Assembly (NCBI GenBank): GCA_963851265.1
Contig: CAWKNZ010000007.1
Location: 352,001 to 416,000 of the forward strand
Source: an uncultured Gemmatimonadales bacterium
Lineage (GTDB): Bacteria > Gemmatimonadota > Gemmatimonadetes > Gemmatimonadales > Gemmatimonadaceae
DNA length: 64,000 nt
Reading direction: 5' to 3'
In this document: positions 1 through 64,000 of the stretch, piece by piece
Position numbering within the stretch: the first letter of the stretch is position 1
How the letters are laid out: the number at the start of each line of letters is the position of its first letter
Program-made: the position numbers and the translations under genes
Notes under the pieces: generated by a model
Database searches by the model: none
Seen by the model: the letters and a program-made list of their open reading frames with translations, nothing else
Told to the model about the DNA's origin: nothing

Positions 1-81
1 CGCACCGCCCGTGCGCCGCAGCCCGTCGACGGCCACGTACGCGAGGTACGCGACGACGACGGCCCAGTTGATCCAGTGCAC
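1..81 (-). CDS. N-terminus of a probable sodium:solute symporter (runs off the window start)
   Basis: My translation from GTG at 81 gives MHWINWAVVVAYLAYVAVDGLRRTGGA, resembling the first transmembrane segment of SSS-family transporters. Only 27 codons are visible. Confidence 0.55.
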   Translation of the reverse strand, partial: MHWINWAVVVAYLAYVAVDGLRRTGGA

Positions 82-93
82 GCGGCGCTCGGC

Positions 94-246
94 CTACGGC
101 GTGAACGCGCGCTGCACGAGCGCGAGCAGGGCGAGTGCCACGACCTGAACCGCCAGCACCCGCACGAGCGTCGCGCCGAAGCTGGGTGGAGCGGTGGCGG
201 GCTCCGGATCGGCCTGAGGCTCGCGGGGGGAATCGGGGGGACGCAC
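94..246 (-). CDS. small single-pass membrane protein (50 aa) upstream of the symporter
   Basis: 3' part of ORF 94..465 with a hydrophobic C-terminus (TLVRVLAVQVVALALLALV). GTG at 246 has a TACTGT -10-like hexamer 7 nt upstream. Confidence 0.5.
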   Translation of the reverse strand: MRPPDSPREPQADPEPATAPPSFGATLVRVLAVQVVALALLALVQRAFTP

Positions 247-467
247 GCGGCGAACAGTATCAGCCGCGCCCGGCGTATTCCTGGGGAGCGCGTCCGCGAC
301 GCCCGGTCGGGTGGTCGGCACCGCCAGCGAAGGTCGGAGGTCGTGGCCGGCGCCCGGCCGCGCCGCTGCTCCCCGAACCATTTGTCGCCGCCGGCCCTTC
401 ATCTCGGGAGCGAATCGCCGTAGCACGATCCTCGCGCTTGGTTTCGTCGACTCCCCCCAGCCCATCC

Positions 468-1922
468 ATGCCCGAGACCGCCAGCGGCGCCCCCAACACT
501 GATAGCCGCGACGCCGCGCACGACGCCGCTCGCCAGGCGGACGTGATCGCGGGGCAACTCCGCGATACGAAGCCGCGCGCTCGCCCGCGGGTAGTCGTGA
601 TCGGCGGCGGCTTTGCCGGCTACCACGCGGCGCGCAACCTCGGTAAGGCCGACGTCGACGTCACGGTCGTCGACCGGACCAACCACTTTCTGTTCCAGCC
701 GCTGCTGTATCAGGTGGCGACGGCCGTGCTCGCGCCCACCGACATCACGGTCCCGATCCGGTACCTCCTGCGCAAGTACCGGAACATCGAGGTGATCATG
801 GCCGAGGTGCGGGAGATCGACGTGAACGCCCGCACGATCTACTTGGACGACGAGCGCACGCCGTTGGAGTACGACTATTTGGTGGTCGCGGCTGGCGCGC
901 GCCACTCGTACTTCGGGCACGACGAGTGGGAAAAGGACGCCCCGGGTCTCAAGACGATCGCCGACGCGTACGAGATCCGGCGCCGGTTCCTCACGGCGTT
1001 CGAGGAGGCGGAGAAAGACGCGGATCCGCAGACCCGGGCCGAGTGGATGACGTTCGTCGTCATCGGCGGCGGGCCGACCGGCACCGAGCTCGCCGGCATC
1101 ATCCCCGCGACCGCGGAGACCTTCCGCAAGGACTTCCGCCGCATCGACACGCAGCAGACGCGCGTGCTGCTGCTCGAGGGGTCGCCGCGCGTGCTCGCCG
1201 CTTACCCGGAAAAGCTCTCCGCGGAGGCGAAACGGAGCCTCGAGGAGTTGGGCGTCGAGGTGCGAACGGGCGCGCACGTGACACGAGTCACCGACGAGGC
1301 GGTCTACGTGGGCGACGAGCGGATCCCGACGCGTACGGTCTTTTGGGGCGCGGGTAACGCGGCGACGCCCCTGGGCAAGCAACTCGGGGTGGCCGTCGAC
1401 CGAGCCGGACGCGTGCCCGTGGAGCCCGACCTCTCCGTCGCGGGGCACCCCGAGGTGTTCGTCGTCGGCGACGCGGCCGCGTACACCGACCGGGGCAACC
1501 CGGTGCCGGGCGTCGCGCAGGGTGCCATCCAGATGGGGCGCCACGCCGCACGCAACCTACGCGCGTCCGTCGAGGGCAAGCCGCGCACGCCCTTTCACTA
1601 CTGGAACAAGGGCAACCTCGCGACGATCGGCCGCCACAAGGGTGTGGCCGACCTAGGCAAGCACCTGCGCTTCGATGGCTACATCGCCTGGCTCCTCTGG
1701 GTGTTCATTCACATCCTCTACCTCGCCGGGTTCCGCAACCGGCTGAGCGTGCTGATCCAGTGGGGCTACTCGTACCTCACGTACCACCGCGGCGCCCGGC
1801 TCATCTCGGGGCGCATCATGCAGCGCGGCAGCACCGGCGTGCCGAGCGAGCCTCCGGCGAAGGAGGCGACGATGCCGGGGTGGAGCAACGCGCCGCAACC
1901 CGCGGGCTCGGCGGCGGGGTAG
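468..1922 (+). CDS. ndh: type II NADH:quinone oxidoreductase (NAD(P)/FAD-dependent)
   Basis: VVVIGGGFAG, NHFLFQPLLYQVAT, second Rossmann motif VVIGGGPTGTELAG, VFVVGD, AQGAIQMG. ATG at 468 chosen within ORF 135..1922. Confidence 0.9.
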   Translation: MPETASGAPNTDSRDAAHDAARQADVIAGQLRDTKPRARPRVVVIGGGFAGYHAARNLGKADVDVTVVDRTNHFLFQPLLYQVATAVLAPTDITVPIRYLLRKYRNIEVIMAEVREIDVNARTIYLDDERTPLEYDYLVVAAGARHSYFGHDEWEKDAPGLKTIADAYEIRRRFLTAFEEAEKDADPQTRAEWMTFVVIGGGPTGTELAGIIPATAETFRKDFRRIDTQQTRVLLLEGSPRVLAAYPEKLSAEAKRSLEELGVEVRTGAHVTRVTDEAVYVGDERIPTRTVFWGAGNAATPLGKQLGVAVDRAGRVPVEPDLSVAGHPEVFVVGDAAAYTDRGNPVPGVAQGAIQMGRHAARNLRASVEGKPRTPFHYWNKGNLATIGRHKGVADLGKHLRFDGYIAWLLWVFIHILYLAGFRNRLSVLIQWGYSYLTYHRGARLISGRIMQRGSTGVPSEPPAKEATMPGWSNAPQPAGSAAG

Positions 1923-1940
1923 GCGTTCCGCGCACGCTCG

Positions 1941-2327
1941 ATGTCGGTCCGCGGTTCCGCACTCCGCTGGCTCGCCGGCGCGCACGGCGTGCGCGACGCC
2001 GACATCTTCACCTCGCGCCTCTACCCGCCCGAGCAGTCGTGGACGGGGCGCGCGGCGTGGTGGGTGCAGGTGCCCGTGCACCGCCTGCATGCGTTAGGCG
2101 AGGGCGCGGTGCACCTCGTGTGCGAGGCGAGGCCGGGCGGGCGCGACTTCCACTACCTCCGCGTACCGGGCGCGTACCTGCGCGACCACCTCGCCGACCT
2201 CGACGCCGTGGACGACGGGCGCACGATCAGCCTCTTCCTGTCGGCCGAACCCGACGCGCGATTCCGCGACGAGCGCGGGCCCGGGCGGCTGGAGTTCGCG
2301 CGGTTCGCAGTAGCCCCCGCGACGTAG
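1941..2327 (+). CDS. hypothetical protein (128 aa)
   Basis: Protein-like composition, host codon style, ATG start 19 nt after the ndh stop. Confidence 0.65.
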   Translation: MSVRGSALRWLAGAHGVRDADIFTSRLYPPEQSWTGRAAWWVQVPVHRLHALGEGAVHLVCEARPGGRDFHYLRVPGAYLRDHLADLDAVDDGRTISLFLSAEPDARFRDERGPGRLEFARFAVAPAT

Positions 2328-2358
2328 CCGGGCGTCGCCGGTCGGGCCGCCCACGGCG

Positions 2359-3834
2359 TCACCAGAACGACCGCCCGTCGAGCCCGTCGGGCACCGCCAC
2401 CCCGAGCGCGGCGAGCACGCTCGGCATCACGTCCGCCGTCCGCCGCGGCGCGCGCGCGAACGGCCGGCCGGCGAGCAGTGGGACCAGCATGTGCTCGCGG
2501 TGGAGAGCGCCGTGCGACGACACGTGCGGGATTGGCTCGAATCGCGCGCGGAGGTCCCAGTCCCGCGCGGCCGAGACGATCACGTCGCCCGCGCGCGCGC
2601 TGCCGGCGAGGCTCGCGATCTGGACGAGCGCGTCGGGGTAGTCGGAGCGCTCGCAAACGTCGCACGCGGCGTCCGCGTCGAGGTCGCGGAGCGGCTCGCC
2701 TAACGCGAGCGGGTCGCCGCCGGCGATCGGCTCGTACCCGTACCCGTACGCGCGCGACGACCGGTCGGCCGGCGCGCGGTCGCTCGGCGACGCGCGCGCG
2801 CGCCGTACGCGCACGACGACCGCGCGGCCGCGGTCCCGATGGCGCACCTCGCACCGGTCTGCGTCCAGCGGGAGCAGCACGAGATCGACCGACGGCCGGT
2901 CGAGCAGGTCGGCGACTGCCGGCTCCCAGCGGGCGGCCAGGGCCCCCCACCACGGCCGCGCACGCCGGCCGAGCTCCAGGTACAGGTGCGCCATCGCGTT
3001 CCCGCTCACCATCACGGCGGCCTCGCGCCGCGCCGCGACGGTCACCGGGTGCGCGACCGTCGGCACGCCGCGGGCGCGCAGCCATCCGGCGAGGTCGTCG
3101 TGCGCGCGGACCCGCGAGTGCCCGTGGTCGCTCACCACCAGCAGGCGCGTCTCGCTCCACCATCCGCCGTGCTCGGCGTCCGCGCGCAGCTCGGCCACGA
3201 CACCGTCCACGGTCCGCAGCCCCTCGTCGACGAGTGGCCCCGCGTGCCCCGCCGCGTGCGACGTCTTGTCGATGCCGGTGAGCGCGCAGAACACGACCCG
3301 CGACGGCCGCCCCTCGGCGAACCCCGCCCGCACGCGCGCCGCGACCGTGGCGCCCACGTCGCGGTCGATGCGCAGCCACCCCGCCACGTCGCCGCGGAAG
3401 TGCGTCGCGGCGGCCCGGAGCGCGAACCCGGGACCGCGCGCCACGCGGTCCCGCGGGTCGAGGCCCCGCCCGATCATGTTGAGCGCCGCCAGGCCGGGTG
3501 GCGCGAGTTCGAACAGCGTCGGCGCGTTCGCATCGAGATCGCCGTCGAGGTGACGCATTTCCGCCCCCACGTAGCTGCGCGCCGCATCGGGCCGCGTGCG
3601 CGCCGTGCGGGCCCGATCGAACCAGCGCAGCCCCGGCAGCCCGATCGGTCCCGGAAAGCGTCCCATGAGGAACGGCGCATACGCCGGGCCCGTCACCGAC
3701 GGAAACACGCTCGCGACGGTCGCGAGTCCGCCCTCGTCGCGGAGCCGTGCGAGCGCCGGCACCCGGCCGCCGTCGAGCGCGGCCGCGAACGTGTCGGGGC
3801 GAGCGCCGTCGGCGACGAGGATGATCACGGGCAC
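2359..3834 (-). CDS. alkaline phosphatase superfamily protein (type I phosphodiesterase / nucleotide pyrophosphatase)
   Basis: ILVADGARPD, FPSVTGP (Thr nucleophile), IDKTSH, VSDHGH and SSHG metal-ligand motifs. Confidence 0.85.
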   Translation of the reverse strand: MPVIILVADGARPDTFAAALDGGRVPALARLRDEGGLATVASVFPSVTGPAYAPFLMGRFPGPIGLPGLRWFDRARTARTRPDAARSYVGAEMRHLDGDLDANAPTLFELAPPGLAALNMIGRGLDPRDRVARGPGFALRAAATHFRGDVAGWLRIDRDVGATVAARVRAGFAEGRPSRVVFCALTGIDKTSHAAGHAGPLVDEGLRTVDGVVAELRADAEHGGWWSETRLLVVSDHGHSRVRAHDDLAGWLRARGVPTVAHPVTVAARREAAVMVSGNAMAHLYLELGRRARPWWGALAARWEPAVADLLDRPSVDLVLLPLDADRCEVRHRDRGRAVVVRVRRARASPSDRAPADRSSRAYGYGYEPIAGGDPLALGEPLRDLDADAACDVCERSDYPDALVQIASLAGSARAGDVIVSAARDWDLRARFEPIPHVSSHGALHREHMLVPLLAGRPFARAPRRTADVMPSVLAALGVAVPDGLDGRSFW

Positions 3835-3898
3835 CCTGCGACGCTAGCGCACGCGGCGCGTCGCGTGCAACAGGCACGCGCGCCATCTTCCGCTCACC

Positions 3899-4924
3899 AT
3901 GCCAAACGAATCGTCTCCGCAACCCACGCCGCCCGGCGCCATGTCGGCCATCACCACCGCGACCGGCAAGCCCGCTGATCCGGCCGCGATGGCCGACGCC
4001 GAACGGCGTGCGCTGGAGGGCGTGAAGGAGCGCACCGAGGTCGGGCACCGGGCCGCCGGGCGAACGTCGCCGAGCGACCCGCCGCAGGACGGCACCGCCG
4101 CGACCCGTCGGGTCGGCGCTGCGCGGGTGCGGCAGGTGGACGAGTCGATCCGCGATTACCCCGGCCCGGGGCGGGCGACCGAGGACGAGAAGCTGCTCAA
4201 CCCGCCCGGTCAGCGGAGCGCGTCCGACTTCACGCGGACCGATCCCTGGCGCGTGATGCGCATCCAGAGCGAGTTCGTCGAGGGATTCGATACGCTCGCC
4301 AGCGTCGAGCAGGGTGTGACCGTGTTCGGCTCCGCGCGGACCGCGCCCGACGACCCGATGTACCAGGCCGCCGAGGAAGTCGGCCTGCTCCTCGCCGAGG
4401 CCGGGTTCGCGGTGATCACCGGTGCGGGGCCGGGCATCATGGAGGCGGCCAACAAGGGCTGCAAGAAGGGCGGCGGGCACTCCGTCGGCTGCAACATCGA
4501 ACTGCCGTTCGAGCAGGGCAACAACCCGTACGTCGATACGCTCGTCAACTTCCGGTACTTCTTCGTGCGGAAGACGATGTTCGTGAAGTACAGCGTCGCG
4601 TTCGTCATCTTTCCCGGCGGCTTCGGCACGCTCGACGAGCTGTTCGAAGCGCTGACGCTCATTCAGACGGGGAAGATCTACCAATTCCCCGTGATCCTGT
4701 TCGGGCGCCACTACTGGGCGGGGCTCATCCGCTGGATCCAGACGCGGCTGCTGGCCGAGGGCAAGATCTCGCCAGGCGATGTCGACCTGATGCTGTTGAC
4801 CGACGACCCACGAGAGGCGGTCGACGCGGTGGTGCGGGCGCACGCGGCGCAGCGGCTGCGCGCCGACGGCGTGAACGGCGCGGCGTCCGACGCCGACCTC
4901 CCGGCGCACGCGTCGCCGGTGTGA
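3899..4924 (+). CDS. LOG family Rossmann-fold protein (TIGR00730-like) with a long N-terminal extension
   Basis: VTVFGSAR, ITGAGPGIMEAANKG, YFFVRKTMF, PGGFGTLDELFE. Confidence 0.9.
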   Translation: MPNESSPQPTPPGAMSAITTATGKPADPAAMADAERRALEGVKERTEVGHRAAGRTSPSDPPQDGTAATRRVGAARVRQVDESIRDYPGPGRATEDEKLLNPPGQRSASDFTRTDPWRVMRIQSEFVEGFDTLASVEQGVTVFGSARTAPDDPMYQAAEEVGLLLAEAGFAVITGAGPGIMEAANKGCKKGGGHSVGCNIELPFEQGNNPYVDTLVNFRYFFVRKTMFVKYSVAFVIFPGGFGTLDELFEALTLIQTGKIYQFPVILFGRHYWAGLIRWIQTRLLAEGKISPGDVDLMLLTDDPREAVDAVVRAHAAQRLRADGVNGAASDADLPAHASPV

Positions 4925-5457
4925 GCGATCCGACGGTCGCGCCCGCTCCCGCCGCGCGCGCGGGCGGCGCGGGAACTCGCGACCTCGACGAGGTGCCGCC
5001 GGGTGCGCCGTTCGCGTTAGGCCGGTCGCCGATGCACGGAATCGGCGCGTTCGCCACCCGCGCGATCCCGGCCGGCACGCGACTCGTCGAGTACGCCGGC
5101 GAGCGCATCACCCCGGCCGAAGCCGACCGGCGCTACCCCGAAACGCCCGGTGTCGCGCACCACACCCAGCTGTTCGCGATCGACGGGCCCGACGGCGAGG
5201 AGGTGATCGTCGACGCCGCAGTCGACGGAAACGTCGCGCGGTTCATCAACCACTCGTGCGATCCGAACTGCGACGCCGTCGTCGACGGCGGCAGGATCTG
5301 GATCACGACCGTGCGCGACGTGGCCGCGGGCGAGGAGTTGGCGTACGACTACGCGTTCATCCTCGCCGAGCGCCACACGCCTGCGGCGAAACGGCGGTAC
5401 CCGTGTCGGTGTGGAGCCGCGCGGTGTCGCGGGACGATGTTGGCGAAGAAGCGCTGA
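4921..5457 (+). CDS. SET domain protein-lysine methyltransferase with post-SET zinc motif
   Basis: HGIGAFA, EYAGE, ARFINHSCDPNC, GEELAYDY, CRCGAARCRG. GTGA overlap with the LOG stop. Confidence 0.9.
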   Translation: MSDPTVAPAPAARAGGAGTRDLDEVPPGAPFALGRSPMHGIGAFATRAIPAGTRLVEYAGERITPAEADRRYPETPGVAHHTQLFAIDGPDGEEVIVDAAVDGNVARFINHSCDPNCDAVVDGGRIWITTVRDVAAGEELAYDYAFILAERHTPAAKRRYPCRCGAARCRGTMLAKKR

Positions 5458-5470
5458 CGCGCCCCCGCCG

Positions 5471-5941
5471 TCACACCTGCTCGTGGATCGTCTGCAACTC
5501 CACGACCTTCAACCGCCGGACGCTCGCCGGCAGCTTCAGAATCGCCGTCTCGCCGAGCGCCTTGCCCAGCAGCGCGCGCCCGATGGGCGACCCCATGCTC
5601 ACGTTCCCGCCCTCCATGTCGGCGGAGTCGCCGATGAGCAGGTTGTAGGTCTCGCGCGCGCCCGACCGCTCGTCTTCGACCACCACGCGTGAGCCGAGCC
5701 CCACCTTGTCGGGCGGGATCTGCGACATGTCGACCGAGGACAGCTTGCTCAGCCGCTGCCGCAGCTGCCCGAGTCGCGCCTGCACGAACTGCTGACGCTC
5801 GAGCGCGGCCTTGTACTCGCTGTTCTCGCGCAGATCGCCGTGCTCGACGGCCGTGCGAATCTCGATCGGGAGCGTGACGTTCAGCTCGTACTGCAGCTTC
5901 TCGACCTCGGCCGAGAGCTTCTCTTTCAGTTCCTGGATCAT
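5471..5941 (-). CDS. greA: transcription elongation factor GreA/GreB
   Basis: HGDLRENSEYKAA, SPIGRALLGK. ATG at 5941. Confidence 0.85.
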   Translation of the reverse strand: MIQELKEKLSAEVEKLQYELNVTLPIEIRTAVEHGDLRENSEYKAALERQQFVQARLGQLRQRLSKLSSVDMSQIPPDKVGLGSRVVVEDERSGARETYNLLIGDSADMEGGNVSMGSPIGRALLGKALGETAILKLPASVRRLKVVELQTIHEQV

Positions 5942-6072
5942 GGCCGGGTCGCGAGCGGAGCGTGGCGCAGATGGGTACGTGAAAAGGGAGCGCCCGGCCG
6001 GTGGGCCGGGCGCTCGCGCGCGTCGGGGTTCGGACGCTGTTCGGAACATACTGCTGGGTAGACTTCCCGGCC

Positions 6073-6906
6073 ATGCTGCTGTCCACCCACGACCACGGCG
6101 ACGTGACCCGCGTCGTGCTCGCCTCGCCGAGCAGTCGCCTCGTCGGGTACAGCGTGAGCGTGTACGTCGTCGAGACGGCGGCCGGCCCGATGCTCGTCGA
6201 CACGGGGCTGCCGCTCGCGTGGCGGAGCTTGCGGCGCTTCCTCACCGAGCGCGGCGGGGGTGACCTGCGGCGCGCCGTCCGCGGCGCGGTCGTCACGCAC
6301 CGGCACGAGGACCACGCGGGCAACGTCGCGCGACTCGCGCGCGCAGGCGTCCCGCTCGCCATGGCGCCCGCGACGCGCGCCGCGGTCGCCGTCACCGAAC
6401 CGATCGGCGCGTACCGGCGCCTCGTCTGGGGCGCGCGGCAGCCGCTGTCCCGCGACGCACCCGCGGTCGACCCCGCGCCGCTCGTGCTGATGCCGACGCC
6501 CGGACACACCGCCGACCACCACGTGGTGTGGGATCCGGAGCGCGAGACGCTTTACGGCGGCGACCTGTTTCTCGGCGTGAAGGTGCGGGTGGCGCACCCG
6601 ACCGAGAACCCGCGTGCGCTGGCCCGGTCGCTGCGCGCCGCGGCAGCGCTCCGCCCGCGGCGGCTGTTCGACGCCCACCGCGGGTCGGTCGACGACCCCG
6701 TCTCGTCACTCGAGGCCAAGGCCGCGTGGCTCGACGACACGGTGGGCCGCGTGGAGCGCCTGCTCGACGCGGGCTGGCCCGCGCGGCGCGTACGGGACGA
6801 GGTGCTCGGCGGCGAGAGCGCCGTCGGCGTGCTCAGCGCCGGCGAGTACTCGCGTATCGGGTTCGTCCGGGCCGTGCGCGCGACGCGAGAAACGGCCGTG
6901 CGTTAG
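6073..6906 (+). CDS. metallo-beta-lactamase fold hydrolase
   Basis: LVDTG, THRHEDHAG (HxHxDH), TPGHTADH, GGD, AHRG. Confidence 0.85.
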   Translation: MLLSTHDHGDVTRVVLASPSSRLVGYSVSVYVVETAAGPMLVDTGLPLAWRSLRRFLTERGGGDLRRAVRGAVVTHRHEDHAGNVARLARAGVPLAMAPATRAAVAVTEPIGAYRRLVWGARQPLSRDAPAVDPAPLVLMPTPGHTADHHVVWDPERETLYGGDLFLGVKVRVAHPTENPRALARSLRAAAALRPRRLFDAHRGSVDDPVSSLEAKAAWLDDTVGRVERLLDAGWPARRVRDEVLGGESAVGVLSAGEYSRIGFVRAVRATRETAVR

Positions 6907-6954
6907 TCACCTGGCCGGAGGACGTTAGGCGACCGCGGCGCGTGTGGCCGGCGC

Positions 6955-8520
6955 TCACGCGTCGACCCCGAACACGCGCGCGGCTTCCGCGTCGTAGGCG
7001 GCGAGCGCCGCGTCCACGGCGACCGCGTCCCACCCCAGTACAGGCGCGACCAGTGGCGCCACGACGCGCGCCGCGGCGCGCCCGGCGTCCCGCGTCGCGT
7101 ACGCCACGGGCGCGCGGCGCACCAGCAGGTCGGCGAGCGTCGCGGCCTGCTCGGCCTCCGCCGCGTACACGAACTCCGCGCCCGTGTACGGCAGGCCCGG
7201 CGCGACCGCGGCGGCCAGCAGGGGGGCGGCCGCGGCGAGCGCCGAGACGCGCGCGCGCGCCGCGTCGTGCCCCGGATCGAGCGGGAGTACATCGGTCCGA
7301 GCCCGCGGCCGCCTGGTCCCGAGAAACGCGCACACCGCGTCGACGACCTCGGCGGCCATGCTGCGGTACGTCGTGAGTTTCCCGCCGGTCACGGTCACGA
7401 TCCCGCGCGAGTCGACGTCGATCGCGTGCTCGCGCGATGCCGCGCCGGTGCCGGCGCGCCCGCGCGACGTGGCCGCGGCGAGCGGACGCACTCCCGCCCA
7501 CGCGCTGACCACGTCCGCGCGCTCGAGGTGCGCGTCGGGAAAGTGATGGTTGGCGACCGCGAGCAGGTAAGCCACGTCCGCCTCGGTTGCGCGCACGTCG
7601 TCGGGGCCGCGCTCGACCGACGTCTCGGTGGTGCCGAGTATCGTGTGCGGGCCGGCCGGGAGGACGAACGTGACGCGCCCGTCGAGCGGCGCAATCAGAG
7701 TGAGCGCGGCGCGGTTGGCCACACGCGCCGCGGGCACCGCCACGTGCACACCCTTCGCGCCGAGCACGGCGGGACGCGCGTGCGCGTCGTGCAGTCGGCG
7801 CACCGCGTCGCTCCACGGACCCGTCGCGTTGACCACGGCCCGCGCGCGAAGCTCGACCGCGACGCCGTCGATGGCGTCGCGCACGCAGAGCCGAACGCGC
7901 GCAGGATCTGGCGCGCCGAATCGGAGCGCCGTCACCGAAGCGTGGTTGAGCGTCGCCGCGCCCGCGTGCTGCGCGGCGAGTACCGTGGCGAGCGTGAGCC
8001 GGCTGTCGTCGGTCGCGGCGTCGTAGTAGCGCGCCCCGCCGGTGAGCCCCGCGGTGGCGAGACTCGGCTCGGCGGCCGCCACGTCGTCGGCGGACAACGA
8101 CGCGTGAGGCGCCACGTTGCGCCAGAGCGCGAGCGCGTCGTAGAGCGTGAGCCCGGCTTCGAGCTTCCAGCGCGGCACGCGCGCGCCGCGGTACACCGGC
8201 CAGGTGAAGGCGAGCGGGCGGACGAGGTGCGGGGCGGTGCGAAGCAGGACGCGTCGTTCGCGACTCGCCTCGAAAACGAGCCCCAGGTGCCCGTGCTCCA
8301 GATACCGCACGCCGCCGTGGATCAGCCGCGACGACCGGCTCGAGGTGCCGCTTGCCCAGTCGTCGCGTTCGACGAGGGCGACGCGCAGTCCCCGCAGCGC
8401 CGCGTCGCGCGCGACGCCCGCGCCGGTGATCCCGCCGCCGACGACTGCGACGTCGAACGTGCCGTCGGCGAGCGACGCGCGGGCGGCAGCGCGGGCGGCG
8501 AGGGCCGGCGGTGAACGCAT
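6955..8520 (-). CDS. glpD: FAD-dependent glycerol-3-phosphate dehydrogenase/oxidase
   Basis: VVGGGITGAG, DWASGTSSRSSRLIHGGVRYLE, NATGPWSD, GTTE, WAGVRPL, GGKLTTYR. Confidence 0.9.
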   Translation of the reverse strand: MRSPPALAARAAARASLADGTFDVAVVGGGITGAGVARDAALRGLRVALVERDDWASGTSSRSSRLIHGGVRYLEHGHLGLVFEASRERRVLLRTAPHLVRPLAFTWPVYRGARVPRWKLEAGLTLYDALALWRNVAPHASLSADDVAAAEPSLATAGLTGGARYYDAATDDSRLTLATVLAAQHAGAATLNHASVTALRFGAPDPARVRLCVRDAIDGVAVELRARAVVNATGPWSDAVRRLHDAHARPAVLGAKGVHVAVPAARVANRAALTLIAPLDGRVTFVLPAGPHTILGTTETSVERGPDDVRATEADVAYLLAVANHHFPDAHLERADVVSAWAGVRPLAAATSRGRAGTGAASREHAIDVDSRGIVTVTGGKLTTYRSMAAEVVDAVCAFLGTRRPRARTDVLPLDPGHDAARARVSALAAAAPLLAAAVAPGLPYTGAEFVYAAEAEQAATLADLLVRRAPVAYATRDAGRAAARVVAPLVAPVLGWDAVAVDAALAAYDAEAARVFGVDA

Positions 8521-8601
8521 GCGACCAAGATACCCCGCCGCGCGTCACCCCGGCGGACGTCGGCGCGACGGCGCAGACGTTAGGCGCCCCGGGACGTGCC
8601 G

Positions 8602-8638
8602 GCCGCCGCACGCCGCCGCACGCCGCCGCACGCCGCCG
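8602..8638. repeat. 10-bp tandem repeat (CGCCGCCGCA), about 4 units, in a divergent intergenic region
   Basis: ggccgccgca cgccgccgca cgccgccgca cgccgccggt at 8601-8640. Confidence 0.8.
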
Positions 8639-8799
8639 GTGGCAGCCACGGCACCGTCGCGACGTGCGCCGATACGACGAGCGCCGTCACGACGCCGTTA
8701 CGCCACCACGCACCGGCGGAACTTCATCCCCGGCGCCCGCCGGGTACGTTCCGGCCGGGGCCGATCGACCGGCCCCGGACCCTCCACCCCGGCGCCCGC

Positions 8800-11379
8800 A
8801 TGCATCCATTCGTTTCACGGCGTCGCTCCCCCGCGGCGACGACGGCTGCGCTGTTCCTGTCGCTCGCCACGGCCTGCGCCTCCACCGAACGCGTCGCGTC
8901 GCCCGGCCCCGCGGTGGCGTCGGTGGGCGGGTCAGCCGGTAGCGTCGTGATCAGCCAGGTGTACGGCGGCGGTGGGAACAACGGGGCCACGCTGAAAAAC
9001 GACTTCATCGAACTCTACAACGCCGGGACGACGGCCGTTCCGGTGACCGGATGGTCGGTGCAGTACGCCAGCTCGACCGGAAGCAGCTGGCAGGTCACCA
9101 CCCTGTCGGGGACGATTGCGCCAGGCGGGTACTACCTCGTGCAGGAAGCGCAGGGCGCGGGCGGGACGACGGCGCTCCCCACCCCCGACGCGACCGGTAC
9201 GATCCCGATGAGCGCGACGGCCGCGAAGGTCGCGCTCGTCAATTCCGCCACGGCGCTCGCGGGTGCATGTCCGGTGGGGACGGCGACGGTGCTCGACTTC
9301 GTGGGATACGGCACCGGCACGAATTGCTTCGAGGGAACCGGCCCGACGGCGGCGCTCTCGAACAGCACCGCGGCCCTGAGGAAGAACAACGGGCAGCAGG
9401 ACACCAACGACAACGCGGCGGACTTCAGCGTCGCGGCGCCCACCCCGCGCAACAGCGGCGTCGTGACGGCACCCGCCGGACCGGTCGCGACCGTAGCCGT
9501 CACACCCTCGCCGGCCGCCGTCACGCTCGGCGCCACGCTGCAGTTGACGGCGCGCGCCGCCGACGCGAACGGCTCCGCCGTCGCCTCCACGTTCGTGTGG
9601 AGCACGTCGAACGCGGCGGTCGCCGCCGTCGACAGCACGGGCCTGGTGCGCGGGCTGGCCGTGTCGCCGGCCCCGGTGACGATCACGGCGACCGCCCCGA
9701 ACGGCGTGGCCGGTTCGACGGCCCTCACCGTGGCCGCCGCGGGCTCGATCGCGAGCATCACCTGGAACGGCACGCCTACCGCGACGACGAGCATGGCGGC
9801 GGGGTTCCAGACGCAGCTCTTCACCCCGGTCTCGAAGGACGCCAACGGCGGTGTCGTGCCGGCCGCGTACACGTTCGAGGCGCTCGACCCGGGCGTCGCG
9901 ACGATCCGCGCGGTCGGCACCTCGGCTGTGATCACGGGCGGTTCAGGCGCGGCCACCAACCCGCGCTTCCGCGTCACCGCCACGCCGGTCGGCGGCGGCG
10001 CGTCGTTCAGCACGGTGACCTCGCCGGTGACGATCGAGACGGCCGTCTACGCCGACTCGACCGCCACGTTCGCCGACAACGCGGAGTTCGGCCGACCCAC
10101 GGCCGCGTCGACGACCAACTTCGACGATCTGCTCATCGCGCGCACCACGTACACGCTCTCGTACAACGCGTCGCGGGGCACGCCCAACTGGGTGAGTTAC
10201 GAGCTCGACCAGCGTCAGCGGAGCACCGGCCAGGACCGGTGCAACTGCTTCACCGCCGAGCCCACGCTCCCGGCCGCGCGTCAGGTCTTCACGACGGACT
10301 ACACGAACGGCGGCTACGACCGCGGCCACATGACGCGCTCCGCCGACCGCACCGTGACCAACGGTGAGAACGCGCGCACGTTTTACCTGTCCAACGTCGT
10401 GCCGCAGATGGCGGACCTCAACCAGGGCGTCTGGGCGACGTTCGAGAATCAGCTCGCCGATTCCGCGGCCGCGGGGCGCGCCGTGTACGTGATCACCGGG
10501 CCGCTCTACTCGCGCGCGCTACCAGCCCGCTACCTCAAACAGGACTCGGGGCAGACGAAGGTGCGCATCCCCGACTCGACCTGGAAGGTCGCGTTCATCG
10601 GGCCCTACGCCGGGGGACACGCGTTCGCGCGCGGCGACGTGCGGAGTTGGGACGACCTCGCCGGTACCACCGTGCTCGCCGTGAACATGCCGAACGTCGC
10701 GGGCGTGCGAAATGACCCGCCGTCCAAGTACTACACGACGGTGGACGCGATCGAGGCCGCGACCGGCTACGACTTCCTTTCGCTGCTGCCGACCGCGTAC
10801 CAGGGGGCGGTCGAGGCCGGCGACCATCCGCCGTCCCCGGTCCTCAACGGGCCGACCGCAGGCGCGACAGGGCAGCCGCTCGCCTTCAACGCCGCGGGTA
10901 GCCTCGACCCCGACGCGGGCGACGTACTGACGTACGCCTGGGCCTTCGGCGACGGCACGTCCGCGACGGGCGCGTCGGTGACCACGCGCTACGCCGCCGC
11001 CGGCGCGTACACGGTCACGCTCACCGTCACCGACCGCTTCGGCTGGGCGATCACGCGCCGCCAGATCGTGAACGTCGGCGCCGTCGCGCCCATCGTGACC
11101 CTCCCCGGCGCGCCGACGACGGCCGCGGCGGGCCAGCCCTACAACCTGCCCGTCGCGTTCAGCGACGCGAGCGCCAACCCGGCGCCGTTCCGTCTCGTGA
11201 TCGACTGGGGCGACGGCACGCAGACCACCGGCACGTACGTCACCGCCTATGCCGCAGCCCGCCCGCTCGTGCGACAGAAGGCGTACGCCGCCTCGGGCGC
11301 CTACACGGTGAACGTCCGCGTCACCGACAGCTACGGAGCCACGTCGAGCCCCGCGTCGGTGCAGGTCACCATCCCATGA
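8800..11379 (+). CDS. multidomain exported DNA/RNA non-specific endonuclease: lamin-tail domain, Ig-like domain, NucA-type nuclease, two PKD-like domains; probable lipoprotein
   Basis: Lipobox-like LATAC. VVISQVYGGGG..DFIELYN (lamin-tail). TPNWVSY..GYDRGHM..SNVVPQ..LNQGVW (nuclease). YAWAFGDG and IDWGDG (PKD). Confidence 0.85.
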   Translation: MHPFVSRRRSPAATTAALFLSLATACASTERVASPGPAVASVGGSAGSVVISQVYGGGGNNGATLKNDFIELYNAGTTAVPVTGWSVQYASSTGSSWQVTTLSGTIAPGGYYLVQEAQGAGGTTALPTPDATGTIPMSATAAKVALVNSATALAGACPVGTATVLDFVGYGTGTNCFEGTGPTAALSNSTAALRKNNGQQDTNDNAADFSVAAPTPRNSGVVTAPAGPVATVAVTPSPAAVTLGATLQLTARAADANGSAVASTFVWSTSNAAVAAVDSTGLVRGLAVSPAPVTITATAPNGVAGSTALTVAAAGSIASITWNGTPTATTSMAAGFQTQLFTPVSKDANGGVVPAAYTFEALDPGVATIRAVGTSAVITGGSGAATNPRFRVTATPVGGGASFSTVTSPVTIETAVYADSTATFADNAEFGRPTAASTTNFDDLLIARTTYTLSYNASRGTPNWVSYELDQRQRSTGQDRCNCFTAEPTLPAARQVFTTDYTNGGYDRGHMTRSADRTVTNGENARTFYLSNVVPQMADLNQGVWATFENQLADSAAAGRAVYVITGPLYSRALPARYLKQDSGQTKVRIPDSTWKVAFIGPYAGGHAFARGDVRSWDDLAGTTVLAVNMPNVAGVRNDPPSKYYTTVDAIEAATGYDFLSLLPTAYQGAVEAGDHPPSPVLNGPTAGATGQPLAFNAAGSLDPDAGDVLTYAWAFGDGTSATGASVTTRYAAAGAYTVTLTVTDRFGWAITRRQIVNVGAVAPIVTLPGAPTTAAAGQPYNLPVAFSDASANPAPFRLVIDWGDGTQTTGTYVTAYAAARPLVRQKAYAASGAYTVNVRVTDSYGATSSPASVQVTIP

Positions 11380-12059
11380 CCAAGCGTCCTCCTTCGATGC
11401 GTTTCGCCTTCGTCGTCGCCCTCGCCGCCGCCGCGATCGCCGCCGCGCCGGCCGCCGCCCAGACGCTCGTGATCCCGCCCTCGTCCACGGGCGCGGAGGT
11501 CGGACCCTTCGGTGCCGATGCCGCGTACGCGTTCACCACGTCGCTGATCGGCCAGTCGTTCGTCGCGCAGAACGCCCGCCTGCTCTCGTTCACGTTCATC
11601 CTGCGCAACGAGGTCGGCGCTGCCGCGGCCCCGCAGTTCCGCGCGTACGTCGCCGACTACGACCCGCTCAACGGCGCGATCGGCACCGTGCGGTTCGCGA
11701 GCGACATGCTCGCCGGGCCGATGGCGGCGAGCTACGCGCCGCTCACGGTCACGCCCAACGCGACGCTCACCGCCGGGCTCTCGTACATCGCGTACCTCTC
11801 TGGCGTGACCTCGACGAGCGGCGTGAGCTACGTGGCCACCAACGAAACCGCTCCCTACGCCAGCGGCGTCCTCGTCTACGACGTGGGTGGCGGCGCGCTG
11901 TACGCCGACGCGTCGCAGGAGGCCGCGTTCACGGCGGTGTTCGCGCCCGCGGTCACCGCGGCGCCCGAGCCCGCGACCCTGGCGCTCGTCGCGGGCGGGC
12001 TCGTCGGCCTCGCCGCCCGGGCTCGGCGGCGGCGGCGCGTGCGCGTTCGCGCGGCGTAG
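11376..12059 (+). CDS. PEP-CTERM sorting-signal surface protein
   Basis: Signal peptide; C-terminal TAAPEPATLALVAGGLVGLAARARRRRR; ATGA overlap with the nuclease stop. Confidence 0.85.
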   Translation: MTKRPPSMRFAFVVALAAAAIAAAPAAAQTLVIPPSSTGAEVGPFGADAAYAFTTSLIGQSFVAQNARLLSFTFILRNEVGAAAAPQFRAYVADYDPLNGAIGTVRFASDMLAGPMAASYAPLTVTPNATLTAGLSYIAYLSGVTSTSGVSYVATNETAPYASGVLVYDVGGGALYADASQEAAFTAVFAPAVTAAPEPATLALVAGGLVGLAARARRRRRVRVRAA

Positions 12060-12120
12060 CTGCCGAACGGCGTCCCGCTGGCGCTTCCGGGCAGACGAGC
12101 TGTTCGGCTAACGTCACCGG

Positions 12121-13452
12121 ATGTCCAACCCCAACCGCCACGACCGCGTCCAGTACGGCGCTCCGGGGCGCCGCGTCGCGATCGTCGCGGGGCTGCGTAC
12201 TCCGTTCGCCAGGGCGGGGACGGCCCTCGCGCGCCTCTCCTCTACGGAAATGGGCCGTCACGTCGTCGCCGAGCTGCTCGCGCGCGCCGAACTCGACCCG
12301 GCCGAGGTCCAGGGAATCGTCTTCGGCACCGTCGTGCCGAGCGTCACCGAGCCGAACATCGCGCGCGAGATCTCGCTCCTGCCGCAGCTGCCGCGCGGTG
12401 TGCAGAGCTTCACGGTGAGCCGCGCCTGCGCCTCCGCCAATCAGGCGATCACCGACGCGGCCGACCAGATCGTGCTCGGACACCTCGACTGCGTCGTCGC
12501 CGGTGGGGCGGAGTCGCTGTCGCAGGTGCCGGTGCTGCACTCGCGGCGAATGAGCGACGCACTCGTCGCGTCGAGCAGGGCCAAGACGCTTCCGGCGCGC
12601 GCGCGCACGCTCGCGGGCATCCGGCCCAAGGACCTCGTGCCGGTGACCCCGGCCATCGCGGAGCCGAGCACCGGCGAGACCATGGGGCAGAGCGCGGAGA
12701 AGATGGCGAAGCTGAACGGCATCTCGCGCGACGAGCAGGACGCGTGGGCGCTGCGCTCGCACCGGCTCGCCGCGGCGGGCACCGCCGACGGACGGCTCGC
12801 GGCCGAGATCGCGCCGGCGTTCCTGCCCGGCGCGGACGGCGGCGAGCCGGTCGCGCTCGACCGCGACAACGGCGTGCGCGCCGACACGTCGCTGCAGCAG
12901 CTCGCCAAGCTCGCGCCCGTGTTCGACCGGGCGTACGGCACCGTGACGGCCGGTAACAGCTCGCCGCTCACGGACGGCGCGAGCGCGGTGCTGCTCATGC
13001 GAGAGGACAAGGCGCGTGCGTTAGGCTATGCGCCGCTCGCCTACGTGCGCAGCTACGCCTACGCCGCGCTCGACCCCGGCGACGAGTTGCTGCAGGGGCC
13101 GGCGCTCGCGATGCCCGTCGCGCTCGCCCGCGCCGGGGCCGTCGCGCGCGACGTGGGACTCGTCGAGATCCACGAGGCGTTCGCGGCGCAGGTGCTCTGC
13201 AACCTCAAGGCGTTCGCATCACGCGCGTGGGCCGAGCGGGCCGGCTTCGCCGAGCCCGTGGGGGAGCTCGACCGCGACCGCATCAACGTGATGGGCGGGT
13301 CGATCGCGCTGGGCCATCCCTTCGGGGCGACCGGCGGGCGCGTGTTGACGACGCTCTGCCGCGAGCTCGCCCGCCGCGACGCCGAGCTCGGGCTCCTGAG
13401 CGTGTGCGCGGCCGGCGGGATGGGTCACGTGATGGTCGTGGAGCGGGCGTGA
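12121..13452 (+). CDS. fadI: acetyl-CoA C-acyltransferase (FadI-type thiolase)
   Basis: RTPF, SRACASA, GTVTAGNSSPLTDGASA, HEAFA, GHPFGATG, CAAGG. Confidence 0.9.
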   Translation: MSNPNRHDRVQYGAPGRRVAIVAGLRTPFARAGTALARLSSTEMGRHVVAELLARAELDPAEVQGIVFGTVVPSVTEPNIAREISLLPQLPRGVQSFTVSRACASANQAITDAADQIVLGHLDCVVAGGAESLSQVPVLHSRRMSDALVASSRAKTLPARARTLAGIRPKDLVPVTPAIAEPSTGETMGQSAEKMAKLNGISRDEQDAWALRSHRLAAAGTADGRLAAEIAPAFLPGADGGEPVALDRDNGVRADTSLQQLAKLAPVFDRAYGTVTAGNSSPLTDGASAVLLMREDKARALGYAPLAYVRSYAYAALDPGDELLQGPALAMPVALARAGAVARDVGLVEIHEAFAAQVLCNLKAFASRAWAERAGFAEPVGELDRDRINVMGGSIALGHPFGATGGRVLTTLCRELARRDAELGLLSVCAAGGMGHVMVVERA

Positions 13453-13492
13453 GGGCCCCCGCCCGCGGCGCGACGACACACGCCTACGCCTC

Positions 13493-15721
13493 ATGACGCG
13501 ACTCACCGCCGACACCCCGTCCGCCGTGGACTCCGCACGCGACGCCATCACCGTCGAACTGCGCGACGACGGGATCGCCGTCGCGACGTTCGACCTTCCG
13601 GGCGCGCCCGTCAACGTGCTCGGCGCCACCGCGGCGGCGGCGTTCAGCCTCCTTCTCGACCGCCTCGACCGCGACGCGAGCATCCGCGCGTGCGTGCTCC
13701 GCTCGGGGAAGCCGGACGCGTGGATCGCCGGAGCCGACATCGAGCAGTTCGCCGCGCTGCGCGACGCCACCGACGCCGAAGCGCTCTCGTGGCAGGGGCA
13801 GGCGATGGCCGACCGCGTCGAGCGCTCGCGCGTTCCGGTCGTCGCCGCGGTACACGGTGCGTGCCTGGGCGGGGGTCTCGAGGTCGCCCTCGCCTGCGCG
13901 TGGCGCGTCGCCTCCGAACACGAGAAGACCGTGTTCGCGCTTCCCGAGGTCCGGCTCGGGCTGATACCCGGGATGGGCGGCACGCAGCGCCTGCCGCGCC
14001 GCATCGGGCTGCAGCCGGCGCTCGACCTGATCCTCACGGGCAAGACCGTGCGCGCGAAGCGCGCGCGCGCGTTAGGAATCGTCGACGACCTCGTGCACCC
14101 GGCCATCCTCCTCGACGTGGCGGTGCGGCGCGCGCGCGAGCTCGCGTCGGGCGAACGCAAGCGCGGCGGCGTCGCCCGGCGCCCGTCGGCCGGCGCGGTC
14201 CTGCTCGACGGCAACCCGGTGGGGCGCACCATCACCTTCAGCCGGGCGCGCGAGCAGGTCGTGAAGAAGTCGGGCGGCCATTACCCGGCGCCGCTCGCCG
14301 CTCTCGACGCCATCCACGACGGCTACGCACACGGCCGCGACGCGGGGCTCAAGCAGGAGGCGCGGCGCTTCGGCGAGCTCGCCGTGTCCGACGTCTCGCG
14401 CGAGCTCGTCTACCTCTTTCACGCGACGACCGCGCTCAAGAAGGACGACACGGCGACCCGGGGCGCCGTAGCGCGTCCGGTGCGGCTGCTCGGCATCGTC
14501 GGTGCCGGGTTCATGGGCAGCGCGATCGCCGCCCTCGCCGCGCGTCGGGGCACACCCGTCCGGCTCAAGGACGGCGACCTTCCGCGCGTCGCGCGCGCGA
14601 TGGACGCCGTGCGACGCACGCTCGCCGAGGCGCTGGCGCGGCGCCGCGCGACCGCGCTCGACGTGCAGGCGCAGCAGGCCCTCGTCACCGGCACCGCCGA
14701 CTTCACCGGCTTCCGCCGCGCCGACCTCGTCATCGAGGCGGTGTCCGAGGACCTCACGCTCAAGCGCCGCGTGCTCGACGACGTCGAGGACGCCGCGCCC
14801 GAGGCCGTCGTCGCGACCAACACGAGCACCATCCCGGTCACCGCCATCGCCGACGGCGCGACGCGCCCCGAACGCGTGGTCGGCATGCACTTCTTCTCGC
14901 CCGTGGCCAAGATGCCGCTCTTGGAGGTCGTGCGCGGCGCGGCGAGTTCGCTCGACGCCGTCGCCACCGCGGTCGCGTACGGGCGGCGGCTCGGCAAGAC
15001 CGTGATCGTGGTCGGCGACGGGCCCGGGTTCTACGTCAACCGCATCCTGGTCCCGTATCTCAACGAAGCCGGCTGGCTGCTGGACGCGGGCGTGCCGGTC
15101 GAACGCATCGACGCGGCACTCGTCGCGTGGGGATTCCCGGTCGGGCCCTTTCAGCTGATGGACGAGGTCGGATTCGAGGTCGCGGCGAGGGCCGGGCAGG
15201 TGGTCGCCGACGCGTTCGGCGCACGCCTCACCCCGGCTCCGGCGCTGCAGCGCGTGCTCGAGAGCGGGCGGGCCGGGCGCAAGGGGCGGCAGGGGTTCTA
15301 CAAGTACGACGCGGCCGGGCGACGCGCGGGGGTCGACGCGTCGGTGTACGCCATCGCCGGCGTTCGCCCGCTGAGCGGCGTCGCCCTCGGCACCGAGCGC
15401 GCGGCGCCCGGCGACCCGCCCCCCCAGTACGGGGCCGCCCAGATCGTCGAACGCGCGGTCTACCCGATGCTCGACGAGGCCGTGCGCTGCCTCGGCGACG
15501 GGATCATCGCCTCGGCGAGAGACGGCGACGTCGGCGCCGTGTTCGGCATCGGCTACCCCGCGTTTCGCGGCGGGCCGTTCCGCACGCTCGACGCCCTCGG
15601 TCCCGCCACCGTCGTGGGGGCGCTCGATGCGCTCGCGCGCGCGCACCCCGGCCGCTTCGCGGCGGGCGCCGCGCTCACGGCTGCGGCGAGCGAGGGTGGG
15701 CGCGCCCACCCGCGCGACTGA
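13493..15721 (+). CDS. fadJ: fatty acid oxidation complex alpha subunit (enoyl-CoA hydratase / 3-hydroxyacyl-CoA dehydrogenase)
   Basis: AGADI, GACLGGGLE, PEVRLGLIPG, GAGFMG, TNTSTIP, GMHFFSP, GFYVNR, DEVG. Confidence 0.9.
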   Translation: MTRLTADTPSAVDSARDAITVELRDDGIAVATFDLPGAPVNVLGATAAAAFSLLLDRLDRDASIRACVLRSGKPDAWIAGADIEQFAALRDATDAEALSWQGQAMADRVERSRVPVVAAVHGACLGGGLEVALACAWRVASEHEKTVFALPEVRLGLIPGMGGTQRLPRRIGLQPALDLILTGKTVRAKRARALGIVDDLVHPAILLDVAVRRARELASGERKRGGVARRPSAGAVLLDGNPVGRTITFSRAREQVVKKSGGHYPAPLAALDAIHDGYAHGRDAGLKQEARRFGELAVSDVSRELVYLFHATTALKKDDTATRGAVARPVRLLGIVGAGFMGSAIAALAARRGTPVRLKDGDLPRVARAMDAVRRTLAEALARRRATALDVQAQQALVTGTADFTGFRRADLVIEAVSEDLTLKRRVLDDVEDAAPEAVVATNTSTIPVTAIADGATRPERVVGMHFFSPVAKMPLLEVVRGAASSLDAVATAVAYGRRLGKTVIVVGDGPGFYVNRILVPYLNEAGWLLDAGVPVERIDAALVAWGFPVGPFQLMDEVGFEVAARAGQVVADAFGARLTPAPALQRVLESGRAGRKGRQGFYKYDAAGRRAGVDASVYAIAGVRPLSGVALGTERAAPGDPPPQYGAAQIVERAVYPMLDEAVRCLGDGIIASARDGDVGAVFGIGYPAFRGGPFRTLDALGPATVVGALDALARAHPGRFAAGAALTAAASEGGRAHPRD

Positions 15722-15857
15722 GGGTCGGGCCGCGGGCCGGGCCCCGGCGTCCGCGACAGCGTGTCAGCCGCCGAGCGTCAGCCCTGCTGCCGTCGGCCGC
15801 CTGCGACCGGCGGCAGCCGACCCGGCCGCTGCGGTGTATACTCGCCGGATTACCGTG

Positions 15858-15885
15858 TGAAACCGTGCCCGCGCCCTTAAGCGTA
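15858..15885 (+). promoter_or_regulatory. candidate ECF-type promoter (TGAAAC...CGTA) upstream of the ECF sigma gene
   Basis: TGAAAC at 15858-15863 and CGTA at 15882-15885. The 18-nt spacer is longer than the usual 16-17. Confidence 0.3.
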
Positions 15886-15959
15886 CGAACTAGTTCAGGC
15901 GTGTTCGAACTGCTGACCGCGGGCAGTGACCGAGCCACATCGTTGAGGGTCTACTGGCT

Positions 15960-16502
15960 GTGGAGATGAACGATGCGGCGATCGTCGCCCAAGTTTTGGG
16001 TGGGGACGTCGAAGCGTACGCGCTCCTCGTAGCGCGCTACCGCCCGCGCCTGTCGCGGTACGCGTTGCGCATGTTGGGCGACCGGGAGGATGCGCAGGAG
16101 GCATTGCAGGACGCCTTCGTGCGGGCCTATCGGGCGTTGGGGCGGTGCGGCGACCCGGAGCGATTCGGCTCGTGGCTGTTCAGCATCCTCGTGAACCGGT
16201 GTCGGACCACCGGAGCGCGGGCGACCCGGCGGGCGCGGACGTTCGTCTCCGACGAAGCGGCCACGCACGTGGCGGTCGACTCGCATCCGGCGGAACAGGC
16301 CGCGATGCGCGAAGAAATCGAAAGGGCGCTCGCCCGTCTCGATGCGGAGCAGCGGGAAGCATTCCTGCTTAAGCACGTCGAAGGTTTGAGCTACGAAGAA
16401 ATGGCGGAACTCACGGGCGCGGGCGTCTCCGCGCTCAAAATGCGGGTGAAGCGGGCCTGTGACCGGCTGCGCGGACTCCTGCAGGAGGCATACAGTGCGT
16501 AA
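15960..16502 (+). CDS. ECF RNA polymerase sigma factor
   Basis: Region 2 (DAQEALQDAF..FGSWLFSILVNRC) and region 4 (QREAFLLKHVEGLSYEEMAELTG..LKMRVKRA); 180 aa. Confidence 0.92.
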   Translation: MEMNDAAIVAQVLGGDVEAYALLVARYRPRLSRYALRMLGDREDAQEALQDAFVRAYRALGRCGDPERFGSWLFSILVNRCRTTGARATRRARTFVSDEAATHVAVDSHPAEQAAMREEIERALARLDAEQREAFLLKHVEGLSYEEMAELTGAGVSALKMRVKRACDRLRGLLQEAYSA

Positions 16503-17331
16503 CGGCAGCGACGACGATCACCTGGGGAGTTCCGCGTTCGGGCCCGGCCCGTTCGCGGGCGTTCCGCCGATCGCCGTACCCAGCGCGGTTGACGATGACG
16601 AACCGTTCGCCCTCGGCGAGCTCGTGGCGGCGCTTCGGCGCCCCGCGGACTTCGGACCGGGTGTCGACACGGCGGTGATGGACGCGATCCGCCTCGCGCC
16701 CGCGCCGCTCGTCGTCGTGCCCGGGGCCGCGCGGCGTCCGGCGGTGCGGTCGCGGCGACGCGACACGTCCACGGCCCCCTTCGAACCCGTCGCGCGCGCG
16801 CCGCTGCCGCGTGCCTGGCGCTGGTTCACCCAACCGCGCGCCGTAAGGGTCACCCCCCTCGGCGCACTCGCCGCGGCCGGCATCGCCATCGCGGCCGTGT
16901 TCGGTCTGCGGCGCGAGGCCGGCCGCAACGCCGGCGAGCTCGCGGCAACGACCCCCGACGCGCGGACGGCCACGGGCGAGTTCGCGACCGTGCCGCGCGA
17001 GTCCGCGACGCGAGCCGCGGCGCCCGCGCGAGGCCGTGACACGGTGTACATCACCCGCTTCATGCTCGTCGCGCCGGGCGCGCGCGAGGTCGCGCTCGTC
17101 GGCGACTTCAACGAGTGGGACCACGGCGCGACGCGACTCGTGCGCGTCGCGTCGCAGGGGAGCAGCCACGGCGTCTGGACCATCGATCTGCCGCTCACGG
17201 CAGGGCGCCACTCCTACGCCTTCCTCGTCGACGGGCAGCGCTGGGTGGCCGACCCCGCCCGGCCGCGCGCGATCGGCGACGATTTCGGTCGCCCGAGCTC
17301 GGCCGTGACGGTCGGCGGAGGTGAGACGTGA
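16495..17331 (+). CDS. probable anti-sigma factor: single TM helix plus C-terminal CBM48 / E-set (glycogen-binding-like) domain
   Basis: GTG overlaps the sigma gene end. TM segment LGALAAAGIAIAAVFGL. APGAREVALVGDFNEWD..GVWTIDLPL..YAFLVDG..WVADP..DDFG. Confidence 0.75.
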   Translation: MRNGSDDDHLGSSAFGPGPFAGVPPIAVPSAVDDDEPFALGELVAALRRPADFGPGVDTAVMDAIRLAPAPLVVVPGAARRPAVRSRRRDTSTAPFEPVARAPLPRAWRWFTQPRAVRVTPLGALAAAGIAIAAVFGLRREAGRNAGELAATTPDARTATGEFATVPRESATRAAAPARGRDTVYITRFMLVAPGAREVALVGDFNEWDHGATRLVRVASQGSSHGVWTIDLPLTAGRHSYAFLVDGQRWVADPARPRAIGDDFGRPSSAVTVGGGET

Positions 17332-18026
17332 TGCGCATGTCGCGCCCCGCGCTCGCGCTCCTTGCCGGGCTGCTCGCCGCTCCGCTCTCCGGCTTGACCG
17401 CGCAGGCGGCCAGCGTCCAACCGCCCGCGGAAACGCCGGCGTGGCTCCGCGCCCGACTCGACCCCCGCCTCGACCCACACACGCGCGCCCTCGTCGAGCG
17501 AGTCATCGACTCGGCGCGCGCCGACGGCGTCCCGTCCGAGCCGCTCGTCGACAAGGCGCTCGAAGGCGCGAGTAAGCGCGCGTCGTCCGAGGCGATCGTT
17601 CGCGCGGTCCGCGGACTCGCGGTCGACCTCGCGACGGCGCGCCAGTCGCTCGGCGCACAGTCGCTCGCAGAGGAGTTGACCGCCGGCGCGTCGGCGCTGC
17701 GCGCCGGTGTCGATACCGACGCGCTCCGCCGCCTCCGCCACGACCGTCCGGGGCAGCCGCTCGTGATCGCGCTCTCGGTACTCACCGATCTGATTGCGAG
17801 CGGCGTTCCGGCCGACAACGCGACGCACTCGGTGCTGGCCCTCACGAGCAAGGGAGCCGCCGATGAACAGCTCGTCGCGTTCCGACGCGACGTCGAACGC
17901 GATATCGGCATCGGAGCGCCCCCGGGCATCGCGGCGATGTTGCGGCTCGGCGGCGGTCCGTACGCGTCGCTCAACGTTCCCGACGGCGCGACGAACCGGC
18001 CGCCGGCGCACAAGCCCAAACCGTGA
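17328..18026 (+). CDS. exported, probably helical hypothetical protein
   Basis: Signal peptide ending LTAQA; GTGA overlap with the upstream gene. Confidence 0.75.
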   Translation: MMRMSRPALALLAGLLAAPLSGLTAQAASVQPPAETPAWLRARLDPRLDPHTRALVERVIDSARADGVPSEPLVDKALEGASKRASSEAIVRAVRGLAVDLATARQSLGAQSLAEELTAGASALRAGVDTDALRRLRHDRPGQPLVIALSVLTDLIASGVPADNATHSVLALTSKGAADEQLVAFRRDVERDIGIGAPPGIAAMLRLGGGPYASLNVPDGATNRPPAHKPKP

Positions 18027-18114
18027 CGAATCGAACGGGGTAGCGATCTCACTACCCCGTTCGCCGTATCCACGGCCGTGCACGCCTCCGCGGCCACTCC
18101 GCTAGCTTGGCGGG

Positions 18115-19362
18115 ATGTGCGCCGTGCACTCCGCCGTGGGTCGACAGGCCCGACCCATCCGCGTGTTCGCCTGGTGCGCTGGAATGCTCGCCGCTGTCGG
18201 CGCACTGCGGCCTGCCCGCGGTGGCGCCCAGGCCCGCGTGGTCAGCGAGCTGGGACAGCAGATCGGACAGACGGTTAGCCTCGGCCTCGACGTGGGCGCG
18301 TCGCAGGTCACCTACGACGATTACGGCACGTCGCGCGTTGGCAGCGTGACGCCGAGCGTGCGCTGGGAGACGGGCCGGTCGATGGTCATCGCGAACGCCT
18401 CGCTGTCGCAGTTCGAGAGCGGGCGCACGAGTCTGCAGAGCGGCGTCTCCGGCTCGCTGCTCTCGCCCGAGTTCTGGAACCTGCGCGGCGAGGTGTACGG
18501 CACCTTCTCCAACACACGGTACCTGTCGTCGCTCGCCGCGACGAACATCTACGGCGTTGGGCGCCTGCATTTCGTCGGCAACGGCGTCGGCGCGTGGGTC
18601 GGCGGCGGCGGCGGATTCGTCTCCCAGAATTCCGGCCTCCCGCGGTCGATCGCGCAGGCCGACGCCGGCCTTTGGGCGCGCGACGAGGGCGTCCAGTACA
18701 CGCTCACGGTGCTCCCGACGCGCGTGGGGCCGTGGAGCTACACCGACGTGACCGGCGGCGTCCGTTGGGAGGGCACACGCGGCGAGCTCGCGCTCACCAC
18801 GGGGTACCGGGCGCATCCGAGCGACTCGGTACCGGGACTGCAGGCGTGGGCCGAGGCGTGGCTCACCGTCTGGCTGGGCCGGCGCGTGGCCGTGGTGACC
18901 GGCGCCGGCATGTACCCCTTCGACGCCGTGCAGGGATTGCCTGGCGGACGGTACGCGTCAGCCGGACTCCGGCTCGTGACGCGCCGCCCGCCCGTAGGCG
19001 ACCCCGCGGTCCGCGCGGAACTCACCGAGCTGTACGAGCTGCGCCGCCTCGAACGCGCCGCCCGCGGGCGCACGGCGGTCGAACGCTTCCAGATTCGCGA
19101 CAACGCCGACGGCACCCACGAACTCCACTTCCGCGTCGCCGGTGCGAGCCGGGTCGAGATCATGGCCGACTTCACGGACTGGACGCCGGTGCCGCTCGCC
19201 CGCACCGGCGTGGTCGAAGATTGGGGGATCACGCTCCCGATCGGCCGCGGCGTACACCGCGTGAACGTGCGCGTCGACGACCGGGACTGGGAAGTGCCCG
19301 ACGGGCTGACGGCCGTTCGCGACGACTTCGGCGGGGCGGTCGGCATCCTCGTCGTCCGCTGA
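18115..19362 (+). CDS. exported beta-strand-rich (putative outer-membrane barrel) protein with C-terminal CBM48 / E-set domain
   Basis: Signal-like N-terminus; amphipathic strands rich in aromatics and Gly; C-terminal VEIMADFTDWTPVPL..WGITLPI..VNVRVDDRDW..DDFGG. Confidence 0.7.
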   Translation: MCAVHSAVGRQARPIRVFAWCAGMLAAVGALRPARGGAQARVVSELGQQIGQTVSLGLDVGASQVTYDDYGTSRVGSVTPSVRWETGRSMVIANASLSQFESGRTSLQSGVSGSLLSPEFWNLRGEVYGTFSNTRYLSSLAATNIYGVGRLHFVGNGVGAWVGGGGGFVSQNSGLPRSIAQADAGLWARDEGVQYTLTVLPTRVGPWSYTDVTGGVRWEGTRGELALTTGYRAHPSDSVPGLQAWAEAWLTVWLGRRVAVVTGAGMYPFDAVQGLPGGRYASAGLRLVTRRPPVGDPAVRAELTELYELRRLERAARGRTAVERFQIRDNADGTHELHFRVAGASRVEIMADFTDWTPVPLARTGVVEDWGITLPIGRGVHRVNVRVDDRDWEVPDGLTAVRDDFGGAVGILVVR

Positions 19363-19439
19363 CTCCGGCGACGCGCGCGGCTTAGGTTCGCAGCACGGCC
19401 CAGATGAGCGGCCGCTCGCCATACCCCGCCCACCTCGTC

Positions 19440-21989
19440 ATGTCACAGCACGTCGCGGCGCCGCGCGCCGCGTGTTCATCCGCGGTCCGTTCCCGTTCGA
19501 CCACGACGCGCGCGGCCGCGACGCTCGCCCTCGGCATAGGCTCCGCTGCGGGTCTCGCCGCGCCCGCCCGGGGCGCCGCGGCGCAGACGTCCGCCGCGCC
19601 GGCGCCCGTCGCGACCGCGGACCCGTCGCGCCTAACGGTCGAGCGGATCTTCGGCCGCGGGGAGTTCGCGGTCGGCGGCGCGCCCGGGCTGCAGTGGTTG
19701 CGCGACGGGCGCGCCTACGTGGAGGTGCGACCGGCCGCGGGCGGCGTCGACATCGTGCGCGTCGACGCGGCAACCGGCGCGGCGACGGTGCTCGTGCCGG
19801 CCGGCGCGCTGCGCGACGAGGCGGGGCGCGCGATCGTCGTCGAGGACCTGCAGCTGTCGCCCGACGAGCGCAAGGCGCTGCTGTTCCACAACTCGGTCCG
19901 CGTGTGGCGGACCAACACCCGCGGGACCTTCCACGTCGTCGACCTCGACACGCGACGCGTCACCCCGATCGCCACCGTGACCACGCCCGGAAAGCCGTCG
20001 GCCGCCGCCGCGAACGCGCCGAGCACGGCGGGCGGCGGCGCGGCCAGCTCGGGCATCCGCGTGCGGATCACCGCCGGGCGACGCGACACGGTCGGCGGGC
20101 AGGCGTTGGGCCAGCGCACCGCCGGGGTGCCCGCCGGTGCGCCGAGCTTCATCGGCCGTGGGCTGGCGAGCGGCGCGGTCGACGCCGACCTCCAGATGTT
20201 CGCCAAGTTCTCGCCCGACTCGCGGTCGGTCGCGTTCGTGCGGGGCAACAATCTGTGGGTGACCGACCTCGCGACCGGCCGCGCGACCCGCCTGACGTAC
20301 GACGGCTCGGACGACGTGATCAACGGCACCACCGACTGGGTGTACGAGGAGGAGCTCGGGCTACGCGACGCGTTCCGCTGGAGCCCCGACTCGCGGCGGA
20401 TCGCGTACTGGCGCTTCGACCAGACGGCCGTGCCTGCGTACCCGATCAACGACGAGACCGACGGCCAGTACCCGACGGTGAGTGTGCTGCGCTACCCGAA
20501 GGCCGGTGCGCCGAACTCGCGCGTGAAGGTCGGCGTCGTCGCGGCCGCGGGCGGCGGCCCCACGCGGTGGCTCGCGGTGGGCGCCGACACCGGCCAGTAC
20601 GTGCCGCAGATGGAGTGGCTCGGCACGGACTCGGTCGCCGTGATCCGCATGCCGCGGCGCCAGAACCGGCTCGACGTGCTGCTGGCGAGCGCGACGACCG
20701 GTGGCGTGCGCGAGGTCGTGAGCGACGTGGATTCCGCGTACGTCGACGTCGAAGGGAGCCCGGTGACGTGGATCGACGGCGGGCGGCGGTTCCTGCTCCG
20801 CAGCGACCGCACCGGGTGGCGCGGCTTCCACCTGTACGACCGCAGCGGGCGCTTCGTGCGGCAGGTCACGCCCGACGGCGCGGACTATCTCGAGGTCGCC
20901 GGCGTCGATTCCGCGCGCGGGTTCGCGTACGTGAGCGCGGCCGCGCCGACGCCCACGCAACGCAACCTGTACCGGTGCGCGATCGCGCCCGCGTCGAACG
21001 CTGCCCCCGCGTGCGCGCGGCTCACGCCGGCCGACGGCACGCACGCCGTCGAGATCGCGCCGGGCAACACGTACGCGATCGACACCTACAGCACCGCGGC
21101 GCGGCCGCCCGTCGCGTCGATGCTCTCGCTGGCGGCGGGGGGCGAGGCGTCGGTCGCGCTGCGCCCCGCGCGCGTGCTCGAGGACAACGCGGCGGTAGCG
21201 TCGCGGCTGGCCGCACTGGGCATCAGCGCGCCGCAGTTCTTCCGCGTCCCGACGCCCGACGGCACGCTGCTGGATGCCTACCGCATCGTGCCGGCTCGCT
21301 TCGACAGCGCCGCGCGGCACCCGGTGCTGATGTACGTCTACGGCGGGCCCGCGGCGCCACAGGTGAGCGACGCGTGGGGCGGCTCGCGGCTGATGTGGCA
21401 CCAGATGCTGGCGCAGCAGGGCTACGTCGTGGTGGTCGTCGACAACCGCGGCGCGGCCTGGCGCGGGCGCGCGTTCCGCAAGGGGACGCAGGGGCGGCTC
21501 GGCGTGCAGGAGTCGCAGGACCAGATCGACGCGGCGCGCTGGGTGGCGCGGCAGTCGTGGGCCGACCCCGCGCGCGTGGGGCTGTGGGGGTGGAGCTACG
21601 GCGGCTACATGACCGCGCTCACGCTCGCGCGCGGCGGCAGCGTGTTCAAGGCGGGCATCGCGGTCGCGCCGGTCGTCGACTGGCGCTTCTACGATTCGAT
21701 CTACACGGAGCGTTACATGTCGACGCCGCAAGCGAACCCGAACGGCTACCAGCTCAGCGCGGTCGCGTCGTACGTCGGCAACATGGCCGCGCGCCTGCTG
21801 CTCGTGCACGGCACCGGCGACGACAACGTGCACCCGCAGAACGCGCTCGTCCTCGCACAGGCGCTCGAGAACGCCAACAAGCCGTTCACGATGCTGCTGT
21901 ACCCCAACAAGACGCACAGCATCAGCGGCGGGCGCACGCAGGTGCACCTCTTCGGCTCGCTCACCCGCTTCGTTCTCGACAATCTGTGA
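19440..21989 (+). CDS. S9 family dipeptidyl peptidase IV-like protein
   Basis: DWVYEEE, YPKAG, VYGGP, GWSYGG, YTERYM, HGTGDDNVH, NKTH. Confidence 0.92.
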   Translation: MSQHVAAPRAACSSAVRSRSTTTRAAATLALGIGSAAGLAAPARGAAAQTSAAPAPVATADPSRLTVERIFGRGEFAVGGAPGLQWLRDGRAYVEVRPAAGGVDIVRVDAATGAATVLVPAGALRDEAGRAIVVEDLQLSPDERKALLFHNSVRVWRTNTRGTFHVVDLDTRRVTPIATVTTPGKPSAAAANAPSTAGGGAASSGIRVRITAGRRDTVGGQALGQRTAGVPAGAPSFIGRGLASGAVDADLQMFAKFSPDSRSVAFVRGNNLWVTDLATGRATRLTYDGSDDVINGTTDWVYEEELGLRDAFRWSPDSRRIAYWRFDQTAVPAYPINDETDGQYPTVSVLRYPKAGAPNSRVKVGVVAAAGGGPTRWLAVGADTGQYVPQMEWLGTDSVAVIRMPRRQNRLDVLLASATTGGVREVVSDVDSAYVDVEGSPVTWIDGGRRFLLRSDRTGWRGFHLYDRSGRFVRQVTPDGADYLEVAGVDSARGFAYVSAAAPTPTQRNLYRCAIAPASNAAPACARLTPADGTHAVEIAPGNTYAIDTYSTAARPPVASMLSLAAGGEASVALRPARVLEDNAAVASRLAALGISAPQFFRVPTPDGTLLDAYRIVPARFDSAARHPVLMYVYGGPAAPQVSDAWGGSRLMWHQMLAQQGYVVVVVDNRGAAWRGRAFRKGTQGRLGVQESQDQIDAARWVARQSWADPARVGLWGWSYGGYMTALTLARGGSVFKAGIAVAPVVDWRFYDSIYTERYMSTPQANPNGYQLSAVASYVGNMAARLLLVHGTGDDNVHPQNALVLAQALENANKPFTMLLYPNKTHSISGGRTQVHLFGSLTRFVLDNL

Positions 21990-23737
21990 GGTACGCCGCG
22001 CGCTGGACCGCGGCGGCCGGCCTCGCGATGGGCGCCTGTGCCGGGCGCGCGCGCCCGGGCGTCGCCCCCGGCGCGGCGCCAGGCGGGGCGCCGCCGGAGC
22101 AGGCGGCTGCGGCGCGCGTCCTCGCGGCGCGGGCGCGCTACGCCCCGCGCCCGCTCACGCGCGCCGAACGGAGCGGGTACGCCGAAACGTCGCGCTACGC
22201 CGACGTGGTCGCGTTCGTCGACTCCCTGGCCGCGCTCGCGCCCGCGGTGCTGCGCGTCGGCAGCATGGGGACGACGGGCGAGGGGCGCGAGATCCCGGTG
22301 GTGGTCGCGTCGCGCCCGGCGGTCGCGACGCCCGACGACGCGCGGCGCCTCGGCCGTCCGGTGGTGTACGTGCAGGCCAACATCCACGCCGGCGAGGTGG
22401 AGGGGAAGGAGGCGCTGCAGATGCTGCTGCGCGACCTCGCGCTCGCGCCGGCGCCTAACGTGCTCGACTCGCTCGTCCTCGTCGCCGTCCCGATCTACAA
22501 CGCCGACGGCAACGAGCGCGTGCGCGACCAGTCGATCAACCGTACCGAACAGAACGGCCCCGCGCTCGTGGGGCAGCGCCCGAACGCGGCCGGGCTCGAC
22601 CTCAACCGCGACTACATCAAGGCGGAGGCGCCCGAGACGCGCGCGGCGCTCGCGCTCATCAACCGATGGGACCCTGACGCGTTCGTCGACCTGCACACGA
22701 CCGACGGCTCGTACCACGGCTACGCGCTCACCTGGAGTCCGTCGCTCCATCCGTCGGCCCCGCTGGCCCCGTTCGCGCGGGACACCCTGCTGCCCCGCGT
22801 GGCCGAGCGGCTGCAGGCGCGCTGGGGGATTCCCACGTTCCCGTACGGCAACTTCGCCGAGGAGTACGGGGCCGACGTGAACGCCGACACGACCAAGCGG
22901 GGGTGGTACACGTACGACAGCCGGGCACGGTTCGGCACCAACTATTACGGGCTGCGCGGCCGCCTCTCGGTGCTGAGCGAGGCGTTCTCGCACGACCCGT
23001 TCGAGCGGCGCGTGCGGGCGACGTACGCATTCGTGGCGGAATTGCTCTCGGCCCTCGCCGGCAGCGAGACGCTCGCGCGGACGCGCGCCGGAGGCACAGG
23101 GGGCGGTGCGGTGGCGTTGCGGACGCACCTCACGCCCACGCCGCGGCGCGGCCCAGTGCTCGCCGAAGATCTCGAGCGCGCGCCGGACTCGGTGCGAACG
23201 CAGCCCGGGGTACCGCGCGGGCTGCGGCGGACGGGGCGCGTGCGGAGCCTCGAGTTGCCCATCTACGATCGGTTCGTGGCGACGCGCACCGCGAATCTGT
23301 CTGGGGGCGGGTGGGCGTTCAGCGCCGACGTGCCCGGGGCGGCGCAGGCCGCGGCACTGCTCCGACGCCACGGAATCACGGTCGAACAGGTCGCGCGCCC
23401 GCTGGCCCTGAGGACGCGCGTGTTCCGCATCGATTCCGTGGTGACGGCGACGCGGGCGTTCCAGGGGCATCACGAGGTGCGCGTCGAGGGCGCGTGGCGC
23501 GACGAGACGGGCGAGATGCCCGCGCGAAGCTACGTCGTGCCCGCGCAGGCGCGCATGCTGCTGGCCGCGGCGCTGCTCGAGCCCGAGGGCGACGACGGGC
23601 TGGTGACGTGGAACGTCTGGAACGACGCGCTACGTGCGGGGGGCGATTTCCCGGTCGTACGCATACGGGATCCGAGCGTTGGTCACGGAATGCTCGCGCC
23701 GCGGATCGATTCGGTGTCCGGGCCCGCGCGCCGCTGA
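21986..23737 (+). CDS. M14 family zinc metallocarboxypeptidase, probable lipoprotein
   Basis: 3' part of ORF 19472..23737; GTGA overlap with the S9 gene; IHAGEVEG, NADG, DLNRD, DLHTTDG. Confidence 0.85.
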   Translation: MRYAARWTAAAGLAMGACAGRARPGVAPGAAPGGAPPEQAAAARVLAARARYAPRPLTRAERSGYAETSRYADVVAFVDSLAALAPAVLRVGSMGTTGEGREIPVVVASRPAVATPDDARRLGRPVVYVQANIHAGEVEGKEALQMLLRDLALAPAPNVLDSLVLVAVPIYNADGNERVRDQSINRTEQNGPALVGQRPNAAGLDLNRDYIKAEAPETRAALALINRWDPDAFVDLHTTDGSYHGYALTWSPSLHPSAPLAPFARDTLLPRVAERLQARWGIPTFPYGNFAEEYGADVNADTTKRGWYTYDSRARFGTNYYGLRGRLSVLSEAFSHDPFERRVRATYAFVAELLSALAGSETLARTRAGGTGGGAVALRTHLTPTPRRGPVLAEDLERAPDSVRTQPGVPRGLRRTGRVRSLELPIYDRFVATRTANLSGGGWAFSADVPGAAQAAALLRRHGITVEQVARPLALRTRVFRIDSVVTATRAFQGHHEVRVEGAWRDETGEMPARSYVVPAQARMLLAAALLEPEGDDGLVTWNVWNDALRAGGDFPVVRIRDPSVGHGMLAPRIDSVSGPARR

Positions 23738-23801
23738 CACCCGGGCGGGCGTGCGCGCGTACGTCTCGCGTGTACGCCTTCTCACCCCCACGCGTGATCT
23801 C

Positions 23802-24185
23802 ATGGCCACCGAATACGGCACGCTCCTTTACGTCGGCATCCAGCGGTACGTCGTCGCTCTCGACCCCGCGACCGGCACCCGCCGGTGGAGCACCGAGCTC
23901 CCAGGTACGTCGCTCTTCACCGGCTTCGTGACCATCCACCTCGACGGCGCGCACGTGTATGCGGCAGCGGCAGGCGAGATCACCTGCCTCGACGCGGCCA
24001 CGGGCGCGGTCCGGTGGCACAACGCGCTCGAGGGCTACGGGTTCGGGTTCGCGACGCTCGCGACGGGGAGCGGGTCGTCGATGCCGACCGAGACGACCGC
24101 GAACGAGGCGAGCGCCGCCGCCGCGTCGTACGTCACCGACGCGACGGCCGCGGCTGCGGCTGGGGGAATCGCGGCGGCGCTGTAG
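23802..24185 (+). CDS. small PQQ-like beta-propeller repeat protein
   Basis: Two repeats: VVALDPATGTRRW and ITCLDAATGAVRW. Confidence 0.75.
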   Translation: MATEYGTLLYVGIQRYVVALDPATGTRRWSTELPGTSLFTGFVTIHLDGAHVYAAAAGEITCLDAATGAVRWHNALEGYGFGFATLATGSGSSMPTETTANEASAAAASYVTDATAAAAAGGIAAAL

Positions 24186-24193
24186 CCGTCGCG

Positions 24194-25156
24194 TCAGAAC
24201 CGAAGCACGTCGGCGTCCCGCAGTTCGGGCCACCGATCGAGTCGGGCTTCGGGAATGGCGAGGATGTTGTCCTGGACGTACTGGCCCGGCTGCAACCGGG
24301 TGAGCACGCCCCAGTTCCACACGAAGAAGAACCGGTAGCGCGGCCGCGGCAGCGAAGCGAGGTACTCGGTCGCGGCCGGGCTCGGATGGCCGGACGCCAA
24401 AGGCGCGGCGAACAAGTTGGCCTCGTAGGCCAACGTCGGCGCGTCCTCTCGGTCGAGTGTCCGGCGCGCGCCGCGGAAGACGAGGAGCTCGGCTCCCTCG
24501 ACGTCCACTTTCATGACGTCGGGGCGGCGCGCCTCGCCGGCGGCGATCAGGTCATCGAGACGGCGGAGCATGCACGACGTGGGTCGCGGCGGCCCGGCGT
24601 CGAGCGACGCGTACTCCGCCGACAGACTCGCGACCTCGCTCATCTCGGGGACAAACAGCGTCCCCGCGTCGTTGGTGTCGCAGAGCGCGTAACGCAGAAG
24701 CCGGGCATCCGCGAACCCCGCGAGCGATCGTTCCAGGTTGCTCGCCATGTTGGGGTTCGGCTCGAAGACGACGACGTGCCCGTCGGGGCCCACCATCGTG
24801 GCAAGCGCGACCGAGATGAAGCCGCGATTCGCGCCGACGTCGAGCGCCGTGTCGCCAGGTCGTGTCACGTGGCGCAGTACGCGCACCAGCGGCCCATCCT
24901 GCGGCACTTCGGCGTGCGGCGACCCGCGAACGAGCGCGACACTGTTGCGGTCGCGCAGGTCGACGTACACCGGCTGAAATCCTTCGCAGCGCACCGGGAC
25001 CGATTGCAGCGCCGGAGTGCGCCCGGCAAGCGCGCGCACCAGGCGGCCGCCGCCACGCCATCGCGTCCGCAGATACGTTTGCACCAAACGCGTCGTGATG
25101 GAGAGACGATTGTCACGGAACACGCGAGCGTTCGAAATCGTCGGATAAACGTCCAC
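24194..25156 (-). CDS. FkbM family methyltransferase
   Basis: ALDVGANRG, VFEPNP, RRLDD, VMKVDVEGAE. Start codon uncertain. Confidence 0.85.
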   Translation of the reverse strand: MDVYPTISNARVFRDNRLSITTRLVQTYLRTRWRGGGRLVRALAGRTPALQSVPVRCEGFQPVYVDLRDRNSVALVRGSPHAEVPQDGPLVRVLRHVTRPGDTALDVGANRGFISVALATMVGPDGHVVVFEPNPNMASNLERSLAGFADARLLRYALCDTNDAGTLFVPEMSEVASLSAEYASLDAGPPRPTSCMLRRLDDLIAAGEARRPDVMKVDVEGAELLVFRGARRTLDREDAPTLAYEANLFAAPLASGHPSPAATEYLASLPRPRYRFFFVWNWGVLTRLQPGQYVQDNILAIPEARLDRWPELRDADVLRF

Positions 25157-25275
25157 CAGATCACCCTCGGGCGTGTGGGACGCGGCCAATATATTCCCGC
25201 GGCGCGGCCGCGCACCCCTCTCCGGAGCCCCTCGGAAGCGGCGGGTTCCCGACACGGCCGCCGTTCCCCGACTCG

Positions 25276-26328
25276 ATGCTCCGCAGCGCCCTCCTGTACC
25301 TCAGCAACCAGCAACAGGTCTTCGACTTCGTCCGCCACAACGGCCTCGCGAAGAAGCTTGCGTCGCGCTTCGTCGCCGGCGAGGACGTCGAGCCCGCCCT
25401 CGACGCCGTCGGCGCGCTCAACGCGAAGCGCATCACCGCCTCGCTCGACCTGCTCGGCGAGAGCGTGACCAACGAGGCCGAGGCGCGCGAAGCGGGGCGG
25501 CAGTACGTGCACCTGCTCGACCGCATCCGCGATCGCGCGCTCGACGCGAACGTCAGCCTGAAGCTGACCGCGATGGGCCTCGACATCTCCGAGGAGCTCT
25601 GCATCGAGGTCCTCGGCGCCGTGCTCGGCCGCGCGCGCGACTACGGCACGTTCGTCCGCCTCGACATGGAGTCGAGCGCCTACACCGAGCGCACGCTCCG
25701 GCTGTTCTACGACCGCCTCTACCCGGCGTACCCGGAGAACGTCGGAATCGTGCTCCAGAGCTACCTGTACCGCACCGACCAGGACGCGGCCGACGCGGCG
25801 CGCGCGGGCGCGCGCGTCCGCGTCTGCAAGGGCGCGTACAAGGAGCCGCCGTCGGTCGCGTACCCCGAGAAGGCCGACGTCGACGCGAGCTTCGTGCGCG
25901 CGATGCACACGCTGATGCGCGACGGGCGCTACCCGGGTCTCGCCACGCACGACGAGGCGATCATCGCGGAGGCGAAGCGGTTCGCGCGCGCCGAGGGGAT
26001 CGCGCCGGACCGCTACGAGTTCCAGATGCTCTACGGCGTCCGCCGCGACCTGCAGGAGCAACTCGTGCGCGACGGGTACCGGCTGCGCGTGTACGTGCCG
26101 TTCGGCACGTCGTGGTACCCGTACCTGATGCGCCGCCTCGCGGAGCGCCCGGCGAACCTGATGTTCATGACGGGCAACGTGCTGAAGGAGGCGGTCGCCG
26201 GCGGCCGCGGGGCGAACGGGACGCACGGCGCCAACGGCGGAGGCCTCACGAGCGCGGGCGTGACGGGCGCCGGCGCGCGGCGCGACGCCGGCGCCGACGT
26301 CGCCGGCCCGGGCGCGGACCGTCGTTAG
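25276..26328 (+). CDS. monofunctional proline dehydrogenase
   Basis: RFVAGE, DLLGE, SLKLT, RLDME, CKGAYKE, ATHD, EFQMLYG, YVPFG, RRLAERPAN. Confidence 0.92.
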   Translation: MLRSALLYLSNQQQVFDFVRHNGLAKKLASRFVAGEDVEPALDAVGALNAKRITASLDLLGESVTNEAEAREAGRQYVHLLDRIRDRALDANVSLKLTAMGLDISEELCIEVLGAVLGRARDYGTFVRLDMESSAYTERTLRLFYDRLYPAYPENVGIVLQSYLYRTDQDAADAARAGARVRVCKGAYKEPPSVAYPEKADVDASFVRAMHTLMRDGRYPGLATHDEAIIAEAKRFARAEGIAPDRYEFQMLYGVRRDLQEQLVRDGYRLRVYVPFGTSWYPYLMRRLAERPANLMFMTGNVLKEAVAGGRGANGTHGANGGGLTSAGVTGAGARRDAGADVAGPGADRR

Positions 26329-26332
26329 GCGC

Positions 26333-26755
26333 ATGGCGGCGGACGCGAGCGGGCTCCACCTGCCGCCCGACCCCGCCGCGGGCGACGAGTCGACCGTCGG
26401 CGGATACGCCGCCGTGCACGGGCGCCCGGCGGCGTTCGAGGGACCGGACGGCTTCGCCTACAGCGTCGAGCCGAGCGCCGACGAGACGGGCGAGCGAGGC
26501 GCGCCGTGGGGCGGGTACTTCCTGTTCCTCCGGTGGCGCCGCGTGGGCGCGTCGGGCGTCGACGGGCACCTCGAGAGCGACTTCGTCGTGCGCGCCGCGA
26601 CCGAGGCCGACGCGCTCGCCGCGCTCGGTCGCGTGCCGCTCCTCACCGCGAAGGCCACGCTCGACACGCTCGTGCGCAAGCGCGCCGGCGGCACCCCCAC
26701 CCGCCGCTGGTGGGACGTGATGCGCGATGAGGACGTCCGGGGGCAGGGCGAATGA
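26333..26755 (+). CDS. hypothetical protein
   Basis: Tightly packed between proline dehydrogenase and rsgA (ATGA overlap); protein-like composition. Confidence 0.7.
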   Translation: MAADASGLHLPPDPAAGDESTVGGYAAVHGRPAAFEGPDGFAYSVEPSADETGERGAPWGGYFLFLRWRRVGASGVDGHLESDFVVRAATEADALAALGRVPLLTAKATLDTLVRKRAGGTPTRRWWDVMRDEDVRGQGE

Positions 26756-27858
26756 CGGCCGACGCGCCCGCTGACCTGGACGCGGTTCCGATTGTCGGCA
26801 CGGTGCTCTCGGGGACCGGCGGGGTGTGGCGCGTGCTCGGCGACGACGGGGCGGTGCGCGAGGCCTCGCTCCGCGGTCGGCTCAAGAAGAGCGGCGAAGG
26901 GCGGCGGGTGGACGGATCGATGCGGCGCGACACGATTGCGGCGGCCGAACGGGTGCTCAAACTCGCGGTCGGCGACCGCGTCGCGATCGAGCCCGACGTG
27001 CGTGCCGGCGGCGGCGCCCAGGGGGCGTGGGCGATCGACGACATCATGCCGCGTCGCAGCAAGCTCGCGCGCCGCGTGCCGGGCGGCGGGTACGGCGAGC
27101 GCGTGGTCGCGGCCAACGTCGACCAGGTGGTCGTGGTCTTCGCGGCCGCCAGGCCCGAACCGCATCCGCGCATGCTCGACCGCTTCCTGCTCGTCGCCGA
27201 GGCCAACGCGCTCGCGGCGCGCGTGGTGATCAACAAGTGCGAGCTCGCCGGCGCGGGGGATTCCGAGCGCGGGGCCGATGCCGTGCGCGCGCGCTTCGCA
27301 GCGTACGAGGCCGCCGGCTACACGGTGCACGCGACGAGCGTGGCCACGGGCTACGGGCTCGGCCCGCTGCGCGACGCCCTCGTCGGCCGCACGTCCGCGC
27401 TCACGGGGCCGAGCGGGGTAGGGAAGTCCTCGCTCATGAACGCGCTGTTCCCGGGGCTCGACCTGCGCGTGGGGGCGATCTCGGAGAGCGTCAACAAGGG
27501 GCGCCACACCACCGTCGGCGCGCTGCTCCACCCGCTCCCCGCGTCGGCCGGGCGCGCGTTAGGCGGCGACCCGGCCGCGGCCGGTGCCGCGGGCCCGGCG
27601 CGCGGGTTCGTCGTCGACACGCCCGGCCTCCGCGAGGTCGGACTCTGGGGGCTGCCGGCCGAACGCCTCGACGCCTGCTTCCCCGAGTTCCGCCCGTACC
27701 TGGGCGAGTGCCGGTTCGCCGACTGCGCGCACGGGGCGGAGCCCGACTGCGCGGTGCGGACGGCGGTCGATCGCGGGCTGGTCAGCTCGGAGCGGTACGA
27801 GAGCTACCGCAAGCTCCGCCAGGAGGCCGTCGAGGGAACCCCGCCCGAGTGGGCGTGA
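26752..27858 (+). CDS. rsgA: ribosome small subunit-dependent GTPase A
   Basis: AVGD, ANVDQ, NKCE, GPSGVGKSS, GRHTT, DTPG, CRFADCAHGAEPDC. Confidence 0.95.
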   Translation: MTADAPADLDAVPIVGTVLSGTGGVWRVLGDDGAVREASLRGRLKKSGEGRRVDGSMRRDTIAAAERVLKLAVGDRVAIEPDVRAGGGAQGAWAIDDIMPRRSKLARRVPGGGYGERVVAANVDQVVVVFAAARPEPHPRMLDRFLLVAEANALAARVVINKCELAGAGDSERGADAVRARFAAYEAAGYTVHATSVATGYGLGPLRDALVGRTSALTGPSGVGKSSLMNALFPGLDLRVGAISESVNKGRHTTVGALLHPLPASAGRALGGDPAAAGAAGPARGFVVDTPGLREVGLWGLPAERLDACFPEFRPYLGECRFADCAHGAEPDCAVRTAVDRGLVSSERYESYRKLRQEAVEGTPPEWA

Positions 27859-27905
27859 TACCAGTAGGATCGCGCCCGCCGCACGCCCGTCCCGCGCCCA
27901 GACTC

Positions 27906-28952
27906 ATGCCGACCGCCCGACCGCACGTCCGCCGTCCCGTCCCACACGGCGCGGGTCCGCGCGCCACGTTAGGCGTTTGCGCCGCCGTCTCGCTCGCGGC
28001 GTGCGCGGCCAGGGCCGGCGCGCAGATGTCGGCCGGCATGACCGCGGCGACCGCGACCAGCCAGCTCTGCGAGCGCGCGATGGACGGTACGCGCTTCCCC
28101 GACGCGAAGGCCCGCATGGAGACGATGGCCGCCGACGCGACGTCGAAGGACGCCGCATTCGCCCGCGGGTGCCTGTTCATGGGTGAGGAGCAGTACGACA
28201 AGGCGTCGGCCGCGTTCGAGCGCGCGGTCGCGTCGGACCAGGCGAGCGCGGCGTACCACTTCCAGCTCGGGCAGGCGTACGGCTCGCGCGCGCAACACGT
28301 CAACGTGTTCCGCCAGGCGATCCTCGCGCGCAAGACGAAGGCGGAGTTCGACCGCGCCGTCGCACTCGACCCCGACCTCATCGACGCGCGCGTCGGTCTC
28401 CTCTCGTACTACCTCTACGCGCCGGGCATCGTAGGCGGAAGCCTCGAGAACGCGCGCGCGCAGGCCGCCGAGATCCGCAAGCGGAACGCGTACCGCGGGG
28501 GCGTCGCCTACGTCCAGATCGCCACCCACGAGAAGGACCGCGTGGGCGCCGCTCGCGAGCTGGAAGCGCTCACGCGGGCGTTCCCCGACAGCACCACGCC
28601 GTACGTCGGCCTCGCCACCGGGTACGGCGAGCGCGGGCTCTGGCCCGACGCCTGGGCGGTCGCGGACCGGATGGCCCGCGTGGTGCCCAACGCGCCCGTC
28701 GCGCAGTACCTCGTCGGGCGCCTGGCGGGCGAGTCGGGCCAGCAACTCGACCGAGGCGTGGCGGCGCTCACGCAGTACCTCCAGACGGCGCCGCGCGAGG
28801 GCGACCCGCCGCTCGCGGTGGCCCACTGGCGGCTCGGCGTCGTGTACGAACGTCAGGCGAAGAAGGACGCAGCCCGCTCCGAATACGAGAGCGCACTCCG
28901 CCTCGACCCCAAGCTGAAGAGCGCGCGCGACGCGCTCGACAAGCTGCGCTGA
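27906..28952 (+). CDS. exported tetratricopeptide-repeat protein
   Basis: Signal-like N-terminus and several TPR-like helix pairs (AYHFQLGQAY, AHWRLGVVYE..ALRLDP). Confidence 0.8.
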   Translation: MPTARPHVRRPVPHGAGPRATLGVCAAVSLAACAARAGAQMSAGMTAATATSQLCERAMDGTRFPDAKARMETMAADATSKDAAFARGCLFMGEEQYDKASAAFERAVASDQASAAYHFQLGQAYGSRAQHVNVFRQAILARKTKAEFDRAVALDPDLIDARVGLLSYYLYAPGIVGGSLENARAQAAEIRKRNAYRGGVAYVQIATHEKDRVGAARELEALTRAFPDSTTPYVGLATGYGERGLWPDAWAVADRMARVVPNAPVAQYLVGRLAGESGQQLDRGVAALTQYLQTAPREGDPPLAVAHWRLGVVYERQAKKDAARSEYESALRLDPKLKSARDALDKLR

Positions 28953-28958
28953 CGCGAG

Positions 28959-29675
28959 GTGGACGACGCTGCGGCACGCGCCGACGAGTACCGTTTCCCG
29001 TCCACCATCGAGTCGGCCACGGCGGAGCAGCAGCGTCTGCGCGCGCGTGTCGTCCTCGCACCGCCGCTCGGGTTCGCGCCGCGGCTCGTCGCCGGGCTCG
29101 ACGTCAGCATGGAGCGCGACGGCGACGTGGCGTACGCCGGGATCGTCGTGCTCGCGCTCCCGGACCTCGACACCGTAGCGGAGGCGACCGCGGTCTCGCC
29201 GATCCGGATGCCGTACGTACCCGGGTACCTCTCGTTCCGCGAACTGCCCGCGCTCGCGGCCGCGTACGCCGTTCTCCGCGAGCGCGGCGTGCGCCCGGAC
29301 GTCCTCGTCTTCGACGGGCAGGGCTACGCGCACCCGCGCCGGTTCGGTATCGCGTGCCACGGCGGGCTCGTGTTCGACACGCCGTCAGTTGGCTGCGCGA
29401 AGTCGATCCTCGTCGGCACGCACGGCCCGCTGAGCGAGGAGCGCGGCGCGCGCGCTCCGCTGGTGCACCGGCGCGAGGCAGTGGGGGACGCCGTGCGGCT
29501 GCGCGCGAACGTGCAGCCGGTCTACGTGTCGCCCGGCCACCTGATGGACCGCGACACGGCTGTCGCGATCGTCGAGGACGTCAGCGCCGGCTTCCGCGAG
29601 CCCGAAACGACGCGCCGCGCGCACCGGCTCGTCAACGCGGTGCGCACGGGCACGCGGGCGGCCGACGCGGGCTGA
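28959..29675 (+). CDS. nfi: endonuclease V (deoxyinosine 3' endonuclease)
   Basis: AGLDVS, PYVPGYLSFRE, DGQGYAHPRRFGIACH, GCAKS, VYVSPGH. Confidence 0.95.
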   Translation: MDDAAARADEYRFPSTIESATAEQQRLRARVVLAPPLGFAPRLVAGLDVSMERDGDVAYAGIVVLALPDLDTVAEATAVSPIRMPYVPGYLSFRELPALAAAYAVLRERGVRPDVLVFDGQGYAHPRRFGIACHGGLVFDTPSVGCAKSILVGTHGPLSEERGARAPLVHRREAVGDAVRLRANVQPVYVSPGHLMDRDTAVAIVEDVSAGFREPETTRRAHRLVNAVRTGTRAADAG

Positions 29676-29693
29676 CGCGCGGCCCCCGCCGAC

Positions 29694-31589
29694 TCAGAAG
29701 CTGCTCAGGACGCTGTCGTCCTCGTCGAACGGGATCAGCGTCGCGGCCGTGGTCGGCCCACTGCGACGGTCGTACCGCCCCGCTGCCCGCGCGCTTCTGC
29801 CCGCCGACGCGATGTCACGGACCGGAGCCGTACCGGTGGTGCTCGCGGAGCGGCGCGCGACCGAGGCGGAACGCGGGGCCTCCGGACGCCTTGTCGGCGA
29901 CGGCGGGGTGCCCGCCGTGCGCGGCGCAGTCCCGAGATCGAACGTGCTCACCGTTGCCTGCATCTGCGCCGCCTGAGCCGCGAGCTCCTCCGCCGCCGCC
30001 GAGCTCTCCTCCGCGTTGGCCGCGTTACGCTGGGTGACCGAATTCATCTGATCGAGCGCCGCGTTGAGCTGCCGCACGCCGTCCGCCTGCTGTTCGGCCG
30101 CGGCCGCGATCTCCGCGACGAGTGCGGTCGTCTCACCGACCTTCCGCGTGATCTGTTCGAATTGCGATGCGACCTCGGCCCCGCGTCCGACGCCCGCATC
30201 GATCTGTTTCACCGTCCCGCCGATCACCGTCGCGGTCTCGCGCGCCGCGGCGCTGGACCGAAGAGCCAGCGCGCGTACCTCTTCCGCGACCACGGCGAAG
30301 CCGCGGCCGGCGTCGCCGGCGCGCGCGGCCTCGACCGCCGCGTTCAAGGCGAGCAGGTTGGTCTGGAAGGCGATCTCCTCGATCGTCTTCGTGATCGCGG
30401 CCGTCTGATCCGCGCTCACCTTGATCTCGGCGAGCGCGGTGCTGAGCGAGCGCATCTCGGCGATGCCGCGTTCGGTGGCGGCCTGCGTGCTCGCGGAACT
30501 CGTCCGCGCCTCCTGCGCGTTCCCGGCCGACTGTGCCGCCATGCTCGCCAGCTCGGTGACGCTGGACGCGGCCTCCTCGAGATTCGACGCCTGCTCGCTC
30601 GCACCGTGGGCGAGAACCTCGCTCCCCGAGGCGATCTGGCCCGCGGCGGCGGCGACCTGTTGTGCTGCCTCCTGCACCTCGCCGAGCGCGGTCCGGACGC
30701 TCGTACGCGCTTCAAGAAAGCTCAAGATGATCCCCTGCGTGCGGGAGATGAGCGAGTTGACGGCCGTCGAAAGTTCGCCGACCTCGTCGGACGACGTCAC
30801 CTCGATCTGCGTGGTCGTCGCTTGCAGGACGACGCGATCGCTCAGGTCACCAGCAGCGAGAGCCTCCATTCCGCGGCCGAGCCCCGCGATACAGTTGTCG
30901 GCGAGGCGCTGCGTACGGTCGAGAACCTCGAGGATCGGGCGCGTGACGGACCGGGCGATGAGTCTCGCCAGCGCGATGCCCAGCGCCAGGCAGCACACGA
31001 TCGCGGCGACGAGTACCGTACGCGTGGTCGTGTAGGTCGCGTCGGCGAGGGCGCTTGCCCTGAGCGCACCGGCGTGGTTGATGGCGATGATCCTGGCCGA
31101 TGCGTCGCTCTCTGCCCGGTAGAGTCTGGCCGACGTGCCGAGCATCATCGCGGACGCTTCCGCGTTCTTGTTCGCGCGCGAGAGCGCGCGCACGTCGTTC
31201 CAACTGGTCATGTACGACGTCCACGCGGTCGAGAACGCCTCGTATGCGGCGCGCTCCTCGGGCGAGGTGATCAGCGGCTCGTACTCCCGACGCACGACGG
31301 CCAGCGTGTCCAGCTTGCGGGCGAGGTCGCGCTCCACCGAGGCCATCGCCGTGTCCGAGGTCGTCGTGATGTGCCGGTACTGATCGAGCCGCACGTCCGC
31401 CGTGAGCGCGGCGATCTGCCCCGCCTTCTCGAGGCTCGGCAGCCAGTTCGTCGCGATGTCGGAGGACTGGTCGTTCACGACGCGCAGCCGGTTGACCGCG
31501 AACGCGCCGAGGACGACCAGCAGGGAGAGGACGACGCCGAAGCTGACGAGGAGCTTCGCGCGGAGGCGAAGGTCGCGGAACCGGAGCAT
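29694..31589 (-). CDS. methyl-accepting chemotaxis protein (four-helix sensor, HAMP, MA domain)
   Basis: Two TM segments; NWLPS sensor start; [37 protein letters not shown]. Confidence 0.95.
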
Positions 31590-31840
31590 GAGGATGTGTT
31601 GGAGTTCGCCGCTGGTGCGGTTCGACGGACGCTGACATCGCGCGGAAATTGTCTGTTCGGAGACGCGCGCTCCGGTTCACCCGTCACGTCGCCGATCGAC
31701 GACCCGCCGACCTGACCAGTCCCTCGGTCCCGTCCGGACCGCGCGACGGGCGCTCGACGGGCGGCGCTGGGACGTACGGAGAGGACGGCGCGCGTCTATT
31801 CTGCTACACGCCGAGACCGACGCGTTCACCCACCGTACCG

Positions 31841-33529
31841 ATGCCATTCATCACTTCAATCCGGCCGTTCGTTTCTGTTTTCGTGCTGACGGTCGCGGTC
31901 TGCGCCGCGACGCGCGGTGCCGCGCAGCCGTCGCCCGCGGTGCCGGTCGCACCGCGCCCGGGGGTGGGTCCGCTCGGACCGTCGGGCGCGCCGTACGCCA
32001 TCGCCTACACCGTCGCGATGCCCGACCCGGCGTCTCACGTGTACGAGATCGGGATGGAGGTGCGCGGCATGCTCCCGGACACGCTCCGCCTCGTGTTGCC
32101 GGTCTGGTCGCCGGGGCGTTATGCGCGCGTCGACTTCGCGCGCAACGTGCAGGCCTTCGCGGCCGCGGACGGGCGTGGACGGCCGCTCCGCTGGACGAAG
32201 CTCGGCGGGTCGACGTGGGGCGTGGCGACCGACGGCGCGGCGGGCGCGGGCCCACGCACCGTGCGCGTCCGGTACGGCGTGTACGCCGACAACCTGTCGG
32301 GCACCTACAGCGTGCTCGACACCGCGCATGCCAACTGGAACGGCGCCGGCCTGTTCGCGTACGTGGACGGGCACAAGCCCGACGCCGTCTCGCTCGCGGT
32401 GCGGCCGCCCACGGGGTGGCGCGTGCTGAACGGCGCGCAGGGGAACCCCGAGCGCGAGGTCGCGACGTCCGACGGCTCGGTCGCGTTCCGGTTCCCGAAC
32501 TACGACGAGATGATCGACGCGCCGACCGAGGTCGCGCCGGCGGCGAACGTCGCGGTCGACAGCTTCAGCGTGGACGCTCGGCGGTACCGCGTCGTGCTGC
32601 ACCACAACGGGCCGCTCGACGCGCGCGTGCGGCGGCAGTTCGTCGACGGGGCGCGTGCGATCGTCGCGCGCGAGAACCGCGTGGTCGCGCCGCCGCCGCT
32701 CGCGCAGTACACGTTCCTCGCGCACGCGGGCTACGGCGGCGGCGACGGGATGGAGCACCTCACGTCCACCGAGGTCATCACGCCGCGCACGCTCGCCGAT
32801 TCGGCCGCCGCCGCCGCCTTCCTCGGCACCGTCGCGCACGAGTACTTCCACACGTGGAACGTGAAGCGCGTTCGGCCGGCCGCGTTAGGCCCGTTCGACT
32901 ACACCGACGCACAGCACGAGCCGTCGCTGTGGGTGGCCGAGGGGTGGACGCAGTATTACGGCGAGATCACGCCGGTGCGTGTCGGGCTCGTGTCGCGCGC
33001 GGCGTTCTACGCGGGGCTCGCACGCACGCTCCAGGCGGTGAACACGTCGCCGGCGCGGCTCGAGCGCTCGCCGCGCGCGGCGTCGTTCGACGCGCCGTTC
33101 TTCGACGGCGCGCGCGCGCCGATGGACGTGAACTCGCGGGCGACGTTCCTGACGTACTACGTCGCCGGCGCGGCGCGCGCGCTCGCGCTCGACCTGATGA
33201 TCCGCGGCGCGTCGGGCGGCACGCGCTCGCTCGACGACGTGCTACGCGCGCTCAAGCGACGCAGCTGGGACACGCCGCGCGCGAGCTACTATCTCGAAGG
33301 GCGCGGCTACACCGAGCAGGACGTGGAGCAGGCCGCGAGCGAGGTGGCCGGGACGGACCTCCACGACTGGTTCGACCGGCACGTGGGCGGGACGGAGGAC
33401 ATCGTGTGGGCGCCGCTGCTCCGGGCCGTCGGGTTGACGCTCTCGACCGACCCGGGCGCGTGGACGATAGCGGAGGACCCGGCGGCGACCGCCCAGCAGG
33501 TCGCGCTCCGCGACGCCTGGTTGCGGTAG
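31841..33529 (+). CDS. M61 glycyl aminopeptidase family metallopeptidase (exported)
   Basis: LPVWSPGRY, DAPTE, GMEH, HEYFHTWNVKR, LWVAEGWTQYY. Confidence 0.88.
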   Translation: MPFITSIRPFVSVFVLTVAVCAATRGAAQPSPAVPVAPRPGVGPLGPSGAPYAIAYTVAMPDPASHVYEIGMEVRGMLPDTLRLVLPVWSPGRYARVDFARNVQAFAAADGRGRPLRWTKLGGSTWGVATDGAAGAGPRTVRVRYGVYADNLSGTYSVLDTAHANWNGAGLFAYVDGHKPDAVSLAVRPPTGWRVLNGAQGNPEREVATSDGSVAFRFPNYDEMIDAPTEVAPAANVAVDSFSVDARRYRVVLHHNGPLDARVRRQFVDGARAIVARENRVVAPPPLAQYTFLAHAGYGGGDGMEHLTSTEVITPRTLADSAAAAAFLGTVAHEYFHTWNVKRVRPAALGPFDYTDAQHEPSLWVAEGWTQYYGEITPVRVGLVSRAAFYAGLARTLQAVNTSPARLERSPRAASFDAPFFDGARAPMDVNSRATFLTYYVAGAARALALDLMIRGASGGTRSLDDVLRALKRRSWDTPRASYYLEGRGYTEQDVEQAASEVAGTDLHDWFDRHVGGTEDIVWAPLLRAVGLTLSTDPGAWTIAEDPAATAQQVALRDAWLR

Positions 33530-33578
33530 GACGGCCGGTCGGACGGCCGACCCGCCGCCGTCGCCGAACGGGCGAGCC

Positions 33579-34343
33579 CTACCGCGCCCGCACGGTCCCG
33601 AGTCCGCCGTCGACTCCGATCACCTGGCCGGTGATCCACGCGGCGGCCGGAGATAGGAGGTACGCGATCATCGCGGCGACGTCGTCGGGCTCGCCGAGGC
33701 GCCCGAGGGCGTGCATGCCGAGCGACGCCTGCTCGCCCGCCGGGGTGGCGGTGATGCGGGCGGTGAGAGGCGTGCGCACGAGCCCCGGCGCGACGCAGTT
33801 GACCCGCAGTCCCCGCGCGGCGTAGCTGGCCGCGGCGGACTGGGTCAGGCCGATGACGCCGGCCTTCGCGGCGGCGATAGCCTCGTGGTTGGCGAGCCCG
33901 GTGCGCGCCGCCGCGCTCGCGACGAGGACCACGGCGCCGCCGCCCGGCTGCGCGGCGAGGGTCCGGCCGGCGGCGCGGACCGTCGCGAACGCGGTCGTGA
34001 GTGACGCGGCGACGGTCGCGTCGAACTCCGCCTGCGACGTGAGGTGCGCGGGCTTGAGCAGGAGCGAGCCGGCGCAGTTGACGAGGCCGGCGATTGGGCC
34101 GTGGTCGCGCGCGGCGTCGGCGACGAAGGCGTCGACGGCGTCGAACCGGGTCGCATCGAGGGCGACGCGGGCGACGGCGGCCGCGCCTAACGACGCCGCG
34201 ACCGCCTCGAGCTTGGTGGGGTCCCGGCCCGCGAGGACCAAGCGCGCGCCGCCCGCCGCGAGTTGGCCGGCGAGCGCGGAGCCGATCCCGCCGGCGGCGC
34301 CGATGATCAGGTAGAGCGGAGCAGCGTCGGTCGTATGCGTCAT
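33579..34343 (-). CDS. short-chain dehydrogenase/reductase
   Basis: IGAAGGIG, NCAG, IAAAKAG, VNCVAPG, ITGQVIGVDGG. Confidence 0.88.
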   Translation of the reverse strand: MTHTTDAAPLYLIIGAAGGIGSALAGQLAAGGARLVLAGRDPTKLEAVAASLGAAAVARVALDATRFDAVDAFVADAARDHGPIAGLVNCAGSLLLKPAHLTSQAEFDATVAASLTTAFATVRAAGRTLAAQPGGGAVVLVASAAARTGLANHEAIAAAKAGVIGLTQSAAASYAARGLRVNCVAPGLVRTPLTARITATPAGEQASLGMHALGRLGEPDDVAAMIAYLLSPAAAWITGQVIGVDGGLGTVRAR

Positions 34344-34460
34344 GCGGGCCGAACGCGGGGCGGCCGCGCGGGTTCCCACGCCGCCGGGCGACGGGGCGTT
34401 GACGGAGGGACCGCGGCGGCCCGCGAGGCGCTCGAACTACCCTGTGAGTGGCCGCCCAGG

Positions 34461-35243
34461 TCAGGGCGAGAGCCGCTCCCGGCGCCAGTCCGACCCGTCC
34501 CGGACGTACCGAATCCGATCGTGCAGCCGGCTCGCCCGACCCTGCCAGAACTCGTACGCCGTGGGCACCACGCGGTAGCCGCCCCAGTGGTCGGGAAGGG
34601 GGACCGGACCGCCGTCGGCGAACCGCGCCTCGGTCGCGGCGAAGTCCCGCTCGAGCGCCGCGCGGTCGGGGAGCACGCTCGACTGCCGCGACGTCCACGC
34701 GCCCATCTGGCTGCCCCGCGGGCGCGTCGCGAAGTAGGCCGCACTCTCTTCGCGCGACGTGCGCTCGACGGCCCCCACGACCCGCACCTGCCGTTCCAGC
34801 TCGGCCCACCAGAAGACGAGCGCGGCGCGCGACGTGGCCTCGATCTCCTGCGCCTTCTGCCCGCGGTAGTCGGTGTAGAACACGAAGCCGCGTGCGTCGG
34901 CGCCCTTGAGCAGCACGACGCGCGCATCGGGCGCGCCGTCGGGCGCGACGGTGGCGAGCGTCATCGCGTTCGGCTCGACCGCCTTCGCGTCGAGCGCCTC
35001 GCGGAACCACCGCCGGAACTGCGCGACGGGGTCAGGATCGACGTCGCCCTCGTCGAGCGCCGCGCGCGTGTACGACCGGCGCAGGTCGGCGATCTCGGGG
35101 TCGACCGGCGCGACCCGGGGCCGTCCGCCTAACGTCGGGTCGGGTGCGCCGCGGTCGGCGGCGTCCCCGACGGTGTCGGCGCGCCAGCTCGCCGGCGACG
35201 CCGAGTTCGGTGCGTTCGCGCCCGACGCGGTGGGGTCGCTCAC
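34461..35243 (-). CDS. pdxH: pyridoxamine 5'-phosphate oxidase
   Basis: LRRSY, EPNAMTLAT, RVVLLK, RQVRV, YFATRPRGSQ, EFWQGR..RLHDR, ERLSP. The start may lie further downstream. Confidence 0.93.
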   Translation of the reverse strand: MSDPTASGANAPNSASPASWRADTVGDAADRGAPDPTLGGRPRVAPVDPEIADLRRSYTRAALDEGDVDPDPVAQFRRWFREALDAKAVEPNAMTLATVAPDGAPDARVVLLKGADARGFVFYTDYRGQKAQEIEATSRAALVFWWAELERQVRVVGAVERTSREESAAYFATRPRGSQMGAWTSRQSSVLPDRAALERDFAATEARFADGGPVPLPDHWGGYRVVPTAYEFWQGRASRLHDRIRYVRDGSDWRRERLSP

Positions 35244-35247
35244 GCGC

Positions 35248-36324
35248 TCACCCGAGCTGCGCCATCGGCAGCGGCGCGCGCGGGTACGCCGCGGGCAACC
35301 CGGCATACGGGTCGCCCGCGAGCGGCTCGCCGTCGGGCGTCTCGACCACGAAGCCGGCGTCGCGGATCAGGTCGAGGTCGGCCCGCGCCGCGGCGCCCTG
35401 CGTGGTGAGGTAGTCGCCGATGAAGATCGAGTTCGCCGCGTACAGCCCCATCACCTGCATCGAGCGCAGGTGCACCTCGCGCCCGCCCGCGATGCGGATC
35501 TCCTGCGACGGCAGCAGGAACCGGTAGAGGGCGAGGATGCGCAGGCAGCGCCGCGGGTCGAGGGCGCGCACGTCCGCGAACGGCGTGCCGGGGACAGGGA
35601 TCAGGAAGTTCACGGGCACGGAGCGCACCTCGAGCGCGCGGAGCGACAGGGCGAGGTCGATCACGTCGTCGTCCGTCTCGCCCATCCCGACGATCCCGCC
35701 CGAACACGTCTTGAGCCCCGCCGCGCGGACCTGCTCCACGGTGGCCACACGGTCCTCGAAGGTGTGCGTGCTCACGACTTCCGGCGTGAAGCGCGCGCTC
35801 GTGTTGAGGTTGTGGTTCACCTGCGTCACGCCGGCGTCCTTGAGCGCGACGGCCTGCTCCTGCGTGAGCAGTCCGAGGCACGCGCAGATCTTCAGGTCGT
35901 GTCGTGCGCGCACCTCGCGCACCGCGTCGAGCACCTTCTCGAACACGCGCCCGCCGGGCGAGCGCCCCGAGATCACCATGCAGAAGGTGCCGGCCTTGAG
36001 CGCGGCCGCGCGGTCCGCGGCGTCGAGGATGCGCTCGCGCGCGAGCATCGGGTACTTCTCGATCTCGGCGCCGCTCACCTTCGACTGCGAGCAGTAGCCG
36101 CAGTCCTCGGGGCAGAGTCCGCTCTGCGCGTTGAGCAGGAAGTGCAGGCGCACCTTGTTGCCCCAGTGGTGGCGGCGCACGCGGTACGCCGCCGCCAGCT
36201 GGTCGAGAAGCGCGTCGTCCGGCGCGCGGAGCACGGCGAGCGCGTCGTCGCGCTCGATCAACTCGCCGGCGAGCGCGTGCTCGGCGAGGCGGTTCCAGTC
36301 GGTGCGGTGGGTGGAGAGCAGCAT
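35248..36324 (-). CDS. bioB: biotin synthase
   Basis: [11 protein letters not shown] radical SAM motif, [34 protein letters not shown]. Confidence 0.95.
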
Positions 36325-36357
36325 GCGCGAGAAGCTAACCCGGAGTGGCCGTCCGAC

Positions 36358-36807
36358 TCAGCGCGCGTCCGTTTCGGCCGCGCCGAGCGTGAACTGCGCG
36401 AAGCCGACCGTGACGCCGCCGGGCTCGCGCACGTACAGCTCGTCGGAGCCGTAGAACGTGGTGTGGCGCGCCTTCACGACCGGCACGCCCTGCATCACGC
36501 GCTCGATGGCGTCGAGGTCGTCGACGGCGAGGAAGAGCGTGACCGGCTGCGCCTCCCGCGACGCGCGCAGCGCCGCCGCCAGTGCCGGGTGCTCCTCCGC
36601 GATGCTCGCGACGGTCTGGTACATGACTTCGACCGCACCGCGGCGCGCGCTGGCGAACAGCAGGCCGCCGTCGGGCCCGGGCACCGTGTTCTCGACCGCG
36701 AACCCCAGGCGGTCGGTCCAGAACGCGAGCGACGGTTCGACCTGCTCGACGAGCATCACCGGCGTGAGCTGTGTGACCTGCGGGGCGGTGGACGGGGGCG
36801 CGGACAT
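36358..36807 (-). CDS. VOC / glyoxalase family protein
   Basis: SLAFWTDRLGF, LFLAVDDLD, FYGSDELYVREPGG. ATG at 36807. Confidence 0.8.
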   Translation of the reverse strand: MSAPPSTAPQVTQLTPVMLVEQVEPSLAFWTDRLGFAVENTVPGPDGGLLFASARRGAVEVMYQTVASIAEEHPALAAALRASREAQPVTLFLAVDDLDAIERVMQGVPVVKARHTTFYGSDELYVREPGGVTVGFAQFTLGAAETDAR

Positions 36808-37703
36808 GGGTGCGTGTGGGAGGCGGCGGGTGAGCGGCGGGTGAGCGGCGCGCGGCGCGCCGCGAGCGGCGCGGCTACGGCCCGGAGGTGGGCGGCGGCG
36901 GCGGGCCGGTCGTGCGCGGGGCGGTCGTGCGCGGGGCGATCGTCCGCGGGTGGCGGGTCGGCCGCGGCGCCTGTGTCGGCCCGGAGCACGGCGGCGAGCG
37001 GGGCCGCGGCGCGCGCGAGCGTGCGATCGTCGCCTAACGTCTCGGGGGGCACGTGGGCGAACGCCACGACCGGTACCGCGGGCAGCAGCTCGCGCAGAAC
37101 GCCGAGGTTGGTGCGTTCGGCGACGTCGGCGTGGTCCGGGTGGCGGTCGTTGAGCACGACGGCGCGGACGGTCAGACCGCGCCGCTCCGCCTCGCGGATG
37201 GTGAGCAGGGTGTGGTTGACCACGCCGAGGCGGTTCGCGGCGACGACGACCACGGCGAGGTGCCACGCGAGCGCGAGCGCGGCGAAATCGACCACCTGCC
37301 CGCGGGAGTCGCGCGCGAACGGAACGAGCAGCCCGCCCGCGCCCTCGACGACCAGCGCGTCGGCAAGGGCCTCCAGGCGCGCGCGCGCCGCGTCCAGGCG
37401 CCCGAGGTCGACTGCACGGTGCGCGCGATCCCCGGCCACGAGCGGCGCGAGCGGTTCGGCGTACACGATGGGGCACACGTCGTCGTGCGCGTGCACGGCG
37501 CCCGCCGCGCGCCGCAGGCGCGCGGCGTCCGAATCGGGCGTCCCGTCGGTGATGCCGGTCTCGACGGGCTTCATCGCGGCGACGCGCAGCCCGCCGGCGC
37601 GGAGGTTCGTGACGAGCGCGCACGAGACGAGTGTCTTCCCGACGCCGGTGTCGGTGCCGGTCACGGCGAGGCGGAGCTGGTGCGTGGGCGTGCGGTCGGG
37701 CAT
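36756..37703 (-). CDS. bioD: dethiobiotin synthase with a low-complexity C-terminal tail
   Basis: VTGTDTGVGKT, MKPVETG, VEGAGGLLVP, LGVVNHTLL. Confidence 0.92.
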   Translation of the reverse strand: MPDRTPTHQLRLAVTGTDTGVGKTLVSCALVTNLRAGGLRVAAMKPVETGITDGTPDSDAARLRRAAGAVHAHDDVCPIVYAEPLAPLVAGDRAHRAVDLGRLDAARARLEALADALVVEGAGGLLVPFARDSRGQVVDFAALALAWHLAVVVVAANRLGVVNHTLLTIREAERRGLTVRAVVLNDRHPDHADVAERTNLGVLRELLPAVPVVAFAHVPPETLGDDRTLARAAAPLAAVLRADTGAAADPPPADDRPAHDRPAHDRPAAAAHLRAVAAPLAARRAPLTRRSPAASHTHPCPRPRPPPRRSHSSRR

Positions 37704-38040
37704 GCGGGGGCGGCAGGGCGGATGCGTCCCGCTACGTTAGCCGCGTCGCGGTCGCGGCGGTACGCGGCGGTACACCGCGCGCATCGCGGCCGTCGAGGCC
37801 ACCGCCGCCAGGAGCGCGACCGGGCGGCGAAAGTGGGCGCGTGCGAGCTGGCGTGAGCATGACTCCGGGTCTCGGGCTCCCGTCAGGTGCCGCACTTCCG
37901 ACCGTCCGCGGCGTTTACGTCGCGCTTGCGTCGACCGCCTCCGCTCGCGCCCTCCGCCGCGGTGAGCCTTGCCAGGTCCGCACACCGGGTGTGCGGCCTT
38001 CGACTGCGTGCGCCGCGATGCGGCGGCCGGACGCCGCCCC

Positions 38041-38625
38041 CTACGAGCGTCGACGCCGTGCTGCGGCCGCGAGGCCGAGGCCGACCGCGACGAGCCCGAT
38101 CGTCGCCGGCTCGGGCGTCACCGTCCCGGTCGGGTTGGCCGCCAGGATGGCGGCCGGCGTGTTCTCGAGGGAGAAGTACGTCGTCGCGCCGTCGGCCAGT
38201 GCGTTCGTGAACTCGATGGTGCCCGTCGTGTTATCGGGGCTGACGTTCGCGAACCGCATGTTCGGACCTTCATATCCCGTGGCGTGCGCCCACGTGCACG
38301 TAATGTTGAACGTGCACAGGCCGTCGTTGTCGAATCCGAACGCGTCGAGGTTCGGGGTGGTGAGCGTGAACGCGCTCACCGCGTGTCCCGAATTGTTGAG
38401 GACTCCGACGAGCGCGTCATCATTCCCATCGTAAGGTCCTTGCGTGGGGTCGCGCGTGATGCTGACGCTCCCGTCGGGGTTGAACGTGATCAGCACGCCA
38501 CAACTCGCGTCCCCACCCACTCGCGGACACTCGGTGAACGGTTGCGCCCTCGCGGTGCCCGGGGCGAGGACGACGCCGAGCGCGAGTGCGCTGGCGAGAA
38601 GAGCAGTCGAACGGAGCGTGCGCAT
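38041..38625 (-). CDS. PEP-CTERM sorting-signal surface protein
   Basis: Signal peptide; C-terminal TVTPEPATIGLVAVGLGLAAAARRRRS; GGAGG upstream of ATG 38625. Confidence 0.85.
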   Translation of the reverse strand: MRTLRSTALLASALALGVVLAPGTARAQPFTECPRVGGDASCGVLITFNPDGSVSITRDPTQGPYDGNDDALVGVLNNSGHAVSAFTLTTPNLDAFGFDNDGLCTFNITCTWAHATGYEGPNMRFANVSPDNTTGTIEFTNALADGATTYFSLENTPAAILAANPTGTVTPEPATIGLVAVGLGLAAAARRRRS

Positions 38626-38854
38626 GCGACCTCCCGAAAGGAACGGCTGCGGCGGTGGCCCCGCCGCCGGGCGTGAACGCCGGCCGCGCGCGGCATCCGG
38701 CCGGATGCGCCGCGCCGAGCGTGAATGGCGCGCTACGATACGAATGACCGCCGGATCGCGCAATAGCTGCGAATCGTGACGAAGCCGACGCGGGCGACGC
38801 GTTTCTGACGGTCCGTCCCTAATGGTCCGGCGTTCGGCGGCGCGCGCCGCCCCG

Positions 38855-40204
38855 TCACGCGTCGTCCAGCACCCCGCCGCCGGTCGCGGCGGGCGCGCGC
38901 GCGCCGCCGAGGAAGCGGTCCACGACCGCGTACGCCAGCGCGAGTTCCTCGTCCGTGGTGCAGTACGGCGGTAGCACGTAGCACGCGTCCCCGAGCGGCC
39001 GCAGGAGCACGCCCTCCGCGAGGGCGTACTCGGCGAGCCGGCGGCCCACCGGAGCGAGGTAGCCCTCGCCGCCGTCGTCCGCGAGGTCGAACGCCGCGAC
39101 CGTGCCGAGGACGCGCGCGCCGCGCACGCGCGGGTGCGCGCCTAACGCTGCGAGCTCGCGGCGGTGCGCGGCCTCGATCCGCGCGCGCGCCGCCGCGCAC
39201 GCCGGGTCGCGGAGCAGGGCGAGGCTCGAGAGCGCCGCCGCGCAGGCGACGGGGTTGGCCGTGAACGAGTGCCCGTGAAAGAACGTGCGGCGGCGGTCGT
39301 CGCTCAGGAAGGCGTCGAACAGTTCGCCGCGAACGGCGGTCGCCCCCATCGGAAGGAACCCCCCGGTCAGCCCCTTCGACAGGCAGACGACGTCGGGCTC
39401 CACGCCGGCGCCGCCGCACGCGAAGAGCGGCCCCGTGCGCCCGAACCCGGTCATCACCTCGTCCGCGACGAGGTACACGCCGGCGTCACGGCACCGCGCC
39501 GCGAGCGCGCGCAGCACAGCGGCGTCGTACATCCGCATCCCGGCCGCGCCTAACACGAGCGGCTCGACGACGAGCGCGGCGAGTTCGCCGCGGCGCGCGC
39601 CCAACAACGTGTCGAACGCGGCGAGCGTGCCCTCGGGGTCGCGGCTCGGGTCGGGGAGCCGGGCGACCTCGAAGAGGTGCCCCTCGTACGCCGCGGAGAA
39701 CACGCCCCGCGCGCCGACGCTCATCGCGCCGAACGTGTCACCGTGGTACGCGCCCTCCAGCGCGGCCACGAGGCGGCGCGGACGCCCGCGGTTGTGCCAC
39801 GACTGCAGCGCGATCTTCACGCCGACTTCGACCGCGGTCGACCCGTTGTCCGAGAAGAACACGCGCTCCAACCCCGGCGGCAGCACCGCGGCGAGTTCGG
39901 CCGCGAGTCGAGCGGCCGGGGCGTGCGTGAATCCGGCGAAGATCACCTGCTCGAGCGCGCCCGCCTGCTCGGCGACCGCGCGCGCGATCGCCGGCTCGGC
40001 GTGGCCGTGCAGCGTCACCCACCAGCTCGAGATCGCGTCGAGGATGCGGCGGCCGTCGGCCGCGTGGAGCCAGGCGCCGCGCGCGCCCACGATCTCCACG
40101 GGCGAGGGGGCGTTCCAGTGCTGTGTGTACGGATGCCAGACGTGCCTCGCGTCGAGCGCGAGGACGTCGGGCGCATGCTGACGTTGCGTGTGCATCGGGG
40201 GCAA
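38855..40204 (-). CDS. bioA: adenosylmethionine-8-amino-7-oxononanoate aminotransferase
   Basis: WHPYTQ, SSWWVTLHGH, DNGSTAVE, YHGDTFG, DEVMTGFGRTG, SKGLTGG, HGHS. Confidence 0.95.
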   Translation of the reverse strand: MPPMHTQRQHAPDVLALDARHVWHPYTQHWNAPSPVEIVGARGAWLHAADGRRILDAISSWWVTLHGHAEPAIARAVAEQAGALEQVIFAGFTHAPAARLAAELAAVLPPGLERVFFSDNGSTAVEVGVKIALQSWHNRGRPRRLVAALEGAYHGDTFGAMSVGARGVFSAAYEGHLFEVARLPDPSRDPEGTLAAFDTLLGARRGELAALVVEPLVLGAAGMRMYDAAVLRALAARCRDAGVYLVADEVMTGFGRTGPLFACGGAGVEPDVVCLSKGLTGGFLPMGATAVRGELFDAFLSDDRRRTFFHGHSFTANPVACAAALSSLALLRDPACAAARARIEAAHRRELAALGAHPRVRGARVLGTVAAFDLADDGGEGYLAPVGRRLAEYALAEGVLLRPLGDACYVLPPYCTTDEELALAYAVVDRFLGGARAPAATGGGVLDDA

Positions 40205-40249
40205 AGGCCGGCACGGCCGGCGGGGCGGGAGAGGGCGGCTCGGGCGGTC

Positions 40250-41482
40250 CTACCGCGCGAGCACCGCGGCCACCGCTTCGACCGCCGCGTCGACGTCGGC
40301 GTCGCTGTGCGCCGCGCTGGCGCTGAGCCGGAGCCGTGCCGCGCCCGCGGCGACCGTCGGCGGCCGGATCGCGCCGACGAGCACACCGCGCGCGCGCAGC
40401 GCGTCGCCGGCGCAGGCGGTGCGGCGCGCGTCGCCCACGAGCACGGGAATGATGTGCGCGTCGTCCGCGCCCGGCAGGCGGAGCCCGGCCGCGGCCAGCC
40501 CGGCGCGCAACCGGCGCGCGACCGCGCGCACCCGCTCGCGCCGCCACGGTTCCGCGGCGGCGACGGCGAGCGCCGCGCGCGCGCCCGCCGCGACCGCGGG
40601 CGGGGGCGCGGTCGTGAAGACGAACGACCGCGCGCGGTTGAGCAGCCACTCGCGGAGCGGCCGCGCGCCCGCGACGAACGCCCCGGCCGCGCCGAACGCC
40701 TTGCCTAACGTTCCGACCGTCACGTCCACGGCGCCCTCGACACCGCAGCGCGCCGCGCTCCCGCGCCCGCCGGGCCCGACGACGCCGGTCGCGTGCGCGT
40801 CGTCGACGTACAGGAACGCCCCGTGTCGCCGCACGACCTCCGCCGCCTCGGCGAGCGGGTGCAGGTCGCCGTCCATCGAGTACACGCCCTCGACCACCAC
40901 CCAGCGGCGCCGGAAGCGGCCCGCGTCGGCGCCTAACGCGGCGTCGAGCGCGGCGGGGTCGGCGTGCGGCACCACGCGCACCGCCGCGCCGCCCGCCCGC
41001 GCGAGGCGGCACCCGTCGACGATCGAGGCGTGGTTGAGCGCGTCCGAGTAGATGACGTCGCCGGCGCCGGCGAGCGCGGGGATCGTGCCCGTGTTCGCGG
41101 CGTACCCGCTGGCGAAGCACAGCGCGGCGTCGGCGCCCTTGAGCGCCGCGAGTTCGGCCTCGAGGGCGTGGTACTCGGGGTGATCGCCGCCGATCAGGCG
41201 CGCCGACCCGGCACCGAGCCCCTCGCGGGCGAGCAGCGCGGCGGCGGCCGCGGCGGGGCGCGGGTCGGCCGCGAGCCCGAGGTAGTCGTTGGACGCGAAG
41301 TCGAGCATCCGCGGGCCGGACGTGCGCGCGCGCGGACGGAGCGCGCGCCGCAATCCCGCCGCGTCGAGCGCCGCGAGCTCGGCGTCGAGCTGCGCCGCGA
41401 GCGACGCGTCGGGCGGCAGGTCGGCCGACCGGTCGGCGCGCGGGTCGAACGGCGGCGGGAAGGGTGCGAGAGCATCTGCCAC
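40250..41482 (-). CDS. bioF: 8-amino-7-oxononanoate synthase
   Basis: FASNDYLGL, SGYAAN, NHASIVDG, YSMDGD, DDAHATG, GTLGKAFG, IRPPTV. Confidence 0.93.
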   Translation of the reverse strand: MADALAPFPPPFDPRADRSADLPPDASLAAQLDAELAALDAAGLRRALRPRARTSGPRMLDFASNDYLGLAADPRPAAAAAALLAREGLGAGSARLIGGDHPEYHALEAELAALKGADAALCFASGYAANTGTIPALAGAGDVIYSDALNHASIVDGCRLARAGGAAVRVVPHADPAALDAALGADAGRFRRRWVVVEGVYSMDGDLHPLAEAAEVVRRHGAFLYVDDAHATGVVGPGGRGSAARCGVEGAVDVTVGTLGKAFGAAGAFVAGARPLREWLLNRARSFVFTTAPPPAVAAGARAALAVAAAEPWRRERVRAVARRLRAGLAAAGLRLPGADDAHIIPVLVGDARRTACAGDALRARGVLVGAIRPPTVAAGAARLRLSASAAHSDADVDAAVEAVAAVLAR

Positions 41483-41631
41483 GCGCGGAAGCTACACCAC
41501 CCACGTCGGACGTCCGCACGTGCCGACCGGCGACCCAAACCGCGCGGCCGACGTCCGTGTCGAATCCTCGCCCCAACCGGAAGCGTATGGTGCGCGATCC
41601 CTCCCGCGCGCCCCCCCGATCCCGCGCCAGC

Positions 41632-42707
41632 ATGCGTGTCGCCCCACTCCTCCTTGCCGCCGGAATCTTGCCGGCCGCACTCCGCGCGCAATCCACGGAG
41701 GGTACACGGAGCGGTACACGCTGCGTGGCGACGACGTGGCAGTTTACGACCCCGCCGGCCGCGTGCAGGTGGTCGCGGGGACGGGCGGCGACGTGGTCGT
41801 CGAGGTCACGCGCCGCGGCCGCGACGCGGGGCGCCTGCGCGTCCTCACGGGCGAAGTCCGCGGGCACGATGCGCTGCGCGTGGTCGCGCCCGCGGGCGAC
41901 CTCGTCTATCCCGATCTCTCACGCGGGTCGAACGTCACGCTCCACGTCAACTCCGACGGCACGTTCGGGGGAAACCAGGGCGGCGGCCTGTTCGGCCACT
42001 TCACCTCGGACGACCTCACGATCCGCCGCGACGGGCGTGGCGTCGAGGCGTCGGCCGACGTGACGGTCTACGCGCCGGCGGGCCGCCGACTGACCGTGCG
42101 CCTCGGTGCGGGCGCCGCCAGCGCGCGCGACGTCGACGGCGATCTCACGTTGACTGCCGTCGCGGGCCAGGTCGCCACCGAACGCACCCGCGGTCGCCTC
42201 GTCGTCTCGGCGGGCAGCGGTCCGGTGCGCGTGCGGGATGCGCAGGGTCAGGAGGTCAACCTCGACACCGGATCCGGCGGCGTCGACGTGCGCGGCGTGC
42301 GCGCCGACCGCGTGCGCGTGGACGCGGGCTCGGGCAGCGTCAGCGGCGGCGAGATCGAGACGGGCGACGCCGCCATCGACGTCGGGTCGGGCGGCTTGCG
42401 GCTCGAACGGCTGCGTGCGCGCACGCTCAAGCTCGACGCAGGGAGCGGAAGCGTGGAGGTCGAACTCGCCGGCACGGTCGACAGCGCTCGGATCGACGCG
42501 GGGTCGGGCGGAATCATCCTGCGCCTGCCGCCGACGCTGGGCGCGACGCTCGATGTGGAAGCCGGGAGCGGCGGAATCCACACCGAGATCCCGGTGCAGG
42601 TGACGCGCACCGAGCGGACCCACCTGACCGGGCGCGTCGGGGACGGGCGTGGTCGGATCGTGATCGACGCAGGGTCGGGCGGCGTGAGAATCGGGGCGGC
42701 GCGGTAA
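41632..42707 (+). pseudogene. exported DUF4097-like beta-strand repeat (adhesin-like) protein, frameshifted near 41700
   Basis: Signal peptide MRVAPLLLAAGILPAALRAQ in one frame and repeated D(A/T/V)GSG units in another. An 11-nt imperfect duplication at 41695-41717 accounts for the shift. Confidence 0.7.
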
Positions 42708-42760
42708 TGCGGCGTCGGCCTCGGCAGTCGATCGGTCCGCCGAATCCTCGACGAGGCACG

Positions 42761-42790
42761 AAAAACCCCCCGGCCGAGGGCCGGGGGGTT
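42761..42790 (-). terminator. intrinsic terminator downstream of the L31 gene (may also serve the convergent gene)
   Basis: AACCCCCCGGCC-GAG-GGCCGGGGGGTT stem-loop with an A5 run, read as a U-tract on the minus strand. Confidence 0.85.
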
Positions 42791-42824
42791 CAGCGTCGCC
42801 GTCGCGCGTGGCGCGACTAACCTC

Positions 42825-43067
42825 TCAACGCCCGTAACGCTTCTTGAACTTGTCGACGCGTCCCTGCGTGTCCACGAGCCGCTGCTCGCCCGTGTAGAAC
42901 GGGTGCGACATGTTCGTGATTTCGAGCGGGATCACCGGATACTCGTTGCCGTCGGAGAGCCGGATCTTCTGCTCGCTCGTCATCGTCGAGCGCGTGACGA
43001 TGAGCTGACCGTTGGACAGGTCCTTGAAGACCACGGGGTGGTAGAGCGGATGCGTGTCGTTCTTCAT
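42825..43067 (-). CDS. rpmE2: 50S ribosomal protein L31, type B (no zinc-binding cysteines)
   Basis: MKNDTHPLYHPVVFKD..SHPFYTG..GRVDKFKKRY; 80 aa; AGGA upstream. Confidence 0.93.
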   Translation of the reverse strand: MKNDTHPLYHPVVFKDLSNGQLIVTRSTMTSEQKIRLSDGNEYPVIPLEITNMSHPFYTGEQRLVDTQGRVDKFKKRYGR

Positions 43068-43241
43068 ATGAGTCCTGCGGTCGCCCGCGGCACGTGGCAG
43101 AATTGATGTCGGCGGCCGGAGGCCAACCGCGCGCAGCCAACGAACATAACGAAAGCGCAGGCGGTTCTCCACTCCCGTTCGCGCTCGAGGACCGTCGCGA
43201 CGCTGGACGGGTCTCGCCGTCGCGGACGAGGCTGCGCCGAC

Positions 43242-43697
43242 TCAGCGCGTGCGGGTGACGGCCGCGGCCGCCCGCACGACCGTCGTCATTTCGGCGCGCA
43301 CGACCTCCCGGCCGTCGACCGTCGCACGTCCAACGGTGCGGCAGATCCCCCGCTTGAACTGGCGGAGGGTGACCTCGAGCCGCAGCTCGTCGCCGGGCAC
43401 CGCGCCCCCACGACAGCGGACGCGGTCGAACCCCATGAAGTACGCGACGGTCGTCGCCGGATCGCCGGCCATGCCCAGGAGCAGCGCGCCGGAGGTTTGA
43501 GCGAGCGCCTCGATCACGAGCGCGGCCGGCATGGCGCGCACGTCGTCGGCGCGCCCGCGCATGAACCATTCGTCGGCCGTGACTCGCTTGACTCCGACCA
43601 CCCGCACCCCCGGGTCGAGTGCGACGATCCGGTCGACGAGCAGGAACGGATACCGGTGCGCGAGGAGCCCGAGCAGGTCCGTGCCGACGTCCCTCAG
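43242..43697 (-). CDS. FabZ-like hot-dog fold protein (start uncertain)
   Basis: LAHRYPFLLVDRI, MPAALVIEALAQ, VPGDEL. The GHFP motif is absent. Confidence 0.8.
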   Translation of the reverse strand: MRDVGTDLLGLLAHRYPFLLVDRIVALDPGVRVVGVKRVTADEWFMRGRADDVRAMPAALVIEALAQTSGALLLGMAGDPATTVAYFMGFDRVRCRGGAVPGDELRLEVTLRQFKRGICRTVGRATVDGREVVRAEMTTVVRAAAAVTRTR

Positions 43698-44239
43698 GGC
43701 GCGCCGCCTTCGCCGGCGAGCTCGACGCGCCACTCGATGCGCAGCGCCGGGTCGAGCGAGTCGCGCACCGAGCAGTACTTCGTGACGGCAAGCTCTACTG
43801 CGCGTTCGGCATGCGCGCGTTCGATCCCCGCGCCGGCCATCGAGTACACGAGCGCGACGTGCGTGAGGCGACCCGGCGTGCCCTGAAAGCGCTCGCCTTC
43901 CACGTCGATCGACAGCGACTCGAGCGGGGTGCGGCGCTTGGCGAGGATGTCGACCACGTCGACCGCGGTGCACGCCGCGAGTGCCGCAAGCAGCGCGTCG
44001 ACCGGGCTCGGCCCCGACCGTCCACTCGAGTCGAGCCGCACGGCGGGCCCGCCCGGGCGGCCGGCGTCGAACACGTGGTGGCCTTCCCAACGCACCGCCA
44101 CACGGGCCGGGGCGCGCGTGGTCGACGCGTTCGACACAACCGCCGGAGCGGCTGTGGCCGTGGCCGGATCGGCGACCGCGGGGGCAGCCGTCGGAACGTC
44201 GCCGCCCGGGGTGGCGGGGCTCGTCGGGTCGACCACCAT
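43694..44239 (-). CDS. OsmC family protein
   Basis: GPSPVDALLAALAACTAVDV and KYCSV; TGATG overlap with the sulfurtransferase stop. Confidence 0.85.
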   Translation of the reverse strand: MVVDPTSPATPGGDVPTAAPAVADPATATAAPAVVSNASTTRAPARVAVRWEGHHVFDAGRPGGPAVRLDSSGRSGPSPVDALLAALAACTAVDVVDILAKRRTPLESLSIDVEGERFQGTPGRLTHVALVYSMAGAGIERAHAERAVELAVTKYCSVRDSLDPALRIEWRVELAGEGGAP

Positions 44240-45150
44240 CAGCGGGCGTCTCCGGTGGCCGCCGCCGGCCCGACTTCGATGGGCGCACGGACCGCGTTCC
44301 CCCACTCGGTCCACGACCCGTCGTAGTTGCGCACGCGGTCGTAGCCGAGGAGATAGGTGAGCACGAACCAGGTGTGACTCGACCGCTCGCCGATGCGGCA
44401 GTACGTGACCACGTCATCGCCCGGCGCCAGCCCGGCCTCGCCCTCGTAGATCGCGCGGAGCGCGTCGGCCGGTTTGAACGAGCCGTCCGCGTCGGCTGCG
44501 CGGGCCCAGGGCACGCTGCGCGCTCCGGGGATGTGGCCGCCGCGGAGCGCGCCCTCCTGCGGGTAATCGGGCATGTGCGTGCGTTCGCCGGTGAACTCGG
44601 GAGTCGATCGCACGTCGATCATCGGGCGGCCCGCGCGCATGTGGTCCATCACGTCGTCGCGGAATGCCCGCGCGGCCGCGTCGTCGCGCTCGGGCGCGGA
44701 GTAGTCACTCGGTGCGAACGTCGCTCGTTCCTCGGTCATCGGGCGGCCCTCGGCCTCCCACTTCGCCCGACCGCCGTCCATCACGCGCGCGTTCGCGAAC
44801 CCGAACAGGCGGAACACCCAGAACGCGTACGTCGCCCACCAGTTGTTCTTGTCGCCGTAGAACACGACGGTGTGCGAGTCGTCGACACCGAGGCGCCGCA
44901 CGAGGGCCTCGAACTGGGTGCGATCGACGTAGTCGCGAACGACGGCATCGTTCAGGTCGGCGTGCCAGTCGAGCTTCTGCGCCCCGGGGACGTGTGCGAG
45001 GTCGTACAGGAGCACGTCCTCGTCGCTCTCGAGCAGGCGGAGCGCGGGGTCGTCGAGGTGCGCGGCGACCCACTCGGTCGAGACGAGCGCTTCCGGGTGC
45101 GCGTAGCCCTTGGCGGCGACGGCAGGGTCGAGCACGGTGTTCGTGGGCAT
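44239..45150 (-). CDS. tandem-domain rhodanese / thiosulfate sulfurtransferase
   Basis: LVSTEW, HVPGA, GHIPGA, active loop [17 protein letters not shown]. Confidence 0.92.
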
Positions 45151-45322
45151 CCGCGGAAGTTAGCCGCGGCGTGGGGCGCGCGTCCGACGCGGGCGGGACG
45201 GCGCGCCGTTTCGCAGGCCGCGCTGTACCTTTTCACGCCACGGCCGCACGCCCGCCCGGCACGTCGCTGCCGGGGCGGCCGAGGCCGCGCCACGCCACAC
45301 TTCTATCTCCGTCGACCGCTCG

Positions 45323-46513
45323 ATGCCCGTCGTGCACTCCCGCTCCGCCGCCGTCCTCCTCGCCGCCGCATGTGCCGCGGCGTGTGCCACCGCCCAGGCA
45401 GGTGCCCAGAGCTCGTCCGCCGCGAACGGGTCGGCGCGCCAGCAGCCCGGCGTGACGCGGGCGCCGTTCGGCGCGCTGCCAGACGGGCGCGCGGTCGAGC
45501 GGTTCACGCTGACCAACGCGCACGGCATCACGCTGCAGGCGATAACGTACGGCGCGATCATCACCACGCTGCGCACGCCCGACCGCGCGGGCCACCTCGA
45601 CGACATCGTCCTCGGCTTCGACAGCGCCGCGGGCTACCCGCTCGGCAAGTCGCCCTACTTTGGCGCGGTCGTCGGCCGCTACGCCAACCGCGTCGCGAAC
45701 GGGCGCTTCACGGTCGACGGGCAGACGTACCAGCTGGCGCGCAACGACGGGCCCAACACGCTCCACGGCGGGCTCGTGGGCTTCGACAAGCAGATCTGGA
45801 CGGGGCAGCCGTTTCGACACGGCGACAGCGTGGGCGTCACGTTCAGCCGCGTGAGCGCGGACAAGGAAGAGAACTTCCCCGGCAACCTGACGACGCGCGT
45901 GACCTACACGCTCACGCCGCGGGACCAGCTCGTGATCGACTACGTGGCGACCACCGACCGCGCCACGCCGGTCAACATGTCGCAGCACACCTACTGGAAC
46001 CTCGGCGGCGCGGGCAGCGGGACCATCAACAACGAGGTCATCGCGATCGACGCGTCGTCGTACACGCCGGTGGACTCGACGCTGATCCCGACGGGCGAGA
46101 TCGCGCCGGTGGCGGGGACGCCGTTCGACTTCCGCAAGCCGACCGCGATCGGCGCGCGCGTGGGGCAGACCAACACGCAGCTGCGCTACGGCAAGGGCTA
46201 CGATCACAACTGGGTGCTCGACCGCGGCGGCCGGACGGGGCTCGTGCACGCGGCGCGCGTCGTCGACTCCGCCTCCGGCCGGACGCTCGACGTCGCGACC
46301 ACGGAACCGGGCCTCCAGTTCTACGGCGGCAACTTCCTCGACGGCACGATCCGCGGGAAGGGCGGGCGCGTGTACGCCTACCGGTCGGCTCTGGCGCTCG
46401 AGACGCAGCACTTCCCCGACTCGCCGAACCACGCGAATTTCCCGAGCACGATCCTGCGCCCCGGCACCACGCTGCGGTCGCGGACGGTGTTCACGTTCGG
46501 CACCACGCGTTAG
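45323..46513 (+). CDS. galM: aldose 1-epimerase (galactose mutarotase) with a signal peptide
   Basis: GRYANR, LHGG, HTYWNL, GYDHN, PGLQFY, LETQHFPDSPN. Confidence 0.92.
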   Translation: MPVVHSRSAAVLLAAACAAACATAQAGAQSSSAANGSARQQPGVTRAPFGALPDGRAVERFTLTNAHGITLQAITYGAIITTLRTPDRAGHLDDIVLGFDSAAGYPLGKSPYFGAVVGRYANRVANGRFTVDGQTYQLARNDGPNTLHGGLVGFDKQIWTGQPFRHGDSVGVTFSRVSADKEENFPGNLTTRVTYTLTPRDQLVIDYVATTDRATPVNMSQHTYWNLGGAGSGTINNEVIAIDASSYTPVDSTLIPTGEIAPVAGTPFDFRKPTAIGARVGQTNTQLRYGKGYDHNWVLDRGGRTGLVHAARVVDSASGRTLDVATTEPGLQFYGGNFLDGTIRGKGGRVYAYRSALALETQHFPDSPNHANFPSTILRPGTTLRSRTVFTFGTTR

Positions 46514-46522
46514 GCATCTCCG

Positions 46523-47619
46523 ATGGCCGACGCACCCTCCGGTAATCCCCCCGGGCCCTCGCTGCAGAGCCTCGCCGAGCGTCCGCACCGCCGGCACAAC
46601 CCACTCACGGGCGAGTGGGTGCTCGTCTCGCCGCACCGCACGCAGCGCCCGTGGCAGGGGCAGGTCGAGACCACGGCCGCGGCCGCGCGGCCGCGGTACG
46701 ACCCCACGTGCTACCTCTGCCCGGGCAACGTGCGCGCGAACGGCGAGCGCAACCCGGACTACCCGGGCACGTTCGTCTTCACGAACGACTACGCCGCGCT
46801 GATGCCCGCCGACGACGCGACGCCCGCGGCGCCCGTGGTCGTCGACGCGGGGCACCTGCTGCGGGCGGAGGCGGAGACTGGGACCTGCCGCGTGCTCTGC
46901 TTCTCGCCGCGGCACGACCTCACGCTCGCGACGTTAGGCACGCCGGCCGTGCGCCGGGTCGTCGACGTGTGGGCCGAGCAGACGGCGGAGCTCGGGGCGC
47001 GTCCCGACATCGGCCACGTGCAGCTGTTCGAGAACCGCGGCGAGATGATGGGCGCGAGCAACCCGCACCCGCACGGCCAGCTGTGGGCCCAGCGGCACGT
47101 GCCGCTGCACACCGCGGGCGAGCTGGTGCGCCAGGGCGAGTACCACGCGCGGCACGGGCGCCCGCTGCTCGCCGACTACCTCGCCGCGGAGGAGCGGCTC
47201 GGGGAGCGCGTCGTGGTGGCCAACGACGAGTGGGTCGCGCTCGTGCCGTTCTGGGCGGTGTGGCCGTTCGAAACGCTCGTGCTGCCGCGGCGCGCCGCGT
47301 CGTCGCTTCCGGAGCTGGACGCCGCCGCGCGCGACGGGCTGGCCGACGTGCTCTCGCGCCTCACCGCGACCTACGACCGCGTGTTCGACGTGCCGTTCCC
47401 GTACTCGATGGGCGTCCATCAGGCGCCCACGGACGGCGCCCGACGGCCCGAGTGCACGGTGCACCTGCACTTCTACCCGCCCCTCCTTCGCTCGGCGACG
47501 GTGCGCAAGTTCCTCGTCGGCTACGAGATGCTCGGCGAGCCTCAGCGCGACCTCACGCCGGAGAGCGCGGCGGAGCGGCTGCGCGCGCTCGCGACGCGAC
47601 CCGCCACGACCAACGTCCC

Positions 47620-47623
<4 letters not shown>
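46523..47623 (+). CDS. galT: galactose-1-phosphate uridylyltransferase
   Basis: [38 protein letters not shown]. Confidence 0.95.
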
Positions 47624-48801
<1,178 letters not shown>

Positions 48802-48853
48802 GCTCGTGCCGCCGACCCCGCCTGCGCTCCCCACGTCGCTTCCCGTCATCCTG

Positions 48854-50110
48854 ATGCCCACGTTTTTGTCCGCCCGACGCGCCGCCTGTGGCGCGCTCGC
48901 CACCATCCTCCTTGCGGTCGCGCCGGCCGCACGCGCGGGCGCCCAGGGCGTTGCCACGCCGCGGCCGCCGCGCGACACGCGCCCGAGCGCGACCACGCTG
49001 CAAGTCGCTGGGGCCGCCGCTGACGGCCAGTGGACGCCGGCGCACGCGCGCGCGTGGTACGACTCCGTCGGCTGGGTGGCGGGGAGCAACTTCCTGCCGA
49101 GCACGGCGAGCAACGAGCTCGAGATGTGGCAGGCCGCGACCTGGGATCCTGCGACGATCGACAAGGAACTCGGCTACGCGGAATCGCTCGGCATGAACAC
49201 GATGCGCGTGTTCCTGCACGACCTCGCCTACAAGCAGGACCCGCAGGGCTTCTTATCGCGCGTCGACCAGTTTCTGGCGATCGCCGACAAGCACCACATC
49301 CGCCCGATGCTGGTGTTGTTCGACGCGTGCTGGGATCCGTTCCCGCACGCCGGGCCGCAGCGGCAGCCGTACCCGTGGGTACACAACTCGACGTGGGTGC
49401 AGAGCCCCGGCGTCGCGATCCTCAGCGACACCAGCAAGCACGACTCCCTGCGTCCGTACGTGACCGCGGTGGTCGGACGTTTCGCGCGCGACCGCCGCGT
49501 CCTCGCGTGGGACGTGATGAACGAGCCGGACAACATCAACCGGCCGGCATACTTCATCTTCGAACCGCGTAACAAGGGCGACTACTCGCTCGCGCTGCTC
49601 AAGAAGGCGTTCGGGTGGGCGCGGTCGGTGGGCGTGACGCAGCCGCTGACGACGGGGCCGTGGAAGGGCGACTACGCCGACACCGCCACGATGTTGCCGA
49701 TCACGCGCTGGCAGCTCGAGCACTCGGACGTGATCACGTTCCACAGCTACGACGAGCTGCCGCGCACGCGCCAGCTCATCGCGGCGCTGCGCCGGTACAA
49801 CCGGCCGATCATCCTCAGCGAGTACATGGCCCGCCCGGTCGGCAGCACGTTCCAGACGCATCTTCCGGTGCTCGCGACCGAACACGTGGGCGCGATCAAC
49901 TGGGGCTTCGTGCAGGGTCGCTCACAGACGATCATGCCGTGGGATTCGTGGACCCGCGAGTACACGGGCGAGCCGCCGGTGTGGTTCCACGACATCTTCC
50001 GCACGGACGGCACGCCGTACCGGTCGGAGGAGGTCGCGCTGATCCGGCAGGTGACCGGCGCGAACGTGAAGGGCGCCGCGAGGCGGTCGGCGGCGACGCG
50101 CGGCAACTGA
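48854..50110 (+). CDS. exported clan GH-A (GH5-like) glycoside hydrolase
   Basis: Signal peptide; GMNTMRVFLH, WDVMNEP (acid/base), FHSY, LSEY (nucleophile). Confidence 0.8.
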   Translation: MPTFLSARRAACGALATILLAVAPAARAGAQGVATPRPPRDTRPSATTLQVAGAAADGQWTPAHARAWYDSVGWVAGSNFLPSTASNELEMWQAATWDPATIDKELGYAESLGMNTMRVFLHDLAYKQDPQGFLSRVDQFLAIADKHHIRPMLVLFDACWDPFPHAGPQRQPYPWVHNSTWVQSPGVAILSDTSKHDSLRPYVTAVVGRFARDRRVLAWDVMNEPDNINRPAYFIFEPRNKGDYSLALLKKAFGWARSVGVTQPLTTGPWKGDYADTATMLPITRWQLEHSDVITFHSYDELPRTRQLIAALRRYNRPIILSEYMARPVGSTFQTHLPVLATEHVGAINWGFVQGRSQTIMPWDSWTREYTGEPPVWFHDIFRTDGTPYRSEEVALIRQVTGANVKGAARRSAATRGN

Positions 50111-50242
50111 CCGGGCGGCCTCGTCGCGGGTCATACGCTCACCGCCGCGGGAAGGACGAGGCCTTGAGATCGCCATTTCCGCGCGCGCCGGTCTGCGCTG
50201 CGGGGCGGATGCCGGGTCGATTGGCGGGTGTACCTTCCACGG

Positions 50243-51418
50243 GTGCACTCGCCCCTCTCTAACGTCGAGATCGCGGCGCCCACGTCGGCCGCGAGCGGCG
50301 CCGCCACCACCGCGTTCCGCGTCGACGGCTCCGCGATCGTCTACCGGCTGTACGACGTCGCATACGAGATTCGCCTCGACCGCGCGCTCGACCTGCTGGC
50401 CGCGAGCGCGCCCGCGCGCGTGCGGCCGGTGCGCGGCGAGGCGCAGGCGCTCCAGATCGCCAATCCGCCGCTGACGCTCATTCTCGGACAGGAGCAGGTG
50501 CGGATTGCCGACGTCGGCGCGTGCGACGCCGAGGTGTCGGCGCGGATCTTCGATTTCGGCGTCGTCTCGCTCCGCTTGCGCTTCGACGCGCCACGCGACG
50601 TGACGTGGGCGGAGTTCGCGCGCTTCGGCACGGCGGTCGACGTCGGCACCAACCTGACGCCCATCTTCGACCACCACCTGCGACTCCTGACCGAGCGCAT
50701 CGCGCCGGCGACCGAGCGAGCGAACGTCGCCGCGCAGACCGAGGATTACGTGGTGTTCCGCGTCGACGCGCTCCGCGACGCGAGCGGCCGGCCGACGTCG
50801 CCGCAGGTGCTCGACGCCGCGACCGCCGCGCCGCTCCTGCTCGGCGAGTCGCGCCCGCTGTCGGCCGACGCGCGGCGCGAGTTGCTGCCGCACCGGTTCA
50901 GCTACTACGCCGACGACCTCGCCATCCTCACATGGGACAACGCGCTCGTCGTCGAGCCGCGCGCGAGCGACGCGGACGTGCAGTACATCCTCGAGTTCGC
51001 GAACGCCCAGCTGCTCGAGCTGCGGTACTACGACGCCGTGCTCGACGCGGAGTTGCCGGCAACCAACGACCGGATCGCGGCGGCGCGGCGCGGCGTCGCG
51101 CACCTGCTGCGCCGCGGGTACGCGCCACTGTTGCGCGAGCTGCAGGCACGCGTGACAGACTCCACCGAGCTCGTCGAGCGTGCCGAGAACGCGCTCAAGG
51201 TCACCGACGACGTGTACCTCGCGCGCGTGTATTCGGCGGCGCTCGACATCTTTCGCGCGCGTGCCTGGCGCGCGGGGATCGACCGCAAGCTCACCATCCT
51301 GCGCGACACGTACGGGATGCTGAACGCGGAGGCACAGGCCGCGCGCGGAGAGGTGCTCGAGGTGACCGTCGTCCTGCTGATCTTCATCGAGATCGTGCTC
51401 GCGGCCGTGCGGCACTAG
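50243..51418 (+). CDS. conserved hypothetical protein with a C-terminal TM helix (RMD1/DUF155-like)
   Basis: Helical body ending LEVTVVLLIFIEIV; GTG 50243 has TACCTT 6 nt upstream. Confidence 0.7.
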   Translation: MHSPLSNVEIAAPTSAASGAATTAFRVDGSAIVYRLYDVAYEIRLDRALDLLAASAPARVRPVRGEAQALQIANPPLTLILGQEQVRIADVGACDAEVSARIFDFGVVSLRLRFDAPRDVTWAEFARFGTAVDVGTNLTPIFDHHLRLLTERIAPATERANVAAQTEDYVVFRVDALRDASGRPTSPQVLDAATAAPLLLGESRPLSADARRELLPHRFSYYADDLAILTWDNALVVEPRASDADVQYILEFANAQLLELRYYDAVLDAELPATNDRIAAARRGVAHLLRRGYAPLLRELQARVTDSTELVERAENALKVTDDVYLARVYSAALDIFRARAWRAGIDRKLTILRDTYGMLNAEAQAARGEVLEVTVVLLIFIEIVLAAVRH

Positions 51419-51583
51419 CGCAGCCCGAACGGCCGAGCGGCAGCCGTACGCCGGGACGGGCCAGTTCAGCCCCGCCGGCGCGACGGTGGCGGGGTCCTCG
51501 GCGGTCGGGGCACCGTGCAAAGACTTTGCACGGCGGTGGCGGGCGCGCGGGCGCCGGGCCGGGCAGGCGTTAGGTTCCGGCGG

Positions 51584-51994
51584 ATGACCGGAGCGACCGT
51601 TGCCCAGACCGTGAACCTCGGCCTTCACCTACCGGCCGCGGTTCTCCGTTGGTGGGTCGCCCCGTGGCCGACCGTCCCGACCACGCGCGACGAGGCGTTA
51701 CAGGCGGCGGTTGGCGTCGGGGGGGCGTTGCTCGTGCTGTACGCGGGCTGGGCGCACACCGCGCACCGCGCGACGGTAACGCAGGTGCGCGGCGTCGCGT
51801 CCGCCGGTGTCGGCTTCCTGTTGAGTGCGTACGCGTCGTCCGCGCTCCGCGGACACCCCGTGCTCGGGCCCGCGGTGTCGATGGTGGGAGTCGCACTCGT
51901 CTTCCGGGCGAGCGTGGCGCTCGTACGGGAGCGCCACGACGCACGCGCCCACACCGAACGCGACGCGCGCGGCGGCGGACCGCCCAAGCCGTGA
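51584..51994 (+). CDS. hypothetical membrane protein
   Basis: Three hydrophobic segments; ATG has TAGGTT 7 nt upstream. Confidence 0.6.
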
Positions 51995-52001
51995 GCGGAG
52001 C

Positions 52002-52367
52002 GTGACCACCTGGTCGATCGTGGGCGCACCGGCCAGCGCGCCGAAGGCACCCGCGCCGGTGATGGACGGCTACCGACACCACGTGCTCGTCTGCACCGGG
52101 GCGTACTGTGCCCCGGACCGGCGCGGGCGCGAGCTCTACGCGCTGCTCGCCCGGCTGCTGCAGCGCGAGGGGCTTCTGTTCGGCCCCGACCGCGTCAAGC
52201 GGGGCGAGACGCCGTGTCTGGGCGTCTGCACCGGCGGGCCGATCGTCGTCGTCTACCCCGAAGGCGTGTGGTACGCCGGCGTGACGCCCGCACTGCTGGA
52301 GCGGATCGTGGTCGAACACCTCAAGGGCGGGCGGGTGGTCGCGGAGGCGGTCTTCCACCGACTCTGA
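52002..52367 (+). CDS. thioredoxin-like [2Fe-2S] ferredoxin
   Basis: [36 protein letters not shown]. The start may be the ATG near 52062. Confidence 0.88.
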
Positions 52368-52385
52368 GGGCCGCCGGGGGCGGGC

Positions 52386-52685
52386 CTAACGTGCGCGGCG
52401 GCGCAGCTCGTCCTGGAGTGCCCGGAGGTGACGCGGCCACACGTGCCGCGCGAGGTGGAGGAAGTTGCGCCGCGCGTCGGGCTCGGCGGTCAGGAACTCG
52501 GCGACGCCGCGGTGCCCCTTGCGCGTGTTGCAGGCCCCACACGCCGTCACTAGGTTGCCGCCCGACCGGTCGCCCCCCTTCACGCGCGGCTGGACGTGGT
52601 CGACGCTGAGCTGCTCGACGGGGAACTCGCCGCCGCAGTAGACACACCGGTGACCGTCGCGGGCGAACACTTCCTCGCGCCTCAT
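52386..52685 (-). CDS. small HNH endonuclease
   Basis: RDGHRCVYCG..DHVQPRVKGG..NLVTACGACNTRKG. Confidence 0.88.
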   Translation of the reverse strand: MRREEVFARDGHRCVYCGGEFPVEQLSVDHVQPRVKGGDRSGGNLVTACGACNTRKGHRGVAEFLTAEPDARRNFLHLARHVWPRHLRALQDELRRRAR

Positions 52686-52892
52686 CCGCTTTTCACCCCG
52701 CGCCGAGCGCCGCGATCCGCGATGCCGCCCCTCTTCGACCCGCGCCGCGCCATCCTCGGCGCCGCGCGCCGACTCGTCGACCCCGACGAGGCCGCGCCCG
52801 CGCCCGGCGACCAGCCGCCGCGCCTCACGGCGCAGGCGATCGGCGCATCACCGGGTCCCACGCCCGGTGCTCCACCTTCTGCCTCTCCGCGC

Positions 52893-53075
52893 ATGTCTCG
52901 CTCCCGCGACAAGATCCTGACCAACCTCGACGAGATGTACCGCGAGGCGTTCGAGCGCGCCAAGGCCGCCGGCGACGCGCAGCAGATGACGACGCTCGAT
53001 TTCGCCTACCGGCGCGAGCAGCTGTACTTCGAGATCCTGCTCGACGTGCGCGACGCGGTCGAGCGGCGCGGCTGA
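52893..53075 (+). CDS. small hypothetical helical protein (60 aa; alternative start at 52722)
   Basis: MSRSRDKILTNLDEMYREAF..., with strong coding-like composition. Confidence 0.65.
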   Translation: MSRSRDKILTNLDEMYREAFERAKAAGDAQQMTTLDFAYRREQLYFEILLDVRDAVERRG

Positions 53076-53095
53076 ACGCCGGTGCCGGCCGCGCC

Positions 53096-53455
53096 GTGAT
53101 GCCCGGCCCGATCACGCTCGCCGTCGTGAACGCCCGGGTGCATACCGGCGACCCGCGCCGACCCTGGGCCGACGCGGTCGTCGTGCGCGGCGACCGGCTC
53201 GCGTTCGTCGGCTCGGCCGCCGAAGCGCGGAAGCTCACGCGCGAGGCGCCCGAGGCGCGCGTCGTCGACGTCGGCGGCCGGTTCCTGACGGCCCCCGCGG
53301 ACGCGCCCGGCGTGCTGCGTGCAGGCGAGCCCGCCGACTTCGTCGTCGTCGACCGGGACCTCTCGCGGACCGACGCGGCGGCCGCCGGCGACGCGCAGGT
53401 CATCCTCGCGGTTCGCGGCGGCCGCGTCGTCGGCGACGCCGGCGCTCTACGTTAG
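53096..53455 (+). CDS. amidohydrolase beta-sandwich-only protein (no catalytic barrel)
   Basis: N-terminal NARVHTGD..AVVVRGDRLAFVG..VVDVGGR joined directly to C-terminal GVLRAGEPADFVVVDRD..VRGGRVV. Confidence 0.7.
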   Translation: MMPGPITLAVVNARVHTGDPRRPWADAVVVRGDRLAFVGSAAEARKLTREAPEARVVDVGGRFLTAPADAPGVLRAGEPADFVVVDRDLSRTDAAAAGDAQVILAVRGGRVVGDAGALR

Positions 53456-53488
53456 GCATCCGCCCCGCCCACCCCAGCGCCCGCTCCG

Positions 53489-54031
53489 ATGTCGACTGCC
53501 GGATCGCCCCTGCTCGACGCCCCGCCATCCGCCGACGGCGCGGAGTTCCTGCCCTACTACGGCGCCTACATCGCGCTGGTGCCGCGCGGCAACGTGCTCG
53601 ACACGCTCGACGCGCAGCTCGCCGACACCGTCGCCGTGGTCGACGCGATCGGCGAGGCGCGCGCCGGGCACCGCTACGCCGCGGGGAAGTGGAGCGTGCG
53701 GGAACTCGTCGGGCACGCGGTGGACACCGAGCGGATCTTCACGTACCGGGCGCTCGCCGCCGCCCGCGGCGAGACGCACCCGCTCCCCGCGTTCGACGAG
53801 AACGCCTACGTGGCGAACGCCGGGTTCGACGGGCGGGCGCTCGGCTCACTGCTCGGCGAGTGGACGGCGGTCCGGCGCGCCACGCTCTCGCTGTTCCGCA
53901 ACCTCGACGACGCGGCGCTCGCGCGTCGCGTCGTGGCCAACGGCGCGCCGATGTCGGCGCGCGCGGCGGCGTGGATCATCGCGGGGCACGAGCTACACCA
54001 CCGCGAGATCCTGCGCAGCCGCTACGAGTAG
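53489..54031 (+). CDS. DinB family protein
   Basis: YAAGKWSVRELVGH..DTERIFTYRAL..AGHELHH. Confidence 0.85.
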   Translation: MSTAGSPLLDAPPSADGAEFLPYYGAYIALVPRGNVLDTLDAQLADTVAVVDAIGEARAGHRYAAGKWSVRELVGHAVDTERIFTYRALAAARGETHPLPAFDENAYVANAGFDGRALGSLLGEWTAVRRATLSLFRNLDDAALARRVVANGAPMSARAAAWIIAGHELHHREILRSRYE

Positions 54032-54061
54032 CGGTTACGAGAGGCGCGCCGACCGCGCGCG

Positions 54062-54370
54062 TCATCCCCAGCGCACCGGCAGGTTGCCGCGCCGGATATC
54101 GCGCGCACCGGCCGACACGCCGAGTCCGACGGCCACGGCGAAGCAGACCGCCGAGCCCGCGCCGACGAACGGGAGGACCAGCGCGGCGAGCATGCCGATC
54201 GCGAGCGCGCCCGCGGCCGCGATCCACGGCGCGGTGCCGCGCTGGACCGCGTCGACGAAGCGCAGGCGGTCGCGCACGAAGCGGCGACTGACGACGTAGC
54301 CCGCGGCCACCGCCACGAGCGTCAGGACGAAGGCCACGAACGAGAGCGTGGCAAAGAGCGCGTGCAACAT
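54062..54370 (-). CDS. hypothetical membrane protein
   Basis: Three hydrophobic segments; GGAGG upstream of ATG 54370. Confidence 0.7.
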   Translation of the reverse strand: MLHALFATLSFVAFVLTLVAVAAGYVVSRRFVRDRLRFVDAVQRGTAPWIAAAGALAIGMLAALVLPFVGAGSAVCFAVAVGLGVSAGARDIRRGNLPVRWG

Positions 54371-54446
54371 GCAATTCCCTCCGGTTGCCCACCTTACCGC
54401 TCGGGACCGCGGGAAGTTTCGCGGCACCGGCGTGTTACTGTCCCGC

Positions 54447-55547
54447 ATGGCTGACGCCGCCCCGCTTCCGCATCAGCGCCCGCCGGCCGATCCGGCCGTG
54501 GGCGCCGCCACTCCCGCACCCGCCACGTCTCCCGCCCCGGCGAGCGCGCCCGGCGCGCGGGCGCGTCGGGCGCGGCTCACCACGCCGACGATCGACGACG
54601 ATCTCGGGTTCGGCGCGGTCGTCGCGCGCGAGAGCCGGCGGCGCCTGCTCAACGTCGACGGCTCGTTCAACGTCGCGCGTGAAGGGCTCGGGCCGCTCGA
54701 CCGACTCGCGCCGTACCATACCGCGCTCATCATGCCGTGGCCGCGCTTCCTCTCCTACTTCACGGTGGGGTATGTGGCGGTGAACCTGCTGTTCGCGCTC
54801 GCGTACTGGCTGTGCGGGCCGGACGCCCTCGTCGACGGCGGCCACACGCTCGACGGAAACGCGTTCGTGCGGGCGTTCTTCTTCAGCGTCGAAACCTTCG
54901 CGACGATCGGCTACGGCTCGATCGCGCCTGCCGGCATCGCGGCGAACACGCTCGTCACGGTCGAGGCGCTCGTGAGCATCCTGTCGGTGGCGCTGGTGAC
55001 GGGCCTCGTCTTCGCCCGCTTCTCGCGGCCGACCGCGCGCATCCGATTCAGCCGGCGCGCGCTGCTCGCGCCGTTCGGCGACGGCACCGCGTTCATGTTC
55101 CGCCTCGTGAACGAGCGACGCACGGAGCTGGTGCAACTGGAGGCCCGGGTGCTCTTCGCGCGCTTCGTCGAGCAGGACGGGCGCCGGATCCGGCGCTTCG
55201 ACGAACTCGCGCTCGAACGGCAGAGCGTGGTGTTCTTTCCGCTCGCGTGGACCATCGTGCACCCGATCGGGCCGGAGAGCCCGCTCGCCGGATTGGACCG
55301 CGCGACGATGAACGAGATCGAGGCCGAATTCCTGGTGCTCCTGTCGGGCATCGACGAGACGAACGCGCAGGTCGTGCACGCGCGCACCTCGTACAAGCCT
55401 GACGAGATCGTCGCCGGCGCGAAGTTCGGCGACCTGTTCAACCCGACGCGTCCGGACGGGACGCTCTCGATCGACGTGTCGCGCCTGGACGACGTGCAGT
55501 CCGCGACGATACCTGGCGCCGTGAACGCCGTGCCGAACGCCGGATAG
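54447..55547 (+). CDS. inward-rectifier potassium channel (KirBac-like)
   Basis: AFFFSVETFATIGYG filter, ARFSRP, WTIVHPI..SPL, SY..EI. Confidence 0.92.
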   Translation: MADAAPLPHQRPPADPAVGAATPAPATSPAPASAPGARARRARLTTPTIDDDLGFGAVVARESRRRLLNVDGSFNVAREGLGPLDRLAPYHTALIMPWPRFLSYFTVGYVAVNLLFALAYWLCGPDALVDGGHTLDGNAFVRAFFFSVETFATIGYGSIAPAGIAANTLVTVEALVSILSVALVTGLVFARFSRPTARIRFSRRALLAPFGDGTAFMFRLVNERRTELVQLEARVLFARFVEQDGRRIRRFDELALERQSVVFFPLAWTIVHPIGPESPLAGLDRATMNEIEAEFLVLLSGIDETNAQVVHARTSYKPDEIVAGAKFGDLFNPTRPDGTLSIDVSRLDDVQSATIPGAVNAVPNAG

Positions 55548-55695
55548 CGCGGGCGCGTCAGGCGCCGCACGTCGACACGGCGATCATCTCGTGGCGGGAC
55601 GGATGTAGGGGTCCGACGTGCGTGGCGTGTCTCGCACGAAATGCCGCGTGCGCGACCGCGCGCGGCGCTCCGTCCCCCTGCGCCCCGCTCCTCTC

Positions 55696-56961
55696 ATGGC
55701 TCCCCGCCGCGTCCTCGCCGCCGGTGCTTGCGGCGCCCTCGTCCTATCCGCACCCGCCGCGCGCGCGCAATCGCCGGTCGTGCTGGAAGGCTTCGCCGCA
55801 CGAACTGACCAGTCATCCGCCCCGGTGTTCGGCGGCCTCGCCCTCGGCGCGTACACCGGCCCGTTCGGACTGCGAGTGAGCGGATCGCTCAACACCGCGC
55901 ACGACGCGACCGCGAGGCCGCAGGCGTACGACTACGGCGGGTACGGCTGCCACCGCGGGCGGTGCGTCGACGCGTACGGCAACGGCGGTGGACCGTCGCT
56001 GCACGTGGCCGCCTGGACGGCCGACGCTGACCTCCTGTTCGAGCCCCTGCGCACGTTCGGCGTCGGCCGCGCACTGCTGCTCGGATTCTCGCCGTACGCG
56101 TTCGGCGGGATCGGCTACTACGCGACACGCCCGGCCGCGGGCGTCGACACGGGGCTCACCACGCTCAATTACGGCGTCGGCGTGCGCCACGAGCTGCTCG
56201 GCTGGCTCGGCGTGACGGGCGAGGCGCGCTTCCGGCGTGCGCTTCGTGGCGACACGGCGGCGCTCAACTTCAACCGGCACAACGCCCAGTTCCGCGTCGG
56301 CCTGACGGTGAGTTTCGGCGGAGGCCACGCCGCGCGCGCCGCGGCGACCGCGGTGCCTGGCCGCGGCGTGGTGACCAACGGCGCCGGCCGACCGGCTGCG
56401 GCCGTGCCGATGACCCCGGGCGCCTCGATGGCCGCGGTGCCTTCGCGTATCGTCCCGCGCGTCCTCGACCTCGGCGACGGGCTGGTCAACGTCCCGTACC
56501 TCACCGGCGGGACCACTCCGGCCGACGGGTTCGACGCGGCCGGCTTCGTCCAGTACGTGTTCGGGCGCGAAGGGGTGGAGCTGCCGCGGACCGTGCGGCA
56601 GCTGGCACAGTCGGGAATGACGGTGTCGACGCGCGGCGGCGACCTGCGGCCGGGCGATCTGCTGTTCTTCGCCAACGACGGCAGCACGCCCGATCACGTG
56701 GCCATCTACGTCGGCCATAACCGCGTGCTGCACGCGACGGCGAGTGGCGGGGCCGTGCGCTACGACGTGCTCGGCGAGGGGGCGCGCGGCGCCTGGTTCG
56801 CCTCGCACCTCGTCGCCGCGCGGCGCGTGGTGGACGGCGGATCGGCCGCGGATCGCATGCCGAGTGACGGGGACGGCGCGCCACCGGGGTCGGGCGCGGC
56901 GGACGACGCGACGGGCCAGCCCGACCGCGCCCCACAGCCGACGAGCGGAGGCGCGCGCTGA
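55696..56961 (+). CDS. outer-membrane beta-barrel-like domain fused to an NlpC/P60 domain lacking the catalytic Cys
   Basis: SPYAFGGIGY, NYGVGVR and FRVGLTVSF strands; PYLTGG..GFDAAGFVQYVF..LPRT..PGDLLFF..HVAIYVG..LHA. Confidence 0.8.
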   Translation: MAPRRVLAAGACGALVLSAPAARAQSPVVLEGFAARTDQSSAPVFGGLALGAYTGPFGLRVSGSLNTAHDATARPQAYDYGGYGCHRGRCVDAYGNGGGPSLHVAAWTADADLLFEPLRTFGVGRALLLGFSPYAFGGIGYYATRPAAGVDTGLTTLNYGVGVRHELLGWLGVTGEARFRRALRGDTAALNFNRHNAQFRVGLTVSFGGGHAARAAATAVPGRGVVTNGAGRPAAAVPMTPGASMAAVPSRIVPRVLDLGDGLVNVPYLTGGTTPADGFDAAGFVQYVFGREGVELPRTVRQLAQSGMTVSTRGGDLRPGDLLFFANDGSTPDHVAIYVGHNRVLHATASGGAVRYDVLGEGARGAWFASHLVAARRVVDGGSAADRMPSDGDGAPPGSGAADDATGQPDRAPQPTSGGAR

Positions 56962-56963
56962 GC

Positions 56964-58112
56964 ATGCGCCATCGCCTCGCGTGCCTCGCCTCGTTCGCAC
57001 GGCCGGCGCTGCTCGGCACGGTCGTGTTCGCGGCCGCAGTTCCGGCACGGCGCCTCGCGGCGCAGCAGTCGGTCGCGGCGGTACCGCCCGTGGGAACCGC
57101 CGATGCCCGCACTCCGCTCGGCGTGTCGGTGAGCGCGTCCGGCGGCAGCCGCGACACGCTCGGCCTTCTGGTCGTCTCGGTCACCCCCGAGAGCCCGGCC
57201 GACCGGGCGGGCATCTCGGAAGGCAATCGTCTGGCCGCGATCAACGGCGTGTCGCTCCGCCTCGCGCCGTCCGACGTCGGTCAGGCGGGGTCGGGTGACG
57301 CACTCGTGCGGCGCCTCGACGAGGAGATCCAAACGGCCCGCCCGGGCGAGCCGTTGGTCCTGCTCGTGCTCGGGGGCGGCCGCCGCCAGTTGGTCACGAT
57401 CCCGACTAACGGTTCGCCGACCAGCGCGGCGGCCCCTGCCTCCGCGCCTGCCGCCGTCGTCACGGCGTCACCCGCCGATGCCGCGCCGGCCGTCACGCCG
57501 ACCGTCGTGACCCCGCCCGTCGCCCCGTCCATCGTGTCGGCGGTCATCCCGGGTGCGGTCGCTCCGGCCGCGCGCGCACCGGTCGCCGCGTCGGCGGCTG
57601 CGTCCCCGTCCGACGCCGCGCGATCGGCGCTCGCACCCGTCGACTCCGAACGCGCGGCGTCGCTCGGCGGACTGATCGAGCGCATGGGCGAACTGCAGCA
57701 GCAGTTGCATCGACTCGCGCGCGACGAACGCTCGCTCGCGATGGCCGACTCGCTCTCCGACGCGGAGGAAGACCTCGCCGCCCTGCGCCACCGGCTACGC
57801 GGCGCCGAGGCGCGGCTGGCGCGGGCGGATTCCGCTCGCGACGACTCGGCGCGCGCCGGCGGCCTGCCCGGACTTCGCCTCGCGCCCGTGAACGAGGAGC
57901 TCGCCGCCTACTTCGGAAGCGGGAGCGCGCGCGGGCTGCTGGTCGTGCAGGCCAGCGCCGAGTGGGACCCGGTTCGCAGCGGGGACGTCGTATTGCGTGT
58001 GGATGGCGCGCCGGCGACCGTGGAGCGGCTGCGCGTCGCGTTCGACCCGCACCGGCGCAGCACCATCGAACTGCTGCGGCGCCGGCGCGCGCTCACGGTC
58101 ACCCTACACTGA
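56964..58112 (+). CDS. exported PDZ-domain protein (PDZ, linker/coiled coil, PDZ)
   Basis: VVSVTPESPADRAGI..LAAINGV; second unit GLLVVQ..SGDVVLRVDG. Confidence 0.75.
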   Translation: MRHRLACLASFARPALLGTVVFAAAVPARRLAAQQSVAAVPPVGTADARTPLGVSVSASGGSRDTLGLLVVSVTPESPADRAGISEGNRLAAINGVSLRLAPSDVGQAGSGDALVRRLDEEIQTARPGEPLVLLVLGGGRRQLVTIPTNGSPTSAAAPASAPAAVVTASPADAAPAVTPTVVTPPVAPSIVSAVIPGAVAPAARAPVAASAAASPSDAARSALAPVDSERAASLGGLIERMGELQQQLHRLARDERSLAMADSLSDAEEDLAALRHRLRGAEARLARADSARDDSARAGGLPGLRLAPVNEELAAYFGSGSARGLLVVQASAEWDPVRSGDVVLRVDGAPATVERLRVAFDPHRRSTIELLRRRRALTVTLH

Positions 58113-58168
58113 CGAGCGCACGGGCGGGCTCCCGCAGACGCGGGGGCCGCCCGTGCACGCGACGACGC

Positions 58169-60322
58169 TCAGTACGCGAGCACCTCGGTGACCGCGCGCT
58201 TGAACGTCTCGACCTGCGGCAGGATTGCGTCCTCGAGCGAGGGCGCGTAGCCGACGAACGTGTCGGTGCTGGCGACGCGTTTGACCGGCGCGTCGAGCCA
58301 CGCGAAGCAGTCGTCGGCGATGCGCGCGGCGATCTCGGCGCCATAGCCCCAGGAGATCGAATCCTCGTAGCCGACGATCACGCGCGACGTCTTCTTCACG
58401 CTCGCGTACACCGCCTCGCGGTCCCACGGCGCGAGCGTGCGCAGGTCGATGACCTCGACGTTCACGCCGCTTTCCTCGGCCAGCTGGTTGGCCGCGGCGA
58501 GGGCGCGCTGCACCGTCGCGCCGTAGGTCACGATCGTCGCGTCGGTGCCCTCGCGCACCGTGCGCGCCTTGCCGAACGGGATCATGAAGTTGGGCCCCGC
58601 GTACCGCCCCTTGTTGTACGTCTGGCGGTAGAGGTGCTTGTGCTCGAGGAAGATCACGGGGTCGTCGCAGCGGATGCTCGTGCGCAGCAGCCCGGCCGCG
58701 TCGAGCGCGGTGCTGGGGCAGACGACGCGGAGTCCCGGGCAGTGCGTGAACAACGACGCGCCGGTCTGCGAGTGGTAGATCGCGCCGCGGATGTAGCCGC
58801 CGTACGTCGTGCGCACGACGACCGGCGCCGCGAACGCGTTGTTGGACCGCCAGCGCATCGTCGCGAGTTCGTCGCGCAGCTGCATGTAGGCCGTCCAGAT
58901 GTAGTCGAAGAACTGGATCTCGACGACCGGCTTGAAGCCGCGGTGCGCGAGCCCGATCGCCCGCCCGATTATGTTGGCCTCGGCGAGCGGGCTGTTATAG
59001 ACGCGGGCCGACCCGAATTCGGTCTGCAGGCCGTGCGTCGCCTTGAACACGCCCCCCTTGCCCTTGACCTTCCCGAGGTGCTGCTCGCGGCTCACGTCGG
59101 CGACGTCCTCGCCGAACACGAGGATTCGCTCGTTGCGGCGCATCTCGTCCCGGAGCACCGCGTTGATGCTGTCGATCATCGTGACGTCGCCGCCCGAGAG
59201 CTGCGGGTCGTCTTCCGTGTCGAACTGCTCGCCCGTCGGGTCGACGTCGGGGGAGTAGACGAAGTCGTAGACCGTGTCGGCGGCCGGCTGCGGCTGTGCG
59301 AGCGCGTCGTCGGTGGCGGCCAGGATCTCCGCGTCGACGTCGGCGGCGATCGCGTCGAGCTGGTCGTGCGTCGCGTGACCGCTGGCGACGAGCCACGCCG
59401 GGAAGGTCGTCAGCGGGTCGCGCCGGGCGTCCTCGTCGCGCTCCTCCTGCGGGCGGTAGAGCGTCTCGTCGTCGGAGAGCGAGTGCGAGTACGGGCGGAT
59501 CACCTTCGCGTGCACGAGCGCGGGGCCGCGGCGTGCGCGCGCGTGCGCGACCGCGCGCGACACCGCCTCGTAGCTCGCCAGGAGGTCGCAGCCGTCGACG
59601 CGCTCGATGTGCAGGTCGGGGAAGTTCTCGACGAGGTCCGAGATCGAGCCGCCCGCCGTGTTCACCTCGACCGGGACCGAAATGGCGTAGCCGTTGTCCT
59701 CGACGAAGTAGACGACCGGCAGCTTGAGGTTGCTGGCCGTGTTCATCGACTCCCAGAACTCGCCCTGGCTCGTCGTCCCGTCGCCGGTCGAGACGAACAC
59801 CACCTCGTCGCCGTGGAAGCCCTCCGCGATACCGAGCAGTCGCGCGCGGAGGGACCCTTCGGCGGCGCCGACCCCTTGCAGGAACTGCGTGCCCGTGGGC
59901 GAGGAGGAGCTGGCGATGTTCAGCGCCTTGTGCCCCCAGTGCGACGGCATCTGTCGGCCGCCCGAGCTCGGGTCGGCGGCGGCGCCGACGGCCGAGTACA
60001 GCATGTCGCGGGCGGTCATCCCGAGCGCGAGGCAGAGGGCGCGGTCGCGGTAGTAGGTGTAGAACCAGTCGTACCCCGCCTTGAGGACGAGGCCCGCCGC
60101 GGTGAGGATCGCCTCGTGCCCCGCGCCCGAGATCTGGAAGAAGATCTTGTTCTGCCGCTTCAGCTGGACCTCCTTGTCGTCGAGCCGGCGCGACAGGAGC
60201 ATCGTGCGGTAGGCGGCAAGGAGCTGATCGCGGCTCAGAGGCGTCGCGGCGCCCTTCGGCGCTGCCGCTGGGGCCGCGGCGGCGGAGGCGGGCCTGCGGG
60301 TCGGGCGGGTGCTGGTGGCCAT
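58169..60322 (-). CDS. fused alpha/beta E1 subunit of a 2-oxoacid (probably branched-chain) dehydrogenase
   Basis: [22 protein letters not shown] motif; beta half [23 protein letters not shown]. Confidence 0.92.
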
Positions 60323-60539
60323 ACTTCGGATGCGGGACGGGTGCGAAACGCGCCACGGCAAGATAGGGGGCGGCCCCCGTACGGCGGGATGGGCGCGCGT
60401 CCGCCAGCGCGGCGGCGACCGCTCGGTCCGGTATGGCGGCGTCTGGCAGGCGTAGTAGTCCTGCTACACAAAACGTCTGCAGCCGACCGAATTGCCGGGC
60501 CCGCGCGGCCCGGACGGGCGATGCAGGGACGAGACGCGT

Positions 60540-60565
60540 CCGGATGTGCTTGACATCACATCCGG
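60540..60565. promoter_or_regulatory. palindromic operator (CRP/FNR-like) with TTGACA at its centre
   Basis: CCGGATGTG-cttgacat-CACATCCGG, a perfect 9-bp inverted repeat; core TGTGC-N6-TCACA. Confidence 0.55.
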
Positions 60566-60651
60566 CGCGCCGGAGTATGGGACCCTCGCCGCCCCCACCG
60601 TGCGTCGGTCACGCGGGCCGCACCCGGTCCCCATCACCGAGGGTTCTCGAC

Positions 60652-61629
60652 ATGCACCCGTATGCTCGCCGCCCGGCTCAGATCACGCTCGCCTGCATCC
60701 CGCTGGTTGCCGCGGCGGCGGGCGCGCAAACGACGGGGGACAACGGGGCGGATCTGGAGAAGTGCGACAAGCCGATCGGCACCCTCGCGGTCGTCGAGCC
60801 GCAGAACGAGGTGATCATCGCGCTCGCGCGCTACCAGCTGCAGTCGCCGACGGGGCTCATCCGCATGATGGTCCAGCAGTCGCGCTGCTTCCAGGTGGTC
60901 GAGCGCGGGGCCGGCATGCGCAACCTCATGCAGGAGCGCGAACTCGCCCAGGCCGGGCAGCTGCAATCGTCGTCCAACGTCGGCGGCGGACAGCTGCGCG
61001 CCGCCGACTTCGTCCTCACGCCCAACGTGCTGTTCTCGGAAGGGAACGCGGGCGGGGTGGCCGGCGCGGTCGGCGGCTTCTTCTCGCGGCGCGTGCCGGT
61101 GGTGGGCGCGCTCGGCGGCGGACTGAAATTCAAGGAGGCGCAGACCAACATCCTCATCGCCGACACGCGCAGCGGCGTGCAGGTGGCGGCGGCAGAGGGG
61201 AAGGCGCGCAAGCGGGACTTCGCGCTCGGCGCCCTCGGCTTCGCCGGCGGAGTGGTGGGCGGGCTCGGCGGTTACACGAACACCAACGAGGGGAAGGTCG
61301 TCGCCGCCAGTTTCCTCGACAACTACAACAACATCGTGAAGGCGGTACGCGCCGACCCGAACCTGCAGCACATGGCCGCAGGAGGCGCGAACGGTGCCGC
61401 GGCCGGGAGCGAGAAGGCCGGCGCGGTGTTCGCCGAGGGCGACGTGATCGTTCCGAAGATCGCCAACGTGACTTTGCTCTCCGGCCCTTCGGAGTCCGCC
61501 CGGCCCGTGGGCGTGCTGGGCAAGGCGGACGAGCTGGTGTCGATGGGCGAGGAGAAGAGCGGGTACGTGCGCGTGCAGGGAGGCGCGCACGAGGGGTGGG
61601 TGCGCAAGGCGCTCGTCCGCAAGCAGTAA
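60652..61629 (+). CDS. CsgG/HfaB family exported protein with a C-terminal SH3-like domain
   Basis: Signal peptide; FQVVERG..LMQER, ADFVLTP; C-terminal GYVRVQ..EGWV. Confidence 0.75.
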   Translation: MHPYARRPAQITLACIPLVAAAAGAQTTGDNGADLEKCDKPIGTLAVVEPQNEVIIALARYQLQSPTGLIRMMVQQSRCFQVVERGAGMRNLMQERELAQAGQLQSSSNVGGGQLRAADFVLTPNVLFSEGNAGGVAGAVGGFFSRRVPVVGALGGGLKFKEAQTNILIADTRSGVQVAAAEGKARKRDFALGALGFAGGVVGGLGGYTNTNEGKVVAASFLDNYNNIVKAVRADPNLQHMAAGGANGAAAGSEKAGAVFAEGDVIVPKIANVTLLSGPSESARPVGVLGKADELVSMGEEKSGYVRVQGGAHEGWVRKALVRKQ

Positions 61630-61701
61630 GGCCCGGTCGGTCGCGCGCGGCGGAATCGGGGGGCGCCCAACACGGGCGCCCCTCGGCGCGTTGTGGCAGC
61701 T

Positions 61702-64000
61702 ATGACGACCGCCCCCGCCCGCGCCGCGCGCGCGCTCCTGTATGCCGGCGTCCTTGCCGGCACCCGGCTCGCAGCCCAGCCGGCCCCCGCGACCGAACGC
61801 CTCGACGGCTTCCTTCCGCTCCGACTCGAGTCGGCGAGCGGCCGGGTGCTTCTCGAGCTCCCCGCCGACACGACGCGCGCCCTCCTCCTCACCTCGCTCG
61901 CGACCGGGCTCGGATCCAACCCGGTCGGACTCGATCGCGGCGCGAACGGCGAGGGCTACGTCGCGCGCTTCGAGCGCTCCGGCGCGCGCGTGCTCGTCGT
62001 GCTGGAGAACTGGAAGTATCGATCGAGCGACTCGGCGAATGCCGCGCACCAGCGGACGATCGCGGACGCGTTTCCGCCGAGCACGATCGTGGCCCTGCCC
62101 ATCGTTCCCGCCCCGACCACGGCGGCGGGCGGCGCATCTGCTACCACGCCGCCGGGCGCGCGCCTGGTGGTCGACGCGACCGACCTGTTCGTCCGCGACT
62201 GGATGGAGGTGACGCGCACGCTCGCCCGGACGGGGCAGGGGAGCTACGCGCTCGCGCGCGACCGCTCGGGCGTGTACCGCCCCGCGACGCGCAATTTCGC
62301 GCACAACACCGAGGTGGACGTGGCGCTGACCTTTGCCGCCGCGGGTCCCCCCGGCCCGATCGTCGAGTCGATCGCGCCCGACGGGCGGGCCGTCACACTG
62401 CGCGAACACGTCTCGCTCCTGCCGCTCCCGGCCGGCTACCGGCCGCGCGAGGCCGACCCTCGCGTCGGGTACATCGGCGTGCGTTTCCAGGACTACGCGC
62501 GGCCCGTGGACCGTCCGTTAGGCGTGACGTGGATCGCGCGCCACCGCCTCGACCGCGGGCCGGACGGGCGCATCGCCAATCCGATCGTGTACTACGTCGA
62601 CCCCGGGATCCCCGAACCCGTCCGCACCGCGACGATGCAGGGCGTCAAGTGGTGGGAGGACGCGTTCGCGCGCGCCGGACTCGCGGGCGGACTGCGCGTC
62701 GAGTGGCTGCCCGCGGGCGCCGACCCGGCCGACGCGCGCTACAACGTCGTGCAGTGGGAGAACCGCAACGAGCGCGGGTGGTCGATCGGCGGTTCGTTGG
62801 GCGACCCGCGGACGGGCGAGATCGTCAAGGCGATGGCGCGCATGGACTCGCACCGCGCGCGCACCGACGCCAACATCTACGCGGCGCTCGTCGGCGCGGA
62901 CGCGACGCCGGCGGAGACGGCCTTCGTGCTCGCGCGCGTGCGCCAGGTCAGCGCGCACGAGGTCGGGCACACGCTCGGCCTCACGCACAACTACATCGCC
63001 TCCTCGTACGGGCGCGCGAGCGTGATGGACTATCCCGCGCCGCGCGTGCTGCCGCGCGCCGACGGCACGCTCGACCTCTCGCAGGCGTACGCGGTCGGGC
63101 CGGGCGACTACGACGTGTGGGCCATCCGCTGGGGGTACGGCATCTTCCCCGCCGCGACCGAGGGCGACTCGCTGCGCGCGATCGTGGCCGAGGGCCTCCG
63201 GAAGGGCTACCTGTACCTGAGCGACGCGGACGCGCGCCCCGAGTTCTCGAGCGACCCGCGGGTGAATCTGTGGGACGACGCGGACACGGAGGACGAGTAC
63301 TGGACGCGCACCACGAACGTGCGCCGCGCCGCGATGGCGCGCTTCACGGAACGGGCCGTGCGCCCCGGCGACCCGATCGCGCTCGTGCAGGAGCGCTTCG
63401 TGCCGCTCTACTTCTGGCACCGCTTCGCGCTCAACCGGCTCGCAAAGACGTTAGGCGGCGTCGAGTACGCGAACGCCGTTCGCGGCGACGGGCAGCAGGC
63501 GACGCGCCCCGTCGCCCCGGCTCGGCAGCGGCGCGCGCTCGCCGCGATCGCCGGCGCGCTCGCGCCCGCGGAACTCGCCGTGCCCGACACGGTGCGCACG
63601 CTGCTCGCGCCGTGGGCAGACCAGGTCACGCCGGCCGTCGAGCTGTTCGGGGGGCGGGCGCGGCCCGTGTTCGACGAACTCGGCGCCGCGCGCACGCTCT
63701 CGGCGATGATCGTCGACGCGGCGCTGCAGCGCGACCGCGCGACGCGGCTCGTTCAGCAGCGTCTGCACGACCCGCTGCAGCCGGGGCTCGGCGACGTCGT
63801 CGACGCCCTCCTCGCGGCGACCGCGCCGCGCGCCGAGGCGCCTCACGGCGGCGCGGGCGGAACGGCGCCACGCGACGCCGCGCTGCGCCGCGTCGCACAG
63901 CGGGCCGTCGTCGACCGCCTGCTGGCGCTCGCCGCCGACAGCGCGGCGGCACCCGAGGTGCGCGCGATGGCCGAGTTGAAGCTGGGCGCGGTGGCCGCGA
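61702..64000 (+). CDS. exported zinc-dependent metalloprotease (metzincin-like), runs off the window end
   Basis: Absent from the ORF track. My translation from ATG 61702 gives HEVGHTLGLTHNY in frame (codon at 62956), the Met-turn SVMDY, DPRVGY and PIVYYVD. Confidence 0.88.
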   Translation, partial: MTTAPARAARALLYAGVLAGTRLAAQPAPATERLDGFLPLRLESASGRVLLELPADTTRALLLTSLATGLGSNPVGLDRGANGEGYVARFERSGARVLVVLENWKYRSSDSANAAHQRTIADAFPPSTIVALPIVPAPTTAAGGASATTPPGARLVVDATDLFVRDWMEVTRTLARTGQGSYALARDRSGVYRPATRNFAHNTEVDVALTFAAAGPPGPIVESIAPDGRAVTLREHVSLLPLPAGYRPREADPRVGYIGVRFQDYARPVDRPLGVTWIARHRLDRGPDGRIANPIVYYVDPGIPEPVRTATMQGVKWWEDAFARAGLAGGLRVEWLPAGADPADARYNVVQWENRNERGWSIGGSLGDPRTGEIVKAMARMDSHRARTDANIYAALVGADATPAETAFVLARVRQVSAHEVGHTLGLTHNYIASSYGRASVMDYPAPRVLPRADGTLDLSQAYAVGPGDYDVWAIRWGYGIFPAATEGDSLRAIVAEGLRKGYLYLSDADARPEFSSDPRVNLWDDADTEDEYWTRTTNVRRAAMARFTERAVRPGDPIALVQERFVPLYFWHRFALNRLAKTLGGVEYANAVRGDGQQATRPVAPARQRRALAAIAGALAPAELAVPDTVRTLLAPWADQVTPAVELFGGRARPVFDELGAARTLSAMIVDAALQRDRATRLVQQRLHDPLQPGLGDVVDALLAATAPRAEAPHGGAGGTAPRDAALRRVAQRAVVDRLLALAADSAAAPEVRAMAELKLGAVAA

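Follow-up and report, generated by a model that had tools for sequence, protein, structure and literature searches.

A short DNA word written about 1,400 times into a Gemmatimonadaceae genome, a possible self tag for DNA uptake or transfer

The window analysed here is a 64-kb stretch of DNA from a soil bacterium of the Gemmatimonadaceae, in whose genome the exact 8-mer CGTTAGGC (hereafter the word) occurs about 1,400 times in genes, stop codons and spacers, with a spelling that runs against the host's codon habits. The first-pass annotation had reported 24 exact copies in the window, 14 on the plus and 10 on the minus strand, along with six near variants, and every one of them was found where it had been placed. 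The exact copies are listed below.

2092..2099, plus: sense xCG-TTA-GGC (Leu-Gly) in gene 1941-2327 (+)
2698..2705, minus: sense xCG-TTA-GGC in the phosphodiesterase-family gene 2359-3834 (-); orthologous word in G004 and G001
5015..5022, plus: sense xCG-TTA-GGC in gene 4921-5457 (+); same in G001, TGTTAGGC in G004
6923..6930, plus: intergenic, between convergent genes 6001-6906 (+) and 6955-8520 (-); near variant CGTTAGTC 22 bases upstream
8578..8585, plus: intergenic, in the divergent spacer between 6955-8520 (-) and the secreted nuclease gene 8947-11379 (+)
13019..13026, plus: sense xCG-TTA-GGC in the thiolase gene 12121-13452 (+); kept in G004 and G001
19630..19637, minus: antisense, the gene reading xGC-CTA-ACG (Leu-Thr), in the DPP IV-type peptidase gene 19404-21989 (+); same in G001, GCTGAGGC in G004
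22453..22460, minus: antisense, the gene reading xxG-CCT-AAC-G (Pro-Asn), in the M14 carboxypeptidase gene 21986-23737 (+); kept in G004 and G001
26323..26330, plus: CGT-TAG-GC stop of the proline dehydrogenase gene 25276-26328; ATG of the next gene at 26333
27557..27564, plus: sense xCG-TTA-GGC in the RsgA GTPase gene 26752-27858 (+)
27967..27974, plus: ACG-TTA-GGC (Thr-Leu-Gly) in a probable lipoprotein signal peptide; gene start likelier at ATG 27906 than at 28026
32883..32890, plus: sense xCG-TTA-GGC in the M61 peptidase gene 31883-33529 (+); kept in G004 and G001
34185..34192, minus: sense xCG-TTA-GGC in gene 33579-34343 (-); kept in G004 and G001
35127..35134, minus: sense xCG-TTA-GGC in gene 34461-35243 (-); same in G004, CCCTCGGC in G001
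37032..37039, minus: sense xCG-TTA-GGC in gene 36756-37703 (-)
39140..39147, minus: sense xCG-TTA-GGC in the class III aminotransferase gene 38855-40099 (-); CGTTGGGC in G004, TGTTAGGC in G001
40703..40710, minus: sense xCG-TTA-GGC in the class I/II aminotransferase gene 40250-41482 (-); kept in G004 and G001
40931..40938, minus: sense xCG-TTA-GGC, second copy in gene 40250-41482; same in G001, CGTTTGGC in G004
46508..46515, plus: CGT-TAG-GC stop of the aldose 1-epimerase gene 45452-46513
46932..46939, plus: sense xCG-TTA-GGC in the galactose-1-phosphate uridylyltransferase gene 46619-47623 (+); same in G001
52384..52391, minus: CGT-TAG-GC stop of gene 52386-52670 (-)
53450..53457, plus: CGT-TAG-GC stop of gene 53096-53455 (+)
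62516..62523, plus: sense xCG-TTA-GGC in the DUF4953 Met-zincin gene running from 61702 past the window end (+)
63449..63456, plus: sense xCG-TTA-GGC, second copy in the gene from 61702

Our gene caller assigned 15 of these copies to sense xCG-TTA-GGC, four to CGT-TAG-GC stops, two to antisense positions and three to spacers. A hand check indicated that copy 27967 is in frame if its gene starts at ATG 27906, which changes the tally to 16, 4, 2 and 2, as had been claimed at the outset. About two copies had been expected in the window; dinucleotide shuffles gave a mean of 1.63 (maximum 5) and none of 100 reached 24. In the window's complete genes, 15 copies compared with 0.70 (maximum 3) over 300 synonymous-codon shuffles. 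Genome-wide, we counted 1,396 copies (708 plus, 688 minus; 0.30 per kb, or one per 3.3 kb) against 58 expected from an order-3 Markov model, an observed-to-expected ratio of 24 that makes this the top 8-mer by z. Coding DNA held 1,035 copies compared with 38.1 ± 6.4 when synonymous codons were shuffled within each gene, so that lack of enrichment over a codon-level shuffle, which would have refuted the earlier proposal, was not what we found. These counts confirm the observation of an iterated word.

The word has a core, GTTAGGC, preceded by C in preference to T, and its genome copies showed no conservation in the flanks outside the 8-mer. One-mismatch variants as a class were not enriched in the window (62, that is 86 less the 24 exact copies, compared with about 53 expected, 54.3 less 1.6). 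The sole strongly enriched variant of this kind was TGTTAGGC, changed at position 1 (12.9-fold); every one-mismatch variant at core positions 2-8 was enriched 2.6-fold or less, the intermediate CGTTGGGC standing at 2.5-fold and CGCTAGGC down to 0.12. The CTC and CTG pools were both drained by the word, indicating several changes, transversions included. These data bear on whether the word is a by-product of biased mutation or repair, for example by a methyltransferase with very-short-patch repair, as proposed for HIP1. A methyltransferase has been associated with the abundance of HIP1, and in E. coli oligomer counts are altered by very-short-patch repair; with such precedents, the rise of CGTTGGGC and the fall of CGCTAGGC could be read as traces of repair. 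However, a bias acting at one position moves just one single-mismatch pool, and pools of 20-200 copies are expected rather than 1,400, while here two pools were drained by several kinds of change. Moreover, TAG and TAA stops and a Pro-Asn frame carry the word too, it outlasts its synonymous spellings (see below), and no Vsr homologue was found in the genome, which is 94% complete. We therefore judge an origin in repair bias to be very improbable.

Counted over amino-acid-compatible sites, the sense frame [SPTA]-Leu-Gly carries the word at 783 of 4,698 (16.7%) and the antisense frame Pro-Asn-[VADEG] at 168 of 973 (17.3%). TAA stops lie within the reverse complement, GCCTAACG, in 90 of 424 cases, and TAG stops within CGTTAGGC in 73 of 741. 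Each of the four stop-free frames was enriched, as were both stops and the spacers, where 210 copies lie by the calls of our crude gene caller; between co-directional genes, 61 copies run with the genes and 53 against. Once compatible sites are counted there is no transcription-strand preference, and the bias toward the sense strand and TTA-GGC (Leu-Gly) is an effect of opportunity and no property of the signal. The equal per-site rates in sense and antisense, together with the TAA and TAG stops, indicate a strand-symmetric signal acting at the DNA level, and support the first-pass view of selection on the DNA word rather than on the protein.

An action on mRNA or translation, through pausing at TTA-GGC or through an RNA-binding site, would be in keeping with the share of sense xCG-TTA-GGC copies (783 of 1,396) and with the preference for TTA before GGC that the earlier proposal required and that is borne out here (1,005 of 1,283 TTA codons, or 78%, are followed by GGC, compared with 6.9% of all leucine codons). 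We give this reading next to no credence: per compatible site, the word is just as frequent in the antisense Pro-Asn frame, the reverse complement makes TAA stops, and intergenic copies have no preferred orientation. The genome also encodes tRNA-Leu(UAA), which makes TTA an ordinary codon. An mRNA or translation signal is thus contradicted by the analysis of frames and strands.

Replication-strand skew was likewise absent. Bins of 100 kb were not over-dispersed given their coding opportunities (chi-square 38.2 on 46 degrees of freedom), and on contig C1 the part lying right of dnaA had 28 plus copies (34.5 expected) and 32 minus copies (25.9 expected). This finding argues against a polar signal of the Chi or KOPS type, read by RecBCD/AddAB or FtsK, which a non-palindromic, highly over-represented 8-mer at about the frequency of Chi in E. 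coli might otherwise suggest. The skew that defines such signals is contradicted in every 100-kb bin, beside dnaA and by the strand totals given above, and RecC was not found in the genome, leaving a polar signal scarcely plausible.

We compared species by aligning 275 kb of G000 to G004, at 80% nucleotide identity. G004 keeps 47 of 75 G000 copies (63%), compared with 86 of 207 (42%) for the commonest synonymous spelling, CGCTCGGC, and 28.6% for all 8-mers; conversely, 67 of 114 G004 copies are missing from G000. Between species, the word is both maintained and subject to turnover. The most native genes carry it at the highest density, the count per 1,000 codons climbing with GC3 from 0.22 to 1.25, so that genes of the highest GC3 are about 5.8 times richer in it than those of the lowest. 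With the context fixed as xCG-Leu-GGC, TTA accounts for 14% and 12% of cases in the two lowest GC3 classes and for 38% in the top quartile. In G004, density was 0.23 copies per kb for accessory blocks and 0.48 for the aligned core. The five genomes of the genus are all word-rich, and so are other genera scattered through the order; none of 49 genomes sampled outside the order was enriched. G012 has a slight dialect with a looser 3' C, and a density of 1.2 per kb. A 400-kb sample of the word-poor G006 had no dominant word whatever, and at conserved orthologous places G006 had the word at 0 of 21, with ordinary CTC or CTG codons instead. The confinement of the enrichment to scattered genera of one order supports the earlier reading of a lineage-specific chromosomal signal.

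One explanation for these patterns is that the word is the binding site of a putative chromosomal protein, its copies being under ordinary selection for a function unrelated to DNA transfer, such as a self-marker that, in either orientation, holds back a nuclease or defence system, or a site for a nucleoid-organising protein. The exact, sharply defined word, the persistence of its copies beyond synonymous spellings (63% versus 42%), a scattered distribution of the kind that gain and loss of a reader gene would produce, and a frequency of one per 3.3 kb, within the range for Chi in E. coli, are all consistent with this idea. We nevertheless consider it rather unlikely. The copies have no regular spacing (CV 1.08, not more even than random, the sole departure being a deficit below 200 bp). 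Copies are enriched at gene 3' ends, with 0.99 per kb in convergent, 0.35 in co-directional and 0.22 in divergent spacers; the divergent, promoter-bearing spacers hold the fewest, unlike the sites of a regulator. Furthermore, the steep GC3 rise and the halved accessory density are expected of a slow drive and not obviously of site-by-site function, and we found no candidate reader. Thirty-one pairs of words lie less than 200 bp apart in any orientation, and inverted pairs, possible terminators, are scarce; this scarcity, and spacing no evener than random, also speak against a DNA-uptake tag.

The word has the spelling of the R box of integron attC sites, and its genome-wide copies might be read by an integron integrase or a relative, for example as cassette landing pads. 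All four attC sites inspected in the genome start with GCCTAACG and end with CGTTAGGC, and this pair recurs at attC spacing in many soil phyla (at least 123 stretches, about 80 of them listed). Word-poor relatives have a few copies clustered 550-650 bp apart on one strand, like a cassette array, and Y at position 1 is also found in attC R'' boxes (GCCTAACA). Judging from the crossover point, cassette insertion would regenerate a stop-codon copy and place the cassette behind the host promoter. However, an integrase scoring above the family cut-off occurs in 18 of 31 relatives without following the word. Among rich genomes, intI is split by a 2.1-kb insert in G000, G001 has an integrase fragment with a stop, G012 has pieces in three frames, and no integrase was found in G002, G008 or G018 (G002 and G018 being only 78-79% complete), whereas the poor G005, G006, G007, G009, G010 and G014 have an intact one. 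To our knowledge, integrases have no reaction that would write a single synonymous word in frame. Only eight perfect-core pairs at attC spacing occur in the genome, compared with 1,762 cores, and according to 10.1101/2022.09.11.507474 GWT is all that genomic cassette insertion requires. A role tied to integrons is accordingly improbable. The exact match to the attC core is left unexplained by an uptake tag alone.

The word is a DNA-level signal, strand-symmetric, without replication skew and scattered among lineages, and uptake genes are present in the genome: ComEC, DprA, two secretins, PilB, a ComEA-like HhH protein and pilins. We tentatively favour, with a little less than even confidence, the interpretation that CGTTAGGC is a self tag for DNA uptake or transfer bias with a putative reader. 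A sequence-specific protein would recognise the word in double-stranded DNA, and transfer bias would hold its copy number high. The competence machinery, made up of the type IV pilus and ComEC, would preferentially import word-bearing fragments or, by an alternative route, such fragments would otherwise be favoured in passage between relatives; fragments taken in would recombine into the chromosome, and recombination would spread the word. Favoured uptake or passage followed by recombination would therefore lead word-bearing alleles to displace word-free ones wherever protein and gene tolerate the spelling. We also infer a link between GC3 and recombination.

Among the pilins is an orphan GspH/FimT-family minor pilin whose C-terminal GRxR/K is invariant in 33 of 33 aligned homologues; according to PMC8897410, Legionella FimT requires this motif for binding DNA and for transformation. 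Rich and poor lineages are not told apart by their uptake genes: ComEC was found in 31 of 31 relatives, word-rich and word-poor alike, the FimT-like pilin in 29 of 31 and in four of five further genomes, and no residue of the pilin splits rich from poor among 33 sequences. A ComP-type receptor was not found, PF16732 giving sub-threshold matches only (E 0.03-0.09, N-terminal part), and we know of no competence in this phylum. Still, of the four analogues suggested in the first-pass annotation, uptake sequences fit best; the lack of strand skew argues against Chi, a methylase with very-short-patch repair falls short of the copy number, and no Vsr was found.

Comparison with known systems sets the word apart in several ways. 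Like E. coli Chi (GCTGGTGG) and KOPS (GGGNAGGG), it is an over-represented asymmetric 8-mer occurring once per few kb, but those are strongly skewed to one replication strand and the word is not, with RecC not found. Like cyanobacterial HIP1 (GCGATCGC), it is an 8-mer that overrides codon usage, is scattered among lineages, is conserved beyond neutral expectation and is without an assigned function; HIP1, however, is palindromic and methyltransferase-linked, whereas CGTTAGGC is asymmetric and Vsr was not found. With the attC R'/R'' core (GTTRRRY / RYYYAAC) it shares an identical spelling over 8-9 bases of the attC ends in this genome and, among the matches listed, in many soil phyla, but more than 98% of its copies are lone, lacking the attC hairpin partner, copies lie in frame within housekeeping genes, and enrichment does not follow integrase presence.

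Such self tags for uptake are known from Neisseria and Haemophilus: the DUS of Neisseriaceae are 10-12 bp long and read by the minor pilin ComP, and the USS of Pasteurellaceae have a 9-bp core; both reach roughly 0.8 per kb, above the 0.30 per kb here. The word differs from them in belonging to another phylum, in being shorter (7-8 bp) and sparser (0.3 per kb here, 1.2 in G012), in being present or absent among genera rather than varying as a dialect per genus (the poor G006 having no other word), in its few inverted terminator pairs, in its identity to an integron recombination core, in that a ComP homologue was not found, and in that its uptake bias is a proposal. Like DUS and USS, it is a short, exact, non-palindromic word in hundreds to thousands of copies, equal on the two strands and without replication skew, written into genes in frames that the protein tolerates, enriched at gene ends (3' ends, as with Neisseria DUS), lineage-specific with slight dialects, and less dense in accessory DNA, in a genome with competence genes.

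The octamer CGTTAGGC (core GTTAGGC; reverse complement GCCTAACG), here called the word, occurs 24 times in the window, 14 times on the plus strand and 10 times on the minus strand, and every exact copy counted by the first-pass annotation lies where it had been placed. In 100 dinucleotide-preserving shuffles the mean was 1.63 copies and the maximum 5, and none (0/100) reached 24. The six near variants that this annotation had named are all present as well; taken together, one-mismatch variants show no enrichment in the window, with 62 copies compared to ~53 expected. G000, the uncultured Gemmatimonadales genome under study (4.60 Mb in 12 contigs, not closed, ~73% G+C, 94.4% complete; the window is positions 352001-416000 of contig C7), contains the word 1,396 times (708 plus, 688 minus), compared to 58.3 expected from an order-3 Markov model (O/E 24, z 175), and the word is the top 8-mer of the genome. 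The core GTTAGGC is found 1,762 times in G000 and is preceded by C in 79% of cases; the flanks of the G000 copies show no conservation outside the 8 bases. Only one other variant, TGTTAGGC, is strongly enriched (243 copies, 12.9-fold). On the complementary strand, the share of CCT was 26.2% in the full word. It was 6.4% in GCCTAAC when the G opposite the word's 5' C was lacking, and 1.0% in CCTAACG when the G opposite its 3' C was lacking; the word cannot do without its 3' C, whereas its 5' C is a help.

Genes were called with our own crude codon-likelihood caller, which yielded 3,681 genes covering 87.8% of the genome, with approximate starts. It placed 15 of the window copies in sense frames, 4 in stop codons, 2 antisense and 3 in intergenic DNA. 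The copy at 27967 falls, in frame, within a probable lipoprotein signal peptide, recognisable by its charged start, hydrophobic segment and LAAC lipobox, and because of this the tally of 16, 4, 2 and 2 in the first-pass annotation holds. The gene concerned is listed here together with a second gene of the window.

Two genes in the window
27906-28952, plus strand: gene with its start probably at ATG 27906, rather than 28026
8947-11379, plus strand: 810 residues; domains are Lamin-tail, Big_2, non-specific DNA/RNA endonuclease and PKD, and the product is probably a nuclease, secreted or at the cell surface, that acts on external DNA; one word copy lies ~370 bases upstream

The excess survives a codon-aware null model in which synonymous codons were shuffled within each gene, preserving the protein and the gene's codon counts, TTA included. 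Coding DNA of the genome contains 1,035 copies compared to 38.1 +/- 6.4 after shuffling, and coding DNA of the window contains 15 compared to 0.70 (maximum 3 in 300 shuffles). The rare leucine codon TTA is itself concentrated at the word: GGC follows 1,005 of the 1,283 TTA codons and 6.9% of leucine codons overall, and 61% of all TTA codons (783/1,283) belong to sense xCG-TTA-GGC words. On both counts, the codon-preserving shuffle and the context of TTA, the first-pass claim of enrichment stands.

Placement of the 1,396 copies in G000 (own gene calls)
Sense xCG-TTA-GGC: 783
Intergenic: 210
Antisense xxG-CCT-AAC-G (Pro-Asn): 168
Antisense xGC-CTA-ACG: 61
Sense xxC-GTT-AGG-C: 21
Overlapping a stop codon: about 150

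Copies as a fraction of the sites whose amino acids permit the word
[SPTA]-Leu-Gly (sense): 783/4,698 compatible sites, 16.7%
Pro-Asn-[VADEG] (antisense): 168/973 compatible sites, 17.3%
[GSRC]-Leu-Thr (antisense): 62/1,872 compatible sites, 3.3%
Val-Arg, two rare codons required: 22/3,394 compatible sites, 0.6%

Frame usage mirrors what proteins and codons permit. Sense Leu-Gly and antisense Pro-Asn sites are written at like rates, and the word is also written into stop codons and spacers, in agreement with the earlier proposal that selection acts on the DNA word and not on the protein. In G000, 90 of 424 TAA stops lie inside GCCTAACG and 73 of 741 TAG stops inside CGTTAGGC; intergenic copies between co-directional genes run along the genes in 61 cases and opposed to them in 53. 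The word is therefore selected or driven as double-strand DNA, without transcription-strand preference. The excess of sense copies had suggested an mRNA or translation signal, and a tRNA-Leu(UAA) is found in G000; a signal at the RNA level is excluded because the word is strand-symmetric. Leucine codons at the word also bear on how copies arise. Before any codon that starts with G, leucine is already ~83% CTC and 9-14% CTG. In the context xCG-Leu-GGC, CTC is down to 57% and CTG to 5.6%, TTG is up to 8.8%, and TTA reaches 27.3%. Since the CTC and CTG pools are depleted alike, transversions are needed besides transitions, and we withdraw the idea that the word arises by transitions alone from CTG. 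Codon context has a strong effect throughout G000: leucine after xCG and before other codons is 47% CTC and 43% CTG.

GC skew gave no usable signal for origin and terminus, and third codon positions, after correction for gene strand, gave none either. In its place we used the position of dnaA (C1:12048-12530; C denotes a contig of G000) and a test for over-dispersion. Given the coding opportunities, word strand was not over-dispersed in 100-kb bins (chi-square 38.2 on 46 df), and to the right of dnaA there were 28 plus copies (34.5 expected) and 32 minus copies (25.9 expected). Chi is strongly biased to one replication strand, at ~3:1, and a bias of that size would have stood out in almost all bins. 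A polar signal of the Chi or KOPS type, which a short, frequent chromosomal word might suggest, is excluded because there is no replication-strand skew. A search of the 94.4%-complete genome for RecC (PF04257) found none.

Spacing between copies is close to random (CV 1.08), with gaps of <200 bp making up 2.2% compared to 6.0% expected. Copies per kb number 0.99 in convergent spacers, 0.35 in co-directional and 0.22 in divergent spacers, around a genome mean of 0.30. The density of convergent spacers, together with the ~160 copies at stop codons, makes a preference for the 3' ends of genes clear. Density also rises with GC3, calculated without the word codons. Over rising GC3 classes, the TTA share in the fixed context xCG-Leu-GGC is 14%, 12%, 19%, 27% and 38%, the CCT share at Pro-Asn sites climbs from 7% to 34%, and words per 1,000 codons increase from 0.22 in the lowest class to 1.25 in the highest. 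The most native genes thus carry the word at the highest density; relaxed codon bias would have produced the reverse trend. In G004, a relative of the same genus, there are 0.48 copies per kb in the core aligned to G000 and 0.23 in unaligned blocks of at least 4 kb (12 copies in 53 kb). Two regions of G000 stand at the extremes of density.

Regions at the extremes of word density in G000
C1:182875-227962: largest word-free stretch, 45 kb with 39 genes, G+C 0.738 (normal)
C8:140000-150000: class II lanthipeptide cluster with a LanM-type enzyme (DUF4135 and LanC-like domains), small ORFs, HlyD and outer-membrane efflux genes; the top word density outside the integron, with 4 kb containing 8 cores, several of which are intergenic

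G004 and G001, the latter also of the same genus, are syntenic with the window at ~80% nucleotide identity. An ungapped orthologous 8-mer could be assigned to 13 window copies in G004 and to 12 in G001, and it is the identical word in 8 and 10 of them, respectively. In the 275 kb that could be aligned between G004 and G000, 47 of 75 G000 copies (63%) are kept. By comparison, CGCTCGGC, the commonest synonymous spelling, is kept at 86/207 (42%), CGTTGGGC at 11/52, CGCTGGGC at 6/22, and all 8-mers at 28.6%. This difference from the synonymous spellings indicates that copies are maintained above the synonymous background. They are nevertheless gained and lost: 67 of 114 G004 copies are missing from G000, where the sites mostly read CGCTCGGC or CGTTGGGC instead. 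In 90 kb aligned to the word-poor relative G006, at 72% identity, none of 21 G000 copies is matched by a word, and the sites spell ordinary CTC or CTG. The very rich G012 (70% identity) shares 8 of 23, a proportion that its own high rate of independent writing could yield.

We surveyed 31 relatives and then 161 genomes of the phylum; these relatives are not independent of one another. All five genomes of the window's genus are rich (727-2,415 copies), G012 carries 6,360 copies in 5.1 Mb, four others (G008, G017, G018 and G030) carry 345-605, and G016 is intermediate at 194. The remaining 20 of the 31 have 3-65 copies, under the backwards-read control. Among the 161 genomes, enrichment is confined to three families of the window's order: f1 (G114, G124 and G159), f2 (G167 and G166) and f3 (G030, one of the 31 relatives). 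Outside the order, 49 genomes were sampled from families f4-f12, and no enrichment was seen in any of them. Three unpublished genomes (G011, G078 and G117) are among the word-poor rows, G011 also figures in the RpoB tree and in the alignment of the FimT-like pilin described below, and no conclusion depends on them alone. In an RpoB tree, built by a quick single-gene method from 27 of the 31 genomes (G002, G008, G013 and G014 had no rpoB match), the rich lineages (the genus, G017, G012 with G018, and G030) are interspersed with the poor G015 and G005, on a weak backbone; the tree speaks to this interspersion and not to the number of gains and losses. The G+C of G012 is just 62.8%, so richness is not tied to extreme G+C. 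Dialects were sampled in one very rich and one poor genome. In the G012 sample, CGTTAGG (512) outnumbers GTTAGGC (423), and the share with the 3' C is 69%, compared to 96% in G000, a mild dialect with shifted tolerance. A 400-kb sample of G006, the sole poor genome sampled, contained no dominant alternative word (top z ~10); a like sample of G004 gave a top z of 51.

The word also matches integron sites. In the G000 cassette array and at a second locus, attC ends are formed by GCCTAACG and CGTTAGGC, and the spelling of the word is exactly that of the integron attC core.

Integron features of G000
C10:186000-215025, to the contig end: cassette array in which attC sites separate small ORFs on the minus strand, 30 kb with 31 core hits, with attC ends GCCTAACG and CGTTAGGC
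C6:1592-1708: attC ends GCCTAACG and CGTTAGGC
C6:3005-6044: split intI, with model positions 2-265 at 5244-6044 (minus strand) and 260-313 at 3005-3166 (minus strand), interrupted by a ~2.1-kb insert that encodes a large serine recombinase (Resolvase, Recombinase and Zn-ribbon domains) on the opposite strand

Among the matches listed, record titles place the same pair at attC spacing in Acidobacteriota, Verrucomicrobiota/Chthoniobacterales, Bacteroidota, Chloroflexota, Myxococcota, Pseudomonadota, Gemmatimonadaceae and others, and its presence in so many phyla argues that the pair is a general soil attC spelling. The few copies in poor relatives are cassette-array-like, spaced at 550-650 bp on one strand, or at 500-700 bp over the contigs listed below. 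One of these contigs, C95 of G021, also bears ComEC, which argues that its array is chromosomal.

Cassette-array-like clusters in word-poor relatives
G019: contig C3
G021: contigs C95, C80 and C43
G029: contig C1
G089: contigs C12 and C23
G093: contig C55

Given this match, the integron integrase was a candidate for the agent that keeps the words in place. An integrase above the family cut-off is present in 18 of 31 genomes, unrelated to word richness. The G000 gene is split, the rich G001 has an integrase fragment with a stop, the rich G012 has pieces in three frames, and none was found in the rich G002, G008 and G018; the poor G005, G006, G007, G009, G010 and G014 have intact integrase genes. 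Pairing of R'' and R' boxes 50-140 bp apart recovered just 8 perfect-core attC pairs in G000 compared to 1,762 cores, and, according to one report, genomic cassette insertion requires GWT alone (10.1101/2022.09.11.507474). We therefore reject the integrase as keeper of the words. A different tie to integrons would be that the competence or transfer apparatus recognises the attC core itself, so that cassette-bearing DNA is imported preferentially and the lone copies in housekeeping genes are a by-product spread by recombination. Chromosomal integrons are described as recruiting cassettes from single strands that arrive by natural transformation (PMC12614218). We consider this reading improbable. 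If true, it would join uptake specificity and integron cassette capture, so far treated separately, and would provide the first uptake signal outside Proteobacteria.

What could write and maintain the word? Very-short-patch repair bias, along the lines of the methylase proposal for HIP1, would shift a single one-mismatch pool and yield an expected 20-200 copies compared to the 1,396 found, and no Vsr-type endonuclease was found in G000; we rejected it. We propose instead a sequence-specific reader, a protein that would recognise the word in double-strand or imported DNA and either confer a benefit at each site or bias which DNA is passed on. The second option, transfer bias, fits more of the data than a per-site benefit. 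We prefer it because the strands are symmetric, spacing is near-random, gene ends are preferred and the word is written in any tolerant frame; because density is lower in accessory and atypical genes and highest at the highest GC3; and because the word is present or absent among genera as if a specificity factor had been gained and lost. GC3 may rise with recombination via biased gene conversion (gBGC), and the increase in word density with GC3 may be linked to recombination in the same way.

Transfer bias would require a route for DNA to enter the cell. G000 encodes ComEC, DprA, two secretins, PilB, PilS/R, pilins and a ComEA-like protein; ComEC is present in 31 of 31 relatives, and the same transformation genes are also found in word-poor relatives. 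No ComP homologue was found in G000, where matches to PF16732 in two pilins were sub-threshold (E 0.03 and 0.09). An orphan minor pilin and two pilin clusters are listed below.

Pilin loci in G000
C7:452372-452890, minus strand: orphan GspH/FimT-family minor pilin, 36 kb past the right end of the window, with C-terminal SRLGRVR (GRxR)
C5:26000-35000: four-gene minor-pilin cluster adjoining PilS/PilR and a secretin
C9:33000-36400: paralogous four-gene minor-pilin cluster, 27-30% identical to the C5 cluster; its last gene lacks a close counterpart elsewhere in the genus

The orphan pilin is present in 29 of 31 relatives and in 4 of 5 additional genomes from the order, all 33 of 33 aligned sequences end in S-R-x-G-R-x-R/K, and homologues are labelled FimT or GspH/FimT by their sources. 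In a sequence search against solved structures, its matches were confined to the N-terminal pilin helix. Legionella FimT is described as an orphan minor pilin whose C-terminal GRxR binds DNA and is required for transformation, and which bound DNA irrespective of the probe tested there (PMC8897410). By analogy, the G000 protein is a candidate DNA-binding pilin for natural transformation in its order, outside the Gammaproteobacteria in which FimT was described. The gene occurs in rich and poor genomes, and no residue of the pilin separates the two. When we compared presence profiles, none of the integron integrase, ComEC, the C9 pilus-cluster gene and the FimT-like pilin split rich from poor genomes. 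Local word clusters served to flag a reader gene in a study of Ssn/NTS (PMC11893778); the densest clusters of G000, the integron array and the lanthipeptide cluster, contained no candidate reader.

For annotation, the word accounts for most of the rare TTA codons and ~1/5 of the TAA stops in these genomes. As an uptake tag it would also offer a way to follow gene flow in soil Gemmatimonadota, and the rich and poor sister lineages constitute a natural experiment for identifying the reader. A search of open-access papers and preprints for GTTAGGC with Gemmatimonad*, or for "DNA uptake sequence" with Gemmatimonad*, found no paper.

Two bacterial families provide the textbook cases of genome-wide uptake tags, and statements here on DUS, USS, Chi, HIP1, integrase binding and gBGC are general background unless a paper is cited. 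As in DUS and USS, a single short word lies far above the expectation from composition and codon usage, its two orientations are equal (708/688) without replication-strand skew, and natural-transformation genes are present in G000. Unlike the Neisseria DUS, with its receptor ComP, no such receptor was found in G000. By analogy, then, the word behaves like a DUS or USS, a likeness of genomic pattern; because biased uptake is the property that defines the class, and because the receptor test failed, we do not claim membership. The exact match to the attC core raises a possible tie between DNA uptake and cassette capture. Should the word prove to be an uptake tag, it would be a third independent case, in an abundant and poorly studied soil phylum, and self tags like DUS and USS would be more widespread than believed.
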